In this document: piece by piece, positions 1-64,000 of the stretch
Numbering within the stretch: position 1 is the stretch's first letter
Layout of the letters: every line of letters begins with the position of its first letter
NCBI GenBank assembly: GCA_035307565.1
Contig: DATGHZ010000013.1
Coordinates: forward strand, 37,294 to 101,293
DNA from: a bacterium
Lineage (GTDB): Bacteria > Sysuimicrobiota > Sysuimicrobiia > Sysuimicrobiales > Segetimicrobiaceae
Direction: 5' to 3'
DNA: 64,000 bases
Translations under genes and position numbers: made by a program
Notes under the pieces: generated by a model
Seen by the model: only the letters and a program-made list of their open reading frames with translations
Databases searched by the model: none
Told to the model about the DNA's origin: nothing

Positions 1-899
1 GTAATCGCGTCCGGTTCCAGGCCGTGCGCCGCGAGCAGGTCGGCGTGCGTCCCGTACACATGCAGAAACGCGTCCTGAAGCGAAAACGCATCGATCCGGC
101 AGGCCGCGCGGGTATCCCAGGCGATCTCCTTGACCCGCGACCCGAGCGTGCCGTGCGGGACGGTTTCCTCGATCACGATGACGCGGCGGTGGCCGCGCAG
201 GGCGGCGGCAACGCCGTCCGCGTCGAGCGGCTTGACGGTGTGGACGGAGACCAGTGACACGCTCGCGCCGCGCTCCTCGATCCGTGCGGCGACGTCGGCA
301 GCAAGTTTCATGATGGGACCGTAGGCCATCACGCATACGTCCCGGCCCCGGCGAAGATACCGCAGGCGCCCGAAGACAAACGGCTCCGCCGCCCCGGACG
401 TGAGGTCGGGCTCGCCCGCCTTGCCGAGCCGAAGATACACGGGACCCCGCTCCCGGCCGACGCACCACAGCGTCGCCTCGCGCGTCTCCCCCGGATCGCA
501 GGGAACGAGCACCGTCATATTCGGAATCGCCGACGCGACGGCGATGTCTTCCTGAGCGTGGTGGGTGCCGCCGAGGGTGGAGTACGTGACGCCGCCGCCG
601 ATGCCGACGACCGACACCGGCAGATCCTGGTAACAGAGATCATCGCGGACGAACTCGAAGGGGCGGAACAAGGCAAACGTCGCGATGGTATACGCGATCG
701 GCCGCAGGCCGCGCAGCGCCATGCCGGCGCACATGCCGATCATGACCTGCTCCGCGACGCCCGTGTTGATGAACCGCGCCGGAAACTCGTCGCGGAATTT
801 CTGCATCGACCCGGCGGGCGAGATATCGGCCACGACGACGACGATCCGATCGTCGCGCCGCCCCGCCTCGTAAATCGTATTGGCGAAGGTATTCCGCAC
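1..899 (-). CDS. Transketolase, C-terminal (pyrimidine-binding) subunit; the 3' end runs off the window
   Basis: Absent from the ORF track because there is no stop inside the window. My reverse translation from GTG at 899 reads VRNTFANTIYEAG...FINTGVAEQVMIGMCAGMALRG...GGTHHAQEDIAV...PNMTVLVPCDPGE...VHTVKPLD, which matches the conserved blocks of split-transketolase B subunits. An in-frame TAA lies at 936-938 upstream, and GAGGTG sits 4 nt before the GTG. Confidence 0.85.
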   Translation of the reverse strand, partial: MRNTFANTIYEAGRRDDRIVVVVADISPAGSMQKFRDEFPARFINTGVAEQVMIGMCAGMALRGLRPIAYTIATFALFRPFEFVRDDLCYQDLPVSVVGIGGGVTYSTLGGTHHAQEDIAVASAIPNMTVLVPCDPGETREATLWCVGRERGPVYLRLGKAGEPDLTSGAAEPFVFGRLRYLRRGRDVCVMAYGPIMKLAADVAARIEERGASVSLVSVHTVKPLDADGVAAALRGHRRVIVIEETVPHGTLGSRVKEIAWDTRAACRIDAFSLQDAFLHVYGTHADLLAAHGLEPDAI

Positions 900-961
900 C
901 CGCCACCTCGTCCGCCGGTGATGCCGACATTTCGGTTATGCGGAGGGCCGGCTCCTGCTCC

Positions 962-1615
962 TCACACGAACGTCCAGTAATAGTCGCCGGTGTAGCCCGC
1001 CTCCGCGAACACCCCGCGCCATCCCTCGGGATAGTCGTGGAATTTCGCGGTCAGGACCCATCCGAGAAAGAGACCGCGTTCGTCGGCCGTGCGGTACGAA
1101 TCCACCTGCACGTAGCCCCGGCCGGGGGCCACCCGCTCGATCTCCCGAAGGGCGCGGATCGCGTCCGGCCGTTCGAGGTTGTGGATCGTATTGATCGAGA
1201 TCACGGCCTGGAAACTCTCGTCCGGGAAGGGCAGGGAGACGGCGTTCCCGAGGTGCAGCCGTCCCACCACGTCGGGCTCACAGTGCTTGAGCGCGTATTC
1301 GGAGATGTCGAGGCCGAAGGCTTCGAGTCCCGGACAGACTTTCATCAGATCTTTGACGAGAAATCCCTTCGCCGCGCCGACATCCAGCACGCGGTCCCCC
1401 GGCCGCAGGCCGAAATGCCGGACCATGTCTTCGGCGACCGGTATCCAGCGACCGTCATAGCGGTATCCGCCGTACCCGTACTCCCGGGCCCCGTCAAAAT
1501 ACGCCTGGCCGTACTGGCGCGCGATCTTGATGACTTCGGGGCTTTTGGCAGCGGCGCGGGCGGCGACGTTCCGGGTCGCGGCGGGCAGTTTGCTCAACAG
1601 GTTGATCTCCCGCAC
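962..1615 (-). CDS. Class I SAM-dependent methyltransferase
   Basis: ORF 962..1693. The VLDVGAAKGFLVKDL motif (SAM-binding motif I, GxGxG-like) is followed by LDISEYAL and FQAVISINTIHNL. I trimmed the start to GTG 1615 because the upstream gene stops at 1623. Confidence 0.8.
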   Translation of the reverse strand: MREINLLSKLPAATRNVAARAAAKSPEVIKIARQYGQAYFDGAREYGYGGYRYDGRWIPVAEDMVRHFGLRPGDRVLDVGAAKGFLVKDLMKVCPGLEAFGLDISEYALKHCEPDVVGRLHLGNAVSLPFPDESFQAVISINTIHNLERPDAIRALREIERVAPGRGYVQVDSYRTADERGLFLGWVLTAKFHDYPEGWRGVFAEAGYTGDYYWTFV

Positions 1616-1622
1616 GGCCGGC

Positions 1623-2510
1623 TCAGCGCGCCGGCGCGCCGTCCGCTGTTTCCGCGCGCACGGTGCGCCGCAGCCCCTCTTCCAGCGGCACATAATGGAA
1701 GGCCGGAAAGGCCTTCACGCAGGCCGTCACGTCGAAATGCCGGTGCACGATCGGACTCTGGCGCGGCGTCCCCCGGATCACCGCGGGCCGGGAGGCGAGG
1801 CGGGCGACGAGCTCGGCGGCCCGCCGGAACGAAACTGAAGACCCGGTGGCGACGTTCAGTACGCCGCGGCTCCGGTGCGCGAGCGTCAGGCCGACGATCG
1901 ACCCGACGTCCTCGATCCAGACGTGGTCGCGCTGCTCCTCTCCCTCGCCGAAGAGCACGATCGGCTCGCCGCCGGCCGCGAGACGCCGGAAGCGGTTCGG
2001 TCCGTAGCTGTTGTGGGGATCACCGGGGCCGTACAGGAGACTGGGCCGCAGGACGGCAAGCGGTGCTTTGAGGGCGGCCGACAGCATCACCTCGCGCGCC
2101 AGATGCATGACCCCGTGCAGGCTCGACGGCTGGGCGCAGGAGGTCTCAGAGACGAGACCGTCGCCGTCGGCGTAGACCGCGTCCGAACTGATGTAGACGA
2201 CGTGGGCCACCGGTGCGGCCGCAAACGCGTCCGCCCACGCCTCCGCCATCCTGAGATTCTGCGTGACATGAGCCGCCGTGCGCGCGGGCGCCACCGCCGA
2301 GACCAAGACCACGCTGTCCGAGGGCCGCAGCAGTGCGGCGAGTGAGCGGCCGGCCCCCGCATCGAGCAGGTCGAGCTCCCGCCGGGTCACGGCGAGGGAC
2401 GGGACGCCGTCCGCGGCGAGCCGGCGCATGATGCTGCCGCCGACAAAGCCCCCCGCGCCCACAACCACGACGCGCTCCGGGCTGACCGGCGTCCGGAGAT
2501 GCTCCAGCAC
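1623..2510 (-). CDS. NAD-dependent epimerase/dehydratase (SDR family)
   Basis: C-terminal 295 aa of ORF 1623..2942. Contains the VVVVGAGGFVGGSI Rossmann motif and YISSDAVY...HGVMHLAREV (a YxxxK-like region). GTG 2510 overlaps the upstream TAG by 1 nt. The longer N-terminal extension is Arg/Gly-rich junk that overlaps the dehydrogenase gene. Confidence 0.8.
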   Translation of the reverse strand: MLEHLRTPVSPERVVVVGAGGFVGGSIMRRLAADGVPSLAVTRRELDLLDAGAGRSLAALLRPSDSVVLVSAVAPARTAAHVTQNLRMAEAWADAFAAAPVAHVVYISSDAVYADGDGLVSETSCAQPSSLHGVMHLAREVMLSAALKAPLAVLRPSLLYGPGDPHNSYGPNRFRRLAAGGEPIVLFGEGEEQRDHVWIEDVGSIVGLTLAHRSRGVLNVATGSSVSFRRAAELVARLASRPAVIRGTPRQSPIVHRHFDVTACVKAFPAFHYVPLEEGLRRTVRAETADGAPAR

Positions 2511-3805
2511 TAGGGGCGCCGCTCCGCCGCCGGGGCGGGCGGCGCGCCGAGTGTGGAGTACTCCAACCCCGCCGCCGCGGCGGCCCCGGGGTCCAGCACC
2601 CCGTACGGATCCAGCACCGTACGCCCCGCCATGACCGCCGCAAGCGCGGGCGCGGACAGGTCGCGAAACTCCGGCCACGGCGTCATGATCGCGACGGCGT
2701 CGGCGCCCGCGGCCGCGGCCAGTGCGGAAGGCGCCGCGACCGCCCGCGGGTGCTCCACCTCGGCCGCCGGCACCACGGGGTCGTACACGCGCACACGCCA
2801 CGGCGTGAGATGGCGAAGCAGGGCGAGCGCCGGCGAGTTCTTGGTGGACCGGGTGTTCTGTTTGTACGCGAGCCCGAGGATGCCGATGACGGCGTCGGGG
2901 CGGGCCGCGAGGACGCCGGCGTGCAGCATGCGGAGCGCCCAATCACTGCGCCGCTCGCTGCTTCGCAGCATCGCGCGGATCGGGGCGGCCTCGGCGCCGG
3001 CGGCCCCGGCCAGTCCCAGCACCGTGGCGAGGTCTCGCTCGATGTTGCCGCCCGACAGCCCCAGTCCGGGCACCACGTAGGCGTCCGGGCCGATCCGCCG
3101 GTCAAGACGCAGCGCCGGTACGATTTCCTGCCAGTCCGCGCCGATGCGCTCACTCAGTTCGGCAAGCATGTTGGTCACCGTAACTGAGGCGGCCAAATAA
3201 CAATTGATCGCGATCTTGGCGAGCTCGGCGCTTTCGTACCGGACCTGCACAATCGGGCAGCCGAACTCCCGCAGGAACAGCGCGTACGGCTCCGGGAGCG
3301 CGCTGCGGGGCTCCGCCATGCCAACGATGAACCGTTCCGGCCGGGTCGCGCGTTCCACGGCCCGGCCGAACACGAGGGTCTCGACCTGACAAAACAGCCG
3401 GTCGGACGCAAACGGGACCGCACGCGTAAACCCCGGCGGCACCTGCGAGAGTACGACGAGCGCACGGACGGCCGGCGCGGCCGCGATGACGGCGGCGATC
3501 AGCCCGGCAATCTCTCGCAGATCGCTGGCGCCGGTGCCGTCGGTCGGCACGTCGGCGGCGATATAGATGATGTCACAGCGAGCCAGGGCCGCCGCATCCC
3601 GGCTCCACGCGAGGCGGGCACCGTGGGCGTCGAGCAGCGCCTCGAGGCCGGGCTCCGCGACCGGCAGGCGGCCGCCGGCGATGGCATCCACCCTGCCGGC
3701 GTCCGGATCCCATCCGACGACCGGCGCCCCGGTCGAGGCCGCCGCCGCGGCGGAGACCAGCCCGAGGTGGGTGAGGCCCGCAAAGCCGACGGCCGGGGGC
3801 CTCAC
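2510..3805 (-). CDS. Nucleotide-sugar (UDP-glucose/GDP-mannose family) dehydrogenase
   Basis: ORF 2510..3805, 431 aa. Has an N-terminal VGFAGLTHLGLVSA Rossmann motif, a central helical domain and a C-terminal GLAYKQNTRSTKNSPA motif typical of UDPG_MGDP dehydrogenases. Its GTG start forms a GTGA overlap with the upstream stop. Confidence 0.85.
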   Translation of the reverse strand: MRPPAVGFAGLTHLGLVSAAAAASTGAPVVGWDPDAGRVDAIAGGRLPVAEPGLEALLDAHGARLAWSRDAAALARCDIIYIAADVPTDGTGASDLREIAGLIAAVIAAAPAVRALVVLSQVPPGFTRAVPFASDRLFCQVETLVFGRAVERATRPERFIVGMAEPRSALPEPYALFLREFGCPIVQVRYESAELAKIAINCYLAASVTVTNMLAELSERIGADWQEIVPALRLDRRIGPDAYVVPGLGLSGGNIERDLATVLGLAGAAGAEAAPIRAMLRSSERRSDWALRMLHAGVLAARPDAVIGILGLAYKQNTRSTKNSPALALLRHLTPWRVRVYDPVVPAAEVEHPRAVAAPSALAAAAGADAVAIMTPWPEFRDLSAPALAAVMAGRTVLDPYGVLDPGAAAAAGLEYSTLGAPPAPAAERRP

Positions 3806-4728
3806 GACGGCACCGCCTGTGCGATGCTCCGTCCCAGTTCCAGCAACATCTCGTTGAGGAGCACGTCATTCCACAGATTGCCGCCGCCCCGCCGGCAGAG
3901 GGTCTTGAAGTACTCGTACTCCTCCGCCCAGGTCGGATCCGGACCGGCGACTTCCGTGGTTGCTTCCTCGGGGCGGCCGCTCGGAAACCGCCGGGTACGC
4001 ACGGTAAACGTCGAGGGGCCCCACTTGCACAGGCCCCGGATGTGGGCGCTGCCGCGCTCGCCGTAGACGTCGGCGGAGAACTCATTGCGCCAGCTGATGA
4101 GCGACGCCTCCATCTGCAGCGTGGGGGTCCCGGCGGCGCCGAAGACGGCGTGGTCGATCGCCCGGTTCTCGAAACGGCTGGCCGACCACAGGACGAACGG
4201 ACGCGGGAGCATTTCGAACCAGTACAGCGCCATGTCGAGGAGGTGCGAGCCGAGATCCGCCAGCACACCCAGACCGCGGTCGCGCCAGGAGGACGCGCGA
4301 ACGTCCCGCGCGGTGCCGTTCCCGTAGAAGAGACGGCAGCAATAAAGACGGCCGAGCGCGCCGGATGCAACGGTCTCGCGCATGCGCTTCACATGCGGTT
4401 CGAACCGGTGATTGTACGCGGTGTAGCAGGCCGCGCCCGATGCGGCGGCCAGCCGCGACAGTTCGTCCAACGCGCGCGAGTCCGCCGCGACGAGCGGTTT
4501 CTCCACCAGCACGTGTTTTCCGTGGCCGAGCAGGTACCGCAGTAATTCGAATTTCGCATCGTCCGGCGCACAGACGAGCGCCGCATCGTACGTTGGCAGC
4601 GGCACGTCGGCCACGGCGCGATACTGGGCGCCGGCGGCGACCGGATCGGCCGTTGCGGCGACGTCACCGCCGGCCGCGGCCAGCCGCTTGCGTCCCTGCA
4701 CGCCGAGCCCGGCGACGAGCACCTTCAC
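3802..4728 (-). CDS. Gfo/Idh/MocA family oxidoreductase (WbpB-like position next to the dehydrogenase)
   Basis: ORF 3802..4782. VKVLVAGLGVQGRKR...HVLVEKPL...YNHRFEP are the family's hallmark motifs. GTG 4728 forms a GTGA overlap with the upstream stop at 4725-4727. Confidence 0.85.
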   Translation of the reverse strand: MKVLVAGLGVQGRKRLAAAGGDVAATADPVAAGAQYRAVADVPLPTYDAALVCAPDDAKFELLRYLLGHGKHVLVEKPLVAADSRALDELSRLAAASGAACYTAYNHRFEPHVKRMRETVASGALGRLYCCRLFYGNGTARDVRASSWRDRGLGVLADLGSHLLDMALYWFEMLPRPFVLWSASRFENRAIDHAVFGAAGTPTLQMEASLISWRNEFSADVYGERGSAHIRGLCKWGPSTFTVRTRRFPSGRPEEATTEVAGPDPTWAEEYEYFKTLCRRGGGNLWNDVLLNEMLLELGRSIAQAVPS

Positions 4729-6302
4729 CGCGACGCAGCCTCGGAACCGTGCCGTTCGTATCGGACGCGCCGCTCCATCCATTCGGTCTTGCGGCCGACG
4801 TCGAGCGGCTTGATCGGAACGTTGCCCTGCACTTCACATTCCAGGGCGGCGGCGAAGTTGCCGAGGATCGACGCGACGACGTCGGAGCCGTCCGTAATCA
4901 TCGAGAGCGTCGCGTAGGCCAGCAGCGCGTCTCCGGCGCCGACCGCGTCGACCACACGCTCGGCGAAACTGTCGATCACGAAGAACGAGCGAAGATTCTC
5001 GGGCTCGCTGTCCCGGCACGTCAGCACGCCGCGATCGCCCAGTTTGAGGATCAGCACCCTACAGGCCGCATCCGCGTGCAGCCGCGCGGCCAGCGGCCGC
5101 ACGCCGGTGTCCTGGTCGGCCAGGGCAAACCGGGCTTCCCGCTCGTTGGGCGTGATGAGATCGAACCCCTTAAACTCCAGAATGTTGCCCCACCGGCTGG
5201 CCACCTGGCTGTCCGCGACGCGAAAGACGCCCGGCGGAATGGCGCCGATGAGGTCCGGAATTGTCCGGCGGCTGAAGATCCCGTGCCGGAAATCGCTGAA
5301 CACGACCGCGCGCGCGTCGGTCGCTTCGATCTGCCGGGCGATGGTCTCGAGCGTCCGGTCCGAGATGGTTCGATTGTCCACGGTGTCGACTTTCAGCAGC
5401 CGGTAGTCGCCGCACAGAAACGTGTTCTTGTGGGTGGTCGGGCGGGTACGGTCGGTGACCGGCTCGCACCGGACGTCGTGTTTGCGCAGTTCCGCCAAGA
5501 CGAAGTCGGCGAGCGGGTCCTCCCCGAGCACCGTCGAGAAGATCACCCGGGCGCCGGCCGCGGCCAGATGCAGCGCCACGATCGCCGCGCCGCCAACGTA
5601 ATCGATGCGGTTGTCCAGCCGCACGCTGGACGTCGGCGTCTTCAGCATCCCGCCGAGCAGCGTCGTATGCGAGAGGCTGTCCACGATCGTATCGCCCACG
5701 ACGTGGACCGGCACGCCTTCGAACTTCGAGGCGGCCTCGCGGAGCCGGTCGAAGCTGACATCCTCGGCCTCCATGAGCGTCAACAGTTTCTCGACCGACA
5801 GATCCGGCGGGCCCGTTTCGATGATCGCCGAGGACGAGTACACGATGTCGCCGGGGGTGAAGAGGATGTCGCCGCCGTACCCCTGGACGACCTCCATCTC
5901 CTCCTTGGTCTTTGGATGCACGCCGCCGTCGACGTATTCGTAGCCCTTGGCGAAGAAATCCGGCTGTAGCGCCGCGAGCGTACGCAGCGGCGTGGGGTGG
6001 CCGTCGATGATGACGTAGTCGACCATCTCCAGCGCCGCGAGGTTGAACGCCCGAAGATCCTGCGGCACGAACGGCCGGTACGGGGTCTTCGTGATGTGGG
6101 CGTCGGATGTGATGCTGACAACAAGCACGTCGGCCTTGCTCTTCGCATACAGCAGGTGGCGGATGTGCCCGGGGTGCACCAGATCGAAGACCCCGTGGCA
6201 CATCGCGACCGTCCGAGCCCGCGGCCGCGGCCCGATGAGACGAGAGAGTTCGTCGACCGTCTTGATCTTGTGGCGGTAGCCCCCGGCAAGCGTCTCTATC
6301 AT
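4725..6302 (-). CDS. Bifunctional sugar-phosphate nucleotidyltransferase (N-terminal) / PfkB carbohydrate kinase (C-terminal), HldE-like with swapped domain order
   Basis: C-terminal 525 aa of ORF 4725..7085. The N-terminal region AMCHGVFDLVHPGHIRHLLYAK carries the HxGH cytidylyltransferase-fold motif. The C-terminal region has DAVGAGDALLAYATL (PfkB signature 2) and VVGDTIVD. ATG 6302 forms an ATGA overlap with the upstream stop. Confidence 0.8.
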   Translation of the reverse strand: MIETLAGGYRHKIKTVDELSRLIGPRPRARTVAMCHGVFDLVHPGHIRHLLYAKSKADVLVVSITSDAHITKTPYRPFVPQDLRAFNLAALEMVDYVIIDGHPTPLRTLAALQPDFFAKGYEYVDGGVHPKTKEEMEVVQGYGGDILFTPGDIVYSSSAIIETGPPDLSVEKLLTLMEAEDVSFDRLREAASKFEGVPVHVVGDTIVDSLSHTTLLGGMLKTPTSSVRLDNRIDYVGGAAIVALHLAAAGARVIFSTVLGEDPLADFVLAELRKHDVRCEPVTDRTRPTTHKNTFLCGDYRLLKVDTVDNRTISDRTLETIARQIEATDARAVVFSDFRHGIFSRRTIPDLIGAIPPGVFRVADSQVASRWGNILEFKGFDLITPNEREARFALADQDTGVRPLAARLHADAACRVLILKLGDRGVLTCRDSEPENLRSFFVIDSFAERVVDAVGAGDALLAYATLSMITDGSDVVASILGNFAAALECEVQGNVPIKPLDVGRKTEWMERRVRYERHGSEAASR

Positions 6303-7333
6303 GGCCGCGTCTCCGTTCCGAGGAATTCGAACCACGACCGCGTCGCGTGCGCGATCGACTCCGGATCCCACAGCGGCGCGTCGCGCCAGTACTCGATGTC
6401 GGCCATCATGCGCGCCACGCCCTGTTCGAACGGTACGCGCGGCCGCCAGCCCAAGTCGCCGGCGATCTTCGAAATGTCGGCCCACGTGACGTCCGGTTCC
6501 CCGGGACGTTTCGGCACGTGGACCACCGGACCGCCCAACAACTCGACCAGGCGGTTGACGGACTGCGGATCTCCGCCGCCGACGTTCCAGACCCGTCCGG
6601 CGTGAGGGCTCTCCGCGGCCATGAGGAAGGCCTCCGCGACGTCGCGCACGTACACGAAGTCGCGGCGCTGGGTGCCGTCGCCGACGACCGTAAACGGCCG
6701 TCCTTCGAGCTTCTGCTTGAAGAACACGCCGAAGACCGCGCCGTACGCGCCCGTCGTCCGGACCCGCGGGCCGTACGCGTTGAAGATGCGGATCGAATTC
6801 ACCGGCAGGCGGTAGATCTTCGCCCAGTGCAGCGCCGCCTGCTCGCCGAGATGCTTCGACAGCGCGTAGGGGTGCAGAGGATTGATCGGGTGGTCCTCGC
6901 GCGTCGGCGTCGCGGCGAGACCATAGCACGACGAGGAGGCGGCGTAGACGACCTTGGAGACGCCGGCGTGCCGGGCGGCCTCGAGGACGCGCACGGTGCC
7001 CTGCACGTTGGTCTCGAGATACTCGGCGGGCCGTTCGATGGACGGCACGATGTCCCCGATTCCGGCGAAGTGAAAAACGTAGCACGCTTGCGCGAACAGC
7101 GAGCTCCCGGGCTGGAGCCGCCGCACATCCGTGTGTTCAACCTCCAGTTCGGCGCCGGGACCGTGGTGCCTGAGGTTATTCTCCCGGCCCCCGACCAGGT
7201 TGTCGATCACCCGGACGCGGAAGCCGTGTTCCAGCAGCAGATCCACCATATGGCTGCCGATGAAGCCGGCGCCGCCGGTGACCACCGCCACCGGCCTCTC
7301 CACCCCGTCCCGTCCGTTGCGGGCGCCAGTCAT
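6299..7333 (-). CDS. NAD-dependent epimerase/dehydratase (extended SDR)
   Basis: ORF 6299..7333. Contains VVTGGAGFIGSHMV, ASSSCYG and YALSKHLGE (the S...YxxxK catalytic set). Confidence 0.85.
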   Translation of the reverse strand: MTGARNGRDGVERPVAVVTGGAGFIGSHMVDLLLEHGFRVRVIDNLVGGRENNLRHHGPGAELEVEHTDVRRLQPGSSLFAQACYVFHFAGIGDIVPSIERPAEYLETNVQGTVRVLEAARHAGVSKVVYAASSSCYGLAATPTREDHPINPLHPYALSKHLGEQAALHWAKIYRLPVNSIRIFNAYGPRVRTTGAYGAVFGVFFKQKLEGRPFTVVGDGTQRRDFVYVRDVAEAFLMAAESPHAGRVWNVGGGDPQSVNRLVELLGGPVVHVPKRPGEPDVTWADISKIAGDLGWRPRVPFEQGVARMMADIEYWRDAPLWDPESIAHATRSWFEFLGTETRP

Positions 7334-8334
7334 GCGGGATCCGACGTTTGTGCCAGCGCCGCAAACGCGCGCACGGTACGGCGCAGGCCTTCTTCGAAAT
7401 CCACGAGCGGCCGGTAACCCAGCTCGAGACGCGCCGCCGTCAGATCGGCCAGGCTGTGCCGGATGTCGCCCGGGCGCGGCGCCGCGTGGACCACCCGCGG
7501 GGTACGGTCTATGACGCGGCCGAGCGCCTCGATCAGCGCGAGGACGGTAACGGCCCGCCCGCCGCTGATGTTGTACGTGTCACCGGCTCCGCGGGCGGCT
7601 TCCATCGCCAAGAAATTTGCCGCGACGACGTTGTCAACGTAGGTGAAGTCGCGCGATTGCTGGCCGTCCCCGTACACGACCACCGGGTCGCCGGCGCCGA
7701 GCGCGGCGATAAACCGCGGCACCACGGCGGCGTACGGGCTCGACGGATCGTGGCGCGGCCCGAACACGTTGAAGTAGCGCAGCGAGATCGTCGAGATGCC
7801 GTACAGCCTCGAGCAAACCGCGCAGGCGTGCTCGCCCGCCAGTTTGGACAACCCGTACGGCGAGATCGGCATCGGACGCTGCGTCTCCATGCTGGGCAGC
7901 TGCGGACTCTCGCCGTACACGGAGGACGAACTCGCGTAGATGACGCGGCGGACGCCGGCGTCCCGAGCGGCGAGGAGCAGCGTCATTGTCCCGATCGCGT
8001 TGTGCTCCAGCGCCCCGATCGGATCGGCGATCGAACGCGGAATCGAGCGCTGCGCGGCCAAGTGAAAGACGACCGACACCCCGTCGCAGGCCTCGGCACA
8101 CGCGGCCGGATCGCGAACGTCGCCCCGCACGAATTCGCAGACGTCGCTGAGCGCGGCGCGCCGGCCGGGCCCGTCGCGCGCCGGCGGAGCGATCCCGAGC
8201 GCCTCGGCCAGAGACGCGAGCCCGCCGGCGCCCACGTTGTCGAGCACGCGCACCCGGAGGCCACGACGCACGGCCGCGGCGACGAGGTGGGATCCGATGA
8301 ACCCGGCGCCGCCCGTCACCAGCACGGTCTCCAT
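7330..8334 (-). CDS. NAD-dependent epimerase/dehydratase (extended SDR, UDP-sugar 4-epimerase-like)
   Basis: ORF 7330..8361. Contains METVLVTGGAGFIGSHLV, ASSSSVYG and YGLSKLAGE. I prefer ATG 8334, which is preceded by a GGGGGG stretch, over the track's GTG 8361. Confidence 0.85.
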   Translation of the reverse strand: METVLVTGGAGFIGSHLVAAAVRRGLRVRVLDNVGAGGLASLAEALGIAPPARDGPGRRAALSDVCEFVRGDVRDPAACAEACDGVSVVFHLAAQRSIPRSIADPIGALEHNAIGTMTLLLAARDAGVRRVIYASSSSVYGESPQLPSMETQRPMPISPYGLSKLAGEHACAVCSRLYGISTISLRYFNVFGPRHDPSSPYAAVVPRFIAALGAGDPVVVYGDGQQSRDFTYVDNVVAANFLAMEAARGAGDTYNISGGRAVTVLALIEALGRVIDRTPRVVHAAPRPGDIRHSLADLTAARLELGYRPLVDFEEGLRRTVRAFAALAQTSDPA

Positions 8335-8370
8335 CGGCGGCCCCCCACGACGCTGGTTCACAGCATCCTG

Positions 8371-9525
8371 CTACGGGAGCGCGTAGAGCACGGTTTCGAT
8401 GATCCCGCCGTCGTGCTGCCGGAGAAAGAGCCGGTACCCGGACCGGATCTCCTCGACGGTCTCCGGCACACGCCACAGGTCCGACGGCCGGTGATACGTG
8501 GCGATCAGCAGCGCCGGCGCCCAGCGGCGGATCGACGCCGCCGCCCCGACGAGCGCGTCGATCTCGGCGCCCTCGATGTTCATCTTGACCACGTCGACCG
8601 GGCCTCCCTGGAGGACGTCGTCCAGCGCCGCCACGGGCACCGGCGCGCCGCCCTGATCCACCAGCCGCGCACCGCGGCTGGCGTCGCTCATAAAATGCAG
8701 CACGCCGCCCTGCCGGTGCAGTCCCATCGGGAACGCCTGCACGCGCGACTCATCCGCGAAGTTCTCGGCCAGGCGCCGGAACGTCGCCGGGTCCGGTTCG
8801 AACGCCAAGACGCGGCCGAACCGGCCGCCGGCGCGGTCGATGAACGCGCGGATCGAGTCCCCGTCGAAGGCGCCCGCGTCGACGTATACGGTCCCAGGCC
8901 CGTACGTCAGCAGACCCGCCGCGAAATAGAGGCTCTCGTCCACCACGGCCCGGAGGAGTTCCGCGTCCAGCGTGAGCCGGAAACCGAGCACCGCGTCGAG
9001 GACGGCCCGCGACCCGTCATCGTACAGGCGCGCCGCGAGGGCCGCGTAGCGCGCGCGGTGCGCGAACAAATCCTCGAGCAGTCCGGCATAGAACATGTGC
9101 GGCGGGAACCGCTCCGGCCGGAGGACCTGCAGCGCGGCGAAGGGGGCGACGTTCGCGAACCCGAGCCGCCGCGGTCCGGCCGCGGCCCGCAGGACGCGGT
9201 GCGACGCGATAACGACGGGGATCGAACGATCCAGCGCGGCGAGGCCAGCCGTGGGGACGACCGCGGCGGACGCGATCCGCATGCCCTGCTTCGCCGGGTC
9301 GTCATCGGCGACGGCGCGTACCGCGATCGCGTGCTCCTCGCATAAGGCGGCCAGGCGCCGGCCCTCCCCGGCGGCGCCGACGATAGCGAGCTCCCGGAGC
9401 CGGCCCGGCGCCAGCGTGGGATGGCGTGCCGCGAGCGCGTCCCGCATGTCCGACACGGACGCGTACCGCTGAATGGCCGGCAACCACGTCATCGTCTCGT
9501 GCGCCGTCGACGCATCGGCGTTCAT
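8371..9525 (-). CDS. FkbM-family methyltransferase with an N-terminal accessory domain
   Basis: C-terminal 384 aa of ORF 8371..10122. VYVDAGAFDGDSI...VLAFEPDP...VDVVKMNIEGAEIDAL is the FkbM (Methyltransf_21) pattern. The ATG 9525 start lies 5 nt after the upstream stop. Confidence 0.8.
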   Translation of the reverse strand: MNADASTAHETMTWLPAIQRYASVSDMRDALAARHPTLAPGRLRELAIVGAAGEGRRLAALCEEHAIAVRAVADDDPAKQGMRIASAAVVPTAGLAALDRSIPVVIASHRVLRAAAGPRRLGFANVAPFAALQVLRPERFPPHMFYAGLLEDLFAHRARYAALAARLYDDGSRAVLDAVLGFRLTLDAELLRAVVDESLYFAAGLLTYGPGTVYVDAGAFDGDSIRAFIDRAGGRFGRVLAFEPDPATFRRLAENFADESRVQAFPMGLHRQGGVLHFMSDASRGARLVDQGGAPVPVAALDDVLQGGPVDVVKMNIEGAEIDALVGAAASIRRWAPALLIATYHRPSDLWRVPETVEEIRSGYRLFLRQHDGGIIETVLYALP

Positions 9526-9530
9526 GCCGG

Positions 9531-10325
9531 CTACATCATCCGGTAGCGCTGGCCCGGCCGCGCAATGATGGCGTCGGGCCGTTCGCGCAACAGCCGCGTG
9601 ACGAACCCCACCAGGTCGCGCGCCCGAAAACCTCTGCAGATCGTGTTGTCGATCCGGGCGAGGCGAAGCCGGCCGCCGGCGGCCAGCGCATCCTGTACTT
9701 GGAAATAGTCCCGCGGCAGAAAGAGATGACGGCGCAGGAACACCCGCGTGTCGCGCCCGTGCCGGTCCCGGCACGTGTACGTCTCGCGCTCCGCAGCTGG
9801 CCGCAGGTAGAGATCCGGCGCGACCATCTCCTCCACATGGTGAATCAGCGTGCAGCAGTCCATCGTGATGCCCATCATCACGACCCAGCCGTCGTACTCG
9901 ACCAGAAGGCCGAAGGGGCTGCGGGCCGAGCACGGCGTCTCGTCGAGATGATGGAACCGCAGCAGGTCGTCGGCCAGGTCCCCGCGTGCCGCGGCGGAGT
10001 GCGTCGGATGGAGGCTGCGCCGCGTCGCGTGCTCCGTCCGGAACAGCTCGGTCAGGATCCCCACGTTGGACGGTGTCCGCAGCTCGTCGAACACCGGCGC
10101 CGCGGGCTTGACGTACCGCCACGACATCGTGGGGAGCATGAGCGTGCCGGGGCTCATGTAGTCCAGGAACGTGTCGAGCACCGCGCGGGCGTCGTGGCCC
10201 TCCTGGACCATCGTCTTGAAGGCGCTGTGCACCAGCAGGACGCCGTCCCGTGGAATGCCGAGCCGCTCGAGGGCGCGCCCGACGGCGGCGTCGTGCCGGC
10301 GCGGCCGGGCGTCACTTGTGGACAA
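9531..10325 (-). CDS. AAC(3)-family (aminoglycoside 3-N-acetyltransferase-like) acetyltransferase
   Basis: ORF 9531..10325. GVLLVHSAFKTM...TLMLPTMSW...SLHPTHSAAARG...CTLIHHVEE matches the Antibiotic_NAT family blocks. The only available start upstream of these blocks is TTG 10325, which overlaps the carbamoyltransferase stop by 14 nt. Confidence 0.7.
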   Translation of the reverse strand: MSTSDARPRRHDAAVGRALERLGIPRDGVLLVHSAFKTMVQEGHDARAVLDTFLDYMSPGTLMLPTMSWRYVKPAAPVFDELRTPSNVGILTELFRTEHATRRSLHPTHSAAARGDLADDLLRFHHLDETPCSARSPFGLLVEYDGWVVMMGITMDCCTLIHHVEEMVAPDLYLRPAAERETYTCRDRHGRDTRVFLRRHLFLPRDYFQVQDALAAGGRLRLARIDNTICRGFRARDLVGFVTRLLRERPDAIIARPGQRYRMM

Positions 10326-11928
10326 GGAAGTTCCCGATCACGAGCGCGTCCAATCCACACCCGTAAAACGTCATGAGCGCGTCCCGGGGCGATTCGATGA
10401 TGGGCTGGCCTTTCAAGTTGAAGCTCGTGTTGAGGATCACCGGGACGCCGGTCTCGTTCGCGTACCGCCGGATCATCTCGTAGTAGATCTCGTTGTCGGA
10501 GCTGCGCACGGTCTGGACCCTCGCCGTGCCGTCGACGTGGACGACGGCCGCGATCGTCGGCGCGCGCTCGGGGATCGCGTCGAGCGTGAAGGTCATGTAC
10601 GGGAAATCGGGCCGTCCGTTGACGGCGAACCAGTCTCCCGCCGCCTCCTGCAGCAGCGACGGCGCGAACGGCCGGAACTCCTCGCGAAATTTGATGCGGG
10701 CGTTGACCCGGTCCCGCATCGCCTGTGACGCGCAACTCGCCACGATTGAGCGATTACCGAGCGCGCGCGCCCCGGCCTCGGACCGTCCCTGAAACCACCC
10801 GAGGATCTTCCCGTCGGCCAGCAGGCAGGCGCCGGTCGCGGCGGGATCCTCAAGTTCCTCGAAGCGGCAGCCGTTGGCCTCGAGCTCGTGGCGGATGTCC
10901 GCGTCCGAGTAGCAGGAGCCAAGGTACGCGTGCAGGAGCGGCCAGGGTGAGTCTCCGAGCATGACCGCGCCGAGATACGCGCACCCCAGCGCCAGGCCGC
11001 GGTCGGAGGAGACCGGCGAAACGTAGATGTGGTCGAACATGTCCGCGTAGAGCAGGCGCCGGTTGGCGGAGCAATTCAGCGCGAGCCCGCCGGCGTAGCA
11101 GAGATGACGGGTCGACGGCGCGTAGCCGCGCAGGTGCTCGGCGAGCCGCAGCACGCAGTCCTCGGTGACGGCCTGGGTGCTGCTTGCGACGTCGCGATGG
11201 AAATCGGTGATGGGCTCTTCGGGCCTGCGGTTCGGCACGCCCAGCACCTCCGCCAGTTTCGCAGCGTAGAGCGGCTCGAACGGGGACTTCACCGGCGGAT
11301 CCGCCCGGACGAAGGACCAATCGAACTCCCAGCCGTGCGGGGCCGGGCGAATGATCGGGCTCAGATCGACCGACGGCCGGCCGTACGGTGCGAGCCCCAT
11401 GACCTTGTACTCGTCCCCGTCGACGAACCCGAGGTAGTAGGTCATGAGCGTATAGAAATAGCCCAGCGAGCGCTCGGTGGGGATTTCCTCGAGGACCGTG
11501 ATGCCGTCACCGCGCGTCGCGTGCGCCAGCATGGCGCAGTCGCCGTCCCCGGTCGCGTCGAGGGAGAGGCACAGCGCCTCGCGGTGGCCGGACCCGTAGA
11601 ACGCCGACGCCAGGTGCGCCATGTGATGGTGCACGCGTTCGATCCGGGGCGACGATCCAAAATTGTGGCGCAGATAGTCCCGCCACACCTCGTCAAACCT
11701 CGGATAGGAGGCGCCCGGGGTGACCACGAGATCGATGGCCCGGAAGTCGATGTTCGCAATCTTCAGACACGCCCGGATGGAGTAATACGGAAGGTAGCCG
11801 TACGCCGATTTGTTGCGAAGGTACCGCTCTTCTTCGCAGGCGGCGATAATGCGCCCGTTGACGGCGAGGGCGGCCGCCGGCTCATGCTGCCCCACCGTCA
11901 CGCCGCCGTGAAGCCCGAGGACGATCAT
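10312..11928 (-). CDS. Carbamoyltransferase (NodU/CmcH family)
   Basis: C-terminal 538 aa of ORF 10312..12126. MIVLGLHGG...AAACEEERYLRNK...VHHHMAHLASAF...GGLALNCSAN...GNRSIVA...FREEFRPFAPS...HVDGTARVQTV are all canonical NodU/CmcH blocks. Confidence 0.9.
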   Translation of the reverse strand: MIVLGLHGGVTVGQHEPAAALAVNGRIIAACEEERYLRNKSAYGYLPYYSIRACLKIANIDFRAIDLVVTPGASYPRFDEVWRDYLRHNFGSSPRIERVHHHMAHLASAFYGSGHREALCLSLDATGDGDCAMLAHATRGDGITVLEEIPTERSLGYFYTLMTYYLGFVDGDEYKVMGLAPYGRPSVDLSPIIRPAPHGWEFDWSFVRADPPVKSPFEPLYAAKLAEVLGVPNRRPEEPITDFHRDVASSTQAVTEDCVLRLAEHLRGYAPSTRHLCYAGGLALNCSANRRLLYADMFDHIYVSPVSSDRGLALGCAYLGAVMLGDSPWPLLHAYLGSCYSDADIRHELEANGCRFEELEDPAATGACLLADGKILGWFQGRSEAGARALGNRSIVASCASQAMRDRVNARIKFREEFRPFAPSLLQEAAGDWFAVNGRPDFPYMTFTLDAIPERAPTIAAVVHVDGTARVQTVRSSDNEIYYEMIRRYANETGVPVILNTSFNLKGQPIIESPRDALMTFYGCGLDALVIGNFLVHK

Positions 11929-11941
11929 GGACGGCGCGGCG

Positions 11942-12793
11942 TCACGACGCGACCTCCGCGAGCTCGGCGATCGCTTTCGCGTATTCCTCCTTGGTGGGTG
12001 ACCGGTAGTGCCAGATGGGCAGGTGCTCCATGAAGGAGACCCCGCGCCCCTTGACCGTTTTGCCGACCAGCATGAACGGTTTCTCTCGGGGACGCGCCCG
12101 AACGGCCGCGTAGACGGCGGCCGCATCGTGGCCGTTCACCTCGACGCTCTCCCAGCCGAACGCGCGCAACTTGTCGGACACCGGGTAGAACGCGGGATGC
12201 GTCAGGCTCATGCGGTCGAGGCCTGAGATATCGTTGAGGTCCAAGAAGCCGACGAGGTTGCGGAGCCCAAGGTTCGCGGCCATCATCACCGCTTCCCAGG
12301 TCGAGCCCTCCATGAACTCGCCGTCGGACAGCAGCACGTAGATCGTGGCATCCGAGTGCTTGAGCGTCTCCGCGTAGCTCATGCCGACCGCCAGGCCCAG
12401 GCCGTGGCCGAGCGACCCGGTCGACGCCGCGATGCCCGGCACGCCGAAATCGGGATGCGCGCCCAGCCGGCCGTCGACGGTGCAGTACCGGTCGAGGTCC
12501 GCGGCGGTCAGCACGCCGAGCCGTTCCAGGATCACGTACTGAGCCATGCAGCCGTGGCCCTTCGACATCAAGAACACGTCCCGGAACGCGCCGGCATCGC
12601 CGGGCCCCGGCCGCATGAGCCCGGTGTAGATCACGTCGGCCATTTCCAGACACGAGAACGCCGGGGCGACGTGGAGCGCCGTGACCCGCTGCGAAATATC
12701 CAGTATCCGGCGCCGGTAGGCGAGACACCGCCGCCGGGAGGCGGCCGCGCTGAAAGCCCCGGTGACAACGCCGGCGGTGACCTCTGTCTTCAT
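11942..12793 (-). CDS. Transketolase, N-terminal (ThDP-binding) subunit
   Basis: C-terminal 283 aa of ORF 11942..13237. Contains SKGHGCMAQYVIL, GSLGHGLGLAVGM and VLLSDGEFMEGSTWEA (the GDG-type ThDP motif). ATG 12793 forms an ATGA overlap with the upstream stop. Confidence 0.85.
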   Translation of the reverse strand: MKTEVTAGVVTGAFSAAASRRRCLAYRRRILDISQRVTALHVAPAFSCLEMADVIYTGLMRPGPGDAGAFRDVFLMSKGHGCMAQYVILERLGVLTAADLDRYCTVDGRLGAHPDFGVPGIAASTGSLGHGLGLAVGMSYAETLKHSDATIYVLLSDGEFMEGSTWEAVMMAANLGLRNLVGFLDLNDISGLDRMSLTHPAFYPVSDKLRAFGWESVEVNGHDAAAVYAAVRARPREKPFMLVGKTVKGRGVSFMEHLPIWHYRSPTKEEYAKAIAELAEVAS

Positions 12794-13788
12794 GCCCGCA
12801 GCCGATAGTCCATCGGCCAGTCCCGCAGCTGATCGATGTACTTGCGGCCCCACGCCACCATCTCGGCCAGTCCGTCCGTCCAGCCGATCTGCGGCTCCCA
12901 CGCGACGTCGCGCTTGATCGCGCTGGAGTCCAGCCAGTACCGCGAGTCTTGTCCGAGGCGGTCCCCGGTCATCTCGCAGAGCTGGTCGAAGGGCATCCGA
13001 AGCGCTTCGGCGGTGAGTTCGACGACGCGGCGGATCGACGTGGGCTCCTTGGGGCCGGCGTTGTACACCGTGCCCACCGGCGCGCGCTCCGCCACCAGGT
13101 GAATGGCGCGGGCGAGATCCCGCGCGTGGATGTACGACTTTTCCGCCCGGCCGCCGCCGTGCAGCGGGAGCCGCCGGCCGGTGAGCCCGCAGACGACGGC
13201 CTTCGGGATCACGCGGTGCAGGAGCTGCCCGGGACAATAGGCGTTGGACGGCCGGATGATGTTCATCGGGAACTTTAGCACGCGGTGGATGGCGATCAGG
13301 TGCAGGTCGAACGCCGCCTTGGACACCGCGTACGGGCTCGTGGGCTTGATGGGCGTCTCCTCGCGGGCGGCGAAGTCCACGGAGCCGTAGAGTTCGGACG
13401 TCCCGATCTGGATAAACCGCCGCAGATAGTCGCGCGCCATCAGCTCTTCCGTCAAGTGCGAGAGCGCCATCGTGTTGGTCTCGTAAAAACGCCAGGACTT
13501 CTTCCAGGAGACCGCGCCCTCGCCTTGAGCAGCGTAGTTGACGATGACGTCGGGACGCTCGCGATCGAGCACCTCCAAGACCGAATCCATGTCGTAATTG
13601 AGATGGTAGGCGTGGTACTCATATCGCGGCTGGCGGTCGATGTTGAGCGAGAACGGCTCGGGCCGCAGGGGGTTCCGCCCGATGCCGATGACCTTGCGCG
13701 ACTCGGCATGGTTGAGCAGATAGAACGCGGTGTGCACGCCGAACGACCCGCCGGCGCCGAGGATGGCGTATGTTTTCAGCTCCGTCAT
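12790..13788 (-). CDS. NDP-sugar 4,6-dehydratase-like SDR
   Basis: ORF 12790..13878 trimmed to ATG 13788 (ATGA overlap). Contains ILGAGGSFGVH, TSELYGS (compare TDEVYG of RfbB), SPYAVSKAAFD and RPSNAYCPGQ. Confidence 0.7.
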   Translation of the reverse strand: MTELKTYAILGAGGSFGVHTAFYLLNHAESRKVIGIGRNPLRPEPFSLNIDRQPRYEYHAYHLNYDMDSVLEVLDRERPDVIVNYAAQGEGAVSWKKSWRFYETNTMALSHLTEELMARDYLRRFIQIGTSELYGSVDFAAREETPIKPTSPYAVSKAAFDLHLIAIHRVLKFPMNIIRPSNAYCPGQLLHRVIPKAVVCGLTGRRLPLHGGGRAEKSYIHARDLARAIHLVAERAPVGTVYNAGPKEPTSIRRVVELTAEALRMPFDQLCEMTGDRLGQDSRYWLDSSAIKRDVAWEPQIGWTDGLAEMVAWGRKYIDQLRDWPMDYRLRA

Positions 13789-14783
13789 GCGACGGCGAGC
13801 GCCTTCATGCGCCGGACGTTGACGTACCGGTCGTCGTCGAGGCTGTCCGGCAGCCGGCCGGCCCTGAATGCCCGGCACACGTCGCGGACGGCGTCTTCCA
13901 CGGTTCGCTTCGGCGCGTACCCGAGCACGCGGCGAATCTTGTCGGAATTGATGTGATACGTGCGGGGGTCATCGGACGGGGTCGTTTCAATCCTGATGTC
14001 CGGCCGGTCGGGATATTCCTGCCCCACGACGTCGCGAACGATCTCCGTGATACGGGCGATCGTGAGGTTCTGATACCCGATGTTGAAGGTCTCCCCCGCG
14101 ATCTTCTCCGCGGGCGCCTCGATCATCAGCTGGTACGCCTCCGCCATATCCTGGATGTGGAGGTTGGGCCGGACCTGGGAGCCTCCGAACACCGTGATCA
14201 CGCCCCGGTTGACCGCGTGGTTCGTGAGGATGTTGACCGACAGATCGAACCGCATGCGCGGACTGTACCCGCACACCGTCGCGGGCCTGATCGTCACGCA
14301 GGTGAACCCGGAGGCCTGGTGCCTGAAGAGCAGCGGTTCGCACAGTCCCTTGTATTTGTTGTAGAGCGTCAGCGGGACGAGCGGGTGCTCTTCGGTCACG
14401 TCGGGCGCGTCCGACACCCCGTACACCGAACTCGACGAGCAGTAGACGAACCGCTTGACCTCGGCGTCCCGCGCGGCGACGACCATCGGTTCGAAGCATT
14501 CGAAATTGATCGTACGGCTGAACCGCTCGTCGAGCTCAAAACTCGGATCGTTGGAGATGCAGGCGAGATGCAGCACGACGTCCATGCCGCGGAACGCCCG
14601 GCCCAGGCGTTCGGTGTCGCGGATGTCGCCCTCGATCACGTTTAATCGCGGATGGCGCGGGAGTCCGTCGCGGCCGAAGTACAGGACATCGTACACGGTC
14701 ACCGCGTAGCCGCATGACAGCAGATGCGGAACGAGCACACAGCCGACGTAGCCGGCCCCGCCCGTGATGAGCACGTTCTGCAT
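13785..14783 (-). CDS. NAD-dependent epimerase/dehydratase (SDR)
   Basis: ORF 13785..14801. Contains MQNVLITGGAGYVGC, CSSSSVYG and YNKYKGLCE. I prefer ATG 14783 over the track's TTG 14801. Confidence 0.8.
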   Translation of the reverse strand: MQNVLITGGAGYVGCVLVPHLLSCGYAVTVYDVLYFGRDGLPRHPRLNVIEGDIRDTERLGRAFRGMDVVLHLACISNDPSFELDERFSRTINFECFEPMVVAARDAEVKRFVYCSSSSVYGVSDAPDVTEEHPLVPLTLYNKYKGLCEPLLFRHQASGFTCVTIRPATVCGYSPRMRFDLSVNILTNHAVNRGVITVFGGSQVRPNLHIQDMAEAYQLMIEAPAEKIAGETFNIGYQNLTIARITEIVRDVVGQEYPDRPDIRIETTPSDDPRTYHINSDKIRRVLGYAPKRTVEDAVRDVCRAFRAGRLPDSLDDDRYVNVRRMKALAVA

Positions 14784-14838
14784 GCGTGAAATCACCGCCA
14801 ATCGGGTCTCGTGCGCCGCCGGAGCGCCGGCGTCGCGC

Positions 14839-15582
14839 CTACGCCGGTTCGGTTACGGCGTCCGTCGTGATCGAATAGCCCGCCGCCACCGCATCGCGCT
14901 GGAACATCTTGACCGTCTCGAGCGAGTAGTCGTCGAGGTCGCGTCCGACCAGCTCCAGTTTGGCCAGCACGTCGTGCGTCACCGTGATGATGTGGCAACC
15001 GATCTCATCGGCCTGGAAGACGTTCAGCAGCTCGCGCGGGCTCGCCCAGAGCAGCTCGGCCTTCGGCCGGGGCGCGATGACAGCGAGGGCCTCCCGCATC
15101 AGGGGGACCGGATCCACCCCGGTGTCGGCCACGCGCCCGGCGAACACCGAGACGATCGCCGGGGTCTCGCGCGCCAGGCACGCCGTCACCCGGCGGACCT
15201 GGTCGACCGTGAGGACCGCCGTCACGTTGAGCGCGATGCCCTCGCGCGCCAGATCCGTGATCACGGAGCCGGTGAACTCGCCGGCCGTGTTCGTGACCGG
15301 GATTTTCACGAAGACGTTGGGGCCCCACGACGCGATCGTCCGGGCCTGCCGCAGCATCGCCGGAAAGTCGTCGGCGAACACTTCGAACGAGACGGGCCGG
15401 TCGGGCACGGCGGCGAGGACGGTTCGTGCGAACGATTCGTAGTCGTCGACGCCGGCCTTTCTCATCAACGTCGGGTTGGTGGTGAAGCCTTTGATGAGGG
15501 GATTGCCGTAGAGGCGCATGATCCCCGCGAGATCGGCCCCGTCGGCAAAGATCTTGACGCGGAGACCTCGCAAGCGCTCCAT
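14839..15582 (-). CDS. Transaldolase-family enzyme (short TalC/FSA-like class)
   Basis: ORF 14839..15582. KIFADGADL...GFTTNPTLM...VFVKIPVT...NVTAVLT...SVFAGRVADTG is the class-3 transaldolase / fructose-6-P aldolase pattern, including the Schiff-base Lys in VKIP. Confidence 0.85.
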   Translation of the reverse strand: MERLRGLRVKIFADGADLAGIMRLYGNPLIKGFTTNPTLMRKAGVDDYESFARTVLAAVPDRPVSFEVFADDFPAMLRQARTIASWGPNVFVKIPVTNTAGEFTGSVITDLAREGIALNVTAVLTVDQVRRVTACLARETPAIVSVFAGRVADTGVDPVPLMREALAVIAPRPKAELLWASPRELLNVFQADEIGCHIITVTHDVLAKLELVGRDLDDYSLETVKMFQRDAVAAGYSITTDAVTEPA

Positions 15583-15615
15583 ATCCCGCCCCCCGGCCTC
15601 CAGGATCGGGTGCGA

Positions 15616-16155
15616 CTACTGTGGGCCCGCGCTGACCGCCAGGATCCAGTCGACCGCGGCGGGCAGAGAATCCGTCACGAAATCGGGCGCCACCGGCTTC
15701 GGCTCATGGTAGCCTCGGTCGATGAAGACCGTTCGGCAGCCCGCACGGCGGCCCGCCTCCACGTCTTTCCATCGGTCTCCCACTATGACGCTCGAGGAAA
15801 GATCAATATCGAGGCGGCGTGCCGCGGCCACTAGCAGTCCAGGTTTCGGCTTTCGGCACCCGCAATCCTCCCAATCCGAGTGAGGACACATCTCGATCGC
15901 ATGGACGGGCAGCCATTCGCGGAGTTTCCTATGCATCGCTTCTACAGCAGCGATATCCACAAGACCAAGCGCAATATCGGGCTGGTTGGTCGCCACGACG
16001 ATCAAAAATCCGGCCGCGCGGAGGGCTCGGACGGCGTCCCGAACACCGGCCAACAGACGAAAATCCTCCAACTGCCGGGGCGCGTATGCCTTGCCGTGTC
16101 GTACCGCCGTGGCCGTCAGGACGCCATCGCGATCAAGAAATACGGCCTGTCGCAT
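15616..16155 (-). CDS. gmhB: D-glycero-D-manno-heptose 1,7-bisphosphate phosphatase-like HAD-IIIA phosphatase
   Basis: ORF 15616..16188. Contains AVFLDRDGVL (the DxDGT/V nucleophile motif), VVATNQP, CxCRKPKPG and GDRWKDVEAG. I prefer ATG 16155, which is preceded by GAGGG. Confidence 0.8.
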   Translation of the reverse strand: MRQAVFLDRDGVLTATAVRHGKAYAPRQLEDFRLLAGVRDAVRALRAAGFLIVVATNQPDIALGLVDIAAVEAMHRKLREWLPVHAIEMCPHSDWEDCGCRKPKPGLLVAAARRLDIDLSSSVIVGDRWKDVEAGRRAGCRTVFIDRGYHEPKPVAPDFVTDSLPAAVDWILAVSAGPQ

Positions 16156-18121
16156 CTCGCCCTCGGGGCAACTCAGGTCGCCCCGCATTTGCCCGTGTTG
16201 ATGGATGCCGGCGACGCAGCACGTACCGTGCCGCCCAGTTCTTGATCAAACGACTTGTGGCATCCCGGTATCTCTTGTCCCGCAGCACAGCCACGATTGT
16301 CCATAGAGGATTCATGACCCCGAGTGCCGGGGAGACCCAGTCACGCTCGTCGTTCGGTCGCGACCGGCCCTGCGTCCACCCGGCTCTCTCTTTCACCCGC
16401 TGCCACAGATACCGCCGGTACCGCCAACCCCAAAATGCCACCACAATCGGCCGGCCGAACCACCGCCGGACAAGCCAGCCCTGCACGATGCCCCACGCCG
16501 CCCGCCGGTATCGTCTGTCCCGCACGATTACTGCCACGGTCCATAACGGGTTCATCAAACCCATCGTCGGTGAGACCCAGTCCCGCGCGTCGCCCAGTCG
16601 CGACCGGCCTCGCGTCCACCCCGATCTCTCTTTCACCCGCTGCCACAGATACCGCCGGTATCGCCAACCCCAGAAAGCCAGGAACATCGGCGCGAGGGTC
16701 TTACGTTGAGATAGCCATCCGCGGATAAGTCCCAACGCGGCTCGCCGATGCGGTTGATCGCGCGCGATGACTGCCATGGTCCACAACGGGTTCATCAACC
16801 CTAACGTCGGTGTTATCCAGTCCCGCGCGTCGTCGAGCCGCGAGCGACCCTTCGACCACCCTATTTTCTCCTTCGCTCGCTGCCAAAGAAAGCGGCGATA
16901 CCGGTAACACCACAGGATGTTGCGCAGCGCCGAATTCGACATGACGATGCGTGCCGTCAACCCGGGAGCGAGAAGCGCGGCTGTCACCTCGATGGCTCGC
17001 TGCTTGAGCCCGGGGGCCGCATAGACATCAGCAACCATCCTGGCCGCTCGCTGCTGGGTCCGCGTCCAGGCTGGCGATACGTCGGTGGCGTGGAAGCACA
17101 CCGGAGTCGGAAAGACCTCCCGCTTCAGCGGATCCATGACCTCGCTGTCCTTCAACTTGCGAACCAGCTGAGTCTTATACCAGTTGATGAGCCAGGCCGG
17201 CCGCTTCCCGAATTCGGGACGTAGGTCGAAATGCAAATCCGCTTCTTTAGTGAAACTCACGTACGCCACTTCATCGCTATCGGTGACGATGTATATGTCA
17301 TTCGCGTTCGGGAAATTCCGATAGACGTAATCGCCGTCCAGCGTCCAATTCTCGAACGTCGAAATGTCGTGTTTCGCGAGCGCCGCGTAGTCCATCACCA
17401 ACGGCGCCCAACTGAAGGTGTGGAAGATCAGTCCGTCTCCTCCCGGGACCTGCCAGTACGGCGAAATGGGTGATTCCGCAAACCAGGGGGCATCAAAATC
17501 GTACCGGCGCGTTTCCGAATGAAGGTGCCGCAGCACGACGCGCATCAGATCCCTCGGCCCGATCACGAGAGGCTGTCCAGGCACGAGATATCCGCGGTGC
17601 TGTAGTTCCGGGATTGCGCCTTCGTACTGAAACCGAACGGCGATGGCAAAGACCACCTTTTTGCCCGTCTCCACCAACCGTTCGAGTGCAGCAATCGAGC
17701 CGTCGGCGAACATGGCGTCGGGAGTAAGATACATCCCGTACGCGCGATCTCGGAACGCTCGGGTCGCCAACATGGCCTGACCACGCGACATCACGCTCAT
17801 TTTGCGGTCGTGGCGGTGCGCGTCCGATTCTACCTCGAGCGGCAACCACACAGGCTCGGCGTAGGCCTTGAGTCGAGTCAGCAACGGATGGCTCTGTAAG
17901 GCTTGCCAATCCTCGGCCGTCGTAGAGATTAGCACCTTGCTTCCGCGGGCCGGGTCCAGGGCGGGAATGTTTCCGGGAGCCAACAACGACGCGAGAAGGA
18001 GGTCGGTAAAGTAGGCCCGGTACACCGGCCCCCAGAATACAACCGTGAAATAAAAGGGGCGCAGCGCCGTGCCGGCAACCGGCGCCTCCAGGTCGCCGAC
18101 AGCGCCGACGCGGGGGCCCAT
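16133..18121 (-). CDS. Hypothetical protein: an unassigned ~420-aa N-terminal domain plus three tandem 80-aa Trp/Arg-rich C-terminal repeats
   Basis: ORF 16133..18154. Third codon positions are G/C-rich and the translation has ordinary (non-junk) composition. The start is ATG 18121 or TTG 18154, directly after the wzt stop. The N-terminal FYFTVVFWGPVYRAYF...LTPDAMFADGS stretch is only vaguely GT-A-like. The 3' end overlaps gmhB by 23 nt. Confidence 0.7.
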   Translation of the reverse strand: MGPRVGAVGDLEAPVAGTALRPFYFTVVFWGPVYRAYFTDLLLASLLAPGNIPALDPARGSKVLISTTAEDWQALQSHPLLTRLKAYAEPVWLPLEVESDAHRHDRKMSVMSRGQAMLATRAFRDRAYGMYLTPDAMFADGSIAALERLVETGKKVVFAIAVRFQYEGAIPELQHRGYLVPGQPLVIGPRDLMRVVLRHLHSETRRYDFDAPWFAESPISPYWQVPGGDGLIFHTFSWAPLVMDYAALAKHDISTFENWTLDGDYVYRNFPNANDIYIVTDSDEVAYVSFTKEADLHFDLRPEFGKRPAWLINWYKTQLVRKLKDSEVMDPLKREVFPTPVCFHATDVSPAWTRTQQRAARMVADVYAAPGLKQRAIEVTAALLAPGLTARIVMSNSALRNILWCYRYRRFLWQRAKEKIGWSKGRSRLDDARDWITPTLGLMNPLWTMAVIARDQPHRRAALGLIRGWLSQRKTLAPMFLAFWGWRYRRYLWQRVKERSGWTRGRSRLGDARDWVSPTMGLMNPLWTVAVIVRDRRYRRAAWGIVQGWLVRRWFGRPIVVAFWGWRYRRYLWQRVKERAGWTQGRSRPNDERDWVSPALGVMNPLWTIVAVLRDKRYRDATSRLIKNWAARYVLRRRHPSTRANAGRPELPRGRDATGRIS
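16193..16912 (-). repeat. Three in-frame tandem repeats of 240 nt (80 aa) inside the 16133-18121 CDS
   Basis: The units start at 16912, 16672 and 16432 on the minus strand. The consensus is W-x-x-RYRR(Y/F)LWQR(V/A)KE(R/K)xGWxxGRSRxxDxRDW(V/I)(S/T)PxxGxMNPLWT. Positions 16385-16440 and 16625-16680 differ at only 3 of 56 nt. Confidence 0.9.
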
Positions 18122-18154
18122 CTCTACGCGTGATCGCCGGGGCGGCGGATCCAA

Positions 18155-18955
18155 CTACGGGCCCCCAGCCACTGCTTCCGCCAGCGAAGGCTGCGGCTGT
18201 TCCGGCGGGGTCTCACGCATTTTGCGATACACTTCACTTACCTCATGGAGGTCGCCCAGCATCACGACGCGCCCGCTGTCGAGGAGCAGCGCTTTGGTGC
18301 ACATCGACTGGATGATGGCGTCCGAGTGAGAGGCCAACACAAGGATGTTTGCACGCGCAAGCAACGCATCAACTCGCTTGGCCGCTCGCTCCGCGAACCG
18401 CGCGTCGCCGGCGCCGATTCCCTCGTCGAGCAGCAGTATCTCGGGATCAATGGCGGTGGCAACAGCGAAACATAGCCGGGAGAGCATGCCCGAGGAGTAG
18501 GTCCTGACCGGCAGCGACAGGTAATCGCCAAGTTCGGAGAATGCCGCGATGTCGTCGATCTTGACGCGAATCTCGTCCCGGTGCATACCAAGAAATAGAC
18601 CGCACGTGATGATGTTCTCGTATCCCGTATCATCCATGTCGAGGCCGGGGGCAATGTTGAACAGCGGCGAAACGCGGCCCTCGATCGCAACGCGGCCCGC
18701 GACCGGCTGATAGACGCCAGCGAGAACCCGCAGCAGCGTGGATTTACCGGCGCCGTTGTACCCAAGGATTCCGACGCGATCGCCGTGATCGATTCTAAGC
18801 GAGACGTTCTCGAGGGCGCGGATGGTCACGCGATTGTGGCGGCCCTCACGCCGGATCAATCCTCCAACGCGCGCCGCCAGTTCCTTACGGAACATCTTTT
18901 GCGACCCGTAGACCGGAAAGCTAACCGTGACGTTCTCAACCGCAACGGACGCCAT
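18155..18955 (-). CDS. wzt: Polysaccharide ABC exporter ATP-binding protein (NBD only, no C-terminal carbohydrate-binding domain)
   Basis: ORF 18155..19054 trimmed to ATG 18955 (AGGAG upstream). Contains Walker A GYNGAGKSTLL, the signature YSSGMLSRL, Walker B ILLLDE and the H-loop ASHS. It is 266 aa long. Confidence 0.85.
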   Translation of the reverse strand: MASVAVENVTVSFPVYGSQKMFRKELAARVGGLIRREGRHNRVTIRALENVSLRIDHGDRVGILGYNGAGKSTLLRVLAGVYQPVAGRVAIEGRVSPLFNIAPGLDMDDTGYENIITCGLFLGMHRDEIRVKIDDIAAFSELGDYLSLPVRTYSSGMLSRLCFAVATAIDPEILLLDEGIGAGDARFAERAAKRVDALLARANILVLASHSDAIIQSMCTKALLLDSGRVVMLGDLHEVSEVYRKMRETPPEQPQPSLAEAVAGGP

Positions 18956-18968
18956 AGAAAGATCGCTC

Positions 18969-19832
18969 CTACATCCAATACGCCAGCCGCCGGCGAAAAC
19001 GGCTGTAGGTCCACAGAGTGACGGCCCAGCCGACAACCGTGGCCAGTAGCACAAATTCGTACGTCAAACGGGACGGGAGCTTTCCGAGGAGAGGCGATCG
19101 GATCACATCGACGTAATGAAAGAGCGGGTTGCCGTTGGCAAAGTACTTTGTCATTTTCGGACCCAACTGTTCGGGCGTAAAGAAGATTGGCGTTACGAAC
19201 ATGGAGATCTGGAGAATGCTCATCACAACCTGTTGGACGTCCCGGTAGCGCGTGCATACCATCCCCAGCATCATGGCGAACCAGATGCCGTTGATCCAGA
19301 CCAAGAGTATGCCCGGAATTGTGAGAAACATCGCCACTTTGGGGTGAAGCCCCGCGAATATAGCGACGCCGATGAAAATCACGAAGTTGTGAAAGAACAC
19401 GATCAGATTCCGCCAGACGACCGTGCAGGCCAGGAGCGAGTATGGGAAACGCAGTTGCTTGATGAGGCTCTCCCCAGACAGAAACGTCTGGCAGCCCTCG
19501 CTGATGACCGCGGCGACCAGGTTCCAGGCGAGCAAGCCGGTGGTAAGAAACGGCAGGTAAACCTTAGGGTCTTGATGCCAAAGATTCGCCCAGACGAGAC
19601 CCAGTGCGAGCATAAAGATGCCAAGGCTTAACGTATTCCAGAATGGGCCAATCGCGGTTCGGCGGTAGCGCCGCTTAATCTCTTGCCAGCCCAGCCGCCC
19701 CCACATCCGCCAGTCGGACAGCCCTGTGATAATATCCAGCGCCGCGATATCGTACTGGGCAGCCGCCGCGACGTATCTTACGGTTGTTCGTCCCGCGCTC
19801 GGATGTTGCACTTCCGTCCGCTCCGATATCAT
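18969..19832 (-). CDS. wzm: ABC-2 type polysaccharide exporter permease
   Basis: ORF 18969..19919. RRYRRTAIGPFWNTLSL is followed by about 6 hydrophobic segments, the typical Wzm/KpsM/TagG pattern. I prefer ATG 19832 because ATG 19919 would overlap the divergent GT4 start. Confidence 0.8.
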   Translation of the reverse strand: MISERTEVQHPSAGRTTVRYVAAAAQYDIAALDIITGLSDWRMWGRLGWQEIKRRYRRTAIGPFWNTLSLGIFMLALGLVWANLWHQDPKVYLPFLTTGLLAWNLVAAVISEGCQTFLSGESLIKQLRFPYSLLACTVVWRNLIVFFHNFVIFIGVAIFAGLHPKVAMFLTIPGILLVWINGIWFAMMLGMVCTRYRDVQQVVMSILQISMFVTPIFFTPEQLGPKMTKYFANGNPLFHYVDVIRSPLLGKLPSRLTYEFVLLATVVGWAVTLWTYSRFRRRLAYWM

Positions 19833-19912
19833 TGGCCTGCAATGTACGATAACGCTTCGAGGCTCTCCTCCGCCCGAGGCGGTGTCACGATCGAAGACCG
19901 TGCACAGGGGAA

Positions 19913-21097
19913 ATGACATTGGCGCATGACGTGACCGAATCGATCCGAATTGCCCGCGTGATCACCCGTCTTAATATCGGCGGACCTTCCCGCCATGTGA
20001 TGACTCTGACGAGTGCGCTGAACGACGGCCGTTTCCGAAGCCGATTGATTTGCGGTATTCCAACGCCGAACGAGGGCGATTTGACCGCCGAAGCCAGAGC
20101 CGGCGGCTATCCCCTTGTCCAGATCCGGGCCCTGCGGAACGACGCCGGATTGATCGCCGCGCTCGCGACCATGCAGACATTGTACCGCGAATTCCGAACG
20201 ATGCGACCCCACATCGTGCACCTCCATCAGTTCAAAGCACGGTTCTTGGGCGCGCTTGCCGCGCGCGCGGCAGGCGTCCCCCATGTCGTGCAGACGTATC
20301 ACGGCACTTTGCTGCAAGGATACTTTCTCCCGCCACTCGCGACGGCGGTTACGCTCTTGGAGCGGCTTCTGGGACGCTGGCTAGTGCATCATACCATCGC
20401 CATCAGTCCGGAGGTTTGCCGGCAACTAGTCGAGCGCGGGATGGTAGATCCCCACCGTATCACAGTCATTCGCTTGGGGTTGTCACTGACTCCCCTTCTT
20501 ACGCCGCCTGAATCGGGTGACGCCTTCCGGCGCGAGATCGACATTCCGACGGACGCACTGCTCATTGGATTCGTCGGCCGGCTGGCGCCCATCAAGGGCG
20601 CCGATCTTTTTCTGGAGGCCGCCGAGGAGTTGATCCGTACGATGGAGCGCCCGGTATATGCCGTGATCGTCGGCGATGGACCAGAGCGGCAGCACCTGGA
20701 AGCGCAGGCACGGCGGGCTGCGATCGACAGTCGAATCATTTTTACCGGGTGGCGGCGAGATCTTCGGGCGGTCTACTGGGGCATCGATGTGCTGGCCGTG
20801 ACGTCTCGAAGCGAAGGAACGCCGGTCGTTGCCATGGAGGCGATGGCCGCGCGGCGCGCGGTTGTGGCGACTCGTGTGGGTGGAATTCCGGACATCATTC
20901 AGGACGGACGCACCGGTTTGCTCATCGAACCCGGCAACCCGCAGCGGCTCGCGGCGGCTCTTCAGCAAGTACTGGAGGATGTGGCGCTGCGGCAGAGGCT
21001 GGGGTTGGCCGCGCAGCAGTCGGTTTATCCGGCCTACGACGAGACAACGCTGTGCAGGGCGATGCGGGAATATTACGCACGGCTACTCGAAGGGTGA
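19913..21097 (+). CDS. Glycosyltransferase family 4 (GT-B, RfaB-like)
   Basis: ORF 19913..21097, with AGGGGA upstream of the ATG. GFVGRLAPIKG...SRSEGTPVVAMEAMAARRAVVATRVGGIPDII is the EX7E-type GT4 C-terminal motif. Confidence 0.85.
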   Translation: MTLAHDVTESIRIARVITRLNIGGPSRHVMTLTSALNDGRFRSRLICGIPTPNEGDLTAEARAGGYPLVQIRALRNDAGLIAALATMQTLYREFRTMRPHIVHLHQFKARFLGALAARAAGVPHVVQTYHGTLLQGYFLPPLATAVTLLERLLGRWLVHHTIAISPEVCRQLVERGMVDPHRITVIRLGLSLTPLLTPPESGDAFRREIDIPTDALLIGFVGRLAPIKGADLFLEAAEELIRTMERPVYAVIVGDGPERQHLEAQARRAAIDSRIIFTGWRRDLRAVYWGIDVLAVTSRSEGTPVVAMEAMAARRAVVATRVGGIPDIIQDGRTGLLIEPGNPQRLAAALQQVLEDVALRQRLGLAAQQSVYPAYDETTLCRAMREYYARLLEG

Positions 21098-22759
21098 TGC
21101 ATGGCGACGGCGCCACCGGTGCCACGGTCTGACAAGCAGCGCGCGAAGCACTCCTTGGCGCACGATCATGTCTTTCACGAGTCCGACCGCCGCGTCTCTT
21201 TGTCGTTTGTCTCGCAACACCATCTTTAGCGTCCAGAGGGGATTCATCAGCCCCAACGCCGGCGAGACCCAGTCGCGGCCGTCATCCAGCCGTGCCCCGC
21301 CCTTCACGATGCCCAGCCGCTCCTTGGCCTTGTGCCACAGATACCGCCGGCACTGCAAGCACCAGTGCACCCGGCCCGGCAGAGTCCAGGGTCCCACACG
21401 GGCCACGAGTTGCCGCGCATTTGCTTGCGAAAGCGCATTCCGAGTGCGTCTGAAAGCACCCCAGTCTGCGGCGCCGTCCGTCCATTTCACCCCTCGCCGG
21501 TCCAGGACAACCTCCGCCATCATACGCGCGTAGGCCCGGTGCCCGCGCGCGCTCCACTTTTCCACCATCTGAGGGAATTGGTACCAGGAGCGCAACTCCT
21601 CGTCTGTGGTGCCGGCGGGAATGCGCCCGCGCATGTCGAGGACTCTGATGTGGGGCGCCTGCGCCACCATCGCGTCCGTGAACTCGAAAGGCTGGTTCAA
21701 CTCGTAGTAATGGAAATTGTGGGTGATGACAAGATTGGGTACGGTTTCGGCCAGCCACCCGAAGTGGACGATGCCGAACTCGATCATCCGCGGGCGATCC
21801 AGCCTCGGGTCACTCATCGGGGCTTGAACGTCGAAATCCCGTACCCGACTGACATCGATATTTACCGGCTTTCCGGTCAACATGCGAAGGGTCAAGGCTC
21901 CGAACCGAGGCATCACCCCCTCGACCATGTCATCGACGACCTGACGCTGGAGCATCCGGACGCGCCGCGCGTCCTTGACGAAGCTCCGGGATGCCTGGAA
22001 CCCGTACGGACGGGCCGGAATCACCTTCGGATGACGAAAGGATGTGGCCATAAAGCCTTGGACAATCGCCGGCGCCGCGGCTGCGACATCATCTAGGCCG
22101 GGGCCAACTCGATACTCAACGAGGACATTCGCGACCGGATGACCCTGATACCGCAGTGGCGCCCCAACGAGCGGGCGGTAAAAGTCGGTCTCGACATAGT
22201 TGACAATGGTGAGATCGGGGGAGAACTTATGTCCTTCGTTCTGCCACGCCTTGACGTAGTGCTCGGGGCCCGCGTCCGGCCATGCCAGATTAAACACCCG
22301 ATACCGTACTGACGTGTCCCGTCGGTTCAGCTCCTCTTCTAGCAAATCCGGCCAGCTCTGGTCTGACACCGACGACGCGCTCTGCTCACCGCCAATAATG
22401 ACAATGCGGAACTCTCCCGCCTCTCGCTCATAGCTGTAGTCGCGATGGGAGATGAAGCCGAGATTGTTGGTCCGTATATCAGCGGCCGCGATGCACTCCG
22501 CATCATAACCGTACATCCGATATGCCAATGTCGTATTGGGACATCGCTGGGTGGCATTGTATGGGTCGCCCGTACTCAATGCGCCGGAATGCAAGATCAC
22601 CGGCCAGAGTGCGCTGTTACTCTTGTTGGCGTCCCGAACGTACCTCCGCAGCCACCATTCCAATGCTATCACGGCCGCCGCGGCGCACGCGGCGTCAATA
22701 AGAGCCCTTACCAAGGGGACGGCCGGAACTCGTGAGTGAACGGCCGGTGCAGTTGACAC
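21083..22759 (-). CDS. Hypothetical membrane-anchored protein whose C-terminus carries one copy of the 80-aa Trp/Arg-rich module
   Basis: ORF 21083..22759 (GTG start). It has an N-terminal hydrophobic helix (LIDAACAAAAVIALEWWL). FRIVIIGGEQSAS and ARGHRAYARMMAEVV give only a weak SGNH/GDSL-like impression. The C-terminus WCLQCRRYLWHKAKERLG...RDWVSPALGLMNPLWT matches the 16193-16912 repeats. Confidence 0.65.
   Translation of the reverse strand: MSTAPAVHSRVPAVPLVRALIDAACAAAAVIALEWWLRRYVRDANKSNSALWPVILHSGALSTGDPYNATQRCPNTTLAYRMYGYDAECIAAADIRTNNLGFISHRDYSYEREAGEFRIVIIGGEQSASSVSDQSWPDLLEEELNRRDTSVRYRVFNLAWPDAGPEHYVKAWQNEGHKFSPDLTIVNYVETDFYRPLVGAPLRYQGHPVANVLVEYRVGPGLDDVAAAAPAIVQGFMATSFRHPKVIPARPYGFQASRSFVKDARRVRMLQRQVVDDMVEGVMPRFGALTLRMLTGKPVNIDVSRVRDFDVQAPMSDPRLDRPRMIEFGIVHFGWLAETVPNLVITHNFHYYELNQPFEFTDAMVAQAPHIRVLDMRGRIPAGTTDEELRSWYQFPQMVEKWSARGHRAYARMMAEVVLDRRGVKWTDGAADWGAFRRTRNALSQANARQLVARVGPWTLPGRVHWCLQCRRYLWHKAKERLGIVKGGARLDDGRDWVSPALGLMNPLWTLKMVLRDKRQRDAAVGLVKDMIVRQGVLRALLVRPWHRWRRRHASPFE
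21086..21364 (-). repeat. Single dispersed copy of the 80-aa module found in triplicate at 16193-16912
   Basis: Protein-level identity to the repeats is about 60% over the first 50 aa. At the DNA level, gccacagataccgccgg is shared with 16402-16418. Confidence 0.8.
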
Positions 22760-23004
22760 ATTATTCCAACTCCGTTTCGCGCGCTTCTCGGCGCGGGTAT
22801 TTACACTTCACATTAAAAATATGGTCGTTCGCACCGATCGTCAATTCCCCCCTCTCGATCCTGCTACGACCGTAATTCCCGACCAGTGCGCGTGCCTACT
22901 CAATTGTCGATTACGATTTCGAGACCATCAAAAGCCTGCCGCCGCCGTCGGGCGCGCAAGACGAAGCGTCCCAAAAGTGTGGAGCGAACCTGCGGAAAGG
23001 GCGA

Positions 23005-24297
23005 TCACGTACGCGGCCGGGACATGATCATGCCAAAGAAAAAACTAAACAAAATGGCGCCTTCCTCGGTCACGACAGCAGGATGCAGCACATTCAGCAC
23101 CGCCAGCGCGGTGAGACCGGTCACCGCGATCTTGAATCGCGGCCACGGGCGGGAACCGGCGATCTCGCGCAGCCGCTGAAACCCGGTGACCAACGGCATG
23201 ACCACGATCCACGTGTACAACGCAAGCCCCACCACCCCGGTCTTGACCAGCAAGAATCCATATCCCGTCGACATATACCGCCACGGGCCGCCCGGACCAT
23301 TGTCGGGCGGCGCGGTGGCGGTGACGCCTCCGAGTCCGACGCCGAAGAGTGGATCGTGAAGAAACCGTGGAATCCCACTCTGAAATTCGGAAATTCGCTG
23401 AAGCATCGAGCCGTCCGTCGCAGCCCGAGACCAATGTCCCATCATCTGCTTTATTGGAGCGACGATCCAGGACGGGCCGGGGAGAACACCTGCGCCATAG
23501 CCGTACACGGCGGTGAGGACCACCGCGAGGAGCGCCGCGCGGAGCGCGACCGCCCCGCCGGACGGAACAAACGTCAGCACGAGAACCGACAGGCCCAATG
23601 CGAGGCCCTCCGCCGTGCGCTCCTGCATCGCGATGATGTACCAAATGAGGACGGGCAGCGCGGCGGCCCACGCGAGCCGCGCCACCGGCGTCTCGTCGGC
23701 GAGCGCGCCGCCGAGCGCCACGGTGAACGCCACGACCGGCACCGACCACTCCAAGTACCGGGCGACGAACGGCGCCACCGGCCGGTTGCCGGGCAGCTCG
23801 ATGACGCCGGACAACTGCAAAAAGACGGCCACGGCCGCAACACACGTGAAGAAAACATATACGCCCGCCAGTCGCCGAAAATCATTGCCGCGGAATCCCG
23901 CACAAGTGTACGCTAGCGCGAGCAGGTAGAAGGACAAGGGCCGGAGTTCCCGCACGGCGAGAAACGTTCCGCCGGGATCACGCAGGCCAGCGACAAATGG
24001 AACGGCCATATACGCCACGAATGCCCCCACCCACAGAAGTTCACGTCGTCCCTGATAAACCGCGCGCACGATGAGCGGCGCCGCCGTCAGCACCGCGGCG
24101 GCGGCGAGCGCATCCTCTAGGTTGATCTTCGCGCCCTGAAGGCTCAGCAACGGATACACGCGTAGCGTATATCCTGGTACCATCGCCGCGACGGCGGTGA
24201 TCGCGTAGAGGAAACAGCGGGGTATGGCCGCGGCGGCGCTTCGCCACTGTGGGTGAATCGCCGGGTGCTCAGCGGGGTCGATCGTGGAGTGTAGCAC
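23005..24297 (-). CDS. Multi-pass membrane protein, O-antigen ligase/polymerase (Wzy_C)-like
   Basis: ORF 23005..24297, 430 aa. It has at least 10 hydrophobic segments and a central loop (MQERTAEGLALG...) in the position of the Wzy_C domain. This is a pattern-level call only. Confidence 0.55.
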   Translation of the reverse strand: MLHSTIDPAEHPAIHPQWRSAAAAIPRCFLYAITAVAAMVPGYTLRVYPLLSLQGAKINLEDALAAAAVLTAAPLIVRAVYQGRRELLWVGAFVAYMAVPFVAGLRDPGGTFLAVRELRPLSFYLLALAYTCAGFRGNDFRRLAGVYVFFTCVAAVAVFLQLSGVIELPGNRPVAPFVARYLEWSVPVVAFTVALGGALADETPVARLAWAAALPVLIWYIIAMQERTAEGLALGLSVLVLTFVPSGGAVALRAALLAVVLTAVYGYGAGVLPGPSWIVAPIKQMMGHWSRAATDGSMLQRISEFQSGIPRFLHDPLFGVGLGGVTATAPPDNGPGGPWRYMSTGYGFLLVKTGVVGLALYTWIVVMPLVTGFQRLREIAGSRPWPRFKIAVTGLTALAVLNVLHPAVVTEEGAILFSFFFGMIMSRPRT

Positions 24298-24487
24298 TGC
24301 CGCGGGCGTTACGGTCTCCGTCGTGGGTCGATACCGAAACGTCGAACCCGCCGTTACTACGGTGCACGGCCGGTCGAACCCTTTCGGAGGGACTCAGGCC
24401 GGTGTCACGAATGTAAGAGGCGTTCCACACGACCGGGGCGGAGGCCGTCGACTACCCGCCAACAATGCCATCCCACAGCGAGTCCGC

Positions 24488-25822
24488 ATGACGCTGGAGC
24501 ACTTGGCGAAAGCGGGCGCCGCACTGTCTGCGTCCATCACCTCCAAGACGGCGACCGTAGGGATCATCGGTCTCGGCTACGTCGGACTGCCGCTCGCGGT
24601 CGAATTCGCGCGCGCCGGCTTTCCGGTCGTCGGCATCGATGTCGACCGCACCCGCGTCCACGATCTCAACGCGGGCCGGTCCTATATTCCCGACGTCCCA
24701 ACTGAGACGGTAGCGGACCTGGTCGCACGGGGCCGGCTGCGGGCGGCGTTCGACTTCGACATCCTCCGCGAGATCGACGCGGTCATCATCTGCGTCCAAA
24801 CTCCGCTCACGTCGACGAAAGAACCCGATCTGACCTACGTCACCGCCTCGCTGCAGGAAGTGCGGCGGTATCTGCATCCGGGCCAGTTAGTCGTCCTGCA
24901 AAGCACGACCTATCCGGGCACAACCGAGGAAGTCGCCCTACCGCTTCTGGCCGGATCTGGTCTCACGGTCGGAAGAGACTTCTTTCTCGCCTTTTCGCCG
25001 GAGCGCGTGGACCCCGGCAACACGCGGTACGCCACGCGGGACATTCCGAAGGTGGTCGGTGGCATTACGCCGGTGTGCGGGCTCCTCGGTCAGGCGCTCC
25101 TCGAACATGTCGTTCCGAATGTGCACCGAGTGTCCTCCGCACGAGCCGCCGAAACCACCAAACTCCTTGAGAACGTCTATCGAAGCGTCAACATCGCGTT
25201 GGCCAACGAACTGGCGATACTGTGCCGGCGCATGGACGTCAATATCTGGGAAGTCATCGACGCGGCGGCGACCAAACCGTTCGGCTTCGCAGCGTTCTAC
25301 CCCGGACCCGGCGTGGGCGGTCACTGTATTCCGGTGGATCCGCACTACCTTACGTGGAAGGCACGAGCGTACGAATTCAACACCCGCCTGACCGCCGCCG
25401 CGACGGAAGTCAACGAAGAGATGCCGCGTCACGTTGCGGAGATGGTGCGGGACACCGTCAACATGCGGCTCCGGAAGAGCATCGCGGGCGCGCGCATTCT
25501 CGCGCTCGGCGTGGCCTATAAGACGGGCGTCCCGGACCCGCGGGAGTCGCCAGCCGTCAAGGTACTTGCGTTGCTGGCGAACTGGGGCGCGTCTGTTGCG
25601 TACCACGACGCGATGGTCCCCCGCGTGCTGGTGGACGGCCGCGAGTACGAATCTGTCCCCCTCAGCGCCGACGCGCTCAAGGGTGCCGACTGCGTCGTGA
25701 TTCTGACCGAGCACCGAGGGATCGACTACGGGTGGGTGGTCGAGCACGCGAAGTGCATCTTCGACACCCGCAACGCCACGCGGAGCGTCCCTGATCCCGA
25801 CCGTAAGGTTGCACGACTGTAG
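24488..25822 (+). CDS. UDP-N-acetyl-D-mannosamine/glucosamine dehydrogenase-like nucleotide-sugar dehydrogenase (WecC/Cap5O type)
   Basis: ORF 24284..25822 trimmed to ATG 24488. Contains VGIIGLGYVGLPLAVEFA, PERVDPGN, GGHCIPVDP (the catalytic Cys) and GVAYKTGVPDPRESPA. Confidence 0.85.
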   Translation: MTLEHLAKAGAALSASITSKTATVGIIGLGYVGLPLAVEFARAGFPVVGIDVDRTRVHDLNAGRSYIPDVPTETVADLVARGRLRAAFDFDILREIDAVIICVQTPLTSTKEPDLTYVTASLQEVRRYLHPGQLVVLQSTTYPGTTEEVALPLLAGSGLTVGRDFFLAFSPERVDPGNTRYATRDIPKVVGGITPVCGLLGQALLEHVVPNVHRVSSARAAETTKLLENVYRSVNIALANELAILCRRMDVNIWEVIDAAATKPFGFAAFYPGPGVGGHCIPVDPHYLTWKARAYEFNTRLTAAATEVNEEMPRHVAEMVRDTVNMRLRKSIAGARILALGVAYKTGVPDPRESPAVKVLALLANWGASVAYHDAMVPRVLVDGREYESVPLSADALKGADCVVILTEHRGIDYGWVVEHAKCIFDTRNATRSVPDPDRKVARL

Positions 25823-25837
25823 TTCCGGCGCCGGCCC

Positions 25838-27631
25838 GTGAGCGCGGCACGAATCATCGCCGAGCCGTTTGCGTATAGCCTAGTGGGCGCGGTCCTCTTG
25901 ACGGGTGGCCTGCGCGCTTTTCTCCTGTACGTCGGGCTGATCGATCGTCCCACCGCCGACCGCTGGCACCGGCGGCCCGTCGCGCGCCCCGGGGGCCCGG
26001 CCATCGTTGCCGTGGTGCTGGCAGGCATCGCGCTCTTCTTCCCCGGCCCCATGAGCGGCACGATGCGGGGATGGCTCGCCGGCGGCGTCTTCATTTTCAT
26101 CGTCGGCCTAGTCGACGATTTGACGGCCGGCCTGCAGAGCCCGCTCAAGCTGACGCTCCTGATCATCGGCGCGGCGATTCCCGTGTTGTTCGGCGTGACC
26201 GTGAAGGCACTGCCGCCCGTGCTCGGCACGCCGATTGCGATGTTGTGGATCCTCGGACTCACCAATGCCGTCAATTGGCTCGACAACATGGACGGCCTCG
26301 CCGCCGGCGTCAGCGCGATTGCGGCCGGCACCTTGGTGGTCCTGTCATTCGCTTTTCACGACGGGGCTACGGCGGTGACCGCGTCGCTCGTCGCAGGCGC
26401 CTGCGTCGGGTTCCTGTTCTTCAATTTCAGCCCGGCGAGCATTTTCATGGGCGATTCGGCGAGCGGATTTTTGGGGCTCACACTCGCCGTCCTAGCCCTC
26501 TCCGGTCCGGCCGGGCATGTGTCCGGGCTCTTCCTGGCGCTCGTCGTCCCCGTCCTGATTCTCAGTATTCCGATTTTCGATACCGCCGTGGTGACGATAT
26601 CACGGGTGTGGAGCGGACGGCCGCTATTTCAGGGCGGCACAGACCATCCCTCGCACCGCCTGGTAGTCCTTGGGCTGACCGAACGGCAGACCGTCCTGCT
26701 GCTGTGGGCCTTGAGCGCGTTGTCGGCTTCCGCCGCCGTGCTGGCGTCACGGCTCGGTCCGGCGGCCGGCCTCGTGTTTGCCGGCGTGTTCGTCTGCGTC
26801 TTTACCGCGCTGGGATTAACAGTGGCCAGGGTCCGCGTCTACGAGGTGGCGGCGCTCCCCCTCGGAACCGCCCGGGTCGTGTTGGCCCAGATGCTTCACA
26901 AGCGTTCGCTGCTCGCGATCGTGCTCGACTTCATTTTGATCTGCGTGGCTTACATCAGCGCGGCACTGCTGCGTTTCGAAGGGACCATCCCCGCCGCCTA
27001 CGTTCCGATTGTCGTCCAATCGCTGCCGGTCGTCCTCGCCGTCAAACTGACCCTGTTCTACCGTATGGGTCTGTACCGTACGAAGTGGCGCTACGTCGGC
27101 CTGCTCGATCTCCTCACATTCCTGCGTGCGTCGCTGCTAGCCTCGCTCGTTTGCGTCGGGGTGCTCTTTCTCGTCGCGGGGCTCAGAGGCTTTTCCCGCG
27201 CCGTCCTCGTGCTCGATTGGATCCTCACGTTCGGCCTGCTGGGCGGAATGCGGCTCTCGCTGCGAGTTCTCGAGGAGTACTTTATCAGTCTGCGAACACG
27301 GGGAAAGCGCGTTCTAATTTTCGGCGCCGGCCGGGGCGGCGTGCTTCTGCTTCACGAACTGCGGAGCAACCCGTCGCTCGCCTGCAGCCCAGTCGGCTTC
27401 GTGGACGATGATGCCTTCAAGCAGGGCGACATCGTACGGGGACTGCCAGTGCTCGGCACCGGCCGGGACATCCCCGCCCTGGCCGCTGAGCACCGGATCC
27501 AAGAGGTCCTGGTTGCGGTGCCGTCGCTGAGCACGGAGGCGGTCGACCGGATTGCCCTCATGTGCGGCGAGGCCGGGATCTCGTGGCGCGTCGTGCGTCC
27601 TCTGCTCGAACCGGCGCCGCAGGACGTATAA
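25838..27631 (+). CDS. Polyprenyl-phosphate HexNAc-1-phosphate transferase (MraY/WecA family) fused to extra TM helices and a CoA_binding_3-like Rossmann domain
   Basis: ORF 25838..27631 (GTG start). NAVNWLDNMDGLAAG and FFNFSPASIFMGDSASGFLG are PNPT motifs. The C-terminal RVLIFGAGRGG...PVGFVDDD...GLPVLGT...IQEVLVAVPS resembles the pre-catalytic domain of WbaP/CapD-type proteins. Confidence 0.8.
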   Translation: MSAARIIAEPFAYSLVGAVLLTGGLRAFLLYVGLIDRPTADRWHRRPVARPGGPAIVAVVLAGIALFFPGPMSGTMRGWLAGGVFIFIVGLVDDLTAGLQSPLKLTLLIIGAAIPVLFGVTVKALPPVLGTPIAMLWILGLTNAVNWLDNMDGLAAGVSAIAAGTLVVLSFAFHDGATAVTASLVAGACVGFLFFNFSPASIFMGDSASGFLGLTLAVLALSGPAGHVSGLFLALVVPVLILSIPIFDTAVVTISRVWSGRPLFQGGTDHPSHRLVVLGLTERQTVLLLWALSALSASAAVLASRLGPAAGLVFAGVFVCVFTALGLTVARVRVYEVAALPLGTARVVLAQMLHKRSLLAIVLDFILICVAYISAALLRFEGTIPAAYVPIVVQSLPVVLAVKLTLFYRMGLYRTKWRYVGLLDLLTFLRASLLASLVCVGVLFLVAGLRGFSRAVLVLDWILTFGLLGGMRLSLRVLEEYFISLRTRGKRVLIFGAGRGGVLLLHELRSNPSLACSPVGFVDDDAFKQGDIVRGLPVLGTGRDIPALAAEHRIQEVLVAVPSLSTEAVDRIALMCGEAGISWRVVRPLLEPAPQDV

Positions 27632-27640
27632 TGGCGCCAT

Positions 27641-29329
27641 GTGCGCCGGCGCGCGAGGCGTGAGCCCGGCCGGCCCGGTATGACGCGGCCGGACAACCAG
27701 TCTGCACCCTGGGAAGGCCGCCACCTTCCGGGCGCGGCGTACCGGTGGGGGGTCGTATGCGCGACGGTGCTGGGCGCCGTCCTTCGTGTCGCGCATATCG
27801 CCCGTCCATTCAATCGCCTCATGGCATGGAACGAAGGACACTATGCGATGACGGCGCTTAATTTCGACCGGTACGGGCTTTGGGCGCCGCACAACGAACT
27901 CGGCTTGGACCGCACGTTTTCGCCGGCGGGGCCGTGGCTCATGTGGGCGTCCATGAAGCTGTTTGGGACCTCGGAGGCCGCGGCGCGGCTGCCGATTGTG
28001 CTTGCCGGGATCGCGACGATTCCTCTCGTCGCGGCCCTCGCCCGGCGCCTCGCGCGCAGTGAGCAGATCGCCCTGACGGCGGCCGCGTTCGTCGCTGTCG
28101 CGCCGGGACTCGTCTACTTCTCACAAAACGTGCAGCTGGACACACTCAGCATTTGCTGGGCGCTGGCGGCGGCCGTCTTCATGCTGCGGTACCGCGATAT
28201 CGCGCATCGTTGGGATGAGGTGTGGGCCGGTGTGTGCCTGGCGACGGCGGTGTGGTTCAAGTTTACGACCCTGCTCCTTTACCCGGCGTTTCTCGTCCTG
28301 TGGTGGCCGACCCGCCCCGCGCGGACGGCCGTAGCGGCGCTTGCGGCGGGGGCCTTCGCCGCGGTGACGGCACTCCCCAGTCTCCTCTGGGTTGCGGCGG
28401 GCTGGCTGACGTTTCGGACTTCGTCGGGATTTACGAAGCGTTTTTTCTTCCGCGACTGGGACCTCCGCGGCATCGCGAAGGCATTGTCCGAGATCCCGCT
28501 CGCCGTGGAGGCGCATCTTTTCATTGTGATCTTTCTGCTGCTGCTCTTCGGGATCGCGGCCGCGGTGCGCTGGCCCGCAAGGTTCCGCGCGGTGTGGGTA
28601 TGGTGCGCGCCGTGGATCGTGCTGTACATCTTCGCGCCGTGGGACAGCCTGGTGAATCGCTACTATGATCTTCCGGCCACGTATCTTCTCACCATTGTGG
28701 CCGCCGCGGGCTTGTGGACGTGGACCGTGCGCAGGCATCGGGACGCGGCGGTCACGGGGAGTGCTCGACCGCACGCACCGGGCGCAGCCGATCCGGTGGA
28801 CCGAGAACGGCCCGGCCCGGAGTTGCCGCGCGCCCTGCTCGCGGGCCTCGTGGTCGTCGTCGGACTGACCGCCGCCTACGACGCGTGGGACCCGATGACC
28901 GACCGGATCGCGCGGGCCTCGATGGCCCACGTACCGCCGATCGATCCGTCCCCCTTCTACTCCGCGAAGATCGTGGCCGCGCTTCCGCGCGGCAGGACGA
29001 TCGCGGATACGCCGCAGACGATGTTCTATGCGGGAGGCGACCCCGCGTGGATCGACATCACGGGCGGCGATGTGCGGTGGAAGATCGACGCCGAAGAGTT
29101 CGACTACGTCATTCTCAACGACTACGGACACGGGCAGGAGCCGTATTATGTCATCGACGCGACCCTTCGCGCGCAGTTGGCCCGGCATCACTACGTTCAA
29201 ATTGCGCCCACCGCGTGGGCGCATGTGCGGACCCGCATCGCCGATCTGGGCGGCTACCGCGATTCCGGCGTCCCGTACTGGTCGCCGGCTGGGGCCGGCC
29301 GGCGTGTCGCGATGACCGCGTGGCGCTGA
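27641..29329 (+). CDS. GT-C fold glycosyltransferase (PMT_2 / ArnT-like, family 39/83-like)
   Basis: ORF 27641..29329. WNEGHYAMTALNF...LPIVLAGIATIPLV is followed by many TM segments, as in ArnT/PMT enzymes that use polyprenyl-P-sugar donors. The start is uncertain (GTG 27641 or ATG 27680). Confidence 0.75.
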   Translation: MRRRARREPGRPGMTRPDNQSAPWEGRHLPGAAYRWGVVCATVLGAVLRVAHIARPFNRLMAWNEGHYAMTALNFDRYGLWAPHNELGLDRTFSPAGPWLMWASMKLFGTSEAAARLPIVLAGIATIPLVAALARRLARSEQIALTAAAFVAVAPGLVYFSQNVQLDTLSICWALAAAVFMLRYRDIAHRWDEVWAGVCLATAVWFKFTTLLLYPAFLVLWWPTRPARTAVAALAAGAFAAVTALPSLLWVAAGWLTFRTSSGFTKRFFFRDWDLRGIAKALSEIPLAVEAHLFIVIFLLLLFGIAAAVRWPARFRAVWVWCAPWIVLYIFAPWDSLVNRYYDLPATYLLTIVAAAGLWTWTVRRHRDAAVTGSARPHAPGAADPVDRERPGPELPRALLAGLVVVVGLTAAYDAWDPMTDRIARASMAHVPPIDPSPFYSAKIVAALPRGRTIADTPQTMFYAGGDPAWIDITGGDVRWKIDAEEFDYVILNDYGHGQEPYYVIDATLRAQLARHHYVQIAPTAWAHVRTRIADLGGYRDSGVPYWSPAGAGRRVAMTAWR

Positions 29330-30477
29330 GCCGGCCGCTGCGCGTGGTCGTCAACGCGGCGGCGGCGCGCATGGGAGGGGCGGCCACGCACCTGCCCAAC
29401 TTTCTCGCGACGGCCGGACGGCGCTATCCCGACGACAGCTTCGTGTGCTGCGTCAACGCGGACGCGCAGCTGCCGCCGCTCGCGCCGAACATCCGCGTGC
29501 TGAGAACCGGGACGCTGCGCAACCGCCTCGCCCACGCCGCCTGGGATCAGTGGGGCGTCGCGCGGGTCGCGGTACGGGAACAGGCGGATGCGCTCCTGTC
29601 CCTGCTGAACTTCGGGCCGGTACGGTCCCCCGTGCCCCACGTGGTGCTGGAGCGCAATCCGGTGTACTTCTGTCCCTTCTATCTAGCGTCGCTCGGCCGC
29701 GCCCGCTCCCTCGAGGTGGCCGCGACACGGGCGGTGGCCCACGCCGTCATGCGCGGCGCGACGCGCGTGATCACCCCATCCGCGGCCATGCGCGAGATGA
29801 TCCGCGCGTGCTATCCCGGTCTCGCCCCCGCGAAGTTCTGTGTGGTTCCGCACGGCTTCGGCGACGCGGCGTTCCCGCGCGCGGTGTCGCTTCCGGTCGG
29901 CGCGGCCGCCCGCATGGCAGGTTCAACGGGCACGCGCCTGCTGTATGTGACCCATGCCGCGTCTTACAAAGGGGTCGACCTGCTGCTCGAGGCGAGCCGC
30001 GTGCTGCGGGACGACGGGTTGCTAACGGCCACCACGTGGATCACGGTGGCGCGCGAAGATTGGCCGGCGGGGTTCGCCGCCTACGCCGCGTTCATCGAAC
30101 GGCACTACCTGCGGACACAGGTCCGGCTCCTCGGACGCGTCCCGCACGACGCGGTGCATCTTGTCTACGCCGCCGCGGACCTGTTCGTCTATCCGAGCCT
30201 CTGCGAATCGTTCGGCTTTCCATTGGTTGAAGCCATGGCCGCCGGCCTGCCCGTCGTCGCGGCGGATCTCCCCCTCAATCGCGAGATGTGCGGCGGGGCG
30301 GCCGTCTACTACGCGCCCCGTGATGCCGGTGCGCTGGCCCGGGAGGTCGCCCGTGTAGCCGGCGATGCGGCGCTCCGCGCGCGGCTCGGTGAAGCCGGCC
30401 GGATTCGCGCCGGGCAGTTTTCCTGGGATGATCACGTCGATGCCGTGATGGCGGTCGTCCGGAAGGCCGCGGCCTAA
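29320..30477 (+). CDS. Glycosyltransferase family 4
   Basis: C-terminal 385 aa of ORF 28714..30477. LRVVVNAAAARMGGAATHL lies at the N-terminus, and PSLCESFGFPLVEAMAAGLPVVAADLPLNREM is the GT4 EX7E region. GTG 29320 overlaps the upstream gene by 10 nt. Confidence 0.8.
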   Translation: MALSRPLRVVVNAAAARMGGAATHLPNFLATAGRRYPDDSFVCCVNADAQLPPLAPNIRVLRTGTLRNRLAHAAWDQWGVARVAVREQADALLSLLNFGPVRSPVPHVVLERNPVYFCPFYLASLGRARSLEVAATRAVAHAVMRGATRVITPSAAMREMIRACYPGLAPAKFCVVPHGFGDAAFPRAVSLPVGAAARMAGSTGTRLLYVTHAASYKGVDLLLEASRVLRDDGLLTATTWITVAREDWPAGFAAYAAFIERHYLRTQVRLLGRVPHDAVHLVYAAADLFVYPSLCESFGFPLVEAMAAGLPVVAADLPLNREMCGGAAVYYAPRDAGALAREVARVAGDAALRARLGEAGRIRAGQFSWDDHVDAVMAVVRKAAA

Positions 30478-30524
30478 GCGCGCCGAGGTAGGGGCCGGCG
30501 GACGCGAGGACAAACTTCTTTCCC

Positions 30525-31898
30525 ATGCAACCGCCCGCCCAGATCTTCCGCGAGTACGATATTCGCGGCGTCGTCGGCCGCGATCTGGACGCCGACGCCG
30601 CCGGGATGATCGCCCGCGCCTTCGGCGTCTACCTGCGCCGCGCCGGAGTCCGGCGTGCCGTGATCGGCCACGACAACCGCGTCAGTTCCGTGGAATTGTA
30701 CACGGCGGCGACTCGGGGGCTCACCGCGGCGGGATGCGACGTGATCGGCATCGGCCTCGCGATCACCCCGATGCTGTACTTCGCGGTGCACCACTTCGAG
30801 GTCCCGGGCGGCATGATGGTCACGGCCAGCCACAACCCCCCCGAGTTTAACGGCTTCAAGCTCTGCCTCGGTCCCGGCACGCTGTTCGGGGCGCAGATCC
30901 AAGACGTCCGGATGCTGACACAGGCCGCGACCGAAGCGGCAACACCCGGCACCACGGAGGACCGCGCCGTCTTTCCGGCGTACCGGCAGGCGCTCGTTGA
31001 ACGGATCCGCCTGGGCCCGAAGCGTCTCCGCGTCGCGCTCGACTGCGGCAACGGCACCGCGGGGGCGTTCGCACCCGAGATCTTCAGGGCGTGGGGATGT
31101 GACGTGCTGCCGCTGTACTGCGATCTCGATCCCTCATTTCCTCACCACCATCCCGACCCGGTCGCGCCCGAGAATCTCACGGATTTGATCCGGCTGGTGC
31201 GGGACAGCGGCGCTGATGTCGGCATCGGCCTCGACGGCGACGGCGACCGCATCGGGGTTGTGGACGATCGCGGCGCGATTCTGTGGGGCGACCTTCTCAT
31301 GGCGCTGTTCTGGCGCGAAGTGCTGGCGGCGCATCCCGGCGCCTTGGCGCTCGTGGAAGTGAAGTGCTCCCAGGCCCTGATCGACGAGATTCGCCGTCTC
31401 GGCGGGCGCCCGGAGTTCACGCGCACGGGACACTCGCTGATAAAAGCCCGCATGCGCGAGACCGGAGCCGTGTTCGCGGGCGAGATGTCGGGACACATGT
31501 TTTTCGCGGACGAGTACTACGGCTTCGATGACGCCGTCTACGCGGCCGGCCGCCTGCTGCGAATGCTCGCGCGCACCGGCACCCCACTCTCCGCTCTGAC
31601 CGCGGAGATTCCGCGATACCATGCCACGCCCGAGATCCGTGTCGCCTGTCCGGACGACCGGAAGTTTCAGGTGGTCGAGGCGCTCACTCGCGAATTTCGC
31701 GCCAAATATCAGGTGATCGATGTGGACGGCGCCCGCGTCGTGTTTCCCGACGGCTGGGCGCTCGTGCGCGCCAGCAACACCCAACCGGTGCTGGTGGTGC
31801 GCGCGGAAGGCACCACGCCCGAGGCGCTCGAGCGCGCCAAGGGCATCCTCGAAGACGCCCTCCGCCGGCAGACCGACGTCGCCCCGGTCTCGTGGTAG
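30525..31898 (+). CDS. Phosphomannomutase/phosphoglucomutase (alpha-D-phosphohexomutase)
   Basis: ORF 30525..31898. Contains FREYDIRG, the TASHNPPEFNGFK active-site Ser loop, the GLDGDGDR metal loop and GEMSGH. Confidence 0.9.
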   Translation: MQPPAQIFREYDIRGVVGRDLDADAAGMIARAFGVYLRRAGVRRAVIGHDNRVSSVELYTAATRGLTAAGCDVIGIGLAITPMLYFAVHHFEVPGGMMVTASHNPPEFNGFKLCLGPGTLFGAQIQDVRMLTQAATEAATPGTTEDRAVFPAYRQALVERIRLGPKRLRVALDCGNGTAGAFAPEIFRAWGCDVLPLYCDLDPSFPHHHPDPVAPENLTDLIRLVRDSGADVGIGLDGDGDRIGVVDDRGAILWGDLLMALFWREVLAAHPGALALVEVKCSQALIDEIRRLGGRPEFTRTGHSLIKARMRETGAVFAGEMSGHMFFADEYYGFDDAVYAAGRLLRMLARTGTPLSALTAEIPRYHATPEIRVACPDDRKFQVVEALTREFRAKYQVIDVDGARVVFPDGWALVRASNTQPVLVVRAEGTTPEALERAKGILEDALRRQTDVAPVSW

Positions 31899-33433
31899 GC
31901 CCCGGACCGCTGTTTCGCGGCGCGGCCGCCGCCGCGGCGTGTCTGGTCCTGGCCGCCTCGCTGGCCCATCCCGCGCTGGCCCAAGCCGTCCTGGCGCCGG
32001 ATCAGGGGCCGGTCACGCTCACCGCGGATCACATCGAATACGACCAGCAGACCGGCAACGTGGTCGCGGACGGCCACGTCAAAGCGACACGGGGCGACAC
32101 GACCATCACGGCCGACCACCTTGACGGCAACCTCAAGTCGGGTGACGTGGAAGCCACCGGCCATGTGACGCTGACGCAGCCCGGCAAAACGGTGACCGGG
32201 GAATCGCTCCGGTACAACTACCTCACGCGCATCGGCGCGATGTCACAGGCCACGGCGAAAACTGCGCCCTGGACCGTGACCGGCCACACCATCACCACCT
32301 CCGCCGGCCAAAGCGTGGCGCTCGCGGCATCCGCGACCCCCTGCGACCCGGCCCACCCGGCGTTCCGGGTGACGGCGCGGAAAGTGGTCGTCGTCCCCGG
32401 CGATCACATGACGGCGTACGATGCGACGCTGTATATCTACGGCGTCCCGATCGTCACCCTCCCCGCCTACACGACGTCCCTCAAACCCGGCCGCAAGGCG
32501 TCGAGCGCCCCCACGGTCGGCTACGACAACTTCAACGGCGTCTGGGCGGAGTACACGCAGTACATTCCCCTCGGGGATTGGCAAAGCCAGATCCGGGCCC
32601 GCTTCGGGACACGATCCGGTCTGTCGGGCGAGGCGATCTTTGACCGGCGCTTTCCCGAGTATCTGATCGACGTCCATCTTGGACGCGCGCTGACCTTCGA
32701 TCAAAACGGCAACGAGTTCAACCTCGACCAGGACACCGTGGAACTGGATTTCAACGGCCATCGGATCGGCCAGCTGCCGCTCGTGTATTCCGCCTCGGTC
32801 CAGGCGGGGAAGTTTGCGGAGAGCGAAACCGTGGTCAGCGCCTTCCGGACGGAAGGGCTCCTCACGCTCGGGACCGACACGATGCACCTCGGTCCGTCGC
32901 TGACGGTGTCCGCGGGCGGCTACTACCGTTACGACGCCTACAGCATGGGCGGCGTGCGCAATATCATCGCGACGAGCGCGGCGATGACGGAGGTGATCAA
33001 TGCCACGAGTTCCACGACGCTCTCATACAACTTCGCGACCGTAAACGGAACGACGCCGTTCGCGTTCGACGCCGTCGCCAACGACAGCGCGATCTCGCTG
33101 AGTTACAGTTATTACCCCAGCCGCGGATTCTTTCAGAACGGGACGATCAGCGAAACGTACGATTTCGTGACGCAGCAGACGACGGCGGCCCTCATCCTCG
33201 GTTTTTCGATCAGCCCGACGCTGCAGTTCGGCGCCAGCGTGCAGTACAATACAACGCTCCAGCAGTTGAGCGAGATCGACTACGACGTGAACGCCACGTG
33301 CGATTGCGTGGCCCTGAGCTTGGTGTACCGGACGTTCCCCGCGACCCCCTCGCTGAACCAATGGTTCATCACGCTGGGCATCAGCACGATTCCCGGCATC
33401 GCGACGACGATCAAGGTTGGAGGGCCGCCGTAG
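31892..33433 (+). CDS. OstA/LptD-like outer-membrane protein (short, 513 aa)
   Basis: ORF 31892..33433. It has a signal peptide ending ALAQA. The N-terminal LTADHIEYDQQTGNVVADGHVKATRGDTTITADHLDGNL... is the OstA/LptA beta-jellyroll repeat pattern. The rest is rich in alternating beta-strand-like segments. Confidence 0.6.
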   Translation: MVGPGPLFRGAAAAAACLVLAASLAHPALAQAVLAPDQGPVTLTADHIEYDQQTGNVVADGHVKATRGDTTITADHLDGNLKSGDVEATGHVTLTQPGKTVTGESLRYNYLTRIGAMSQATAKTAPWTVTGHTITTSAGQSVALAASATPCDPAHPAFRVTARKVVVVPGDHMTAYDATLYIYGVPIVTLPAYTTSLKPGRKASSAPTVGYDNFNGVWAEYTQYIPLGDWQSQIRARFGTRSGLSGEAIFDRRFPEYLIDVHLGRALTFDQNGNEFNLDQDTVELDFNGHRIGQLPLVYSASVQAGKFAESETVVSAFRTEGLLTLGTDTMHLGPSLTVSAGGYYRYDAYSMGGVRNIIATSAAMTEVINATSSTTLSYNFATVNGTTPFAFDAVANDSAISLSYSYYPSRGFFQNGTISETYDFVTQQTTAALILGFSISPTLQFGASVQYNTTLQQLSEIDYDVNATCDCVALSLVYRTFPATPSLNQWFITLGISTIPGIATTIKVGGPP

Positions 33434-33584
33434 CGCACTCCGGACTGTAAAGTCGAAGCGTGGGGGAGGGTTCAGGTTCGGCAAGAGGAAATCTCGTGTG
33501 GAATTTCTTGCAGAGTGCGCGACCGGCGCTACGCACCTATGCCTGCGTTAACCATCCGCTACCGACCACCGCTGGAGGAAAGCC

Positions 33585-34715
33585 GTGAACCGCATCAAGA
33601 TGTCCATCGGCCGATGGACGAGCCTCATGATCGTGATCCTGCTGGCATGGAACACCGCGCTGACCGTCGCGCTGGTCCGGCGGAACGCCGCGCCGGTGTC
33701 CGCGTCCCCGCCTCGGCCCGGATCGCTCGTCGACCTGGGCCGGCTCTGGCGATTCGAACCATTGAGCTTCAACAACGGCGGTCCAACCAACGATGTGCTC
33801 ATGTGGGGCTACAACATCGGCGCCCGCGGTGACCGCCAAGATCACGCCTACCCCCAGTTCCGCCAGTCCTTCGAGCAGCACTACGAAGATGCCGAAGGCT
33901 ATGCCTTCACCGAATGGAACCTCGACTTCTCGTCCGCGAACGGCGGGACGCGCCGGCGCCCCGCGGCCGTCGCCGTCCAGCTGCCGTCGTTCCACGCCGG
34001 CCTCACGAACGTCCATCTCAACACCGCCAATTGGGTCAGCCTGTCCTTCGCGGCGGATGACGAAGAATTTCGCAACGCGGACCGCACGCGCCAGCGGCTC
34101 GTAATCAGCGACGCGGGCATCGGCGTCGGGGCAAGCCCCGGAACGGGGGGCGCCGAAACGAAGGTGATGGCGTATCGAGACCGCGACGCGAATGCGATGT
34201 TCGAGCTGCGCACGGGCCTGCCGGGCGAGAAGGTATGGCAGTGGCGCTATGGCACCGCGTTGGGAGCGCCGCCGGGGTCGGTCGCCTTCTATGACTCGAC
34301 CGATCACGTGGTCGGTCCGGTGGTGCTGAGCGACGGGGCCGTCGAGACAGGCGCCACGGACCGTTTTCGCTACCGGCAGCCGCTGCTGCGCGTCTCCCAG
34401 CGTGCGCGGCAGGTGGTTCTTCCGGACATCGAAACGATCGTCCGATTCAGCGGATCCACGCGGTCGCTGGCCGCGCCGGCCGCGGGGAACTACGCGGTAG
34501 TGGGCGGCGTCGCGTCAGCCGACGGCCATCCAATGGTCGCGCAAATCCGAATCGATGGGACCATCGTCGCGACGGGAAAGGGCACGGTCTTTGGCGTCTA
34601 CCGCCTCGCGCCCGGCGAGACCGTGACGCTCGACACGCGGCAGACGTCCACCGCCATCCGCGAGACAAGCGGCGACGATCAGACGTTTCTGTCGTTGGTC
34701 TATGTGGGGGAGTAG
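33585..34715 (+). CDS. Hypothetical N-terminally anchored exported protein
   Basis: ORF 33585..34715. GGAGGA lies 6 nt upstream of GTG 33585. It has one N-terminal TM/signal-anchor (WTSLMIVILLAWNTALTVALV). I recognise no family. The overlapping antisense ORF 33537..34307 is Arg/Gly-rich junk. Confidence 0.6.
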   Translation: MNRIKMSIGRWTSLMIVILLAWNTALTVALVRRNAAPVSASPPRPGSLVDLGRLWRFEPLSFNNGGPTNDVLMWGYNIGARGDRQDHAYPQFRQSFEQHYEDAEGYAFTEWNLDFSSANGGTRRRPAAVAVQLPSFHAGLTNVHLNTANWVSLSFAADDEEFRNADRTRQRLVISDAGIGVGASPGTGGAETKVMAYRDRDANAMFELRTGLPGEKVWQWRYGTALGAPPGSVAFYDSTDHVVGPVVLSDGAVETGATDRFRYRQPLLRVSQRARQVVLPDIETIVRFSGSTRSLAAPAAGNYAVVGGVASADGHPMVAQIRIDGTIVATGKGTVFGVYRLAPGETVTLDTRQTSTAIRETSGDDQTFLSLVYVGE

Positions 34716-34733
34716 CGACGGGCGCGGGCCCGC

Positions 34734-36608
34734 TTAGGCGCGCGTCCTCGTGCCGGCTCCGACGCGCGAGCGAATCTCCCGCACCAGCGCGGCGCAGACC
34801 TCGTACCGGCCGAACGACGGCATAAGGTATGCGCCGTCGATTCGATCGACGAGGCCGTCAAGCAGGTCCCTCGCCAGCCGGAAGCCCTCGTCGCGGCCCG
34901 CGTTCCCGGCTGCGCGCATGCGGTCGCGCACCCAATCCGGAATGGTGATCCCGGGCACCTCGTTATGTAAGAATTCGGCGTGGCGGAAGCTCTGCAGGGG
35001 CAGCACGCCCACGAGCACCGGCACCGGGAGCCGACCGACCCGGCGCTCGAACGCGTCCAGCGTCTCCGGCTCGTAGATCGGCTGCGTCATAAAGAAGTCC
35101 ACGCCGGCCTCGAGTTTGCGCTCCATCTTGGGCAGTTCGCGATCGAGGGTGGCCGTCGCCATGTCGAGCGCCCCACCGATCAGAAAGTGCGCCGGATGCC
35201 CAATGGACTTCCCCGCGAGGTCCAGGCCCTCGTTGAACCGCTTGATGATGCGCATCAGGCCCGCGCTGTCCACGTCGTAAACCGCCGTGACGTTCGGGTA
35301 GTCGCCGCGCGGCGGCTCCCCCGTCAGGGCCAGCACGTTGCGCACCCCCATTGCATGCGCGCCGATGAGATCGGCCTGCAGCCCGACGAGGTTCCGATCC
35401 CGGGTCGTGAAATGGATGATCGTCTCGATGCCGCAGTCCTGCTGAATGAGGTAGCACATCGCGAGCGCGCTCATGCGGACGCGGCCGATGGGACTGTCGC
35501 CGACATCGATCACGTCGGCCCCGGCCTCCTTGAGGAGGCGCGCGCCCTCGATGTCCTTGGTGGCGTCCAGGCCCTTCGGCGGATCGACCTCCACGCTGAT
35601 GACGAACGACCGGTGCAGTTTCTGCGCCAGTTCGCTCGGCTGGCCGACGACGGGCGGCTTGTGGTCGCGCGGGACGGCGGGAACGGCCTCGATGACTCCC
35701 GGGCCCTGCGCGGGTGCGACGTCGACGATGGCCCGGCGGATCGCCGTGATGTGGTCCGGCGTCGTCCCGCAACAGCCGCCGATGACGCGGGCGCCGGCGT
35801 CGACCATCTTTTTCGCGTACGTCGCCATGTGGTCGGGCGACGAGAGATAGATGTAGCGGCCTTCCACCAGGGTGGGAAAGCCCGCGTTCGGCTGCGCGGA
35901 CAGCGGGACGTGCGCCACCGCCGCCATGTGCTGGATGACCTCCAGCATCGGGACGGGGCCGACGCTGCAGTTCGCGCCGACGACATCGGCGCCGGCCGCT
36001 TCGAGCGCCGCCACCACCTCCGCCGGGGTGTGGCCGTACTGCGTGCGGCCATCTTCCGTGAAGGTCATCTGGGTGATCAACGGCAGGTCGCACGCTTCCC
36101 GCGCGGCGGACACCGCCTCGAGCAATTCGCTCAGGTCGGCGAACGTCTCGAGGATCAGCAGATCGACCCCGCCTTCGACCAAGCCGTCGATCTGCGCCCG
36201 AAAGGCCGCCCGCGCCTCTGCCGGCGTGATGCGGCCGAACGGCGCCATGGGACGCCCGAGCGGGCCGACCGACCCGGCGATGAAGAACCCGCGGCCGAAC
36301 ACGTCCCGCGCTTCCTTCGCGATCTTGGCGCCCTGCCGGTTGATCTCGCGGACGCGGCCGTCGAGCGCGTGCGCGGCGAGTTTGAAGGCGTTGGCGCCGA
36401 ACGTGTTGGTCTCGATGATCTCGGCGCCGGCGCGCAGGTAGTCCAGGTGAACGTTGAGGACGCGCTCGCGGTCGCTGAGGTTGAGCGCGTCGAAGCAGTG
36501 ATCAAAGGGCACGCCCCTCGAGTAGAGGAGCGTCCCCATCGCCCCGTCGCACAGCAGGGGCCCGCGCGCCAGCCGGGCGCGGAACGGGTGGCCGAATGCC
36601 GAATTCAC
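34734..36608 (-). CDS. Bifunctional homocysteine S-methyltransferase / 5,10-methylenetetrahydrofolate reductase (YitJ-type fusion)
   Basis: C-terminal 624 aa of ORF 34734..36731. The N-terminal LLCDGAMGT...IETNTFGAN...GGCCGTTP is the S-methyltransferase domain. The C-terminal VEVDPPKG...IHFTTRDRN...NVLALTGEPP is the MTHFR domain. GTG 36608 forms a GTGA overlap with the upstream stop. Confidence 0.85.
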   Translation of the reverse strand: MNSAFGHPFRARLARGPLLCDGAMGTLLYSRGVPFDHCFDALNLSDRERVLNVHLDYLRAGAEIIETNTFGANAFKLAAHALDGRVREINRQGAKIAKEARDVFGRGFFIAGSVGPLGRPMAPFGRITPAEARAAFRAQIDGLVEGGVDLLILETFADLSELLEAVSAAREACDLPLITQMTFTEDGRTQYGHTPAEVVAALEAAGADVVGANCSVGPVPMLEVIQHMAAVAHVPLSAQPNAGFPTLVEGRYIYLSSPDHMATYAKKMVDAGARVIGGCCGTTPDHITAIRRAIVDVAPAQGPGVIEAVPAVPRDHKPPVVGQPSELAQKLHRSFVISVEVDPPKGLDATKDIEGARLLKEAGADVIDVGDSPIGRVRMSALAMCYLIQQDCGIETIIHFTTRDRNLVGLQADLIGAHAMGVRNVLALTGEPPRGDYPNVTAVYDVDSAGLMRIIKRFNEGLDLAGKSIGHPAHFLIGGALDMATATLDRELPKMERKLEAGVDFFMTQPIYEPETLDAFERRVGRLPVPVLVGVLPLQSFRHAEFLHNEVPGITIPDWVRDRMRAAGNAGRDEGFRLARDLLDGLVDRIDGAYLMPSFGRYEVCAALVREIRSRVGAGTRTRA

Positions 36609-37345
36609 GGGGCGAGTTGGAGCGGCGGTCCCCCGCAGATGTTGCACGGCTGCGAGAAGTCTCGCTGGCTGCTGAGCACAAAGCCGTCCGCCGTCTGCTT
36701 GAACGTACGGATCTTGAACGCCACCGGCCACGTCCGGAAATCCACGACCGGGTTGATCTGGCGCTCAAGGTTGGCGGCCAGGATGTAGGGCACCGGGATG
36801 GAGTTCACGGATAGCGCCTGGATGTGGAAGAACACCTCGGGCTCGCCGTACACCTGGAAGATGCCCTGCATCCGTACGCGCGTCGGTATCCCGTTGTACG
36901 TGACCGTGGCCGCGCCGGTAATCGCCTCCGCGTTGGTGGCGAGCCGGACATCCTTCACGGAGGTCTGGCGGTTGAGGAAGTCCTGCACCGCGGCGAGCGA
37001 CAATTTCCCGTAGATCGCGTTGTCGCGAATGTCGACGACCTTGAGATTCCCCGCCTCCAGCTCCGCCGGGTCGAACGACACGCCGGTGAGCCGGATCCAC
37101 AACTCGTCGATCAGCATACCCTTGATCAGGACGTTGCGCCCGTACAGGCTGATCCGCGCATACCCGCCATCGTAGAGATCGGGCACCGCCTCCATCCGTA
37201 GAAAGGGCGGATCGCCGAGGAGGTGGCTGAAGAGCGCCCGCAGTTGCTGTTCGGACGCGGTCTGCGGCGCCGCCCCGGCCGGGAGCAGCAGGCCGCCGAC
37301 GCACGCGGCGATGATCAAAAAGACGGCGTACCGGTGAATGCGCAT
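36605..37345 (-). CDS. Hypothetical secreted protein (possibly DUF2993/LmeA-like)
   Basis: ORF 36605..37381 trimmed to ATG 37345 (GGAG 7 nt upstream). It has a signal peptide MRIHRYAVFLIIAACVGGLLLPAGA. The family guess is weak. Confidence 0.55.
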   Translation of the reverse strand: MRIHRYAVFLIIAACVGGLLLPAGAAPQTASEQQLRALFSHLLGDPPFLRMEAVPDLYDGGYARISLYGRNVLIKGMLIDELWIRLTGVSFDPAELEAGNLKVVDIRDNAIYGKLSLAAVQDFLNRQTSVKDVRLATNAEAITGAATVTYNGIPTRVRMQGIFQVYGEPEVFFHIQALSVNSIPVPYILAANLERQINPVVDFRTWPVAFKIRTFKQTADGFVLSSQRDFSQPCNICGGPPLQLAP

Positions 37346-37542
37346 CACACACTCCGTACCGCGCTGGAAACGTCCGGGCACGGCCTTCCCACTATACCAT
37401 GCCCTTCACAATCGGCAATCGGTCCGCGACCGGACCACGCCCCGTCACACCGTGTTCGTCCAGGCATCCGTCATTCCTCCGTCACCGCGAATGGGGCACG
37501 GAGAACGTCTCTGAGTTTCCAGGGCCAGTGTATAATGGCGCC

Positions 37543-39372
37543 ATGGCCGAACTGCGGCGGCTCGCCGCGTTTCTGCGTCCGTATACCCTGCAGATGGCCG
37601 GCGGCGTCGGCGCGGCGGTGATGGTCGCCGTCGCGTGGCTGTATGTGCCCCGCTATCTGGGCGCGCAGGCCGACCGGATCATCCAGACCGGGAGCCTCGG
37701 CATCCTCAACCGCGCCGCGCTCATCGTGCTCGGCATCTACCTGTTTCGCAGCCTGTGCCTGTACGTCCAGTTGTCGCTGCTGGCGTTCGTCGGCCACCGC
37801 CTGGTGGCCGACCTTCGGGCCCAGATCTTCCACCAGGTGCAGCGGTGGTCGCTCGCGCGCTTCGCGGCGTGGCACAGCGGTGAAGTCATCTCCCGCACGA
37901 TTCAGGACACGCAGCTCGTCGAGCAGCGGCTCCTCGGCGGCATCGTGGACACGATCACCACCGCGCTCACCCTCTTCGGCATCATCGTGATGGTCTTTAC
38001 GATCAACTGGCGCCTTGCGGTCCTCGCGTTTGCGGCGCTCCCGGTGTTCGTGCTGGCGGCGCGGCTGTTCGCCCGCGAGGTCCATCGGGTTTCGGCCCAC
38101 GCGCAGCAGCAGGTCGCCTCGCTCACCGGCCTGATCAAGGAATCGGTGATCGGCGCGCGCGTGATCCGGGCGTTCGTCCAGGAGTCGCGCGAGGAGCAGC
38201 GGTTCGGCCGCGAAAACGAGCGCACGTTCGAGGCGAACTACGGGATCCGGCGCCTGATCGCGGTCGAAGTGTCGCTCGTGAGCTGCCTCACCGCGGTCGC
38301 CTTGGTCGTCGTGCTGTGGGCGGGCGTCCGGTACGTCGCGCGGCACGAGATGACGCCGGGGTCGCTGCTCGCGTTCCTCGGGTACCTCGCGCTCTCCATG
38401 GACCCCGCGATGAGCCTGACGCGGCTCTATTCGGAAGCGCGGCAGGCGATGGCCGGCCTTGAGCGGGTCTTCGAGCTGCTGGACGTCCCGGAAACGGTGC
38501 GCGACGCGCCCGACGCCGTGCCGCTGCCGCGCATCCGGGGCCGCGTCCGCTTCAAGGACGTCGCGCTCGCGTATGAGCCGGGCCGCCTCGCCCTGCGGCA
38601 CATCTCGCTCGACGTCGAGCCGGGCGAGCACGTGGCCGTCGTCGGCCCGAGCGGCGCCGGCAAGACGAGCCTCGTCAACCTGATTCCGCGCTTCTACGAT
38701 CCGACGGACGGGACTGTGGAAATTGACGGCCGCGATCTCCGGCGCGTCACGATCGCGTCGGTCCGCGGCCAAATCGGCCTGGTGCCCCAAGAGACGATTC
38801 TGTTCGCGGGCTCGATCGCCGAGAACATCGCCTACGGCCGGCCGTCGGCCTCGCGGGCGGACATCGAACAGGCCGCCCGTGTCGCGAACGCGCACGGCTT
38901 CATCGCCGCGCTTCCGAGAGGCTACGACACCGTCCTGGGTGAAGGCGGGCTACAGCTCTCCGGCGGGCAGCGGCAGCGGCTGGCGCTGGCGCGCGCGATG
39001 CTGAACGATCCGGCCATCTACATCCTCGACGAGGCCACCTCCGCGCTCGACACCGAGTCGGAAGAGGCCATCCAGGACGCCATGGCGCGCCTGACGCAGC
39101 GGCGGACCACCTTCATCGTGGCGCACCGGCTGTCGACGGTCCGCAGCGCCGACCGGATTATCGTGATGCTGGACGGCAAGATCGTGGAGTCGGGCCGCCA
39201 CGACGAGCTCGCCTCGGGCGACGGACCCTACAGCCGCCTCGTGCGGAGCCAGCTGCTCGAGGACGCCGGCCCGGTGGCGAGCCCGGTGCCGGCCGGCGCG
39301 CCGGCTCCCGCCGCACCGCGGACGGCGCCAGCCAAACCCACCCCGCGCATCAAGCCGGCGCCCACCGCGTGA
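37543..39372 (+). CDS. ABC transporter, fused permease/ATPase (MsbA-like lipid exporter family)
   Basis: ORF 37399..39372 trimmed to ATG 37543. It has six N-terminal TM segments, then Walker A GPSGAGKTS, the signature LSGGQRQRLALARA and Walker B IYILDEATSALD. Confidence 0.85.
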   Translation: MAELRRLAAFLRPYTLQMAGGVGAAVMVAVAWLYVPRYLGAQADRIIQTGSLGILNRAALIVLGIYLFRSLCLYVQLSLLAFVGHRLVADLRAQIFHQVQRWSLARFAAWHSGEVISRTIQDTQLVEQRLLGGIVDTITTALTLFGIIVMVFTINWRLAVLAFAALPVFVLAARLFAREVHRVSAHAQQQVASLTGLIKESVIGARVIRAFVQESREEQRFGRENERTFEANYGIRRLIAVEVSLVSCLTAVALVVVLWAGVRYVARHEMTPGSLLAFLGYLALSMDPAMSLTRLYSEARQAMAGLERVFELLDVPETVRDAPDAVPLPRIRGRVRFKDVALAYEPGRLALRHISLDVEPGEHVAVVGPSGAGKTSLVNLIPRFYDPTDGTVEIDGRDLRRVTIASVRGQIGLVPQETILFAGSIAENIAYGRPSASRADIEQAARVANAHGFIAALPRGYDTVLGEGGLQLSGGQRQRLALARAMLNDPAIYILDEATSALDTESEEAIQDAMARLTQRRTTFIVAHRLSTVRSADRIIVMLDGKIVESGRHDELASGDGPYSRLVRSQLLEDAGPVASPVPAGAPAPAAPRTAPAKPTPRIKPAPTA

Positions 39373-40304
39373 GTCTCGACGTCAGCGTTATCACGCCTAC
39401 ACGCAACCGCGCCGACATGCTGGCGCGCTGCCTGCGCTACCTATCCGACCAGACGCTCGCGCCCGAGCGGTATGAAGTGCTGGTGGTGGACGACGCCTCG
39501 ACCGACGAAACCCGCGCCGTGCTCGCCGACGCCGCGCGCACCGCGCGGTGCGCCGTCCGGGGATTTCGCCTCGACTCGCGGAAGGGCGTGCCGGGGGCGA
39601 GGAACCACGCCATCGGCGAAGCCCGCGGGTCGGTCATCGTCTTCGTGGACAGCGATAACCTCGCGGCCCCGTCCTTTCTCGAGGCCCACCTGGCGATTCA
39701 CGAGGCGCACGGACGCGCCGTCGGGCGGGGGCCGGTCATCCAGACCCGGTCGCTCGACGAGCCATTCGCGGTCCGCGGCGGACTCCTCGATCTGTCCACG
39801 GCGTACTTCGACACGGACAACGCCTCCGTCCGCCGCGAGCACCTCGAGAAGGTCGGGCCCTTCGATGAAGTGTTCTATCCGTACGGGTGGGAAGGCCTCG
39901 ACCTGGGGTTCCGGCTCCGGGCGCTCGGCCTGCGGCGCGTCTACCGCAGGGACGCGGCCCTCTATCACTACCAGGAGCCGGTCTCGCCGGGAAGCCTGAG
40001 CGGCCTCCTCACGAAAGAGGAGGAACGGGCCCGGACCGCCTGGGTGTTCTACGCCAAGCACCCGACGCTCGAGGCCCGCCTCGCGCTGCAGTTCACGCCG
40101 TTTCACCTGGCGCTCAATGCGGCGCAGCGGTTGTTCGGCTTGGTGCATCCCGGGAACGTGGAAACCTGGGTGCGGCGCGCCGACCGCGCCGGCCTGCCCG
40201 GCTTAGGGCGGCTGCTGCTGTCCGGCGTGTTGAACGCCCGCTACCTGGCGCACCTGCATGCGAACGTACAGAAGCGCCCGCGGGTGCACGTGCACGGAGA
40301 GTAG
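39369..40304 (+). CDS. Glycosyltransferase family 2
   Basis: ORF 39369..40304. SVITPTRNR...VLVVDDASTDET...VIVFVDSDN is the GT-A DxD architecture. Its GTG forms a GTGA overlap with the msbA-like stop. Confidence 0.8.
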   Translation: MSLDVSVITPTRNRADMLARCLRYLSDQTLAPERYEVLVVDDASTDETRAVLADAARTARCAVRGFRLDSRKGVPGARNHAIGEARGSVIVFVDSDNLAAPSFLEAHLAIHEAHGRAVGRGPVIQTRSLDEPFAVRGGLLDLSTAYFDTDNASVRREHLEKVGPFDEVFYPYGWEGLDLGFRLRALGLRRVYRRDAALYHYQEPVSPGSLSGLLTKEEERARTAWVFYAKHPTLEARLALQFTPFHLALNAAQRLFGLVHPGNVETWVRRADRAGLPGLGRLLLSGVLNARYLAHLHANVQKRPRVHVHGE

Positions 40305-40397
40305 ATAGAGTCCGGGGAGAAGAGACAGCACGTCGGGGGCGCTGCACTCCCCGCGGGGTCTCGACGTCAATCCCCGCGCGGTGGTATAAGAGTTGAG

Positions 40398-40607
40398 ATG
40401 AATACCGAGGTTATTTTTGTGGTTCAAGAGTCCCCGGAGGGCGGCTACGAAGCGCGCGCCCTCAATCATTCGATCTTTACTCAAGCGGACACGATTGAAG
40501 CGCTCCGGGACGCAGTCCGTGACGCTGTGATATGCCATTTCGAGGAAACGGACCGTCCCCGCGTGATCCGTCTTCACCTCGTGAAGGACGAACTGATCGC
40601 TGTATGA
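40398..40607 (+). CDS. hicB: HicB-like antitoxin (small 69-aa form)
   Basis: ORF 40398..40607. VIFVVQESPEGGYEARALNHSIFTQADTIEALRDAVRDAVICHF is the pattern of the small antitoxins that pair with HicA/YcfA toxins. Its stop overlaps the following ATG (ATGA). Confidence 0.7.
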   Translation: MNTEVIFVVQESPEGGYEARALNHSIFTQADTIEALRDAVRDAVICHFEETDRPRVIRLHLVKDELIAV

Positions 40608-40855
40608 AGCTTCCCCGCGACCTGAGCGGGGAGGAATTGGCCAGAGTACTTCAACGCTGAGGATATCGAATCACTCGCCAAACCGGGAGCCACATGCGGT
40701 TGACGTCGAAGGCAACAGGTCGAGCCCACCACATCACCGTGCCGCGACACGGCAGTCTTAAAGTAGGCACGCTGCGCGGCATCCTTGGAGACGTGGCGGC
40801 CTACCTGGAGTTGGACGTAGCCACCCTCGCGGGCGACCTCTTTGGAGGATCGTGA
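40604..40855 (+). pseudogene. hicA: HicA/YcfA-family toxin gene interrupted by an in-frame TGA at codon 19
   Basis: My translation is MKLPRDLSGEELARVLQR*GYRITRQTGSHMRLTSKATGRAHHITVPRHGSLKVGTLRGILGDVAAYLELD.... This is HicA-like throughout in one frame. The TGA at 40658-40660 occupies the position where family members have Leu (xxLGY). Neither half is in the ORF track, being shorter than its apparent ~60-aa minimum. Confidence 0.7.
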
Positions 40856-40861
40856 CGCGGC

Positions 40862-41884
40862 ATGGAAATCAGCGTCATCATCCCAACCTACAACAACGGC
40901 GAGGTGCTGCGCGAGACGATCCGGGCGGCGCGAGCGCAGACGCTTGCCGCCGAGCGCTACGAGATCGTGGTGGTAGACGACGGCAGCACGGACGGGACGG
41001 CGGACGCTGTGGCGGAGCTCGCCCGCGCTCCGGGGCCCGCGATCCGCTACGTCGCGCAGGCCAACCGCGGACGCTCCGCGGCCCGCAACCTCGGCCTCCG
41101 GAGCGCCCGAGGGCGCATCGCCGTCTTCATCGATTCGGATCTCTGGGCCACGCCCACGCTGCTCGCCGAGCACCTCGCACATTACCCGTCGGGGGTGACG
41201 GCGCGCGGGGTCCAGGGCCGGACGGTCCCCCACCCCGACTCGCGTGTGACGCCGTTCATGAAGGTCAAAGAGACCACGCCGGATCTGACGATGCGCCGGC
41301 GCCACGACCTCTCACCGTTCCACGTGACGACCCGAAACTGCTCGATGCTGCGCCAGGACGTGTTGGACGCGGGCGGCTTCGACGAGACGTTCAGCGGCTA
41401 CGGTTGGGAGGACATCGAACTCGCGATCCGCATGCACGCGCGGGGCGTGCGGTTCGAGTACGAACCGGCGGCGCTGGGCCACCACTACCATGTGGAGTCG
41501 CTCGACAGCATCCGCCGCAAGCTGCGCGAGGCGGGCGCCGGCGCCGTCTATTTCTGGGACAAGTACGGCCGCCCGGCACGCCTCGGCGTGTTCCTAGAAA
41601 TCCTGCCCGCGATGCTGCCGCTCAAATGGCTGGTGTTTCGGACGCCGTTGTTCATGCCGGTGCTGCGGCGGCTGCTGCCGGTCGCGGAACGCCGCGGATG
41701 GCTGCTGCTCGCCAGCGAGTGTTACAACGAGCTGACGTGGGAAGCCTACTACGACGGCGTGTTCGCCGCGCGCCGGCGGCTTCGTCACACGCACGCGGCG
41801 CCCGCGCAGCCCGCCGCGCGCGGCGCGTCCGCCGGCCCGGCGCGGGCGATCGGCCCCGGCCGCCACACCGCGGATGGAGATTAG
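40862..41884 (+). CDS. Glycosyltransferase family 2 (tandem paralogue A; hydrophobic C-terminal region)
   Basis: ORF 40862..41884. Contains MEISVIIPTYNN, VVVDDGSTDGT, FIDSDL and GWEDIEL. The C-terminal LEILPAMLPLKWLVFRTPLFMPVL is hydrophobic. Confidence 0.8.
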   Translation: MEISVIIPTYNNGEVLRETIRAARAQTLAAERYEIVVVDDGSTDGTADAVAELARAPGPAIRYVAQANRGRSAARNLGLRSARGRIAVFIDSDLWATPTLLAEHLAHYPSGVTARGVQGRTVPHPDSRVTPFMKVKETTPDLTMRRRHDLSPFHVTTRNCSMLRQDVLDAGGFDETFSGYGWEDIELAIRMHARGVRFEYEPAALGHHYHVESLDSIRRKLREAGAGAVYFWDKYGRPARLGVFLEILPAMLPLKWLVFRTPLFMPVLRRLLPVAERRGWLLLASECYNELTWEAYYDGVFAARRRLRHTHAAPAQPAARGASAGPARAIGPGRHTADGD

Positions 41885-42872
41885 CGTCGTCATTCCGAGC
41901 TTCAATAATTGTCGGGTGCTCCGCCGCACGCTGGACCACCTCGCCGCGCAGACCTTCCCGCACGACCGGTACGAAGTCATCGTCGCAGACGACGGTTCGA
42001 CGGACGGCACCGAGGACATGGTGCGGACGTACCCGTTCCCCGGCACGCTCCGATACGTCGCCCACCGTCACGGGGGCTTTGCCGCCACGGAGAACCTGGG
42101 CGTGCGCAGTGCGCGCGGACGGGTCATCTTGTTCGTGGATTCCGACTTCTGGGTCGAGCCGGGGCTGCTCGCGGCGCACCACTGCCACTACCCGGCGGGG
42201 GCGCGCGGGATTGCCGTCCAAGGCATCACGACCGGGATTCATCCCGACGCCCTCGCGACACCGTTCATGCGGGTGAAGCTCCTCACCCTCGACCTGACGG
42301 TGCGGCGCCGCCACCGCATGTCGCCGCACCACGTCGTCAACCGCAACCTGTCGATGCTCAAAGCCGACTTCGATGCCGCGGGCGGATTGGACGAAGCGAT
42401 GCGCGGCTACGGTTACGAAGATCTCGATCTTGCGCTGCGCATGACTGCGGCGGGGGTCATCCTCGAGTTCGAGCCCGAGGCGCGTGGGGTCCACTATCAC
42501 GTGGAGACCCTTGCGGACGTCGAACGCAAACAGTACGGCGCGGGATGGTCCGCGGTGTATGTGTGGCGCAAGCACCGGCGCTCCCGCCGGCTCGGCTTCT
42601 TCCTGGAAATTCTTCCGTGGATGCTGCCGCTCAAGTGGCTTGTCTACCGCACGCCGCTCGTGATACCGGCGCTGCGCCGACTCGTGCCGATCGGGGAGCG
42701 GCGCAACTGGCTGTGGATTCTCAACGAGTGTTACAAGAATCTGCTCCAGGCGGCATTCTACCGGGGCGTGTTCGAGGCCCTGCGCACGCCGCCGGGTGCC
42801 CGGGCGCCGGCGCCCGAGGATTTACCGGCGCCCGCCCCCGCGAGAGGATCCCCCCGTTACGGGCACCGGTAG
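41874..42872 (+). CDS. Glycosyltransferase family 2 (tandem paralogue B)
   Basis: ORF 41874..42872. It is collinear with paralogue A (MEISVVIPSFNN, VADDGSTDGT, FVDSDF, GYEDLDL, LEILPWMLPLKWLVYRTPLVIPAL). It overlaps paralogue A by 11 nt. Confidence 0.8.
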   Translation: MEISVVIPSFNNCRVLRRTLDHLAAQTFPHDRYEVIVADDGSTDGTEDMVRTYPFPGTLRYVAHRHGGFAATENLGVRSARGRVILFVDSDFWVEPGLLAAHHCHYPAGARGIAVQGITTGIHPDALATPFMRVKLLTLDLTVRRRHRMSPHHVVNRNLSMLKADFDAAGGLDEAMRGYGYEDLDLALRMTAAGVILEFEPEARGVHYHVETLADVERKQYGAGWSAVYVWRKHRRSRRLGFFLEILPWMLPLKWLVYRTPLVIPALRRLVPIGERRNWLWILNECYKNLLQAAFYRGVFEALRTPPGARAPAPEDLPAPAPARGSPRYGHR

Positions 42873-44452
42873 TTCGCCGGCTTCGCCAGTACGTCGATGC
42901 CGTTGTACGCCGTCATCAGCCTGAGGTCGCGCGGCAGCGCCACGCGGGGCCGTTCTGACTCGGCGATGACGATGAAGGCCGGGCCCGGAAGACAGACGCC
43001 GTTGGCCAGCTGCAACGGCGTCGTGATCCACTCCACGCGGTGGCCTGAATAGTAAATGAGAGACGAGTAGATATCGAGCCGGTAGCCGAGGATGCGGTCG
43101 CCCGGCCGCCATGCGTCCGCGATGGCCCGGGCCGCGACCGGCATCGGCTTCTCGGCTTCAACACGCGGGACCACCCACGTGAGCACGGCAAGCCAGGAGA
43201 GCCCTATCGCGGCGCACAGCGTAACAAACGCGGCGCCGCGGCGTCTCGCGAGCAGCAGGCCTCCCGCCGCCGCCACGCCGGCGGCGACGAGGATCGCGGG
43301 CGGCAGCAGGATGTGGCTGAATTCACGGTACTGCGCCGGGTACAGCTTCGCGAGGTAATGTCCGATGCCGAGGTACATCACCGCGACAAGCACTGCCAAG
43401 AGCGCCGCCGACGCCGCAAGCGAACGGGACCACGCCTGCGCCGGTTGGTCGAGCAGTCCGTCCCACATCGCCGCGATACCGACCGCGGCCAGCGGATAGA
43501 CCGGCAGCACGTAGTTGGGCAGTTTGGTCTGGGCCAGCGAATAGAAGACGAAGACGATCGCGCACCACAGCACGACGAACAGGCCGCCGTCATGGCGGAG
43601 CCGGCGGGCGTGCCACACCGCGGCCGCCGGCCAGAACGCGGTCCACGGAAACGCGCCAATCGTCAGGATGGGGATGTAGTAAAACCACGGCCCCGCTTGA
43701 TTCTCCACCACGCCGAAGAACCGGCCCACGCCGTAGTAGCCGAGGACCGGCCGTACGAACGCCGCGCCGTGCAGCGCCGCCTCGGCAGCGTACCAGGAGA
43801 GGCCGATGAGCGCGTAGAGGACCAGCCCCGGAATCCACGGCACCTCCCGCCACCGCGGCCACGCTCGCCGCGCGGTGACAAAGGCCGCCATCACGAGCCC
43901 CGGCAGGACCAGACCGATCGGGCCCTTGGTCAGTGTCGCCAGGCCGGCAAAGAGGAAGAACCGCAGATAATCGGCCGCGCGCCCGCGCTGATAGCCGCGG
44001 ATCGCGCCGTAGGCGGCGAGCAGCACGAACGCGAGCAGCACGGTATCGAACACGGCGAGGCGCGACTGCACAAGAAAGTGGAACGTCACCGCCAGGGCGG
44101 CGCCCGCCATGACGCCCGTCCGCGCATTGAACAGCGCGCCCCCGAGCAGCATCGTCGCGTAGACGGCAACGACGCTAAAGATCCCCGACCACACACGGAC
44201 GGTGAAGGTACTGAACCCCGCGATGCGCCCGGTGCCGGCGACAAGCCACATGTACAGGGGCGGGTGCACGTACCAGGGACCGCCGTTTGCGTGCAGCGTA
44301 ATCGGGTCGCCGGTCTGGAGAATTTCGCGCGCGACTTCGGCGTACTTGGTCTCGTCCTGATCCCAGAGCGTGCCGGCGCCGAGCCGGTAGAACGTCAGGA
44401 CGGCGGCGGCCAGAAGCACGGCCGCCGCCCACCGTTGCTCGCGCTGCGGCAT
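42857..44452 (-). CDS. GT-C fold glycosyltransferase, ArnT-like (PMT_2)
   Basis: ORF 42857..44452. WDQDETKYAEVAREIL...PPLYMWL...TLTKGPIG is followed by many TM segments, the ArnT/PMT_2 pattern. Confidence 0.8.
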   Translation of the reverse strand: MPQREQRWAAAVLLAAAVLTFYRLGAGTLWDQDETKYAEVAREILQTGDPITLHANGGPWYVHPPLYMWLVAGTGRIAGFSTFTVRVWSGIFSVVAVYATMLLGGALFNARTGVMAGAALAVTFHFLVQSRLAVFDTVLLAFVLLAAYGAIRGYQRGRAADYLRFFLFAGLATLTKGPIGLVLPGLVMAAFVTARRAWPRWREVPWIPGLVLYALIGLSWYAAEAALHGAAFVRPVLGYYGVGRFFGVVENQAGPWFYYIPILTIGAFPWTAFWPAAAVWHARRLRHDGGLFVVLWCAIVFVFYSLAQTKLPNYVLPVYPLAAVGIAAMWDGLLDQPAQAWSRSLAASAALLAVLVAVMYLGIGHYLAKLYPAQYREFSHILLPPAILVAAGVAAAGGLLLARRRGAAFVTLCAAIGLSWLAVLTWVVPRVEAEKPMPVAARAIADAWRPGDRILGYRLDIYSSLIYYSGHRVEWITTPLQLANGVCLPGPAFIVIAESERPRVALPRDLRLMTAYNGIDVLAKPANYRCP

Positions 44453-44464
44453 CGACGGCTGGAC

Positions 44465-45601
44465 CTACGCCGCGAGCCGGGTGAGCAGGTAGCGGGCGAT
44501 CGCCGCCGCGCCGCCGGGCCCGCCCTGCCGCTCGCGTCCGACCCGGCCGCGGCGGTCACGTTCCGCGGGATCGCCGAGCAGGCGTATGACCGCATCCGCG
44601 GCGTCTTCCGGCGACCGCGCCGCGACCAGCGCGTCGCCGAGCAGCCGGTGCTGTTCCGCGACAAAGGCCGCGGTGAACTGCGGCCCGGTGCCGGGAAACG
44701 CCACGACGGGCTTGCCGAGTCCCGCGGCCTGCTCGTGCGCGGCGCCGGCCATGCCGAGGACGACCGTGCCGCGCGCGAGGGCATCCGCGAAGTGATCCGA
44801 CGCCACCGTGGCCGCGAGCGGCCCGAACGAGAAATGCCGCTCGTCGCTCCATCGCCCGCCCGCGGCTTCTACGCTGCGCCGCAGGCGGTCCCGGTCGAGG
44901 TTGGGCGCCCACGCGATCAGGACGCCGGGCGCGGGACGGTGCTGCGCGGCCACCCGCTGCATCGTGCGCAGCAGCAGCCCCAGGTTGTTGAACGCGGGCG
45001 GCTTGCTGCCCGGCAGGACCGTCACCACCGGACGGCCGTCGGCAAAGCCGAACGTCTCGCCTGTGAGGGCGAGCGTATCCATCAACGTAAACCCGACGTA
45101 CTGCGCCTCGATGGCCTGCCGGCGCAGCGCGTCGGCCGTGACCTCGTCGCGGGTGAAGACGTGCGCGGCAAACCGCCGGATGAGCCCGAGTTCGAGCGGC
45201 GAGTGCGGCGAGATGTACTCCGATTTCGGCAGCGCGAGGTAGACTGTCGGTGCGCCCGCCGCGGCCGCCATGCCGAGACAGTACACGTCGCCCGCCGCCA
45301 GCACGAGTCCCACGCGGCCCCGCTGCGCCCGCAGTGTCCGGCGCTGCGAGCGCCACATTCGCCACCACCCGGCCCGAAGGTCGGCCCACAGGCTGCGCCA
45401 GCCCGCGCGGATCCCGAAGCCGCCGCTTGGGAGGTCCCGCCGGGGATCCAGCAGTTCGACGTCCGGCGGATAGGAGCGTCCGAGGCCCACGAGCGGATAC
45501 GCGGAGACCGCCACACGGTCCGCCGGCAGTGCGCGCACGATCTGGGCGGCCTCGAGATCCTCCCCGTATCCGTTGCTGACGATAAGGAGGCGCGGTTTCA
45601 C
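44465..45601 (-). CDS. Lipid-A-disaccharide synthase-related protein
   Basis: C-terminal 378 aa of ORF 44465..46774. VKPRLLIVSNGYGEDLEAAQI...VLPGSK...GMAGAAHEQAAGLGKPVV shows GT-B, LpxB-related organisation. GTG 45601 forms a GTGA overlap with the upstream stop. Confidence 0.7.
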   Translation of the reverse strand: MKPRLLIVSNGYGEDLEAAQIVRALPADRVAVSAYPLVGLGRSYPPDVELLDPRRDLPSGGFGIRAGWRSLWADLRAGWWRMWRSQRRTLRAQRGRVGLVLAAGDVYCLGMAAAAGAPTVYLALPKSEYISPHSPLELGLIRRFAAHVFTRDEVTADALRRQAIEAQYVGFTLMDTLALTGETFGFADGRPVVTVLPGSKPPAFNNLGLLLRTMQRVAAQHRPAPGVLIAWAPNLDRDRLRRSVEAAGGRWSDERHFSFGPLAATVASDHFADALARGTVVLGMAGAAHEQAAGLGKPVVAFPGTGPQFTAAFVAEQHRLLGDALVAARSPEDAADAVIRLLGDPAERDRRGRVGRERQGGPGGAAAIARYLLTRLAA

Positions 45602-46869
45602 GCGCTGGCGGCGCCCGCCGCCCTGACACGCGAGCCGCGGGGATCGCCCGGGGCCGCCAGAGAGGCCGCCATCACATCCAGCATCCGGTCGGCGACCCCG
45701 GAAGGCGTGCGGTACAGATCGCGAAGCTGCCGCGCCATGCCATCGAGCGCGCCGCGGTCCTCGACCATGGCGAGCGCCCGCGCGGCCACGGCGGCGGGAT
45801 CGACGCGGCCGACCATTTCGGGCACGATCATCCGGCCCGCCTGACGGTTGGGCCACGCAACGGCCCGGGGATGCCGGAGGAACCGGCGGACCATGATGCG
45901 CTTGATGGCACTCCCCAGGCCCGGAATCCGTCCGATCCACTCGCTCAGGCCCTCGGTGCGGATCCGTTCGGGATGGTCCAGCGGCAGGACGACGAGCATC
46001 GGCACGCCGAGCACCGCCAGTTGAACGGTGTTCGTTCCCGGCAGCGAGATCGCGAGATCGGCGCCGGCCGCCGCACCGAGATCGTCGCCGTCCACGACGG
46101 CGATCCCGAGCCCGTCCAGGTCGGCCCGATGACCGTCGAGCACAGCCGCCAGCGCGTCGCGCGGAAGAAACGGCGATGCCACGAGCGAGAAGGCGACGTC
46201 GGACCGTCTGTGCCGCATCGCGCCGGCGACCTGGAGCAGAAACGGCAGAAAGCCCTCGACCAGCCACCGCCGGCTGCCGGGAAAGAGCGCGACGTTCACG
46301 CCGGCGTGCGCGCCGCGGACCGGCGGCCGCGCCCCTGACAACGCGTCGACGCGTAGATCCCCGACTGTGACGATCTGGTCCCGCCGTACGCCGGCCGATG
46401 CCAGCCGTTCGGCGAGGTCCTGCGAAGGGACGAAGATGCGCGCGAAGCGGTGCGCGCGCCGGCGGACAAGCGGGGTCTCCGCGTACGCGAACGCGGGCAC
46501 GCCGGCGCGGTGCGCGAGTGTGGACGAGTACCATAGATCGCCGCCGAGATGGAGGACGCAGCCGGGGCCGGCGAGCGCCAACCGGCGGAGGCCGGTCACC
46601 ACGCCGAGACACTCGCGCGGTCCGAGCACCCGCGCAAAGAGGCCTTGCCGGCGCGCGAACGCCGCCTCCTGCCCGCTCGCGAACTGACAGGGCGGCAGGA
46701 CGAGCGAGAGGGTGAGCGGCTGCCCGCGCGCGGCGGCCCAGGCCGCCGCTGCGCGGGCCATCGGCACGGCCCACGTGGAGACCTCCCCGGGACCACTCGA
46801 CACGATGAGCAGCTCCGCGGGGGCGTGCGTCACGCCTGAATTATACGGCAGGCCGGACGGCACGGGCAA
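45598..46869 (-). CDS. lpxB: Lipid-A-disaccharide synthase-like glycosyltransferase (GT19)
   Basis: ORF 45598..46869. LFPGSRRWLVEGFLPF, ISLPGTNTVQLAVLGVPMLVV and VAWPNRQAGRMIVPEM align block-for-block with E. coli LpxB (LLPGSRGAEVEML, ASGTAALECMLAKCPMVV, VSLPNLLAGRELVKEL). The start is uncertain. Confidence 0.7.
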   Translation of the reverse strand: MPVPSGLPYNSGVTHAPAELLIVSSGPGEVSTWAVPMARAAAAWAAARGQPLTLSLVLPPCQFASGQEAAFARRQGLFARVLGPRECLGVVTGLRRLALAGPGCVLHLGGDLWYSSTLAHRAGVPAFAYAETPLVRRRAHRFARIFVPSQDLAERLASAGVRRDQIVTVGDLRVDALSGARPPVRGAHAGVNVALFPGSRRWLVEGFLPFLLQVAGAMRHRRSDVAFSLVASPFLPRDALAAVLDGHRADLDGLGIAVVDGDDLGAAAGADLAISLPGTNTVQLAVLGVPMLVVLPLDHPERIRTEGLSEWIGRIPGLGSAIKRIMVRRFLRHPRAVAWPNRQAGRMIVPEMVGRVDPAAVAARALAMVEDRGALDGMARQLRDLYRTPSGVADRMLDVMAASLAAPGDPRGSRVRAAGAASA

Positions 46870-46952
46870 ATCGCGGCGGTGTCCGCATGCCCGCGCTTCG
46901 CGACGCGCGCCGCGGCGGTGCGTCTTGAAAGGACCGTTCCGGGGCAGGCCGA

Positions 46953-47945
46953 ATGTGTTGCGCCGTGATTATTACACGCACTCCGCTTCGCATCAGCTTC
47001 GCCGGCGGCGGCTCGGACTTTCCGGCAGTCTACCGGCGCGCCGCCGGCGCCGTCGTCGCGAGCACGATCAACAAGTACATGTACATCACGGTCAACCGGA
47101 AGTTCGACGGCCGGATCCGCGCGAGCTACTCGACCACCGAAATGGTCGACCGGGTCGACGACCTGAAGCACGAATTGATCCGCGAGGCCCTGCGCATGAC
47201 CGGCATCGCCGGCGGGATCGAGATTACGTCGATCTCGGATATCCCATCGCGCGGTACCGGCCTCGGCTCATCGAGCACCTACACCGTGGGACTCCTGCAC
47301 GCGCTGCACGCGTTTGCCGGCCGGCACGCGGGCGCCAAGCGGCTCGCCGAGGAAGCCTGCGAGATCGAACTGGACCGTCTGCGCAAACCCATCGGCAAGC
47401 AGGACCAGTACATCGCCGCCTACGGCGGCCTGCAGTTCATCCGGTTTGAGGCGGACGGCGTGCTGGTCGAGCCCCTCCTCCCCGGCGGCGACTTCCGGCG
47501 GGACCTCGAGGAGCACCTGCTGCTCCTGTACACGGGATTGACCCGAAGCGCGGATACCATCCTCACCGAGCAGCAGCGCAACCTCGAGAACGGCGACACC
47601 GCATTCGACGACGCGGTACGGCTGCGCGATCTCGCCATCGAACTGCGCGCCGCCATCCTCGAACGCCGCCTCGGCGCGTTCGGCGAGATTCTGGACGCCG
47701 GCTGGCGCATCAAACGCGGGCTCGCCGCGGGGGTCTCGAGTCCCCAGATCGACGAGTGGTACTCGCGCGCGCGCGGGTCGGGGGCGATCGGCGGGAAACT
47801 GGTCGGCGCCGGCGGCGGGGGATTCCTGCTCCTGTTCGCAGCGCCGCGCGATCACGCGCGCATCCGCGAGTCCCTGCCGGACCTCCGCCCCGTCCCGATT
47901 CACCTGGAACCGTTCGGGAGCCGGATCATCTATGTCGAGGAATAG
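46953..47945 (+). CDS. hddA: D-glycero-alpha-D-manno-heptose 7-phosphate kinase-like GHMP kinase
   Basis: ORF 46953..47945. Contains IITRTPLRISFAGGGSD, the PSRGTGLGSSSTYTVG GHMP motif and KQDQYIAAYGG. The start is ATG 46953 or GTG 46965. Confidence 0.8.
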   Translation: MCCAVIITRTPLRISFAGGGSDFPAVYRRAAGAVVASTINKYMYITVNRKFDGRIRASYSTTEMVDRVDDLKHELIREALRMTGIAGGIEITSISDIPSRGTGLGSSSTYTVGLLHALHAFAGRHAGAKRLAEEACEIELDRLRKPIGKQDQYIAAYGGLQFIRFEADGVLVEPLLPGGDFRRDLEEHLLLLYTGLTRSADTILTEQQRNLENGDTAFDDAVRLRDLAIELRAAILERRLGAFGEILDAGWRIKRGLAAGVSSPQIDEWYSRARGSGAIGGKLVGAGGGGFLLLFAAPRDHARIRESLPDLRPVPIHLEPFGSRIIYVEE

Positions 47946-48039
47946 CGGCCGGAGGCGGCGCGAACCGTCCGGCGGTCGGAAGACGCCGCGGCGCGTCGAT
48001 CGGGGCGCCGGCCGACGTCAGCGGCAGAGCGAAGCCCGC

Positions 48040-48711
48040 GTGCCGGTGTCGGAAGCCCGGGCCGCGATCGACGACCACGTGTTTCGCCTGCGGGCGGCCC
48101 TCGCCGCGGTCAACACTGCGGAGGTCGTCGCGGTGACGGAGCGATTGTGGCAGATCGCCCGAGCCGGTGGACTCGTACTCATCGCGGGCAACGGCGGAAG
48201 CGCGGCCAACGCCGCGCATATGGCCGTCGACCTCAGCAAGTCGACGCTGGGCCGCCCGCCGCGTCCCGACGCGGTCAGGGTCCGTGCCGTGGCCCTCAGC
48301 GACGCGTCAAGCGTGCTGACGGCGTGGGGCAACGACGAGGCCTATGACACCGTGTTTGCCGAGCAGATCACCACGCTCGCACGGCCGGGGGACGCCGTCC
48401 TGCTGCTGTCGGCGAGCGGACAGTCCCCGAATATCGTCGCGGCGGCGCGCGCGGCGCACGCGTCGGGCGCGGTCGTGGTGGCACTGCTCGGCGGGACCGG
48501 GGGCGCCGTGCGGACGCTCGCGGACCACGCCATTGTGGTGCCGAGCGACGACTATCAGGTCGTCGAGGACGTCCACCTCGCGATCAACCACATGATGACG
48601 ACGTACATCCGGTTGGCCCTCGGGGCGAAAATGCCGCGCATCACCGTCGCGGGAGCACCGCCGGCGCGGCCCCAGCGGGCGGGGACGGCGCGACGGCGCG
48701 GGCGGCGTTGA
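48040..48711 (+). CDS. gmhA: Phosphoheptose (sedoheptulose-7-P) isomerase, SIS domain
   Basis: ORF 47932..48711. Contains LIAGNGGSAANAAHMAVDL, LLLSASGQSPNI and VEDVHLAINH. I trimmed the Arg-rich first 36 codons and placed the start at GTG 48040, but the start remains uncertain. Confidence 0.75.
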   Translation: MPVSEARAAIDDHVFRLRAALAAVNTAEVVAVTERLWQIARAGGLVLIAGNGGSAANAAHMAVDLSKSTLGRPPRPDAVRVRAVALSDASSVLTAWGNDEAYDTVFAEQITTLARPGDAVLLLSASGQSPNIVAAARAAHASGAVVVALLGGTGGAVRTLADHAIVVPSDDYQVVEDVHLAINHMMTTYIRLALGAKMPRITVAGAPPARPQRAGTARRRGRR

Positions 48712-48729
48712 GCGGCACCGGGTGGCCGC

Positions 48730-49650
48730 CTAGTCTGACGCGACGTTCGAAATCCAGAACGCCTGCGACCACGCGGTCGCGGGCACACCGGTCCGGCTTG
48801 CGGGAGTTCGCCCTACGCACTCCGCTCTGACGAACTGCTCGTTGCCCGCCGGCTGGTAGGTCGCCGCGGGGCCGGCCTTCTCCGCCCGCACGGTACCCGT
48901 CGCATCGAGGAATCGGGTCAGGGATGCGTCGGTCTCCACGGTGATCGCGCCATCCCGAACGCCGAACTCGGCCGCGGGCCCGGTCGACGCATAAAAGGCC
49001 TGCGACCGAAGCGCCGTGAGAAACGGTGCCGCCGCCACCGCGGCCGTTTTCGCCATGATCCATCCGGCATCCAGATCGCGCATCTGGTGCAGATCATCCG
49101 CGGCCACGGCCCCGACGGGTGCTGCCGGACCGCGGTGCCGCAGCACGGCGGTCCAGCGCCGCACGTCGGCCGCGGTCCCGCTGTGGTGGTTGCTGATCTC
49201 CACCAGATGATAGCCGCGCAGCGCGAGCATCTCGCGGAGCGACCACCGCCCCGTTCCGAGGTTGCCGTTCCACGTCGGGTGGTGGAGCGAGACGACCCCG
49301 CCGGCCGCCACGGTCGCATCGACGCACGCCTGTGCGCCGCGGGCGGTCAGCGATCCCGGGGCGCCGAGCCGTCCCATGTGCGGGCCGAGCGGCCGAAACG
49401 GCCGCGGAATGGTCGTCTCGACGCCGGGAAGGGCGAGGAAGGCGCCGTCATTGAGATCGTCGCACGCCGTCACACGATTGTGGTCGGTGAACACCACGAA
49501 ACTGTATCCGGCGGCACGATAACGCTCCAGCACGGCCCGCGGGGGATCGCGGCCGTCCGAGCGTGTGGTATGGCAGTGCAGTTGAGCCTTGCGGTACGAT
49601 CCCGGCGCGGCGTACGGGTCGGTGATCCGGACGCGGCTCACGCCGGGCAA
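48730..49650 (-). CDS. PHP-domain metal-dependent phosphoesterase
   Basis: ORF 48730..49650. QLHCHTTRSDG...VFTDHN...LHHP...ISNHH are PHP-type His/Asp metal-ligand motifs. Confidence 0.7.
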   Translation of the reverse strand: MPGVSRVRITDPYAAPGSYRKAQLHCHTTRSDGRDPPRAVLERYRAAGYSFVVFTDHNRVTACDDLNDGAFLALPGVETTIPRPFRPLGPHMGRLGAPGSLTARGAQACVDATVAAGGVVSLHHPTWNGNLGTGRWSLREMLALRGYHLVEISNHHSGTAADVRRWTAVLRHRGPAAPVGAVAADDLHQMRDLDAGWIMAKTAAVAAAPFLTALRSQAFYASTGPAAEFGVRDGAITVETDASLTRFLDATGTVRAEKAGPAATYQPAGNEQFVRAECVGRTPASRTGVPATAWSQAFWISNVASD

Positions 49651-49696
49651 TTCGGGTCGCGCGCGGGTGATCCCCGCTCTCGTGACCGCGCGGGAG

Positions 49697-50575
49697 TTAC
49701 GGGTGCGTGCCCTGCGACGGCGCGGCCGGCCCGTTCGACGGCGCGGCCGCCGGCGCCGCCGGCCTGTTCGAGGGCGCGGCCGCGGGCGTCTCCGGCCCCG
49801 GGGTCACCGGACACGCAATATGGTAGCCCATCCCGGTCAATTCGGTGCACAGCGCGCCGATTCGCTTGGGCGTATCGGGGTGGCTCTCAAACGCCTTGGC
49901 GAGGCCCGGCTGCGATTTTTCTTGCTTGCGCAGCCGGTCAAAAAATTGGAACGACTGCGTCGGATCGAAGCCCGCCTTGCGGGCATAGATGACGCCGAAG
50001 TGATCGGCTTCGTACTCCTTGTCGCGGGAGAACTTGGCATCGATCATCTGCCGCCCGATCTGGCTGGCGATATAAGCCGGGTAGCTGCCGCCAAAGACGA
50101 TGCTCGTGAGGATCACGGCCCCGAATTGGACTTCCATGTCGCGCTTCGCCAGATCGACGGCGTGGCGGTGTGCGACGTGCGTGGTCTCGTGGCCGATGAC
50201 GAAGGCCAGTTCGTCCCGCGATTTAACGAACCCGAACAGGCCGCGCGTGGCGAAGATGTAGCCGCCGGGGGCCGCGATCGCGTTCACGCTGCTGTCCCGC
50301 AGGATGTGATACGTCCAGGGCAGGCCCGGCCGCTCGGACACCGCGGCGAGCCGGTGCCCCAGTTGGGTGAGGTTCTCGGTCAGGCCGGGATCCTCGACGA
50401 ACCCGGGCTTCTGCCTGAGCTGGCGTTCGACTTCACGGCCGATTTGGATCTCCTGTTGCTCATTGATGTCGAACAGCGCCGCGTGCGCAGCCGGCGTGGG
50501 TCCGGCGACCGGAAAGGCGCCGGCGGCGACGAAGGCGGCCGCGACCGCGATGATGACGAGGCGTCGAATCTGCAC
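49697..50575 (-). CDS. M48-family zinc metallopeptidase, exported, with a Pro/Ala-rich tail
   Basis: ORF 49697..50575. It has a signal peptide, the VIGHETTHV HExxH motif and a downstream EYEADHFG. Confidence 0.85.
   Translation of the reverse strand: MQIRRLVIIAVAAAFVAAGAFPVAGPTPAAHAALFDINEQQEIQIGREVERQLRQKPGFVEDPGLTENLTQLGHRLAAVSERPGLPWTYHILRDSSVNAIAAPGGYIFATRGLFGFVKSRDELAFVIGHETTHVAHRHAVDLAKRDMEVQFGAVILTSIVFGGSYPAYIASQIGRQMIDAKFSRDKEYEADHFGVIYARKAGFDPTQSFQFFDRLRKQEKSQPGLAKAFESHPDTPKRIGALCTELTGMGYHIACPVTPGPETPAAAPSNRPAAPAAAPSNGPAAPSQGTHP
49718..49783. repeat. Two tandem copies of a 33-nt repeat inside the M48 peptidase tail
   Basis: cggcgcggccggcccgttcgacggcgcggccgc is followed by cggcgccgccggcctgttcgagggcgcggccgc (4 mismatches). 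These encode AAAPSN(R/G)PAAP twice. Confidence 0.8.
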
Positions 50576-50778
50576 GTGCCGTTCCGCTCCTTTGGACCGG
50601 TATCGCGCCGAGGCTCGGCCCGACCCCGGACGCGTGACCCAGTGCTCAACGCGCCCTCCGCCGGGCCGGTTCGCCGGCTTGGGGAAGAGTTTTTCCCTCC
50701 GCCCCAGGGTTCCTCGCGGGCGCCGGGGCGGCGGCGAAAGCGTCCGCGGCGGCGCCGGGCGGACCCTGTGCTACAATC

Positions 50779-51474
50779 GTGGCCGTGAACGTGAGGGTAC
50801 GGCTCTTCGCCTCATACCGTGAAGCGGTCGGGGCCTCGCAGGTGGAATTGCCGCTCCCGGAGGATGCCGACGGCGCAGCCCTCTGGAGCGCGCTCGTCGA
50901 CCGCTACCCCGGGCTGCGGGCGCTTCCGCGGCCGGCCGGGTACGCCGTCGATGATGAGTACGTGAGCGGGAACCGCCCGCTCCGCGGGGCCGGCGAGGTG
51001 GCGCTCATCCCGCCGGTGAGCGGCGGTGCGGGCGCCGCTGTTATCGAACTCACCACAGCCCCGATCTCCACCGACCGGGTGCTCCAGGCGGTCGCCGACC
51101 CGAGGGCGGGTGCCGTCGTCCTATTTCTCGGCGTGGTGCGCGATAATGCGCGGGGCCGGCGCGTGGATCACCTGATCTACGAAGCGTACGAAGCGCTGGC
51201 GCGCCGTGAACTCGAGAAGATCGCGGCCGTGGTCTGCGCGCGCTGGCCGGTCACGCGCCTCGCCATCGTGCATCGGACGGGGCGCCTGGCCGTGGGCGAG
51301 CCGAGCGTCGCGGTGGCGGTCTCGGCGCCTCACCGGCAGGCGGCCTTTGAGGCCGGCCGGTACATGATCGACACGCTGAAACAGACCGTGCCCATCTGGA
51401 AGAAGGAAGTGTGGGAAGGCGGCGCCGCCTGGGTCGGGACGGAGGAGCACGCCGCGCCGCGGCGGACCGGCTGA
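50779..51474 (+). CDS. Molybdopterin synthase MoaD-MoaE fusion protein
   Basis: ORF 50779..51474. The first ~83 aa form a MoaD/ThiS-like domain ending in IPPVSGG. The rest is MoaE (VLFLGVVRDN...IYEAYEALA...HRTGRLAVGE...PIWKKE). Confidence 0.85.
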   Translation: MAVNVRVRLFASYREAVGASQVELPLPEDADGAALWSALVDRYPGLRALPRPAGYAVDDEYVSGNRPLRGAGEVALIPPVSGGAGAAVIELTTAPISTDRVLQAVADPRAGAVVLFLGVVRDNARGRRVDHLIYEAYEALARRELEKIAAVVCARWPVTRLAIVHRTGRLAVGEPSVAVAVSAPHRQAAFEAGRYMIDTLKQTVPIWKKEVWEGGAAWVGTEEHAAPRRTG

Positions 51475-51476
51475 CC

Positions 51477-52505
51477 CTACGGCTCGAGCACCAGTTTTCC
51501 GAACTGCTCGCTTCGCTCCAACATCTCGTGCGCGTGCCGGGCGTCCTCGAGCGGCCGCACCGCGTGCACGACCGGACGCAGCCGTCCGGCGTCGACGAGG
51601 CGCATGATTTCGTACATCGTCCCCTTGCTCCCCATGAAGCTGCCGCGGATCAGGATGCGGCGGGCGAAGACATACCGGAGGTCGGTCTGCGCGGCGAAGC
51701 CACTGGTCGCGCCGCACGTGACGAGGCGTCCGCCGCGGGCGAGCGCCCGAAGACTCGTCTCCCACGTGGCCTGGCCCACGTGTTCGAACACCACGTCCAC
51801 GCCGCGGCGCCCCGTGAGGCGCCGGACCTCTTCGCCGACGGGCTGCGTGGCGTGGTTGATCGTGTCGTCGGCGCCGAGTGCGCGGGCCCGTTCCAGCTTC
51901 CAGTCGGCGCCCGCAATGGCGATCACCCGCGCATCGAAGATCTTCGCGATTTGAATGGCGGCGCTCCCGACGCCGCTGCCGGCTCCCCAGATCAGGACCG
52001 TCTCCGACGGCCGGACGCGCGCGCCGGCCACCAGCATGTCCCAGGCGGTCAGAAACACGAGCGGTACCGCCGCGGCCTCGGGGAACGAGAGCCGGGCGGG
52101 TTTGGGCAGGATATTGGCCTCGGGGACCGCGGCGAGTTCCGCGTAGCCGCCCGGGATGTGCTCGCCGAGGATCGAATACTGCCGGCAGAGGTTGTCGTCG
52201 GCGGAGAGACACACCTCGCAGTGGCCGCAACTCACGCCCGGGTTCACGACCACGACATCCCCCGGCTTGCAACTCGTGACGCCCGGCCCGATCGCCGCGA
52301 CCTCTCCGGCGACGTCGCTGCCCAGGATGTGCGGCAGCGGCAGCGTCATGCCGGGGATCCCGCGGCGGACGTGAATGTCGAGATGGTTGACCGCGCAGGC
52401 GCGCACGCGCACCAGCACGCGGCCGGGGCCGGGAACCGGATCCGGCGCCTGTTCGTAGACAAGCACTTCGGGGCCCCCGTGCTGGTGGAACCGGACGGCG
52501 CGCAT
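51477..52505 (-). CDS. Zinc-binding alcohol dehydrogenase / quinone oxidoreductase family (MDR)
   Basis: ORF 51477..52505. Contains GSDVAGEV, the CGHCEVCLSADDNLC structural-Zn Cys cluster and GAGSGVGSAAIQ. Confidence 0.85.
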   Translation of the reverse strand: MRAVRFHQHGGPEVLVYEQAPDPVPGPGRVLVRVRACAVNHLDIHVRRGIPGMTLPLPHILGSDVAGEVAAIGPGVTSCKPGDVVVVNPGVSCGHCEVCLSADDNLCRQYSILGEHIPGGYAELAAVPEANILPKPARLSFPEAAAVPLVFLTAWDMLVAGARVRPSETVLIWGAGSGVGSAAIQIAKIFDARVIAIAGADWKLERARALGADDTINHATQPVGEEVRRLTGRRGVDVVFEHVGQATWETSLRALARGGRLVTCGATSGFAAQTDLRYVFARRILIRGSFMGSKGTMYEIMRLVDAGRLRPVVHAVRPLEDARHAHEMLERSEQFGKLVLEP

Positions 52506-52576
52506 CGAGGTCTAGTTCTCGGCGCCGCGGAAGGCGCCCTGCGGTATACTCAGAACGTCGTGCCCAGGAGGAAATA

Positions 52577-53275
52577 ATGACGGGACCGTTCTCGACCTCG
52601 ATCGCCGCCAGATTCCGCCGCAGCGTCTATGCCGCGTCCCTCATCGGGCTGCTCGCGGGAGCCCTCGCCGCCGTGTCCGGGCCCTTGGCGCGCGCCCAGC
52701 AGGCCGGATCGAACTGGCGCGGATTGATCCCGGGACTCAAGGCCCAGACCGCGCAGCATCCCGATCCGGAGACGGCCTTCCGGCTTGCGATGGTGTACGC
52801 GCACGAAGGCATGCTGATCGACGGCTGGCACGTCTTCAAGCAGATCGACAAGATGGTGGGCGGGCAGAGCGGCCGGCCTGCGCTCGAGCGCAACATCATC
52901 GGGCACTCCGCGGCGGCCGTGCAGCAGAACCCCAAGGATCTCCTCGCGCGCTACTCGCTGGCCTTTTCATCGTCGGTCGCCGGCAATCACGACGTGACCT
53001 TTCGCGAGTTCCAGGAGATCACGCGCCAGGAGCCCGGCAACGCCATGAATCACGGGTACCTCGGTTACGTCTACTCTCAGCGGAAGGACGCCAAGAACAC
53101 GATCGCACAGTGGGAAGAAGCGGTGCGGCTGGACCCCAACAACAGCGTGCTGCACTACATGCTGGGATCGGCCTATTACCAGACGGGCCGCAGCCGGGAC
53201 GCGGCGGTGCAGTTCAACCTGGCGTATCGAGACCGCACCCTCTACAATTACATTACGCGCGGCGAGGAGCCGTAA
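52577..53275 (+). CDS. Exported TPR-repeat protein
   Basis: ORF 52577..53275. AGGAGG lies upstream of the ATG. It has a signal peptide, and repeated A..Y..LG..Y...G.....A...F..A helical-hairpin patterns (e.g. GYLGYVYSQRKDAKNTIAQWEEAVRLDPNN). Confidence 0.7.
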   Translation: MTGPFSTSIAARFRRSVYAASLIGLLAGALAAVSGPLARAQQAGSNWRGLIPGLKAQTAQHPDPETAFRLAMVYAHEGMLIDGWHVFKQIDKMVGGQSGRPALERNIIGHSAAAVQQNPKDLLARYSLAFSSSVAGNHDVTFREFQEITRQEPGNAMNHGYLGYVYSQRKDAKNTIAQWEEAVRLDPNNSVLHYMLGSAYYQTGRSRDAAVQFNLAYRDRTLYNYITRGEEP

Positions 53276-54399
53276 CGGCCGAACCGATTTAGCGCAAACA
53301 GCTTGATCGGCAGGCCGGTCTCTCCGCGCAACGCCAGGTCGGCCAGCACCTCCCCCACGACCGGGCAGAACTTGAACCCGTGGCCCGAAAAGCCACCCGC
53401 GAAGACGACCCGCTCAAACGCGGGATGGCGGTCAATGATGAAGTGCGAATCGGGTGTATTCGAGTACATGCAGGTGGCCGTCCCGAGCAGCGCGCCGGCC
53501 GCGTCCGGGATAAAGCCGGCCAGAAACTCGTGCATACGCGCCTTCTCGTCCTCGCCCACCTCCCGCCGGATGGTCTCTGGCGTCGTGACCTCCTGAAAGA
53601 CCTGGTGAAAGGCCACCTTGACGCCCTGTCCCTCGACATAGGGAAACCCGTAGGCGTGGACATCGGCGACGTCCCAGCCGTAGATCGGCAACCGCGCCAA
53701 TTCATCCCGGTGCCCACGGGGCTCGAACCAGTACAGGACCACGCGCTCGACCCGGATCGGCAGCGCGAGACCGTGAAGCACCTGTGTCGTCCACGGGCCG
53801 GCGGTCACGACAAGGCAGCCGCCGTTGTAACTGCCGCGCGAGGTCCGCACGGTGACACCGTCGCGGTTGGCGGTCCACGACACCACGGGTTCACTCGTGC
53901 GGAGCTCGGCCCCGTGGCGCCGCGCCAGATCGACGTGCGTGGCAACACACTGCTCCGGCACGAGGATGCCGGCTTTAAATTCGTAAAGCCCCACGGTCCC
54001 GGGCCTCGGCCGGAGAACCGGGTACCGCGCCCGGATCTCCTCCGCGCTCAGAACTTCGTACGGAATGCGGTGGGTCCGCGCGCTCAACTCCGCGCCGACG
54101 ATGTGCGGGACTTCAGGAACGCCGACGTAGAGGGCCCCGGTCGTCCGGAGCAGCGGCGTGCCGGCCTCGCGTTCCAGCGCATGCCATAGCTCGTACGCGC
54201 GCAGCAGCAGCGGCACGTAGTCCGGACCCTCATAGTACGCCTGGCGGATGACCCGCGTTTTGCCGTGGGACGATCCCTGATCGTGCGCGATTCCGAACTG
54301 CTCGAGGCCGAGCACACGAGCACCGCGCCGGGCGAGATGGTAGGCCGCGGCGCTGCCCATGCCCCCGAGTCCCACCACGACGACGTCGTAACCGGTCAT
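53248..54399 (-). CDS. FAD-dependent monomeric sarcosine oxidase / N-methyltryptophan oxidase-like
   Basis: ORF 53248..54423. Contains the YDVVVVGLGGMGSAAAY dinucleotide fold, SSHGKTRVIRQAY and GFSGHGFKFCPVVGE (the covalent-FAD Cys region). I prefer ATG 54399. Confidence 0.8.
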   Translation of the reverse strand: MTGYDVVVVGLGGMGSAAAYHLARRGARVLGLEQFGIAHDQGSSHGKTRVIRQAYYEGPDYVPLLLRAYELWHALEREAGTPLLRTTGALYVGVPEVPHIVGAELSARTHRIPYEVLSAEEIRARYPVLRPRPGTVGLYEFKAGILVPEQCVATHVDLARRHGAELRTSEPVVSWTANRDGVTVRTSRGSYNGGCLVVTAGPWTTQVLHGLALPIRVERVVLYWFEPRGHRDELARLPIYGWDVADVHAYGFPYVEGQGVKVAFHQVFQEVTTPETIRREVGEDEKARMHEFLAGFIPDAAGALLGTATCMYSNTPDSHFIIDRHPAFERVVFAGGFSGHGFKFCPVVGEVLADLALRGETGLPIKLFALNRFGRYGSSPRVM

Positions 54400-54435
54400 C
54401 GGCTTGATCGTCGATAAGGACAATCCGTCCGTTCC

Positions 54436-56544
54436 CTAATCGCTTCGTGCAGCACGGCCGCCTTTTGGTGCTTTCAGGGCCTCATCTAAAAGAGCGAGGA
54501 ACCGCTTCACGTCGAGGGGCTTGGTCAAATACTGCCATGCACCGGCCGCGAGCAGCCGTGCAATCCGACTCGGGGTCGCGTCGGCACTAATCACGACCAC
54601 CGGGACATTCTGAGTGTCGGGCGCTGCCTGCAGGCGGCGTAAGACCTCGTCCCCGGGGATGTCGGGCAGGTGCAGGTCCAACAGGATCAGATCGGGATGG
54701 TGCCGGCGGGCCAAGTCAAAACCGAGCTGCCCTTGCATGGCCGGAAGGAGTCGCACCCCCGGCCGGCGGGTCAAGAGACGCTGGATGAGTTCGAGATTGG
54801 ACAGGTTATCCTCGACGTAGAGCACGGTGGCGATGTCGGAGGAAGCATCGAGCCCATCCGCGCCGGGCTCTTCCGGCTGGTGCGGCGTCAGCCGCGCCAG
54901 CGGCCCCTTCACCACAGGGAATTCCGCCCAAAAAGTGCTGCCCTTACCCACGGTGCTCTCCACGCCCAGCGTGCCTCCCATCGCCTCGACCAGACGCTTG
55001 GAGAGCGCCAGGCCGAGGCCCGTGCCCTCGGTGCTCGTCCGCTCAGCCCCCAGGCGCTCGAAGGGTATGAAGAGCCGCTCCATCTTGTCCGGGGGGATGC
55101 CCGGGCCGGTGTCGCTCACTTCGATCCGCAGCCGGCCCGCCGGGGTTTCCTCATAGCCAAGAGTGACAATGCCTCCCCTGTGATTGTACTTGATCGCGTT
55201 GGAGAGGAAGTTCAGCAACACCTGCTTCAATCGCTGAGCATCGGCGAGGATGTAGCGCTCGGGTGGACTGGGCCCGCCGCCGTTGAGCTGGACGTTCATC
55301 TCAGCGGCCACGGGCCGCATCAGGTCGAGGACTCCCTCCACTGCCTCTCGCGTCGCGACCGGCTCCAGTGAGATGGCAAGCCGCCCCGCCTCGATGCGCG
55401 CGATGTCGAGTACCTCATTGATCAACTCGAGAAGGTAGCGCCCTCCCTTCAGGATATATTCCAAGTTTTCGCTCTGCTGGGAGCTCAGGGAATCCATCCC
55501 CAAAAGCTGGGCGAAGCCCAGGATGGCATTGAGCGGCGTGCGCAGCTCGTGGCTCATGCGTGAGAGAAACTCGCTTTTCGCCTGGTTCGCCCGCTCGGCT
55601 TCCAACTTCGCCTCTTTGATCGCCGCCTCGGCCGCCCGGCGGTCGGTGACATCCCGGTCGTAGCCGAAGATCGAGGCCGGCGCGCCCGACTGATCGTACT
55701 CGACGCGGAATATCGAGTGCATCCAGCGATAGCTCCCGTCCTTGTGCCGGATGCGGCCTTCCTGGTCGAACTGCGTCCTCCGCTCCCGCAGCGCCGCCGC
55801 GGTGGTCGCGCGGAGCCTTTCCCGGTCTTCGGGGTGGAGGTGGGCTTCCCAGAACCCGGAGACGCCCAGCACTTCCTCCGGCCTGTAGCCGAGGATCCGC
55901 TCGATATTCGGGCTGATGTAGGTCATCGCCCGGGTCGGGGTGTCCACGCCGTCGAGTTTGAAGATAACGGACGGGCCTTGGGTGACCAGGGTTTCGAGGA
56001 AGGCCTTCGCCTCTCTCAGCTCCGCGGTTTGTTCGAGGACCCGCTGTTCAAGCTGGGCATTGAGCGCGTGAAAACTCTTGGCGCTCTCACGGGCTTCCTG
56101 TTCTGCTTGCTTGCGTTGTGTGATATCCCACGCCACCACCAAACTTGCTCTGCGACCGGCGAAGTCTAGGATGTGCGAGGTGATTTGGACATCGATGATT
56201 CGTGCGTCCTTGCGGCGATGTCGCCATTCGCCGGATGCCTGGAGCGGGGGGCGAGTTCTCTCGATGTTTGCGAGCAGACGAGGCACATCCTCGGAGGGCC
56301 GGATATCGGCAATACGCATCGCCAGGAATTCTGCGCGCGAGTAGCCATATTGAGCGATTGCGGCTTCGTTGACCTCCAGGAATTGCAGCGTTTCCAGATC
56401 ATAGACCCACATCGGAAGCGGGTTATTCGCGAACATCACTTGGAAGGCCGATTGAAGAGCGGCGTTGTGCGGCGCCTCCGCAAACGTAGCGCGGGGTCGT
56501 TTTCGGGGAGAGTCGCCCGGCCGGCCCAAAGGCAATATTCCCAC
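54436..56544 (-). CDS. Hybrid sensor histidine kinase / response regulator with PAS domains
   Basis: ORF 54436..56544. It has two PAS-like segments, the HisKA motif FLSRMSHELRTPLNAI, the HATPase regions NAIKYN...DTGPGI...GTGLGL, and a C-terminal REC domain (VLYVEDN...ILLDLHLPD...K). Confidence 0.85.
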   Translation of the reverse strand: MGILPLGRPGDSPRKRPRATFAEAPHNAALQSAFQVMFANNPLPMWVYDLETLQFLEVNEAAIAQYGYSRAEFLAMRIADIRPSEDVPRLLANIERTRPPLQASGEWRHRRKDARIIDVQITSHILDFAGRRASLVVAWDITQRKQAEQEARESAKSFHALNAQLEQRVLEQTAELREAKAFLETLVTQGPSVIFKLDGVDTPTRAMTYISPNIERILGYRPEEVLGVSGFWEAHLHPEDRERLRATTAAALRERRTQFDQEGRIRHKDGSYRWMHSIFRVEYDQSGAPASIFGYDRDVTDRRAAEAAIKEAKLEAERANQAKSEFLSRMSHELRTPLNAILGFAQLLGMDSLSSQQSENLEYILKGGRYLLELINEVLDIARIEAGRLAISLEPVATREAVEGVLDLMRPVAAEMNVQLNGGGPSPPERYILADAQRLKQVLLNFLSNAIKYNHRGGIVTLGYEETPAGRLRIEVSDTGPGIPPDKMERLFIPFERLGAERTSTEGTGLGLALSKRLVEAMGGTLGVESTVGKGSTFWAEFPVVKGPLARLTPHQPEEPGADGLDASSDIATVLYVEDNLSNLELIQRLLTRRPGVRLLPAMQGQLGFDLARRHHPDLILLDLHLPDIPGDEVLRRLQAAPDTQNVPVVVISADATPSRIARLLAAGAWQYLTKPLDVKRFLALLDEALKAPKGGRAARSD

Positions 56545-56751
56545 GTACTCGCCTCCCCTCGGGGCAGACGGACGTCCCGGCTATCCGACGTGTACGGTAC
56601 CCCCGCGTATCTCATTTGAGACCTATCAATTTGTCGACACCGAGTAGAATTTGACCCACGACCCAAGGTTGCAAAGAATACCGGTTCACAAGACGCGCCA
56701 CGGATTTCAGATTCGGTATCGCGGCCCACCAATTAGTATGGCAATATTAGA

Positions 56752-56937
56752 TTGCACAGATTGCAGTACATTTGGGGAGAACTTTATTTATGGCTCCTCG
56801 GGCGAGGTATCGTACCTGCGCATCAAATTCGGACGATATCGAAGCAACGGGTGCTCGCCGTGTTTGGGTATCTAGAAGACCCTTCCATCCGGCAGCGGGT
56901 GCGAGAAGCCCTGCGCGTACACTTGGATCTCGACTAA
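56752..56937 (+). pseudogene. Internally deleted remnant of a MazF/PemK-type toxin gene
   Basis: The ORF ends ...VPAHQIRTISKQRVLAVFGYLEDPSIRQRVREALRVHLDLD. Compare the Bacillus EndoA C-terminus [45 protein letters not shown] resembles the RGD(V/I)Y N-terminal strand. About 55 central codons are missing. It lies in an AT-rich patch. Confidence 0.45.
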
Positions 56938-57020
56938 CGAGAAGGCACAGGACAGCCTAGGGGCGTGCGCGGATAATCGTTCGCCCTATCTCTCAACTCA
57001 TTCGGAGAATAGGAAGGCCA

Positions 57021-57467
57021 TTATGATTGACGCCCCAGCCGTCGGGACCGCCGGAACGCCGTCCGACCGACAATAGTCATTAGTCCCCCGACAAACGCCG
57101 TCAGGGTCCACGGCAGCCCAAACGCGAGCACCAGCACGACGCCGGTCTCCGACGGCAACTGCGCGCCCTGAAGCGCCCCGATTAACCGGTCGGCGCCGAT
57201 CCGTGCCCAGACCGCCGCGACGGCGGCGGGCAGACCGAAGCGCGCCATCGGCGGCGCGACCCACGCCGCGACGAGGCCGGCGACACCAGGAGAGACCACC
57301 GGCAGCCACAGCAATATGTCCCCCAGGGGGCCCGAAGGACGGCCGTTGAGCGACGAGCCGGACCCGGCGCTCAACGCATCGATCACCTCGAAGAGCGCCG
57401 CCCCGACCGCGACGGCGAAGAACCATCCCGCAGCGGTCCACCCGCGCGTGCGCGGCCGAACGGTCAT
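57021..57467 (-). CDS. Hypothetical small integral membrane protein (about 4 TM)
   Basis: ORF 57021..57467. It has four hydrophobic stretches and G/C-rich third codon positions. I recognise no family. Confidence 0.5.
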   Translation of the reverse strand: MTVRPRTRGWTAAGWFFAVAVGAALFEVIDALSAGSGSSLNGRPSGPLGDILLWLPVVSPGVAGLVAAWVAPPMARFGLPAAVAAVWARIGADRLIGALQGAQLPSETGVVLVLAFGLPWTLTAFVGGLMTIVGRTAFRRSRRLGRQS

Positions 57468-57506
57468 CGCGGGACGTTTGACCCGGGGCCCGCGGCTGTG
57501 GCCCGA

Positions 57507-58373
57507 TTACGGAGTATCGCTTTCGAGTTCGGTGAAATGGGCGTGCGTGGCGCCTTCGGCGATGAACCGGCGCGTCTTGTAAAGGATCGTCACGCGGTCC
57601 GCGGTAAGCGTGCCCTGCCGCCGGATCACCTGCACGTGTTCGGAGAAGACGGCGTTCGATTTCGCGAAGTCGACCTGCGCGAGGCCGCCGGTGATGGTCG
57701 CCCCGTAGACTTCCGCCGTGACGGGCCCGTGGACTGTGGCCTGCTGTCTTTGCTGAAAGAACTCTACCGAATCGCCCAGGATCCGCCCGAGGCGGTTGGA
57801 GGCGACGACGTGTCCGCTCACGACCCCGTAGTGATCGCTCTGCGTATACACGACGCGATCACCGTTCACGATCAGGTCGGGCGCGGCGAACAGCGTGATG
57901 TGGCCGTCCGCCACCAAGCGGCCGGAAGCGCGGTCGGCGACGATGTGGTCGCCCTGCAGCGCGTAATCCTTGGTCTCGGCGCTGGCCGCCCCCGCCATCG
58001 TGATCCGGCTGATCTGGTTCGCGGCGGTGAACGCGATCGTGACGGCGTCGCCGGCCGCCTTGCCTTGCGGATCCGTGATCACGGCATTGCCGGTAAATTC
58101 CGCGGTCCGCTCCGCGCGGCGAAGACGCAGCATGTTCGCCGTTGCCACGCCGGCCGCGTAGGTAAGCCGGACATGTCCGCGGGCCGTCAGTTGCGTTCCG
58201 GTATTGTCCACCGTGAGTTCGTCGGCGGTCACGTTGAGGGGGCCTTGCAGCGCCGGCAGCGGCGCCGCCGAGGAGGGCGCCGCGGGGGCTGCGCCTTCCG
58301 CACGCATCGGCGGCGGCATGCCCGGTGCGCCGAAGGCGGACAGCAGGGCCGCCGCCAGCACCGCCGCGCACAT
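57507..58373 (-). CDS. OstA/LptA-family periplasmic protein with several OstA-like repeats
   Basis: ORF 57507..58412. It has a signal peptide MCAAVLAAALLSAFGAPG. Repeated segments include LNVTADELTVDNTGTQLTARGHVRLTY, AEFTGNAVITDPQG and ASGRLVADGHITLF. The start is ATG 58373 or TTG 58412. Confidence 0.65.
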   Translation of the reverse strand: MCAAVLAAALLSAFGAPGMPPPMRAEGAAPAAPSSAAPLPALQGPLNVTADELTVDNTGTQLTARGHVRLTYAAGVATANMLRLRRAERTAEFTGNAVITDPQGKAAGDAVTIAFTAANQISRITMAGAASAETKDYALQGDHIVADRASGRLVADGHITLFAAPDLIVNGDRVVYTQSDHYGVVSGHVVASNRLGRILGDSVEFFQQRQQATVHGPVTAEVYGATITGGLAQVDFAKSNAVFSEHVQVIRRQGTLTADRVTILYKTRRFIAEGATHAHFTELESDTP

Positions 58374-58408
58374 TTCGAGACCGGGGCGCGTCAAGCCCGG
58401 CCCACCCC

Positions 58409-59095
58409 TCAACCGCGGCCTGCCTGCCCGCCGCCTGGAGAACGGTCCGCGCCGGTCACATCACGGCACGACGCGCAATAGCCGTAGAACTCGACACGGT
58501 GGCTGACGACGCCGAACGCGGGGTCGGTCAGCCCCGTCTGCTCTCGCTCAAGCACCTCGGCGACCCGGCCCTGCGGCAAATCCACCACCGCGCCACACCG
58601 GAGACACGTGCCGTGATAGTGGGGCTGCGGGTTGGCGCAGAACACGGCCCGCCCGTCGCCGTAGGTCAACCGCCGGACAATGCCGAGGCGGCCAAGCAGT
58701 TCGAGCGTGCGGTACGTCGTCGCCAGGTTGACGGTCGGGCACAGGACGCGGGCGCGGCGACAGACATCCTCCGCCGGCACGTTGATACGCCCGGTGCTGA
58801 GCAGACTTTGAAGAATCGCCAGACGCTGCGGCGTGGCGCGGTACCCTTGCCGCTCGAGGGCCCGGAGATGCGCGGCGATGCTTCCCGGCTCGTGGCGCCG
58901 CCGCGTCGCGGCACCGCCCCGGCCCGCGCGGCCTTGTCCCGGACGGTGCCGGCCGCTCGTCGTAAGGGCGGCCGGTCGCGCGCCGATCTTGTTGGACCCG
59001 ATCCCGTCTGAGGCGGGACGGTCTCCCGCAGAGGCGGGACGGGCCTGCGGGATGCGCTGGCCCGCCGCTGGGATGCGCGGGTCCGCGGTGGCCAT
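58409..59095 (-). CDS. Fur-family metalloregulator with an ~85-aa Arg/Gly/Pro-rich N-terminal extension
   Basis: C-terminal 228 aa of ORF 58409..59836. RATPQRLAILQSL...TTYRTLELLGRLGIVRR (winged helix) is followed by HYHGTCLRCG...YGYCASC (two CxxC pairs). There is no ATG, GTG or TTG in frame between ATG 59095 and the Fur domain. Confidence 0.7.
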   Translation of the reverse strand: MATADPRIPAAGQRIPQARPASAGDRPASDGIGSNKIGARPAALTTSGRHRPGQGRAGRGGAATRRRHEPGSIAAHLRALERQGYRATPQRLAILQSLLSTGRINVPAEDVCRRARVLCPTVNLATTYRTLELLGRLGIVRRLTYGDGRAVFCANPQPHYHGTCLRCGAVVDLPQGRVAEVLEREQTGLTDPAFGVVSHRVEFYGYCASCRDVTGADRSPGGGQAGRG

Positions 59096-59112
59096 GTCCG
59101 GCGCCGCCAGGT

Positions 59113-59982
59113 CTAAAAGAACTCTCGCCGCAGCGTGTCCGCCTGGGCGCTCGTGAGCGGCGCTAGCGTGCGCGTTGCGACCGGGCCGACTTTGAGCTCG
59201 GTGACCTGGTCTTCGTATGTCGGCTCGCCCTGCGCTTGGTAGAGAATGCCGATCGGGATCCGCTCGTCCCATTCCTGGGCCTTGTGCCACGCCGCGGTCC
59301 GGTCGGCCGGATCGTGGCCGGCTTCCTCGAGCTTGTAGACACGCTCGCGGTAGTAGTCGTACGTGTTGATCTTGTTGTAGATGACGCACGGCTGCAGCAC
59401 GTCGACCAGCGCGTAGCCCTTGTGATGAATCGCCGCCATGATGAGTTTGGCGAGGTGCTTGGGGTCGCCGGAGAACCCGCGCGCAACAAAGGTGGCTCCG
59501 CCGTTGATCGCGGTCGACAGCGGGTTGAACGCGACTTCGATGCTGCCCTCCGGCGTGGTGCTGGTCTGGAAGCCGCGCGGGCTCGTGGGCGCGTACTGCC
59601 CCTTGGTGAGGCCGTAGACCATGTTGTTCTCTGCGATATGGACGATATCGGGATTGCGGCGCATGATGTTCATAAAGTGGTTGCCGCCGATCCCGTAGCC
59701 GTCCCCGTCGCCGGTGACCGCGATGACGTGCAGCGCGTGATTGCCGAGCTTCGCGCCCATCGCGATCGGGAGCGCCCGCCCGTGAATCGTCGTGAAGGCG
59801 TTCGCGTTGAGGTAGTCGGGCAGCTTGCTGCCGCACCCGATGCCGGAGAAAAACATCACTTCATGCGGCCGGATCTCGAGCTGCGCGAGCGCGCTCTTCA
59901 CGGCGCTCAGGATGCCGTAGTCCCCGCACCCGGGGCACCACGTGACCTTGATGGAGTTGTTGTAGAGTTTCTGATCAAGCAT
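59113..59982 (-). CDS. korB: 2-oxoacid:ferredoxin oxidoreductase, beta (ThDP-binding) subunit
   Basis: ORF 59113..59982. Contains WCPGCGDYGIL, GIGCGSK and VTGDGDGYGIGGNH (the ThDP GDG motif). Confidence 0.9.
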   Translation of the reverse strand: MLDQKLYNNSIKVTWCPGCGDYGILSAVKSALAQLEIRPHEVMFFSGIGCGSKLPDYLNANAFTTIHGRALPIAMGAKLGNHALHVIAVTGDGDGYGIGGNHFMNIMRRNPDIVHIAENNMVYGLTKGQYAPTSPRGFQTSTTPEGSIEVAFNPLSTAINGGATFVARGFSGDPKHLAKLIMAAIHHKGYALVDVLQPCVIYNKINTYDYYRERVYKLEEAGHDPADRTAAWHKAQEWDERIPIGILYQAQGEPTYEDQVTELKVGPVATRTLAPLTSAQADTLRREFF

Positions 59983-61741
59983 GGACCTTGGCCTCCTCGA
60001 GCTGCGCCAGGATATACTCCGGGGACACCGGCCGGCCGTCCCACCGGAGGATCATACGGTCGGCTTTGCGGCCGGTCATCGCCCGCACGAGCTGCGCGAA
60101 CTGGCCGGTCTGGTTGCCTTCCACCGCGATCAATTGCCGCGCCGCCTCGATGAGCGGCGCCGCCTTGGCCTCCGGGAAGGGCCAGATATCGACGAAGTGC
60201 AGCATGTTCGCACGGCGGCCCTTGGCGTTCAGCAGATCGACCGCCTCGCGCATCGCGCCGTATGTGGCGCCCCAGCCCATGAGCGTGATCTCCGCCCCTT
60301 CGGGACCGTAGATGGCCGGCGCGCGGAGGTCTTCGACGATGTTGTGGAACTTGCGCATGCGCTTGCCCGCCATGCGGAGCCGGTTGGCCGCGTCTTCGTC
60401 TTCGAAATGGCCGTACTCGTCGTGCTCGTCGCTGCAGGTCTGCTGGAGCGCCTTTGGATGTCCGGCGAGCGCGCGCGGCGAGACGCCGCTCGGCGTGTCT
60501 TTGTAGCGCAGGTACGGCTCGCTGAGCCGGTCGAGCTGCGCGGGACTGAGTAATTCGCCGCGGTCGATTCTGACCTTCTCGATCGGGAACGCCGACGGCA
60601 ACAGCGTCCGCATCGTGTTCGTGAGATAGAACTCCGTCATGACGATGACGGGGCACTGCCACTTCTCCGCGAGGTTGAACGCCCGCACCGCGGCGTCAAA
60701 ACACTCTTCCTGCGTCCCGGGCGCGAGGACGATCCGCGGGAACTCGCCCTGGCTCGCGAAGAGCGCAAACAGCAGGTCGCCCTGCTCGGTCTTGGTCGGC
60801 ATGCCGGTCGACGGACCGGGCCGCTGCGCCTCGATGATCACGACCGGTACTTCCGCCATGCCGGCGAGGCCGAGCGCTTCCGCCATCAAGGCAAATCCGC
60901 CGCCGCTCGTCGCGGTCATCGTCCGCGCGCCGACGTTGCCGGCGCCGATCGCAAAGCAGATCGCCGCGATCTCGTCTTCCGTCTGTTTGATGACGATGTC
61001 GTACTTCTTCGCGTGCGATGCCATGAACTCGAGCACCGAACTCGCCGGAGTCATGGGGTAGCCCGACATGAACCGGCAGCCCACGGCGATCGCGCCGACG
61101 GCGAGCGCCTGGTTGCCGTTGATCAGCATCCGGTCCGGCCGCTCTTTGAGCGGGCTGATCTTCCAGTCGAACGACTTGGCGTAGCGCTCTGTGGAGAGGC
61201 GGTAGCCTTCTTGGGCGACCTTGAGGTTGCCCTCAACGACGGCGTCGCCCTTGCGCTTGAAGTTGCTCCTGATGACATCGGCGATGAACTCAAACGGATA
61301 CTCGACGATCCCCGCGAGCGCGCCGAGGCCGCAGGTGTTGGCCATGATCTTGTTGCCGCCGATTTCCTGGGCGACCTTGGACAGCGGCATGCTGAAGAGC
61401 TGCGCCCCGCGGCGGACAACCGCGGCCGTGTCGACCTTGAGGCCCTCGTCGAAGATGAGCGCGCCGCCGCGGACGACGTGCGGCCCATAGTCGGTGATGG
61501 CCTCGGGGCTGAACGCCAGCAGCACCTGCACGCCTTCGTGGTGGCTCCAGAGCGGGTGCTCCGCGACGCGGATCTGGAAGAAGTTCAACCCGCCGCGGAT
61601 GCGCGACATGTATTCCGGATAGGTATGCAGCCACAGCCCGCCGTGACTGAGGGCCGCCGCGAACCCGGCACCGCCGGACTCGACGCCCTGACCGGCCTCA
61701 CCGGCAAGCCGAATCGACAAATCGTTGACGAGCCTAGCCAC
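59975..61741 (-). CDS. korA: 2-oxoacid:ferredoxin oxidoreductase, alpha subunit
   Basis: ORF 59975..61741 (GTG start, with GGGGGTGA upstream). GYPMTPAS...ATSGGGFALMAEALGLAGMAEVPVVI is typical of the KorA/PorA-gamma fused alpha subunit. Confidence 0.9.
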   Translation of the reverse strand: MARLVNDLSIRLAGEAGQGVESGGAGFAAALSHGGLWLHTYPEYMSRIRGGLNFFQIRVAEHPLWSHHEGVQVLLAFSPEAITDYGPHVVRGGALIFDEGLKVDTAAVVRRGAQLFSMPLSKVAQEIGGNKIMANTCGLGALAGIVEYPFEFIADVIRSNFKRKGDAVVEGNLKVAQEGYRLSTERYAKSFDWKISPLKERPDRMLINGNQALAVGAIAVGCRFMSGYPMTPASSVLEFMASHAKKYDIVIKQTEDEIAAICFAIGAGNVGARTMTATSGGGFALMAEALGLAGMAEVPVVIIEAQRPGPSTGMPTKTEQGDLLFALFASQGEFPRIVLAPGTQEECFDAAVRAFNLAEKWQCPVIVMTEFYLTNTMRTLLPSAFPIEKVRIDRGELLSPAQLDRLSEPYLRYKDTPSGVSPRALAGHPKALQQTCSDEHDEYGHFEDEDAANRLRMAGKRMRKFHNIVEDLRAPAIYGPEGAEITLMGWGATYGAMREAVDLLNAKGRRANMLHFVDIWPFPEAKAAPLIEAARQLIAVEGNQTGQFAQLVRAMTGRKADRMILRWDGRPVSPEYILAQLEEAKVHA

Positions 61742-61890
61742 GCTTCGTCACCCCCGTTGAAGGTCGGGCCGTCCGCCCCGGTTGCGCCGTCCTTGTGGGA
61801 CCGTGCCCCGTGGCGATCGACCCCCCGCGCGTTCTGCGGAGGCGGGACGCCTCCCGTTCTTCCCAACTACGGCGCCTGAGCGCCCCGACC

Positions 61891-62766
61891 CTAGGATTTC
61901 CGTTCTTCTTCCTGCCACATGGCGTCGAGTTTGCGGTACTTCTCCGGAAATTCCCCGGTGTACCGCAGGTACGCCGGAATCGGATAACGGATCCCGCCCC
62001 GCTGCGTCCCGCGCAGGCCTTCCACCAGTTCGGCCGCGCGGGTCCACGGAAAGGCAAACGCCATCTCGTGGTCTTCCGTCTGTCCGTAAATGCGGTCGCC
62101 GTAGCAAGGCAGGATCACCTGCGGCTCCCCGCTGTGCATCGTCTCGATGACCGCGTCGGCGCAGTCGAGACGCGCGGAAAAGCTGCTGTGCAGCCGTCCG
62201 CCCTTCCGGTAGAGCGCCGCGGCGACGAGGCGCATGACCTGGGCCGAGTTGCCGTAGACGAGGCCGACCGCCGGCTCAAACGCGGCGCGGCCGAGGGGCG
62301 CCACGAGCAGACGCTCGTATTCTCCGAGCGCGAACTTCGGGACTTCGGCTTCCGTCCGTGCCGCGGCCTCCGGACTGTCCACGTACATACCGCACGCGAG
62401 GTTCCCTTCAGCGTAGTACGGCAGTACGGGCTCGAAGCCGAACGCCGTCTTGGCGAGCGGGCAGCTCAGGTCGTCGCGGCCCACGGCCAGGGCCCAGCCG
62501 TAGCGGCGCGCGATGGAAAACGTCTGACAGATAGCCACCTTGATGCCCATGTCGGCGGAAGGCCGGCGGACCTTGTCGGGCAGCGCCTCACCGGCGCGGA
62601 CCATCCGGATTCCGAGGGGAAAGCTCTGCGGCCGGACATGGTGCTCGATCTCGGCGTTCACCTCCGCCGGCGTCATCGCGGCTGCCGCCCCGGCGGGCGA
62701 AGCGCCCCCCCGGCCCCCCGCCGGTGCGCCGAGGTGCGGACCGCCGCCGCGCGGATCGCCGCTCAC
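61891..62766 (-). CDS. DUF169-family protein
   Basis: ORF 61891..62766. FPLGIRMV...VAICQTFSIARRYGW...SCPLAKTAFG resembles the DUF169 pattern. The start is either GTG 62766 (GTGA overlap) or ATG 62676. Confidence 0.65.
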   Translation of the reverse strand: MSGDPRGGGPHLGAPAGGRGGASPAGAAAAMTPAEVNAEIEHHVRPQSFPLGIRMVRAGEALPDKVRRPSADMGIKVAICQTFSIARRYGWALAVGRDDLSCPLAKTAFGFEPVLPYYAEGNLACGMYVDSPEAAARTEAEVPKFALGEYERLLVAPLGRAAFEPAVGLVYGNSAQVMRLVAAALYRKGGRLHSSFSARLDCADAVIETMHSGEPQVILPCYGDRIYGQTEDHEMAFAFPWTRAAELVEGLRGTQRGGIRYPIPAYLRYTGEFPEKYRKLDAMWQEEERKS

Positions 62767-63845
62767 TTCGCCGGCCCGAGCAGCGCGTCGGCGATCTGGT
62801 AGAAGACCTGCGCGGAGGCGGAGTCGGGCGCTGTCGCCGTCACGGGCTGCCCACGGTCGCCGGCTTCGCGGATGGCCGGATCGAGCGGTATCTGGCCCAG
62901 GAGCGGCGCGTCGACGAGCTTCGCCAGGCGCTCGCCGCCGCCCCGGCCGAAGATGTACACGGGCTGCGCGCCGGGCGCGGGGAGGTAGTACGACATGTTC
63001 TCCACCACGCCGACGACCGGAGTGTTGACCTTCTCCGCCATGCGGCCGGCGCGGTAGGCGACGCCGGTCGCGGTCTCCTGCGGGGTGGTGATGATGAGCA
63101 TTTCCGCGCGGGGTAGCGTCTGCGCGATCGTGAGGGCGACGTCGCCGGTTCCCGGCGGCAGGTCGATCAAGAGGTCGTCGACGTCCTCCCAGTAGACCTC
63201 GCTGAGGAACGTCGTGATGGCCTTATGGAGCATCGGCCCGCGCCACATCACCGCCTCGTTCTCGTCGACCATGAATCCGATGGAGATGACGCGCACGCCC
63301 CAGCGCTCGAGCGGGATGATCATCTGGTCGATGATCGTCGGTTTGCCGCTCACGCCGAGCATCCGAGGAATGCTGAACCCGTAGACGTCGGCGTCGACGA
63401 CGCCGACTTTGCGCCCCCGCCGGGCCAGCGCGACCGCCAGGTTGGTCGTGACGGTCGACTTGCCGACCCCGCCTTTGCCGCTCGCGATCGTCAAGACGCG
63501 CGTCGTCGACGTAGGGGACAGGATGGGCGATTGTTTCTGCGGGCCGGGCCGCAGCTGTCCGATCAGGGCCTGGCGCTGCTCCTGCGTCATCACGCCGAGC
63601 TGCACGTCCACGGTCGTGACACCGGGAAGCGCCCGAACCTTCTCTTTGATCGAGTCGGTGATCGTCTCGCGCAGCGGACAGCCGCTGATGGTCAGAAGAG
63701 CGTCGACCCGCACGGTGCCGTCGCGGATCGCGACGTCCTTCACCATGTTGAGTTCGACGATGCTGCGGTGCAGTTCCGGATCCATCACATCGCGCAGCGC
63801 CTCGAGCACCTGCTCGCGCGTCACCGCGATGGAGCGTGCCGCCAT
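62763..63845 (-). CDS. Mrp/NBP35/ApbC-family Fe-S cluster carrier ATPase
   Basis: ORF 62763..63869. It has an N-terminal DUF59-like domain (DPELHRSIVELNMV) and the deviant Walker A SGKGGVGKST. ATG 63845 lies 7 nt after a GGAGGAGG Shine-Dalgarno sequence. The track's first 8 codons translate that Shine-Dalgarno sequence. Confidence 0.85.
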   Translation of the reverse strand: MAARSIAVTREQVLEALRDVMDPELHRSIVELNMVKDVAIRDGTVRVDALLTISGCPLRETITDSIKEKVRALPGVTTVDVQLGVMTQEQRQALIGQLRPGPQKQSPILSPTSTTRVLTIASGKGGVGKSTVTTNLAVALARRGRKVGVVDADVYGFSIPRMLGVSGKPTIIDQMIIPLERWGVRVISIGFMVDENEAVMWRGPMLHKAITTFLSEVYWEDVDDLLIDLPPGTGDVALTIAQTLPRAEMLIITTPQETATGVAYRAGRMAEKVNTPVVGVVENMSYYLPAPGAQPVYIFGRGGGERLAKLVDAPLLGQIPLDPAIREAGDRGQPVTATAPDSASAQVFYQIADALLGPAK

Positions 63846-64000
63846 GCCCATGCCTCCTCCACCCCTCACGCGGGAACTCTCGGCGTGAATGCCGTCTGCC
63901 GCGGCTGCCTCGCCGGCAGCAACGCCCGGCCGCGGCCGCGCCGCAGCCGCACGCTCTCACTCTGCCTGACAACGGGAACGGCGGCCGATACTGCCGCGCG

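Follow-up and report, generated by a model that had tools for sequence, protein, structure and literature searches.

A long operon for sugar synthesis in a lipopolysaccharide locus combines a widespread gene module with additional tailoring genes

The 64,000-nucleotide stretch of DNA analysed here (the window), from a MAG of a Gram-negative bacterium, probably an alphaproteobacterium, has a lipopolysaccharide (LPS) locus with a long sugar-building operon. On balance, this operon probably supplies the unusual sugar of an O-antigen or LPS-type glycan that is exported by an ABC transporter. Its product is most likely an ADP-activated, sedoheptulose-derived heptose, which would be tailored further and possibly extended by two carbons. 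A higher-carbon sugar, as proposed in the earlier note on this DNA, is the natural reading because the operon has activation enzymes of heptose type (HldE/GmhB), preceded by a transaldolase. The overall interpretation of that note is partly supported.

Extent and genomic context of the operon

Third-codon-position GC frame plots and Pfam/NCBIfam scans confirmed the 16 minus-strand genes reported between positions 1 and 16,155 and their family assignments (Table 1). The view that they form a single sugar-nucleotide operon, with all genes in one direction and coupled in translation, is supported. The reported spacing, with gaps of 37 nt at most, holds only if some alternative start codons are used; in public gene calls, the junctions in this stretch are overlaps of 1–14 nt or gaps of 5–62 nt. 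The proposed extent of 16 genes proved too short, as the operon runs at least from wzm (19919) past the window start, so that genes had been cut off on either side. The upstream ones, on the same strand, are wzm, wzt, and a GT-A-like gene. At the other end, the transketolase gene runs off the window start by its last ~7 codons (306 aa in full, locus L001), and the contig continues with genes for a DegT aminotransferase, a second GT-A-like protein, an AsnB-like amidotransferase, and a radical-SAM protein. Terminator-like sites are not in excess (13 found versus 10.3 +/- 3.0 expected in shuffled sequence). Jointly with the O-antigen explanation, and with the same restrained confidence, we regard the 16 genes as the middle part of an operon of at least 23 genes. 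The LPS context within the window includes WaaL-like, WecA-like (an initiating transferase, 25838-27631), LptA-like, ArnT-like, and GT2/GT4 genes. The window also encodes a canonical UGDH (24284-25822) and several further glycosyltransferases.

Table 1 Features of the operon within the window
Feature	Coordinates	Strand	Supporting evidence
wzm-like ABC-2 permease	18969..19919	minus	Pfam ABC2_membrane E=5e-18
wzt-like ABC ATPase	18155..19054	minus	Pfam ABC_tran E=7e-20
673-aa protein, GT-A-like	16133..18154	minus	Predicted fold
HAD-IIIA, GmhB-like sugar-bisphosphate phosphatase	15616..16155	minus	TIGR01656
Short transaldolase	14839..15582	minus	TIGR02134 353 bits (cut-off of 282 exceeded)
SDR_a, classical epimerase/oxidoreductase-type SDR, core	13785..14783	minus	Pfam Epimerase
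SDR_b, GDP-mannose-4,6-dehydratase-type SDR, accessory	12790..13788	minus	dTDP-glucose dehydratase model E=4e-49, below cut-off
Split transketolase, ThDP-binding N half, accessory	11942..12793	minus	Pfam Transketolase_N E=1e-31
NodU/CmcH-type O-carbamoyltransferase, rare accessory	10312..11928	minus	Pfam Carbam_trans_N, Carbam_trans_C
AAC(3)-fold (Antibiotic_NAT) N-acetyltransferase, accessory	9531..10325	minus	PF02522 E=7.5e-43
FkbM-family methyltransferase, rare accessory	8371..9525	minus	PF05050, TIGR01444
SDR_c, TviC/WbpP-like 4-epimerase-type SDR, window-specific	7330..8334	minus	TviC model E=3e-57, below cut-off
SDR_d, GalE/UXS-like classical SDR, core	6299..7333	minus	Pfam Epimerase E=1.5e-59
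Nucleotidyltransferase (HxGH, N-terminal)-PfkB kinase (C-terminal) fusion	4725..6302	minus	Pfam CTP_transf_like then PfkB
GFO/IDH/MocA oxidoreductase, core	3802..4728	minus	Pfam
UGDH/GDP-mannose-dehydrogenase-family protein, core	2510..3805	minus	All three Pfam domains
SDR_e, atypical short SDR, core	1623..2510	minus	Pfam Epimerase/RmlD_sub_bind
Class I SAM methyltransferase, core	962..1615	minus	Pfam Methyltransf_11
Split transketolase, pyrimidine-binding and C-terminal half	1..899	minus	Pfam Transket_pyr, Transketolase_C

The Wzm-like permease, which probably starts downstream of 19919, has five TM-like hydrophobic windows, and wzm homologues adjoin the conserved module described below in 11 of the 47 well-covered loci. 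The wzt-like gene abuts the next gene (0-nt gap). This encodes a 673-aa protein without match in Pfam, NCBIfam, or PDB sequences, the N-terminal ~370 aa of which are predicted to adopt a glycosyltransferase GT-A fold (AF2 mean pLDDT 95.4; best Foldseek PDB matches SpsA, GnT-I, and WrtF, with E~1e-5 and TM 0.25-0.39), followed by Trp/Arg-rich C-terminal repeats of ~80 aa each. It belongs to a family of about 219 “hypothetical” proteins and shares 43% identity over 351 aa with the 429-aa protein encoded downstream of DegT.

A conserved core module

The enzyme set, initially thought to be unusual, is in large part widespread: 9 of the 16 genes belong to a module of 9–10 genes with fixed order, (SIS)-HAD-transaldolase-SDR-SDR-[nucleotidyltransferase-PfkB kinase]-GFO-[UGDH-like]-SDR-methyltransferase, found in at least 80 species-level genomes of Alpha-, Beta-, Gamma- and Deltaproteobacteria, Nitrospirota, Verrucomicrobiota, Methylomirabilota, and Omnitrophota. 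Cultured carriers include Skermanella stibiiresistens SB22, Magnetospirillum sp. UT-4, and Azospirillum sp. TSO22-1 and BE72. Such conservation in at least 80 other genomes places the arrangement far beyond chance. Each core gene is present in 38–47 of the 47 well-covered loci, and we found no characterised, collinear cluster whose product is known. In the window, the otherwise conserved SDR_a-SDR_d junction is split by a block comprising SDR_b, the transketolase N half, the carbamoyltransferase, the N-acetyltransferase, FkbM, and SDR_c.

Only the transaldolase (Pfam TAL_FSA E=1e-39; 38/47 loci, 57-76% identity) reaches an equivalog cut-off, so that substrates are assigned from family membership alone. 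The HAD protein (38/47 loci; motifs DRDG, TNQ, CPH..CGCRKP, and GDRWKD) scores 129 bits with TIGR01656, which is above the cut-off, but 124 bits with the GmhB equivalog NF006506, below the cut-off of 178. The nucleotidyltransferase-kinase fusion, with HPGH and GAGD motifs, is an HldE paralogue in which the domain order is reversed; its matches to the rfaE domain II and domain I models are both below cut-off, and it is full-length at 59-71% identity in at least 80 genomes. The gene for a GmhA-type SIS isomerase, located inside the operon in most relatives, is missing from that of the window, which has a more distant SIS gene at 47932-48711. The only PDB matches of the module SIS protein of these relatives are phosphoheptose isomerases, with GmhA itself distant (E=4e-13). 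SDR_a (43/47 loci) and SDR_d (best PDB match GalE, E=7e-46) keep their SSSSVYG and YNKYK, and ASSSCYG and PYALSK motifs in 70 and 73 orthologues, respectively. The GFO/IDH/MocA oxidoreductase (44/47 loci) has EKP and D..GSH motifs and PDB relatives only at E>=4e-11; the methyltransferase gene is found in 42/47 loci.

Two core enzymes are atypical. The UGDH-like protein (45/47 loci), previously annotated as an NDP-sugar 6-dehydrogenase, lacks the catalytic cysteine, replaced by Asn in 64/64 orthologues (GGNIERD aligned with GGSCFPKD of the UGDH 4a7p), which makes a uronic-acid-forming step unlikely. In SDR_e (best PDB match MoeE5, E=3e-21), H-G-x-M-H (H-x-x-x-H) stands in the place of Y-x-x-x-K and is conserved in 58 orthologues.

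The core module matches the cbu0674-cbu0683 operon of Coxiella burnetii in gene order and in the reversed HldE-like fusion, as described in the literature (PMC5843353, PMC5423948, PMC3539893). That fusion, CBU0678, is a reversed HldE paralogue essential for phase I LPS and shares its operon with two SDRs and a phosphoheptose isomerase (PMC5843353); its orthology with our protein is based on these published descriptions and on a Coxiellaceae MAG (L045) rather than on direct alignment. The window methyltransferase occupies the position of CBU_0683 (PMC13252051). Literature of 2026 still terms the role of cbu0678 unclear.

Nested accessory genes

Transketolase, DegT, the AAC(3)-like acetyltransferase, and the carbamoyltransferase are nested accessory genes. 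Transketolase, the halves of which are ~11 kb apart in the window and adjacent in relatives, occurs in 22/47 loci, and DegT in 14/47, 13 of them also carrying transketolase (Fisher p=5e-5, phylogeny ignored). The acetyltransferase gene, whose product scores far below cut-off with all AAC(3) resistance models, is found in 7/47 loci (6/7 with both transketolase and DegT), and carbamoyltransferase orthologues in L024, L037, and L084 only, each time with transketolase and DegT. The transketolase N half scores 194 bits with NF004559 (cut-off 488), and the C half gives equal scores for the transketolase and DXS models, below both cut-offs. SDR_b (27/47 loci; signature GTSE(L/M)YG kept in 28 orthologues) is absent from 8/22 transketolase-positive loci and present in 13 loci without transketolase. 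FkbM, with a ~200-aa N-terminal region devoid of family assignment, has a counterpart in a single locus (L030, Magnetospirillum sp. UT-4), and SDR_c has an orthologue in none of the 47 well-covered loci.

Proposed pathway and alternative explanations

In the pathway that we propose, the transaldolase would boost the supply of sedoheptulose-7-phosphate (a substrate suggested by HldE/GmhB homology), which a GmhA-type SIS isomerase would turn into heptose-7-phosphate. The PfkB domain would then phosphorylate O-1, the GmhB-like HAD remove the distal phosphate, and the HxGH domain produce an ADP-type nucleotide heptose. The two classical SDRs may epimerise or oxidise it, and the GFO and cysteine-less UGDH-like proteins may jointly modify the exocyclic side chain, making no uronic acid, either by oxidation to a carbonyl or by two-enzyme dehydration as in LmbZ/LmbL. 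The His/His SDR and the SAM methyltransferase would complete the core sugar. In an accessory branch suggested by nested co-occurrence, the split transketolase would extend the nucleotide sugar at a carbonyl by a two-carbon ketol unit, DegT aminate the ketone formed in this way, the AAC(3)-fold enzyme N-acetylate the amine, and the NodU-type enzyme carbamoylate the new primary hydroxyl. DegT, on which the N-acetyltransferase depends, is part of the operon. SDR_b, as a 4,6-dehydratase, might account for deoxygenation and FkbM for an extra methyl. The two GT-A-like paralogues are candidate transferases, and Wzm/Wzt would export the polymer. The known LPS sugars of C. burnetii, which show no obvious need for the module, count against this heptose explanation, as do the family-level substrate assignments, the missing isomerase gene, and the incomplete co-occurrence of SDR_b with transketolase.

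The operon might instead be composite, the conserved module making one modest heptose derivative and the TviC-like SDR, FkbM, acetyltransferase, carbamoyltransferase, DegT, and AsnB-like enzyme modifying a separate hexose-derived sugar of the same repeat unit, e.g., an acetamido-uronamide, with no single heavily decorated sugar. We consider this rather unlikely as a whole. It agrees with the lack of SDR_c orthologues and the single FkbM counterpart in relatives, the interruption of the SDR_a-SDR_d junction, the canonical UGDH and WecA-like transferase in the window, the downstream AsnB-like gene, and the additional glycosyltransferases. However, the operon contains no gene for a second nucleotidyltransferase or mutase, and DegT, acetyltransferase, and carbamoyltransferase recur in other phyla only beside the module and its transketolase, which argues for action on the module product. 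Decoration of one single sugar by all 16 enzymes is in any case only one possibility: the TviC-like SDR, FkbM, and the AsnB-like enzyme, lacking counterparts in relatives except for FkbM in L030, may serve a second sugar.

An octose route resembling lincosamide biosynthesis seems slightly less plausible still. The transaldolase would join a C3 unit to ribose-5-phosphate to give octulose-8-phosphate, converted by SIS, kinase, phosphatase, and nucleotidyltransferase into an NDP-octose; the GFO/UGDH-like pair would 6,8-dehydrate it as CcbZ/LmbL do, and DegT would aminate C-6, yielding a lincosamine-like 6-amino-6,8-dideoxy-octose that is then N-acetylated. In the lincomycin pathway, the kinase is the HddA-like GHMP kinase LmbP, and the guanylyltransferase LmbO belongs to a different nucleotidyltransferase family, whereas those of the module are of PfkB/HldE and HxGH types; moreover, DegT is accessory and tracks transketolase rather than the GFO/UGDH-like pair. 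Nonetheless, the enzyme families pair one-to-one, at family level and by published description, with LmbR, LmbN, LmbK, LmbM, LmbL, LmbZ, and LmbS (PMC4351081 Table 2; PMC12945683), classical dehydrogenase activity is excluded for the UGDH-like protein, the module SIS is only distantly akin to GmhA, and a dedicated transaldolase is kept in most loci though sedoheptulose-7-phosphate is a common metabolite. This retention is explained as well by a non-standard ketose phosphate (octulose-8-phosphate, cf. LmbR) as by sedoheptulose supply. It is highly improbable that transaldolase and transketolase merely feed sedoheptulose-7-phosphate into a sugar nucleotide made without C-C bond remodelling. The transaldolase match is to a family that NCBIfam labels simply “transaldolase”, and both transketolase halves keep general ThDP-enzyme motifs, but the transketolase is accessory, lies at the distal module end away from the transaldolase, co-varies with DegT, and falls far below the transketolase equivalog cut-offs with an equal DXS score.

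The core pathway is widespread, and its copy in the window carries extra tailoring genes; apparently, it is the pathway on which the Q-fever bacterium depends to make full-length LPS.

Gene content and genomic setting of the operon

The 16-gene minus-strand operon at the start of the window represents, in richly decorated form, a widespread lipopolysaccharide (LPS) sugar module that is genetically known and biochemically unsolved. Pfam and NCBIfam scans recovered all gene families that the earlier note had named in it: five SDRs (SDR_a to SDR_e), a transaldolase, a transketolase split into two halves, a GmhB-like HAD phosphatase, a carbamoyltransferase of NodU/CmcH type, an acetyltransferase with the AAC(3) fold, FkbM and Methyltransf_11 methyltransferases, a nucleotidyltransferase-PfkB fusion, a GFO/IDH/MocA oxidoreductase (GFO) and a UGDH-family protein. 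Raw ORF lists are noisy because of the high G+C content of the window (60-72%); in a third-position GC frame plot, minus-strand coding segments run unbroken from 1 to ~19900. The tight single-strand series of genes proposed earlier was confirmed and only its spacing, given as gaps of at most 37 nt, needed slight correction: in the public gene calls of the source contig, neighbouring genes overlap by 1-14 nt at nine junctions and are separated by 5-62 nt at the others. Shuffled sequence contains terminator-like and promoter-like sites at no lower frequency. The public gene caller missed the HAD gene and placed a 104-aa ORF on the other strand in its stead; the HAD ORF carries all HAD-IIIA/GmhB motifs and has orthologues in 38 of 47 compared loci.

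Past the window start, which we followed using the public gene calls of the 287,909-bp MAG contig k141_2285666 (ENA ERZ27279682), the operon goes on with genes for a DegT aminotransferase, for two proteins of 429 and 640 aa, the second of them an AsnB-like amidotransferase, and for a radical-SAM/SPASM protein. The DegT enzyme supplies the amino group needed by the acetyltransferase. On the upstream side lie the genes for a 673-aa protein without family match, a Wzt-like ATPase and a Wzm-like permease, which abut or overlap one another (see table). Beyond these genes, the window has the character of an LPS locus, with genes for a membrane protein resembling WaaL, a transferase resembling WecA, a canonical UGDH, four glycosyltransferases (one GT4, three GT2), an MsbA-like exporter, and two ArnT-like and two LptA-like proteins. 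The components of an ABC-transporter-dependent O-antigen locus were all found, namely Wzm, Wzt, an initiating polyprenyl-phosphate transferase and, nearby, a WaaL-type ligase, whose call lies below the Wzy_C cut-off.

Several features of this region deserve mention in their own right. In the WecA-like protein, Glycos_transf_4 is followed at the C-terminus by CoA_binding_3, a domain that usually accompanies sugar-phosphate transferases of another family. The G+C content falls to ~60% over 16000-24000, compared with 65-72% elsewhere in the window; this stretch covers wzm, wzt, a divergent GT4 gene, an unassigned 558-aa ORF and the WaaL-like gene. The composition of membrane proteins could account for the fall, as could an independent origin of the genes for export and assembly. 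Unrelated to the operon, the window also encodes fusions of homocysteine S-methyltransferase with MTHFR and of ThiS/MoaD with MoaE, and a 2-oxoacid:ferredoxin oxidoreductase of two subunits.

The 673-aa and 429-aa proteins, both flanking the sugar genes, are paralogues (43% identity over 351 residues) in a family of ~219 'hypothetical' proteins with no Pfam domain. The larger copy ends in Trp/Arg-rich repeats of ~80 aa each (WRYRRYLWQRVKER...). The AlphaFold model of their common domain has a mean pLDDT of 95.4, and its best PDB structure matches are the GT-A glycosyltransferases SpsA, GnT-I and WrtF, at E ~1e-5 and low TM scores (0.25-0.39); PDB sequence searches returned no match for one paralogue and chance-level matches only (E>=0.46) for the other. 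On the predicted fold, we tentatively regard the two as divergent glycosyltransferases.

Coordinates of features in the window and in compared loci (L001, source contig; L036 to L084, relatives)
Feature	Sequence	Position	Strand	Remark
16-gene operon	window	1-16155	minus	continues on both sides
UGDH-like protein	window	2510-3805	minus	core module member
HAD phosphatase	window	15616-16155	minus	first of the 16 genes in operon order
673-aa protein	window	16133-18154	minus	no family match; upstream of operon
Wzt-like ATPase	window	18155-19054	minus	upstream of operon
Wzm-like permease	window	18969-19919	minus	upstream of operon
558-aa ORF	window	21083-22759		in low-G+C stretch
WaaL-like protein	window	23005-24297		Wzy_C 27.5 bits, below cut-off 31.7; 9 TM-like segments
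WecA-like Glycos_transf_4	window	25838-27631	+	597 aa; initiating transferase candidate
Homocysteine S-methyltransferase-MTHFR fusion	window	34734-36731	minus	
GHMP kinase	window	46953-47945	+	
SIS_2-domain protein	window	47932-48711	+	
ThiS/MoaD-MoaE fusion	window	50779-51474	+	
2-oxoacid:ferredoxin oxidoreductase	window	59113-61741	minus	two subunits
429-aa protein	L001	17532-18821	+	paralogue of 673-aa protein
NUDIX	L036	18449-18982		
NusG/RfaH-like	L065	4903-5505		
NusG/RfaH-like	L083	5101-5604		
NusG/RfaH-like	L084	5072-5593		

Distribution and gene order of the module

The fusion has close relatives in very many metagenomic clusters. Scanning one genome per GTDB species with an alignment of the fusion identified at least 564 relatives. 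The best 80 of these show 59-71% identity across the full length; the module was confirmed as complete in 80 of the genomes, which span at least six phyla. The best 80 come from Alpha-, Beta-, Gamma- and Deltaproteobacteria, Nitrospirota, Verrucomicrobiota, Methylomirabilota and Omnitrophota and include cultured Skermanella, Azospirillum and Magnetospirillum strains. The operon is no one-off: its core recurs in the same order in at least 80 genomes. A literature search (transaldolase/transketolase/carbamoyltransferase O-antigen, octulose-8-phosphate, virenose plus sedoheptulose) found no characterised equivalent.

The canonical order, derived by tblastn and ORF clustering across these loci, is SIS isomerase (SIS), HAD, transaldolase, SDR_a, SDR_d, fusion, GFO, UGDH-like protein, SDR_e and methyltransferase, followed optionally by SDR_b, the transketolase N and C halves, NUDIX, DegT and an acetyltransferase or carbamoyltransferase. 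Among the 47 loci with enough flanking sequence, the core genes are present in 38-47, SIS in 34, SDR_b in 27, transketolase in 22, NUDIX in 17, DegT in 14, the acetyltransferase in seven, the carbamoyltransferase and FkbM in one each, and the TviC-like SDR_c in none; the carbamoyltransferase was found besides in L024 and L084. The latter and L083 are extra environmental loci, distinct from Coxiella burnetii, obtained by a protein-database query with the fusion of a Coxiellaceae MAG. The window carries a block composed of SDR_b, the transketolase N half, carbamoyltransferase, acetyltransferase, FkbM and SDR_c between SDR_a and SDR_d, and this arrangement places the transketolase halves ~11 kb apart. 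The window operon lacks the SIS gene of the module, nor was one seen in the fetched stretch of the nearest relatives (L003, L006, L012 and L015). Genes wzm and wzt lie directly upstream in L003, L012 and L015, L006 being a short contig without that region.

Two further neighbours occur in relatives. The gene for NUDIX, a hydrolase, is absent from the window and accompanies the transketolase/DegT end of the module where present; its product might act on the sugar-bound nucleotide, by hydrolysis or by exchange. Just upstream of SIS, L065, L083 and L084 carry NusG/RfaH-like and small HTH genes, which suggests dedicated antitermination control in several relatives; no NusG/RfaH-like gene was seen beside the window's operon.

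Divergent enzymes for sugar activation

In the fusion, the PfkB kinase domain (PF00294, E=1e-19; TIGR02198, E=8.5e-34, 117 bits against a cut-off of 345) retains the GAGD catalytic motif ('DAVGAGDA'), and the nucleotidyltransferase domain (PF01467; TIGR02199, rfaE domain II, E=1.6e-26, 93 bits against a cut-off of 181) contains the HxGH motif as 'HPGH'. The domain order is reversed with respect to HldE, with the nucleotidyltransferase at residues 27-162 and the kinase at 191-505, and the HldE equivalog NF008454 gives 145 bits, short of its cut-off of 521. The HAD phosphatase passes the subfamily models TIGR01656 and TIGR01662 with its motifs intact (DRDG, TNQ, CPH..CGCRKP and GDRWKD), and scores 124 and 83 bits with the GmhB equivalogs (cut-offs 178 and 150). 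All the HldE- and GmhB-type enzymes thus fall under equivalog cut-offs; judging from domains and motifs, the activation steps appear to be of HldE/GmhB type. The transaldolase scores above the TIGR02134 cut-off. For the SIS protein of relatives, phosphoheptose isomerases are the sole PDB matches, and weak ones (E=4e-13).

The operon shares with the HldE/GmhA/GmhB ADP-heptose pathway a PfkB kinase, an HxGH adenylyltransferase-type domain, an HAD-IIIA phosphatase with Zn-site cysteines and SDR epimerases. It differs from it in the reversed domains, scores well under the equivalog cut-offs, a dedicated transaldolase, six or more added tailoring enzymes and its location in an O-antigen rather than a core operon. 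About 30 kb from the operon, the only GHMP kinase gene of the window overlaps that of an SIS_2-domain protein, and the two look like a second, HddA/GmhA-style heptose activation pair. This SIS protein is 35% identical over 77 aa to that of the module and is therefore not a displaced orthologue.

Non-canonical tailoring enzymes

The UGDH-like protein aligns end to end with the UGDH 4a7p, with GGNIERD opposite GGSCFPKD, so that Asn replaces the nucleophilic Cys and Arg the neighbouring Lys, as in all 64 UGDH-like orthologues; TIGR03026 gives 189.4, just under its cut-off of 189.8. Lacking the Cys, the enzyme would not carry out the thiohemiacetal/thioester half-reaction that yields uronic acid, and we rejected the canonical uronic-acid reading of this gene on that ground. 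SDR_e is likewise atypical: in all 58 orthologues, H-G-x-M-H occupies the site of the Y-x-x-x-K motif. SDR_b bears the 'TSE' signature of GDP-mannose dehydratases, and SDR_a, SDR_c and SDR_d are classical. For the transaldolase, SDR_d, UGDH-like protein, GFO and SDR_e, the relatives returned by PDB sequence searches were all distant.

The transketolase halves are both divergent: they give 194 and 165 bits with the equivalog NF004559 (cut-off 488), and the C half matches DXS models equally. ThDP-binding and pyrimidine-binding Pfam domains are present across them, and at this domain level the assignment of the split transketolase to the ThDP-enzyme family holds. The equivalent of transketolase His461 does not appear conserved when the sequence is read by eye.

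A diacetamido-uronic acid pathway of the WbpA/B/E/D type, which requires a Cys-containing 6-dehydrogenase and a GFO 3-oxidase obligately coupled to DegT and a left-handed-beta-helix acetyltransferase, was also considered and set aside: the operon's dehydrogenase lacks the Cys, its acetyltransferase has the AAC(3) fold, and the GFO/UGDH-like pair is mostly found without DegT (44-45 loci with the pair, 14 with DegT, of 47).

Comparison with characterised sugar pathways

Similarities to the lincosamide GDP-octose pathway (LmbR, N, P, K, O, M, L, Z and S) include the transaldolase start, the isomerase, kinase, phosphatase and nucleotidyltransferase logic, and the trio of SDR, UGDH-family (LmbL) and GFO-family (LmbZ/CcbZ) enzymes followed by DegT (PMC4351081, PMC12945683). 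At the family level, the whole set of transaldolase, HAD, SDR, UGDH-family, GFO-family and DegT proteins is present. By contrast, LmbP is a GHMP kinase and LmbO an NTP_transferase-family guanylyltransferase, whereas the operon has a PfkB kinase and a cytidylyltransferase-like HxGH nucleotidyltransferase, the GHMP kinase of the window lying outside it. Moreover, the setting is a Gram-negative cell-surface glycan and not an antibiotic, the aminotransferase is optional, and the operon adds a transketolase, methyltransferases and a carbamoyltransferase.

Modified heptoses occur in the capsules or O-antigens of Campylobacter jejuni, Burkholderia pseudomallei (WcbK/WcbJ) and Yersinia (DmhA/DmhB). 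There, a 4,6-dehydratase, epimerases, reductases and O-methyltransferases act on GDP-alpha-heptose, a nucleotide heptose whose synthesis involves a GHMP kinase and HddC. The TSE signature of SDR_b is of this GMD/DmhA type; we know of no transaldolase, transketolase, GFO/UGDH-like pair or carbamoyltransferase in these pathways. ThDP enzymes also branch or extend sugars by two carbons, as do YerE (yersiniose) and AviB1/AviB2 (eurekanate), and by analogy the operon's ThDP enzyme, likewise within a sugar-nucleotide cluster, could plausibly add a C2 unit to a keto sugar. The ThDP subfamilies differ, YerE resembling acetolactate synthase and AviB1/B2 the PDH-E1 type, whereas the operon encodes a split transketolase/DXS-like pair. 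The idea of a bradyrhizose or caryophyllose cluster was dropped: the one relevant paper found describes the bradyrhizose genes as unknown and names an 11-gene cluster, with no details that would allow a link (PMC4743980).

Probable correspondence with the Coxiella burnetii LPS operon

A probable counterpart has been described in C. burnetii, where CBU0678 is an HldE paralogue with an 'unconventional, reversed domain arrangement' that is essential for phase I LPS, with the SDR genes cbu0676 and cbu0677 as operon-mates and cbu0674 (phosphoheptose isomerase) close by (Beare et al., PMC5843353). Alphaproteobacteria are reported as the probable source from which CBU_0673, CBU_0676 and CBU_0678-0682 were gained jointly (Moses et al., PMC5423948). 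CBU_0681 is a 'conserved hypothetical' with marginal RmlB similarity (Flores-Ramirez et al., PMC3539893), which fits the atypical SDR_e. A 2026 preprint (PMC13252051) names CBU_0683 a methyltransferase and writes that the precise role of CBU_0678 'remains unclear', a statement made in substance by a 2026 review as well (PMC13552124). As in the module, the nucleotidyltransferase precedes PfkB, the isomerase and two SDR genes come before the fusion, the SDR_e-like cbu0681 and methyltransferase cbu0683 come after it, and the setting is an O-antigen region. In addition, the module is found in a Coxiellaceae MAG, at locus L045, where the fusion is 60% identical to that of the window; this locus is partial, beginning at SDR_a with no SIS in the fragment. 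On published descriptions rather than sequence alignment, the C. burnetii operon matches the module order gene by gene and appears to be the same module. Unlike in the window, the descriptions consulted place no carbamoyltransferase, AAC(3)-like acetyltransferase, FkbM or TviC-like SDR within the cbu0674-cbu0683 operon. Loss of this C. burnetii module, apparently the same one, turns virulent phase I bacteria into attenuated forms.

Proposed pathway and alternatives

Starting from the observed gene content, order, motifs, distribution and LPS context, family knowledge would place S7P at the head of a route through heptose-7-P, heptose-1,7-bisphosphate and heptose-1-P to an ADP-type heptose, with the transaldolase boosting or creating the ketose phosphate. 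The lincosamide analogy and the Cys loss suggest that the GFO/UGDH-like pair makes a side-chain carbonyl or deoxy-keto intermediate. Thirteen of the 14 DegT loci also have the transketolase (p=5e-5, uncorrected), and the acetyltransferase and carbamoyltransferase are almost confined to loci with both; from this co-occurrence, the transketolase product may be the aminotransferase substrate, and the two transferases would act after the DegT step. The usual target of NodU/CmcH/TobZ-type carbamoyltransferases is a primary alcohol, and a transketolase ketol adduct would offer both a ketone for amination and such an alcohol for carbamoylation. Wzm/Wzt would then export the glycan and the WaaL-like protein ligate it. 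A product of seven or more carbons is plausible.

How these steps combine can be read in several ways. The operon may be a composite serving two sugars, which suits the window-specific genes and the AsnB-like enzyme; given that DegT, acetyltransferase and carbamoyltransferase recur in association with the module, we consider this unlikely. An octose route in the style of LmbR, for which the enzyme families match closely, seems to us distinctly unlikely, as the kinase and nucleotidyltransferase families differ from LmbP/LmbO and DegT is optional. Were the transaldolase and transketolase mere pentose-phosphate helpers, the latter would hardly be accessory and DegT-linked in its distribution, and we judge that explanation very improbable.

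The most far-reaching reading, which we consider distinctly improbable, is that the module with its transketolase branch forms an undescribed route to nucleotide sugars of nine or more carbons. Here, a transaldolase-fed heptose (or octose) would be activated by the reversed HldE, the Cys-less UGDH-like enzyme and its GFO partner would halt at a side-chain carbonyl, the split transketolase would lengthen this carbonyl by a two-carbon ketol, and the new ketone would be aminated and N-acetylated and the new primary alcohol carbamoylated. If true, a nonose- or decose-type amino sugar made without NeuB-type PEP condensation would be present in the O-antigens of hundreds of environmental species, and the core form would be the missing component behind the dependence of C. 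burnetii phase I LPS on cbu0678.

The window copy is one richly decorated instance among many, of moderate individual value. The operon core is one of the more widespread sugar-nucleotide modules without an assigned product and, being present in cultured, non-pathogenic Skermanella, Azospirillum and Magnetospirillum, makes the question testable outside high-containment (BSL-3) work. Its conserved non-canonical enzymes, namely the Cys-less UGDH homologue, the His/His SDR, the reversed HldE and the split transketolase tied to an aminotransferase, point to chemistry new for cell-surface sugars.

Follow-up and report, generated by a model that had tools for sequence, protein, structure and literature searches.

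A previously undescribed and rare module is found at the C-termini of two enzymes of unrelated fold that are encoded on either side of wzm, wzt and a GT4 glycosyltransferase gene. The reading we favour, at a probability of roughly 0.45, is that the module forms a new tether to the surface of the inner membrane, analogous to the C-terminal region of WbdD. We infer that it binds the membrane and that it is located in the cytoplasm. A specific link to the export pump is possible but unsupported.

The window, the whole 64,000-nucleotide (64-kb) stretch of bacterial DNA analysed here, contains all six ORFs of the original prediction, in the order proposed and at or close to the positions given for them. 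The region is best explained as the core of a diderm bacterium's gene cluster for assembling an O-antigen-type glycan by an ABC-transporter-dependent pathway. The cluster also encodes a WecA-type initiating transferase (PF00953), GT4 enzymes, and LptA/C-like and MsbA-like proteins. Enzymes of such clusters use a lipid-linked acceptor as substrate at the cytoplasmic face of the membrane. The features of the region are as follows.

16133..18121, minus strand: protein A, a predicted GT-A-fold enzyme with three C-terminal modules (ORF, AF2 model, Foldseek)
16979..18067, minus strand: GT-A-like predicted catalytic domain of A, residues ~28-400 (AF2 pLDDT ~96-98; Foldseek)
16760..16915, minus strand: first module copy of A, with a core of 53 aa (six-frame hmmsearch, 81-87 bits; alignments)
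16520..16672, minus strand: module copy 2 of A (six-frame hmmsearch; Tandem Repeats Finder period 240 nt)
16280..16432, minus strand: module copy 3 of A (six-frame hmmsearch)
18155..18955, minus strand: wzt, ABC ATPase with the nucleotide-binding domain (NBD) alone (Pfam ABC_tran)
18969..19919, minus strand: wzm, ABC-2 permease (Pfam ABC2_membrane, E 5e-18)
19913..21097, plus strand: GT4 glycosyltransferase (Pfam Glyco_trans_1_4, Glycos_transf_1, Glyco_transf_4)
21083..22759, minus strand: protein B, with an N-terminal hydrophobic helix, a predicted SGNH fold and one module (AF2, Foldseek, Pfam of relatives)
22652..22723, minus strand: N-terminal hydrophobic helix of B, residues ~13-36 (AF2 helix 13-46; Kyte-Doolittle 1.92)
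21494..22609, minus strand: predicted SGNH-fold domain of B (AF2 pLDDT >90 over most of the domain; Foldseek)
21212..21367, minus strand: module copy in B (hmmsearch 72-78 bits)
23005..24297, minus strand: polytopic Wzy_C/O-antigen-ligase-like protein (Pfam Wzy_C, weak)

The GT4 gene diverges from wzm and converges with the oppositely oriented gene for protein B, which lies outside the wzm-wzt transcription unit. The ORF originally described as WaaL/Wzy-like shares the strand of B and lies upstream of it; its match to Wzy_C (E 3e-6) is weak, with 27.5 bits where Pfam requires 31.7.

Protein A has 673 residues from a TTG start (ORF 16133..18154) or 662 from an ATG (16133..18121) located 33 nt past the wzt stop, and the shorter form is identical to a database protein (P0001). 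Its catalytic domain scores 572.7 bits against the family HMM, and its best Foldseek matches in the PDB are SpsA, GnT-I, TarP and COLGALT1 (E ~5e-5 to 1e-4). Protein B has 558 residues from a GTG start and 526 in its annotated form (P0121). Its N-terminal hydrophobic helix is kept in 23 of 25 family members, many of whose N-termini look like signal anchors; the membrane side of the following domain is ambiguous. This domain scores 565 bits against the family HMM and has Foldseek matches that include EstL5, a GDSL esterase and CgnD (E 1.5e-4 to 1e-3). Pfam and NCBIfam searches at E<=0.1 give neither protein a match, except for a negligible NCBIfam sigma-70 subfamily hit to protein B (13.6 bits against a cut-off of 202). 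Structure prediction and Foldseek bear out the earlier, tentative view of GT-A-like and SGNH-like N-terminal domains. In our best explanation, protein A would belong to an unannotated family of GT-A-fold glycosyltransferases, and protein B would be a membrane-anchored SGNH-fold ('NonGDSL') enzyme that modifies the glycan.

That the two proteins have a C-terminal module in common, as first proposed, is confirmed by BLASTP and by a six-frame HMM scan of the window, which finds exactly four copies of a ~53-aa core, all on the minus strand. Residues 466-552 of protein B pair with each of the three A repeats at 37-58% identity (E 3e-25 to 5e-22); the B copy is 57-61% identical to the A copies, and an alignment of all four has 26 invariant columns. 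In A, Tandem Repeats Finder reports 2.4 copies with a period of 240 nt (76% matches, score 602). The core, which is extended to 80 aa in this genome, has the consensus W-x-W-R-Y-R-R-F-x-W-x-R-x-K-E-K-x-G ... D-D-G-R-D-W-x-x-P ... P-x-W-[ST]-x-R. The suggestion that the module is novel also stands: searches of Pfam, NCBIfam and PDB profiles give no match. Among 1.84 billion representative proteins, searched exhaustively with a profile, 11 are found, the nine strongest being A-type, B-type or short fragments and the two weakest being left unclassified. The module is always C-terminal and occurs in 1-5 copies, a number that shifts from 1 to 5 among close relatives (>50% N-domain identity). Single-copy proteins are common, which means that one unit suffices and that no solenoid is required. 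It is also portable, as predicted, occurring on two unrelated catalytic folds and in at least two B-family sublineages, represented by protein B and by a second SGNH-type protein from a different organism, which has two copies (P0148).

The composition of the module makes the membrane surface the first candidate for a common 'partner'. Across 76 copies it contains 11.9% Trp and 15.1% Arg, with a mean net charge of +6 per 52 aa, compared with 2.6% Trp and about -0.5 per 53 aa in the GT-A domains of the same proteins. On the Wimley-White scale, the best 11-aa interfacial free energy of a module copy is -6.45 kcal/mol versus -2.0 in random N-domain windows, and only 0.5% of these control windows reach the module mean. 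The module has no hydrophobic stretch of transmembrane length. Its AF2 model shows helices with a 24-residue loop between them, pLDDT only 60-85 and no compact globular domain. Members of the A family that lack the module end in a basic, aromatic, helical tail of 35-110 aa with the motif W-x-F-R-R-R-I ... R-G-D-R ... W-x-x-R; in hhalign, these tails give a weak alignment with the module's first helix (16 columns, P=0.011). Since module-less members also end in this way, such a tail is general to the A family; it probably contacts the membrane, the module being one elaborated form of it.

Counted for the tether are the Trp/Arg composition, the interfacial energy, the non-globular model, the existence of single-copy proteins, the A-family tails, the pathway setting and the precedent of WbdD. 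Each module would be a cationic, Trp-rich helix-loop-helix unit on the inner-membrane surface, with its aromatic and basic first helix in the interfacial zone, facing anionic lipid head groups, and a short, Pro-kinked hydrophobic stretch dipping into the leaflet. Tandem copies (1-5) could add avidity, and the catalytic domain would be kept at the membrane, beside the undecaprenyl-PP-linked acceptor and Wzm-Wzt.

The comparison with WbdD, the chain terminator of E. coli O9a and K. pneumoniae O3, rests on its C-terminal region, which contains a membrane-associated amphipathic helix (PMC11231755) and mediates both membrane association and recruitment of the polymerase (PMC11231755; PMC6286764). 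In both cases, a non-catalytic helical segment lies at the C-terminus of what is, or may be, a cytoplasmic enzyme of an ABC-transporter-dependent O-polysaccharide pathway, and the gene adjoins wzm-wzt. However, the two are unrelated in sequence; the module proteins lack a preceding coiled-coil ruler and a kinase or methyltransferase domain; Wzt here lacks a carbohydrate-binding module (CBM); and here two enzyme folds share a repeat of 53 aa that is highly conserved and present in 1-5 copies. Listeria GW modules and choline-binding repeats are variable-number, Trp-rich, C-terminal tandem repeats on diverse catalytic domains. They hold proteins, by non-covalent attachment, on an anionic polymer or surface of the envelope, and avidity rises with copy number. 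The present repeats resemble them in variable number, position and Trp content, whereas theirs are extracellular and beta-rich (SH3-like or beta-hairpin) and have Pfam models, which gave no match to A or B.

Four observations weigh against a tether. Hydrophobic moments are modest (<=0.44, Eisenberg scale), so the helices fall short of textbook in-plane amphipathic anchors. Conservation is far above what a generic lipid-binding helix needs and may point to a specific ligand. Across two clades with an overall identity of only ~30-40%, R7 and R8 never vary, and conservation reaches at least 93% at W2, Y6, W11, E16, G19, W33, P36 and P43. A second plain membrane anchor looks redundant in protein B, which already has one at its N-terminus. 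Finally, the module-bearing paralogue is always next to wzt, a placement that a generic anchor does not predict.

These last points can also be read in favour of docking, the idea of the original prediction, in which the module would be a tag recruiting the GT-A transferase and the SGNH-type modifier to Wzm-Wzt or to each other, coupling synthesis or modification to export where Wzt has no CBM. We consider this rather unlikely. It accounts for one module on two unrelated folds and for the very strong conservation of its polar, Gly and Pro positions, and the anchor of protein B implies that its module should contribute something else. Placement agrees as well: a module gene directly follows wzt in 9 of 13 module loci, the wzm-wzt-A order being kept across two deeply diverged module types, and in all seven distinct loci with several A paralogues the module-bearing one is nearest wzt. 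Wzt is NBD-only (252-266 aa) throughout the module loci. The co-occurrence with Wzm/Wzt foreseen in the original prediction is present, exporter genes being found in the fetched region of 11/13 module loci and 13/32 module-less loci (Fisher p=0.008), but it is confounded by shared ancestry: Wzm and Wzt of the module loci fall into a single clade (56-73% identity), and most of these loci are orthologous Nitrospirales clusters and hence not independent. Descent explains the synteny. Moreover, one locus (L012) whose Wzm and Wzt are 60% and 69% identical to those of the window, as close as in module loci, has no module in 21 kb, and two loci with A-type (L004) and B-type (L008) modules have no exporter within 10 kb. 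The proposal of Wzm/Wzt as partner in an exporter accessory system is unsupported. Module-less A homologues also adjoin wzm/wzt (L018 from Magnetospirillum, L024, L032 and many Alphaproteobacteria). Exporters of module loci carry no extra domain as a possible receptor, B and A modules of the same genome show no concerted evolution, and the signal-anchor-like N-termini of the B family might place its module in the periplasm, out of reach of Wzt.

It is distinctly improbable that the ligand of the module is an anionic component of the pathway, such as the head group of undecaprenyl-pyrophosphate or a glycan chain that is acidic or phosphorylated. In this reading the module would hold the acceptor or act as a processivity clamp, on either membrane face, reconciling a cytoplasmic glycosyltransferase with a possibly periplasmic SGNH enzyme. 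Arg and Trp are classic residues for phosphate and sugar contacts. The strongly cationic, aromatic module has a conserved structured loop between its helices (D-D-G-R-D-W-x-x-P), and more copies could contact a longer chain. However, the Pfam, NCBIfam and PDB profile searches reveal no similarity to a known carbohydrate- or lipid-binding domain, known CBMs are beta-rich while the modelled module is helical, and the modifications encoded in the clusters (methyl, carbamoyl, N-acetyl) are neutral-sugar ones, not those of an obviously acidic polymer. A scaffold of tandem modules, serving as a spacer, a non-coiled-coil chain-length 'ruler' or an assembler of A, B and module-less paralogues, is very improbable: the variable copy number and the single module paralogue per cluster, reminiscent of WbdD as the one scaffold recruiting WbdA (PMC11231755), are set against frequent single-copy proteins, Gly/Pro-rich loops and low-to-moderate model confidence that do not suggest a rigid rod, a distal end with no terminating enzyme domain, and a Wzt that lacks a CBM with which a terminator could be read.

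The exporter itself fits the original description of an NBD-only Wzt. The wzt ORF (18155..19054, minus strand) has its likeliest start at MASVAV, giving 266 aa in which ABC_tran is the sole Pfam domain (E 7e-20). Wzt is also NBD-only in CBM-less systems such as those of K. pneumoniae O2a and mycobacterial galactan, and we know of none with a Trp/Arg repeat. NBD-only Wzt systems need no recognition device, chain length in CBM-less systems being set by the stoichiometry of enzyme and exporter (PMC6286764). Where a CBM is present (O9a, O12 and O4 types), it couples glycan completion to export (PMC11231755). Like the present module, it is a non-catalytic accessory of the same pathway class; in contrast, it is a beta-sandwich fused to the NBD that reads a chain terminator, whereas the present module is modelled as helical, is carried by biosynthetic enzymes instead of Wzt and shows no detectable similarity to the CBM. 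Galactan-export models are the top NCBIfam matches of both Wzt (Wzt/RfbE model, 279 bits against a cut-off of 400) and Wzm (permease model, 249 against 380); these scores are below the equivalog cut-offs, so the two are not galactan-exporter orthologues. The true start of wzm probably lies within the ORF, relatives being ~265 aa long.

The six genes named in the original prediction, which placed a Wzm-Wzt exporter between two proteins sharing a novel C-terminal module, are all found as ORFs in the window, where they form part of a longer run of envelope-glycan genes. These features, with strand where recorded, are as follows.

16133..18154 (-): protein A (ATG form 16133..18121), identical to database protein P0001
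18155..18955 (-): wzt, 266 aa from MASVAV; sole domain ABC_tran (PF00005, E 7e-20)
18969..19919 (-): wzm, ABC-2 permease (PF01061, E 5e-18)
19913..21097 (+): GT4 enzyme
21083..22759 (-): protein B; SGNH domain at 21494-22609
23005..24297 (-): Wzy_C-like ORF, candidate O-antigen ligase (WaaL); weak match (27.5 bits against a cut-off of 31.7), no NCBIfam match
25838-27631: WecA-type polyprenyl-phosphate HexNAc-1-P transferase (PF00953)
28714-30477: ORF containing a second GT4
31892-33433: 513-aa protein with LptA/LptD_N and LptC-like domains
37399-39372: MsbA-type ABC exporter, downstream
39369-40304: GT2

The exporter genes wzm and wzt are adjacent, and their top NCBIfam matches are Wzm/Wzt galactan models. 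Wzt had been described as consisting of the nucleotide-binding domain only, without a C-terminal carbohydrate-binding module (CBM), and this is borne out: ABC_tran is the single domain in its 266 aa, which therefore places it in the CBM-less subclass. The downstream side of the cluster also encodes a UDP-sugar dehydrogenase, a PMT_2 GT-C enzyme and a phosphomannomutase. Upstream (window 4725-16188) lie an HldE-like kinase/cytidylyltransferase ORF, a GmhB-like HAD phosphatase, a transaldolase and a transketolase-N protein, which suggest that a dedicated pathway supplies this glycan with a heptose-type or related sugar precursor. They are accompanied by four genes for epimerase/dehydratases and one each for an FkbM methyltransferase and a carbamoyltransferase. 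The LptA/LptC-like protein and the MsbA-type exporter mark the host as a diderm with an Lpt-type pathway, and the window as a whole is a large envelope-glycan cluster with the gene content of a diderm O-antigen-type pathway that depends on an ABC transporter. The FkbM methyltransferase ORF has about 400 aa ahead of its domain that match nothing, and this methyltransferase and the carbamoyltransferase are found again in Nitrospirales loci and in a further compared locus, L006.

The database entry for protein A comes from an unclassified bacterial MAG and calls it a 'hypothetical protein'; all 201 homologues retrieved from a 5.8-billion-protein collection are likewise 'hypothetical'. Searches of A against Pfam and NCBIfam gave no meaningful match, a PDB sequence-profile search with the family gave none, and 85 homologues compared with curated families produced isolated chance matches only, none of them to a glycosyltransferase Pfam model. 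In an AlphaFold2 (AF2) model built from an 85-sequence alignment, residues of about 30-400 form a confident domain (pLDDT 96-98) with 75 Foldseek matches in the PDB at E ≤ 1e-3. The best 50 of these 75 are nearly all GT-A glycosyltransferases, together with some sugar nucleotidyltransferases; named matches include SpsA, GnT-I, TarP, COLGALT1, glycogenin and GalNAc-T2 (E about 5e-5 to 1e-3). The earlier guess of a GT-A-like N-terminal domain is thereby supported, and the combination of GT-A structural matches with the lack of a glycosyltransferase Pfam match in 85 members makes A, by the predicted fold, a member of an unannotated GT-A-fold family. Within this family, P145-D146 and S150-D151-G152, which follow strand 139-143, are nearly invariant and may correspond to the DXD-type metal- or nucleotide-binding motif of GT-A enzymes.

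Protein B likewise gave no meaningful match in Pfam or NCBIfam, and the one match of its family in a PDB sequence-profile search, a lysophospholipase L1-like esterase at E=0.54, is not usable. Its homology search returned 26 matches. All but one belong to the B family, and these 25 are almost without exception 400-430 aa long with an N-terminal hydrophobic helix. Among these 25 relatives, Pfam assigns DUF6473 to 16, NonGDSL (PF25182) weakly to 13, and PF00657 to two. The B model adopts an SGNH flavodoxin-like fold with Foldseek matches to EstL5, a GDSL esterase, TesA and CgnD (E 1.5e-4 to 1e-2), in agreement with the SGNH-like character proposed for it. At the places expected for block I (G-D-S with the nucleophilic Ser) and block V (D-x-x-H), the family consensus has I-G-G-E-Q-T-A-S and E-K-W-S-x-x-G-H. 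Judged from this consensus, the active site appears to be non-canonical, in line with the weak NonGDSL and DUF6473 matches, and the canonical Ser-His pair may be absent. Positive charges flank the N-terminal helix on both sides in a pattern that varies by subclade, and the positive-inside rule consequently yields no topology for B; the N-termini of many family members suggest a periplasmic SGNH domain.

The two unrelated enzymes share the C-terminal module, as had been claimed. B residues 466-552 match three consecutive A repeats with 37-58% identity (E 3e-25 to 5e-22), and the four copies have 26 invariant columns in common. A six-frame HMM scan finds exactly these four copies in 64 kb, and the repeats are visible in the DNA as a 240-nt period. 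About 53 aa make up the conserved core, and an extra helix brings the period to 80 aa in this genome. Among the top 120 A homologues, 45 carry the module (hmmsearch), always C-terminal to the GT-A domain and in one to five tandem copies. The module is rare. An exhaustive HMMER search with a 76-copy profile against 1.84 billion representative proteins returned only 11 proteins, the nine strongest of which are A-type, B-type or short fragments; the two weakest, a 35-aa fragment and a 3477-aa protein (E 4e-5), are unclassified. The exhaustive search was used because word-indexed negatives are unreliable for short repeat profiles: a word-indexed search with a four-copy, 88-column profile found nothing, a false negative, since A itself is in that database. 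A PDB sequence-profile search with the module gave nothing usable (one match, apolipoprotein C-III, E=1).

The module is rich in Trp (11.9%) and Arg (15.1%), with a net charge of +6 over 52 residues. Two positions, R7 and R8, never vary, and conservation reaches 93% or more at W2, Y6, W11, E16, G19, W33, P36 and P43. In the AF2 models each unit comprises two helices, the first of them aromatic/basic, joined by a 24-residue loop (pLDDT 60-85). The best Wimley-White interfacial free energy is -6.45 kcal/mol per copy, against -2.0 in control windows. Because the maximal hydrophobic moment is modest (muH 0.44, 18-aa windows), a classic amphipathic helix is only weakly supported. A transmembrane hairpin is rejected, the hydrophobic stretch spanning about 11-16 residues with a mean Eisenberg H of at most 0.61. 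For the C-terminal regions of A and B, the AF2 secondary structure likewise leads us to reject a WbdD/WbbB-type coiled coil or ruler: it is helix-loop-helix, broken by the 24-residue Gly/Pro-containing loops, with no uninterrupted coiled coil; the longest tail helix is about 21 residues in A, and the single C-terminal helix of B, modelled at low confidence, is about 36. Domain searches of A and B found no methyltransferase, kinase or Kdo-transferase domain.

P0148, an SGNH protein on a diverged branch of the B family, comes from another MAG and carries two copies; therefore the module either joined this family more than once or was lost many times. Pairwise identities give no signal of concerted evolution or of recent A-B module transfer within a genome: the B module is 61% identical to A copy 3 and 57-60% identical to many foreign copies, and the P0148 modules are 80% identical to foreign A modules versus 73-75% to those of their own MAG. 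Module-less A-family proteins end in 35-110 basic, aromatic and helical residues, and thus a tail of this kind seems generic to the family. A recurrent motif, W-x-F-R-R-R-I ... L-R-G-D-R ... W-x-x-R, occurs in the A-family ORFs of loci L012 and L018-L053. Alignment of the first module helix with these tails is weak and amounts to a hint (hhalign, 16 columns, P=0.011, 3.9% probability). We infer that such tails contact the membrane, and the module seems to be an elaborated form of such a tail that undergoes duplication.

The relation of the module to the exporter was assessed in 10 contigs from exact-protein look-ups and 43 loci from GTDB species representatives, all scanned with HMMs for the A domain, the B domain, Wzm, Wzt and the module. 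Direct succession of wzm, wzt and a module-bearing A gene is seen in nine of the 13 distinct module-bearing loci, with 14-82 bp between the end of the Wzt match and the start of the GT-A domain match where measured. Of the others, one has a single intervening gene, one has its exporter 8.6 kb away, and two (L004 and L008, the latter B-type) lack an exporter out to 10 kb. Overall, wzm or wzt is in range in 11 of these 13 loci, against 13 of 32 module-less loci that span 10 kb or more (Fisher one-sided p=0.008). Where a locus holds several A paralogues, the one nearest the exporter is the module-bearing one every time. However, the Wzm/Wzt proteins of module loci form one clade (56-73% identity to those of the window) and the clusters are largely orthologous; in L012 the exporter is just as close to that of the window (60% and 69% identity), yet 21 kb contain no module; and in Magnetospirillum and many Alphaproteobacteria, A homologues without the module lie directly beside wzm/wzt. 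The predicted co-occurrence of module and exporter is therefore real as an enrichment, but descent of whole clusters explains it, and it does not demonstrate a physical link.

The best-supported reading, to which we assign a probability of roughly 0.45, is that the module tethers its enzyme peripherally to the membrane. Binding to the inner-membrane interface would be through the Trp/Arg helix together with the Pro-kinked hydrophobic stretch, tandem copies would raise avidity, and the catalytic domain would be kept at the site of the Und-PP-linked acceptor and the exporter. The favourable interfacial partitioning and positive net charge of the module agree with such an anchor. Three observations count against a plain anchor and keep alive the original proposal that the module docks on the exporter: the very high conservation of its sequence, the hydrophobic N-terminal helix that B already possesses, and the constant place of the module-bearing paralogue beside wzt. 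Docking is nonetheless doubtful. Were the SGNH domain of B periplasmic, its module could not touch Wzt. It is also unlikely that the module is a dockerin-like tag of one CBM-less Wzm-Wzt clade, recruiting the glycosyltransferase, and in some genomes an SGNH modifier, to the exporter or to each other, with a copy number of 1-5 tuning enzyme/exporter stoichiometry and hence chain length. A clamp for an anionic ligand, Und-PP or glycan, is distinctly unlikely, and a spacer or oligomerisation scaffold is very improbable.

ABC-transporter-dependent glycan assembly is understood mostly from a few enterobacterial O-antigens, where synthesis and export are matched by means of a coiled-coil ruler and the CBM of Wzt. 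To our knowledge, the retention of soluble enzymes at the exporter is poorly defined in CBM-less systems, most of all in environmental lineages, Nitrospirales among them. Terminator-dependent systems are the ones that use coiled-coil rulers and Wzt CBMs (PMC11231755). In known NBD-only Wzt systems chain length is set by stoichiometry (PMC6286764). The locus described here, with neither coiled coil nor Wzt CBM, fits the CBM-less class. The closest functional parallel to the proposed tether is the membrane-associated C-terminal region of WbdD (PMC11231755), although the module is unrelated to it in sequence and lacks its coiled-coil ruler. On this reading the module would belong with the C-terminal localisation devices of peripheral glycan-assembly enzymes, a known kind. 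What is new is the tail-repeat sequence family, its portability across two enzyme folds, and two unannotated enzyme families: GT-A-fold transferases (as many as five or six paralogues in one cluster) and TM-anchored 'NonGDSL' SGNH proteins. The portable Trp/Arg repeat is itself a third unannotated family, and it offers a simple, testable handle, as the repeat can be changed in number or deleted. If the module is only a membrane tether, the gain is an annotation of practical use and a new family of the Pfam type; docking to Wzm-Wzt would constitute a new coupling mechanism. A dockerin-like tag would be an undescribed third way of controlling chain length, next to the coiled-coil ruler and the checkpoint at the Wzt CBM.

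Several variants of these families occur in the compared loci. Nitrospirales clusters hold four to six A-family paralogues per 20 kb, which may be bare, SPRY-fused or module-bearing. In some paralogues a SPRY domain (PF00622) replaces the Trp/Arg module at the C-terminus (L002, 15897-17669; L004, 14608-17025; L009, 14824-16635; L010, 14725-16497; and L021). P0016, a 786-aa A homologue, carries a fused transaldolase domain (PF00923) besides its two modules, probably through a gene-call merger or read-through; in the window, the A and transaldolase genes lie close together on the same strand. The cluster encoding P0148 (L008, GCA_030157225.1, 21.9 kb) contains GT2 genes, methyltransferases and eight large ORFs (639-717 aa) without a Pfam match, and another contig of the same MAG carries locus L001, with the order wzm-wzt-A-A.

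Follow-up and report, generated by a model that had tools for sequence, protein, structure and literature searches.

A rare tandem Trp/Arg-rich module on enzymes of an O-antigen-type glycan assembly cluster, a candidate membrane anchor

Introduction

How soluble glycosyltransferases (GTs) are anchored or coupled to Wzm/Wzt exporters is known from only a handful of enterobacterial models. The window analyzed here, a stretch of 64,000 nucleotides, raises this question anew, as it encodes a putative glycosyltransferase ending in three tandem copies of a unit rich in tryptophan and arginine. A first-pass annotation, made from the sequence alone, could not assign the unit to any domain family and listed membrane or transporter docking, glycan binding and length measurement as speculative roles. 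What the unit is, where else it occurs and which of these roles it may fulfil is addressed in the following.

Results and Discussion

Organization of the repeat array

The module-bearing gene (16133..18121, minus strand) encodes, as deduced from the ORF and its translation, a product of 662 aa, which comprises a GT-A-fold domain and three C-terminal modules. This product is identical to NCBI entry HLW47012.1 (locus tag VKW09_04515; P0001 in our set), where it is annotated as 'hypothetical protein'. ORF translation and Tandem Repeats Finder (period 240, 2.4 copies, 76% matches, score 602, at 16328-16903) corroborated the three in-frame 240-nt units previously described for the C-terminal end of the gene, including their coordinates. 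Unit 1 (aa 404-483; 16673..16912) consists of a 50-aa core (16763-16912) followed by a 30-aa helical extension, whereas the cores of unit 2 (aa 484-563; 16433..16672) and unit 3 (aa 564-643; 16193..16432) are located at 16523-16672 and 16283-16432, respectively, all on the minus strand. Using a profile built from homologous modules, units 1 to 3 scored 86, 78.8 and 78 bits, with E values of 1e-23 to 1e-25. Unit 3 is followed by a basic tail of 19 aa (16136-16192, minus strand), which overlaps the start of the next gene and whose end (...RGRDATGRIS) matches that of the closest relative, P0002 (...RGRDATGRFS). Between the GT-A domain and the first module, a moderately hydrophobic helical linker (aa 371-403; 16913..17011, minus strand) was predicted, with AF2 helices at residues 372-384, 386-391 and 397-407.

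Pairwise amino acid identity between the units amounts to 46-62% across 80 aa and to 60-74% over the first 50 aa, the latter corresponding to 67-79% at the nucleotide level. Units 2 and 3 are indeed alike over these 50 aa, their identity of 74% (aa) and 79% (nt) being slightly below the approximately 80% claimed before. Differences between the units concentrate at codon position 3, and the GC3 value of the repeat on the minus strand is 0.70-0.73 compared to 0.63 for the overlapping plus-strand ORF, which indicates that the repeat is coding and constrained. The plus-strand ORF (15819-16709) was rejected as a true gene since its GC3 of 0.63 reflects no coding bias and homologs were restricted to the product of the minus strand. 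Scanning the window for Rfam families and tRNAs returned nothing.

A rare module of approximately 50 amino acids

Among related proteins, modules are spaced by 47, 51 or 54 aa, and a spacing of 80 aa was found only in the window protein (79 aa in P0002). The repeat unit recognized in the first-pass annotation hence exists, but the conserved module comprises approximately 50 aa, and the 80-aa period of the window is composed of this core and a lineage-specific helix of 30 aa; most relatives feature compact units of 47-54 aa without the long helix. Copy number, for which variation among relatives had been considered, ranges from 0 to 5 modules per protein.

A column-averaged profile built from 67 modules reveals a cationic/aromatic segment, a polar loop and a proline-kinked hydrophobic segment. 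Segment 1 (columns 1-18, pattern WxWRYRRFxWxRxKEKxG) has a net charge of about +5 (+4.7 in the profile) and a Wimley-White interfacial sum of -2.2 kcal/mol, the 13-residue loop (columns 19-31) is polar with +4.6 kcal/mol, and segment 3 (columns 32-50, pattern WxxPxxxLxxPxW[ST]) is uncharged with -4.1 kcal/mol. The two prolines that mark segment 3 are invariant in the case of P35 and present in 98% of the modules in the case of P42; W1, R6, R7 and W32 are likewise invariant. Moreover, the loop is kept within each subfamily, reading GRSRxDDGRDW in one and EERHFDWxxGGW in the other. For the repeat region as a whole, a net charge of +39 and contents of 9.2% Trp and 19.2% Arg were calculated, the corresponding values for the catalytic domain being -1, 2.5% and 7.4%. 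The earlier description of the basic segment as amphipathic-looking applies only loosely: with aromatic and basic residues on all sides of the helix, segment 1 reaches only a low Eisenberg helical hydrophobic moment (0.27-0.30). Its column-averaged Wimley-White moment is 0.11 at 100 degrees and peaks at 140-160 degrees.

In agreement with the first-pass annotation, no curated family was found for the module, since Pfam and NCBIfam searches yielded sub-threshold noise for all queries. The whole 662-aa protein matched no Pfam-A or NCBIfam family at cut-off, the C-terminal 259 aa produced noise only (Rad4 with an E value of 0.12; a cytochrome bd subunit II model with 17 bits versus a cut-off of 681), and the 67 individual modules gave just four weak Cytochrom_B559 matches, the best with an E value of 0.037. 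A sequence search of the PDB returned no match to the module, and literature searches on the motif WRYRR and on Trp/Arg-rich glycosyltransferase repeats retrieved nothing relevant. Occurrences were collected by an exhaustive HMMER profile search, as a word-indexed search with the 50-aa profile gathered only 5 candidates. Only 11 matches were obtained among 1.84 billion representative proteins, and among reference genomes the module was present only in Nitrospirales metagenome-assembled genomes (MAGs). Module loci were sought by means of a degenerate DNA pattern, which recovers just 49 of the 67 known modules and about half of whose matches were due to chance and were removed by the profile; the GTDB representatives scanned did not comprise the genome from which the window comes. 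The module is a rare, previously unnamed sequence family, presumably of a known functional kind.

Enzymes carrying the module

The catalytic domain of the 662-aa protein (approximately aa 20-370; 17012..18064, minus strand) was modeled by AF2 with pLDDT values of about 95-99 (approximately 98 across aa 23-370), and the model superposes on GT-A enzymes. Foldseek searches against the PDB identified GnT-I (1fo8), SpsA (1h7l), TarP (6h21) and RmlT (8bz8) with E values of 3e-5 to 1e-4, a probability of 1.00 and 10-12% identity and, within a set spanning 3e-5 to 2e-4 at the same probability, also ppGalNAcT-2. The domain has no Pfam or NCBIfam match, and its family is unclassified. In an alignment of 101 sequences, P134, D135, D140, G141 and the residues D281-S282-D283 are each conserved in at least 90% of the sequences; the first four come after strand 128-132, and the acidic residues among them all are candidates for a DxD-type motif binding metal and nucleotide sugar. 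The N-terminal 400 aa are confidently modeled as a GT-A glycosyltransferase fold, with putative transferase activity.

In clusters with several paralogs of this family (3-6 per cluster), the module occurs only on the paralog(s) adjacent to wzt. At the same position, module-less paralogs possess basic tails of 60-150 aa with 13-24% R+K, and the tails of P0075, P0090 and P0110 contain TM-like helices (KD19 of 1.9-2.2).

The module had been ascribed to the 16133-18121 product, which is correct, but it is not confined to this protein, as one copy resides on an unrelated enzyme of the same cluster. This second module-bearing gene (21083..22759, minus strand; its translation exactly matches P0127) encodes 558 aa from a GTG start, compared to 526 aa in the NCBI call (HLW47016.1), and carries one C-terminal module. 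Its N-terminal domain is unrelated to the GT-A enzyme and weakly SGNH/GDSL-like, with members of its family showing just sub-threshold GDSL, NonGDSL and DUF6473 matches, and 24 of 25 family relatives are devoid of the module. The module core (aa 466-515; 21215..21364, minus strand), WCLQCRRYLWHKAKERLGIVKGGARLDDGRDWVSPALGLMNPLWTLKMVL, matched the profile with 78 bits (E value 3.9e-23) and shares 61-67% nucleotide identity with the three array cores; the extension behind it resembles that of unit 3. Two enzyme families lacking database names, the GT-A-fold and the SGNH-like family, are thereby flagged.

Genomic context

The module gene adjoins wzm and wzt. Directly upstream lies wzt (18155..18955, minus strand; PF00005, 7e-20), encoding an ABC-transporter ATPase that consists of the nucleotide-binding domain only, without a C-terminal carbohydrate-binding domain, and next to it wzm (18969..19919, minus strand; PF01061, 5e-18), encoding an ABC-2 type permease. 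A GT4-family glycosyltransferase gene (19913..21097, plus strand; PF13692 and PF00534, 1e-39 to 1e-40) is divergently transcribed, an arrangement also present in loci L006 and L059. Downstream, a gene for a GmhB-like phosphatase of the HAD family (15616..16188, minus strand; PF13242, PF00702) overlaps with its start the tail of the module gene, and the order GT-A ... GmhB ... transaldolase-like recurs in L035, L056 and L057. Together with wzm and wzt, a WecA-like initiating transferase, a Wzy_C/ligase-like and an LptD_N-like gene characterize the cluster as O-antigen-type; GT4, epimerases/dehydratases, a carbamoyltransferase and an FkbM methyltransferase are also encoded in the window. The locus is an ABC-transporter-dependent (Wzm/Wzt) glycan assembly cluster, and the same gene set was found in Nitrospirales loci. 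Furthermore, an enzyme of the UDP-glucose/GDP-mannose dehydrogenase family is encoded, suggesting a uronic-acid-containing, anionic polymer.

The contiguous order of wzm, wzt and a module-bearing GT gene was observed in 15 independent loci (the window, L001, L003, L006, L007, L017, L018, L021, L024, L035, L046, L053/L058, L056, L057 and L059); in L005 and L060 the order is almost contiguous. For the module-bearing GTs of L004, L050 and L055, no wzm/wzt was detected within the sequenced flank, nor was it within 10 kb of the cluster of P0124, a protein with two modules. The latter case implies that the module does not strictly need this transporter close by.

Predicted structure of the repeats

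For the whole 662-aa protein, AF2 yielded a mean pLDDT of 82.7, with moderate confidence for the repeats (pLDDT 53-89). Unit 1 was modeled as helix 409-420, coil 421-444, helix 445-454 and helix 456-487, the last representing the 30-aa extension as a long helix that enters the next unit. An isolated module was predicted with a pLDDT of 58.9 (helix 2-16, coil, helix 42-49), and Foldseek returned 0 matches for this model, at a confidence at which any match would be unreliable. By this prediction, the module alone would not form a globular domain, a behavior typical of segments that become folded upon contact with a membrane or partner.

The module as a candidate membrane anchor

Of the roles suggested in the first-pass annotation, membrane docking is the one best supported by the lack of transmembrane (TM) helices, the charge of the repeats, their Trp content of 9% and the tails of the paralogs. 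We infer, with a probability of roughly 0.5, that the module is a multivalent peripheral anchor by which glycan-assembly enzymes attach to the membrane from its cytoplasmic side. No TM helix was predicted for the 662-aa protein, whose maximum KD19 of 1.49 is located in the linker (aa 371-403) and lies under the TM threshold. A TM hairpin was rejected since no 19-residue window reaches a KD of 1.6 and the hydrophobic stretches ahead of the modules hold charged residues. In ABC-transporter-dependent pathways, the acceptor is lipid-linked at the inner membrane (PMC11231755), and based on the GT-A fold and the O-antigen-type cluster the same is expected for the window. In this model, segment 1 would settle among the lipid head groups at the interface, binding phospholipids of anionic charge, and segment 3 would enter the cytoplasmic leaflet to a shallow depth. 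Avidity would increase with tandem copies, of which there are three here and 1-5 in relatives. In this way, enzymes without membrane-spanning segments, namely the GT-A-fold glycosyltransferase and in the window cluster also the SGNH-like enzyme, could be tethered near the undecaprenyl-linked glycan acceptor and the Wzm/Wzt exporter.

Further observations speak for the proposed anchor. The basic or TM-like tails of module-less paralogs occupy the position of the module, supporting functional substitution. Moreover, the module behaves as a portable element, as it occurs on two catalytic domains unrelated to each other and in 1-5 copies spaced by 47-80 aa, which is more readily reconciled with avidity binding to a surface than with a protein contact of one-to-one type. 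On the other hand, segment 1 departs from the classical amphipathic helix, the repeats were modeled by AF2 with no more than moderate confidence, the loop is more conserved than generic lipid binding needs, which hints at a specific ligand or partner, and the restriction of the module to wzt-adjacent paralog(s) would also fit a transporter-coupling or scaffold role.

As a sequence-defined, portable candidate anchor of variable repeat number, the module occurs in uncultured lineages of environmental importance, including nitrite-oxidizing Nitrospirales. If the anchor role is true, a new domain family entry would be justified, the 50-aa unit might be used as a small tag for membrane targeting, and removal of the modules would be the obvious path to soluble enzyme for biochemistry. 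Should the module dock to the transporter instead, it would offer a direct handle on the coupling of polymerization and export.

Comparison with known systems

Precedents for the anchor reading are provided by KpsC, WbdD and PglC. The capsule beta-Kdo transferase KpsC possesses a basic/non-polar C-terminal helix, the removal of which yields soluble enzyme (PMC10148158). Likewise, the module is a C-terminal appendage on a presumably peripheral cytoplasmic GT of an ABC-transporter-dependent pathway, attached by a flexible or helical linker, and its basic/non-polar make-up resembles that of the KpsC helix, which consists almost only of such residues. However, KpsC has a single helix on a GT107-type enzyme, whereas the module is a conserved 50-aa unit of three parts, repeated 1-5 times on a GT-A-fold enzyme, and Pfam and PDB searches detected no sequence similarity between the two. 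WbdD of E. coli O9a and K. pneumoniae O3 features a membrane-associated amphipathic helix at its C-terminus and a recruitment site for WbdA (PMC11231755). It shares with the module-bearing protein a wzm/wzt-linked O-antigen system and, presumably, a membrane-proximal C-terminal region; its own region anchors the enzyme and can organize others, and here the module-bearing protein is encoded beside wzt and its paralogs lack anchors of this kind. In contrast, WbdD, a terminator of kinase/methyltransferase type, contains a long coiled-coil ruler, and the module-bearing protein, without coiled coil or terminator domain, has an N-terminal GT-A catalytic domain and a tandem repeat as its presumed anchor. 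A C-terminal basic and non-polar segment on a TM-less enzyme is common to KpsC, WbdD and the protein studied here, although the high helical hydrophobic moment of such anchors was not found for segment 1.

The monotopic phosphoglycosyl transferase PglC possesses a re-entrant membrane helix with a Lys-Arg dyad and a Ser-Pro break (PMC6133551). The module likewise combines a basic dyad (R6-R7) with a proline-broken hydrophobic segment (W32-x-[T/S/A]-P35 ... P42) on a glycan-assembly enzyme, presumably at the cytoplasmic face. However, PglC has one N-terminal helix of approximately 30 continuous hydrophobic residues, which forms an integral part of its catalytic fold, compared to a C-terminal, repeated segment of approximately 19 residues with a mean KD of 0.70, and Ser/Thr precedes P35 (column 34) in only about 41% of the modules.

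Indolicidin, tritrpticin and lactoferricin-type peptides are Trp/Arg-rich and interfacial, short, secreted and active from outside the cell. The repeat region approaches their composition (approximately 9% Trp and 19% Arg, denser in the first 18 residues), implying a common physical chemistry, with cation-pi pairs and a partitioning to the interfacial head-group zone of anionic bilayers, but the module, with its conserved loop and constant architecture, is the tail of an intracellular enzyme. The GW modules of Listeria InlB and Ami are repeats of approximately 80 aa that bind lipoteichoic acid, fold as extracellular SH3-like beta domains and are covered by Pfam models. They resemble the array in being tandem C-terminal repeats of similar length with Gly-Trp dipeptides and attach their proteins non-covalently to an anionic envelope polymer. 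An assignment to GW or SH3b repeats was nevertheless rejected, given the missing Pfam match, the helical prediction, the absence of a signal peptide, the cytoplasmic nucleotide-sugar-dependent fold and the true unit length of 50 aa.

Alternative roles

A less likely role, though the foremost of the alternatives, is that of a protein-protein docking or scaffold element coupling the GT, and through it the module-less paralogs, to Wzm/Wzt or other cluster proteins, similar to WbdD, whose membrane-proximal region recruits the polymerase WbdA. This role would account for the contiguous gene order across many loci, for the confinement of modules to wzt-adjacent paralog(s) and for the loop conservation inside each subfamily; furthermore, with a Wzt reduced to its nucleotide-binding domain, substrate hand-over would need another contact. 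However, tandem arrays that reach 4-5 copies and vary in spacing would be an unusual form of stoichiometric Wzm2Wzt2 site, the flanks of L004, L050 and L055 and the 10-kb surroundings of P0124 lack wzm/wzt, and the extreme cationic/aromatic composition is typical of interfacial binding.

Somewhat more doubtful still is an assembly element dedicated to a glycan-export machine not described before, present in Nitrospirales and uncultured lineages related to them. The modules of GT-A and SGNH-like enzymes might then share one binding partner, be it Wzm/Wzt, the Und-PP-linked polymer or each other, the wzt-adjacent module-bearing paralog might nucleate a multi-enzyme complex of the new glycosyltransferase family, and copy number might tune stoichiometry or processivity.

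Similarly improbable is binding of an anionic polysaccharide or the undecaprenyl-pyrophosphate head group, in which a multivalent tail would hold the chain and affect processivity or chain length. Trp and Tyr together with Arg, Asp and Asn are classical sugar- and anion-binding residues, with which the invariant W1, R6, R7 and W32 agree, and the dehydrogenase-family gene suggests an anionic polymer. Known carbohydrate-binding modules (CBMs) are beta-rich and self-folding; by contrast, the module was predicted as helix-coil-helix with low stand-alone confidence, bears no likeness to any CBM family in Pfam or the PDB, and contains an uncharged proline-kinked hydrophobic third without an obvious role toward a hydrophilic polymer. 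An effect on product length is known from KpsC, where removal of the basic C-terminal helix alters the length distribution in vitro (PMC10148158).

It is very unlikely that the array acts as a molecular ruler, i.e., a spacer that sets glycan chain length by its own length, comparable to the WbdD and WbbB coiled coils. O-antigen systems dependent on ABC transporters, a setting shared by the wzm/wzt-linked locus, characteristically feature rulers (PMC11231755), and 0-5 copies among relatives as well as the extension modeled as a long helix (456-487) into the next unit would fit such a function. However, a continuous coiled coil cannot form, since every unit is interrupted by a non-helical loop of 24 residues and by two prolines that are invariant; moreover, most relatives have compact units of 47-54 aa without a long helix, and the repeats themselves constitute the C-terminus with no terminating enzyme domain distal to them. 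A coiled-coil ruler of the WbdD, WbbB, ORF7-O4 or ORF6-O7 type was rejected on these grounds (helix/24-residue coil/helix units, P35 and P42, nothing distal), and the length measurement considered in the first-pass annotation found no support.

Origin of the array

That the repeat is mis-assembled, or a non-coding repeat read as protein, can practically be dismissed: although the sequence originates from a MAG and a 56-nt patch is almost the same in two units, exact repeats do not exceed 36 nt, the units diverge elsewhere by 21-46% (nt), substitutions are biased to the third codon position, the same 662-aa product is recorded, on two contigs, for an NCBI MAG (HLW47012.1) and a JGI/ENA assembly, and more than 50 homologous proteins from independent metagenomes have 1-5 modules, so that a collapse of the repeats as an assembly artefact, which the first-pass annotation had named as a possible refutation, was not upheld.

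The near-identical patch (16385..16440, minus strand) differs from 16625-16680 at exactly 3 of 56 nt, as counted before; the pair bridges the junctions of units 1/2 and 2/3, and exact repetition, at an offset of 240, extends over 36 nt at most. The recent duplication or conversion deduced from this patch was substantiated for units 2 and 3, which share 18 of 23 codons from -3 to +20, with a further 3 being synonymous, compared to 6 of 23 identical codons between units 1 and 2. In successive 30-nt bins, unit 2 differs from unit 3 at 1, 2, 7, 8, 13, 11, 17 and 20 positions and from unit 1 at 9, 8, 8, 6, 4, 11, 15 and 14 positions. Unit 2 is a mosaic, its 5' 60 nt being like unit 3 and its 3' part nearer to unit 1. 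One unequal crossover does not explain the whole array, since 37 of 57 codons in the 3' part of unit 2 deviate from unit 1, while 5 of 23 in its 5' part deviate from unit 3. The pattern of differences is better explained by an older triplication, on which a gene-conversion or recombination tract was recently superimposed.

Repeat Array and Its Evolution

The ORF at positions 16133-18121 (-) encodes a protein of 662 aa, identical to NCBI entry HLW47012.1 ('MAG TPA: hypothetical protein VKW09_04515 [bacterium]'), with three Trp/Arg-rich units of 80 aa: unit 1 (aa 404-483; 16673-16912 (-)), unit 2 (aa 484-563; 16433-16672 (-)) and unit 3 (aa 564-643; 16193-16432 (-)). Tandem Repeats Finder reported a period of 240 nt at 16328-16903 (2.4 copies, 76% matches, score 602), and amino acid identity between the units is 46-62% across 80 aa and 60-74% across the first 50 aa. 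Substitutions between units are concentrated at third codon positions, and GC3 amounts to 0.70-0.73 on the minus strand vs. 0.63 for the overlapping plus-strand ORF; hence, the repeat is translated and under constraint. Moreover, mis-assembly is very unlikely, since the longest exact repeat within the array is 36 nt and the same 662-aa product is recorded from two assemblies.

The first-pass annotation had counted 3 differences in 56 nt between 16385-16440 and 16625-16680, taken as a sign of recent duplication or gene conversion. A recount gave exactly this number, and the proposed event is supported by the mosaic structure of unit 2. Differences per 30-nt bin are 1, 2, 7, 8, 13, 11, 17 and 20 to unit 3, and 9, 8, 8, 6, 4, 11, 15 and 14 to unit 1. 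Of the 23 codons from -3 to +20, 18 are identical in units 2 and 3; further downstream, 37 of 57 codons differ between units 2 and 1. Furthermore, the first unit and the C-terminal tail of the closest relative, P0002, are orthologous to those of the window protein. This pattern is consistent with an array that first grew from two units, the number found in P0002, and only recently acquired a conversion tract across the unit junctions.

At its 3' end, the gene runs 56 nt into the annotated ORF of a GmhB-like phosphatase located downstream (16133-16188), or 23 nt if that ORF begins at its second Met, an arrangement suggestive of translational coupling or of a later start codon.

Conserved Core of the Module

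A profile built from the window units found the same element in related proteins at a spacing of 47, 51 or 54 aa. The units of the window protein alone are 80 aa apart, and those of P0002 79 aa. Hence, the 80-aa unit described initially holds for the three in-frame copies of the window, but the unit conserved among relatives is about 50 aa long; the period of 80 aa consists of this core plus 30 lineage-specific residues. The core follows the pattern WxWRYRRFxWxRxKEKxGxx...W..P......P.W[ST], in which W1, R6, R7, W32 and P35 are invariant across 67 aligned modules and Y5, W10, E15, G18 and P42 are conserved in at least 90% of them. Two sequence subfamilies were distinguished by their loops, one with GRSRxDDGRDW, which includes the window modules, and one with EERHFDWxxGGW, which occurs in Nitrospirales.

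AlphaFold2 modelled the repeats as a helix (core positions ~2-17), a coil of 24 residues and a second helix (pLDDT 53-89), and the additional 30 aa of the window unit as a lineage-specific basic helix (helix 456-487). A single module, modelled from the 67-sequence alignment, reached a pLDDT of 58.9 (helix 2-16, coil, helix 42-49) and showed no confident globular fold; no structural neighbour of this model was found in the PDB.

Enzymes Carrying the Module

The AlphaFold2 model of the window protein, based on an alignment of 101 sequences, has a mean pLDDT of 82.7 and of ~98 over aa 23-370. Foldseek matched it to the GT-A-fold glycosyltransferases GnT-I, SpsA, TarP, RmlT and ppGalNAc-T2 in the PDB (E 3e-5 to 2e-4, probability 1.00, identity 10-12%), but no Pfam or NCBIfam model matched the N-terminal domain, which is thus assigned to an unclassified GT-A-like family. 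Based on this confident model, the N-terminal 400 aa represent a candidate new glycosyltransferase family. No TM helix was predicted in the window protein (highest Kyte-Doolittle 19-residue mean 1.49). Paralogues of the GT-A domain (17012-18064 (-)) occur at related loci of other genomes and metagenomes (L001, L004, L005, L007, L018, L032, L041, L050), some of them fused to SPRY domains (PF00622); Nitrospirales clusters encode three to six.

A six-frame profile scan of the 64-kb window detected exactly one further module copy (21215-21364), at the C-terminus of a 558-aa ORF (21083-22759 (-)) whose N-terminal domain is unrelated to the window protein. The first-pass list did not contain this copy. 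The family of this second carrier is weakly SGNH/GDSL-like, with sub-threshold matches only to GDSL/SGNH-type models, and 24 of its 25 relatives are devoid of the module; another member, P0124, has two copies. Since the N-terminal domains of the carriers are unrelated, the module has been fused to two distinct catalytic domains.

P0124 also possesses an N-terminal hydrophobic helix. Its locus L061 (GCA_030157225.1, JASDBA010000253.1, 10001-11908) belongs to a glycan cluster distinct from that of L003 in the same MAG, featuring GT2 genes and four paralogous proteins of 640-670 aa of unknown function. Neither wzm nor wzt was found within 10 kb of P0124.

Distribution and Copy Number

The 50-aa profile was run exhaustively against 1.84 billion representative proteins and yielded 11 matches at E <=1e-3, nine of them at E <=1e-10. 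These comprised GT-A-family proteins or fragments, two SGNH-like proteins, two short fragments and P0129, which is probably a false positive. At the DNA level, a degenerate pattern of the core, recovering 49 of the 67 known modules, matched 24 places in one genome for each of 185,579 GTDB species. Five were validated by the profile, and all belong to MAGs of Nitrospirales, Nitrospira or Nitrospiraceae. Of 30 places matched in the JGI metagenome collection, fifteen were validated, and in every case with sequence available the module follows a GT-A-family domain.

Copy number among relatives, a point raised in the first-pass annotation, does vary: among 153 fetched proteins, 101 lack a full module, 27 have one, 18 two, five three and two four, with a partial fifth in the four-copy protein P0012. 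The close relatives at L035, L056 and L057, whose catalytic domain is 59% identical to that of the window protein, carry one module, P0002 (67% identical) two, and the window protein three.

Genomic Context

The module gene is located in an ABC-transporter-dependent glycan cluster. This cluster encodes a Wzt consisting of the nucleotide-binding domain only (18155-18955 (-)), Wzm (18969-19919 (-)), a GT4 glycosyltransferase (19913-21097 (+)), the SGNH-like enzyme with one module, a Wzy_C/ligase-like protein (23005-24297 (-)), a member of the UDP-glucose/GDP-mannose dehydrogenase family (24284-25822 (+)), a WecA-like transferase (25838-27631 (+)) and an LptD_N-like protein (31892-33433 (+)), the latter being a diderm marker. 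Genes for a carbamoyltransferase, an Antibiotic_NAT acetyltransferase, an FkbM methyltransferase, epimerases/dehydratases, a transaldolase-like protein and the GmhB-like phosphatase lie at 6.3-16.2 kb. The gene set was seen again in Nitrospirales and at other metagenomic loci.

Adjacency to wzm/wzt, likewise raised in the first-pass annotation, recurs among related loci. An uninterrupted wzm-wzt-[module-bearing GT-A gene] arrangement exists in the window and at L001, L003, L006, L007, L017, L018, L021, L024, L035, L046, L053/L058, L056, L057 and L059, and a nearly uninterrupted one at L005 and L060; it was not found in the flanking sequence available for L004, L050 and L055, nor at L061. In Nitrospirales clusters with several paralogues, only the wzt-adjacent GT-A paralogue carries modules (two in L003).

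Proposed Role of the Module

The repeat region has a net charge of +39 with 9.2% Trp and 19.2% Arg; for the catalytic domain, the values are -1, 2.5% and 7.4%. Averaged over 67 modules, columns 1-18 have a net charge of +4.7 and a Wimley-White interfacial sum of -2.2 kcal/mol, columns 19-31 are polar (interfacial sum +4.6 kcal/mol), and columns 32-50 are uncharged with two conserved prolines (Wimley-White sum -4.1 kcal/mol). In place of the module, module-less GT-A paralogues have basic tails of 60-150 aa (13-24% Arg+Lys), several containing TM-like helices (KD19 1.9-2.2), suggesting that the C-terminal position serves membrane association across the family. An enzyme of this type using nucleotide sugars and a lipid-linked acceptor must act at the cytoplasmic face, as known from the pathway (PMC11231755). 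Precedents come from KpsC, which becomes soluble once its C-terminal helix of basic and non-polar residues is removed (PMC10148158), from WbdD with a membrane helix at the C-terminus (PMC11231755), and from PglC with a re-entrant helix containing a basic dyad and Ser-Pro (PMC6133551). Based on composition, paralogue tails, the cytoplasmic-face requirement and these precedents, the most likely function is that of a multivalent peripheral membrane anchor at the cytoplasmic face, with a probability of about 0.5. The cationic tandem modules would hold the TM-less GT-A enzyme peripherally at this face, where it would act on a lipid-linked acceptor using nucleotide sugars.

Several features count against anchoring. 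Segment 1 (columns 1-18) departs from the classical amphipathic helix, with moments of 0.27-0.30 (Eisenberg) and 0.11 (Wimley-White, 100 degrees), the polar loop is conserved beyond the needs of generic lipid binding, AlphaFold2 confidence for the repeats is moderate, and the module is carried specifically by the wzt-adjacent paralogue. Synteny with wzm-wzt would favour docking to Wzm/Wzt or scaffolding of GT-A paralogues, a role that arrays of four to five copies and carriers without transporter genes nearby render unlikely. Binding of an anionic polymer or Und-PP would suit the kinds of residues present and the dehydrogenase gene of the cluster, but is rather doubtful, as one third of the module is hydrophobic and no CBM-like fold was found. 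It is similarly doubtful that the module is a part dedicated to assembly or coupling in a glycan-export machine not yet described. A coiled-coil ruler is contradicted by loops and prolines and is highly improbable, and an artefact is scarcely credible in view of the short exact repeat, the two assemblies and the third-position bias.

In terms of function, the module probably belongs to a known class, the membrane-association tails of peripheral glycan-assembly enzymes. The databases and literature searched contained no earlier record of this sequence family or its three-part architecture, of its occurrence in tandem copies, or of its fusion to the two unnamed enzyme families.

Further Features of the Window

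Positions 15600-23000 form a compositional island (GC 0.60-0.63, GC3 0.70-0.74) of six genes (gmhB-like, GT-A with modules, wzt, wzm, GT4, SGNH-like with module), flanked by sugar-modification genes of the same cluster with a GC3 of 0.86-0.90; the island may be a central part of the cluster that was replaced by horizontal transfer. No tRNA or tmRNA genes and no Rfam families at the gathering threshold were found in window positions 1-64000.

In the WecA-like protein, the polyprenyl-phosphate transferase domain (PF00953) is fused to CoA_binding_3 (PF13727), a domain usually found with WbaP/PglF-type proteins, so the fusion looks unusual. Finally, the FkbM ORF (8371-10122 (-)) overlaps the Antibiotic_NAT gene (9531-10325 (-)) by ~590 nt in another frame. 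According to tblastn, its first 197 residues merely shadow conserved NAT DNA of other loci, and translation of FkbM probably begins around residue 186-200.
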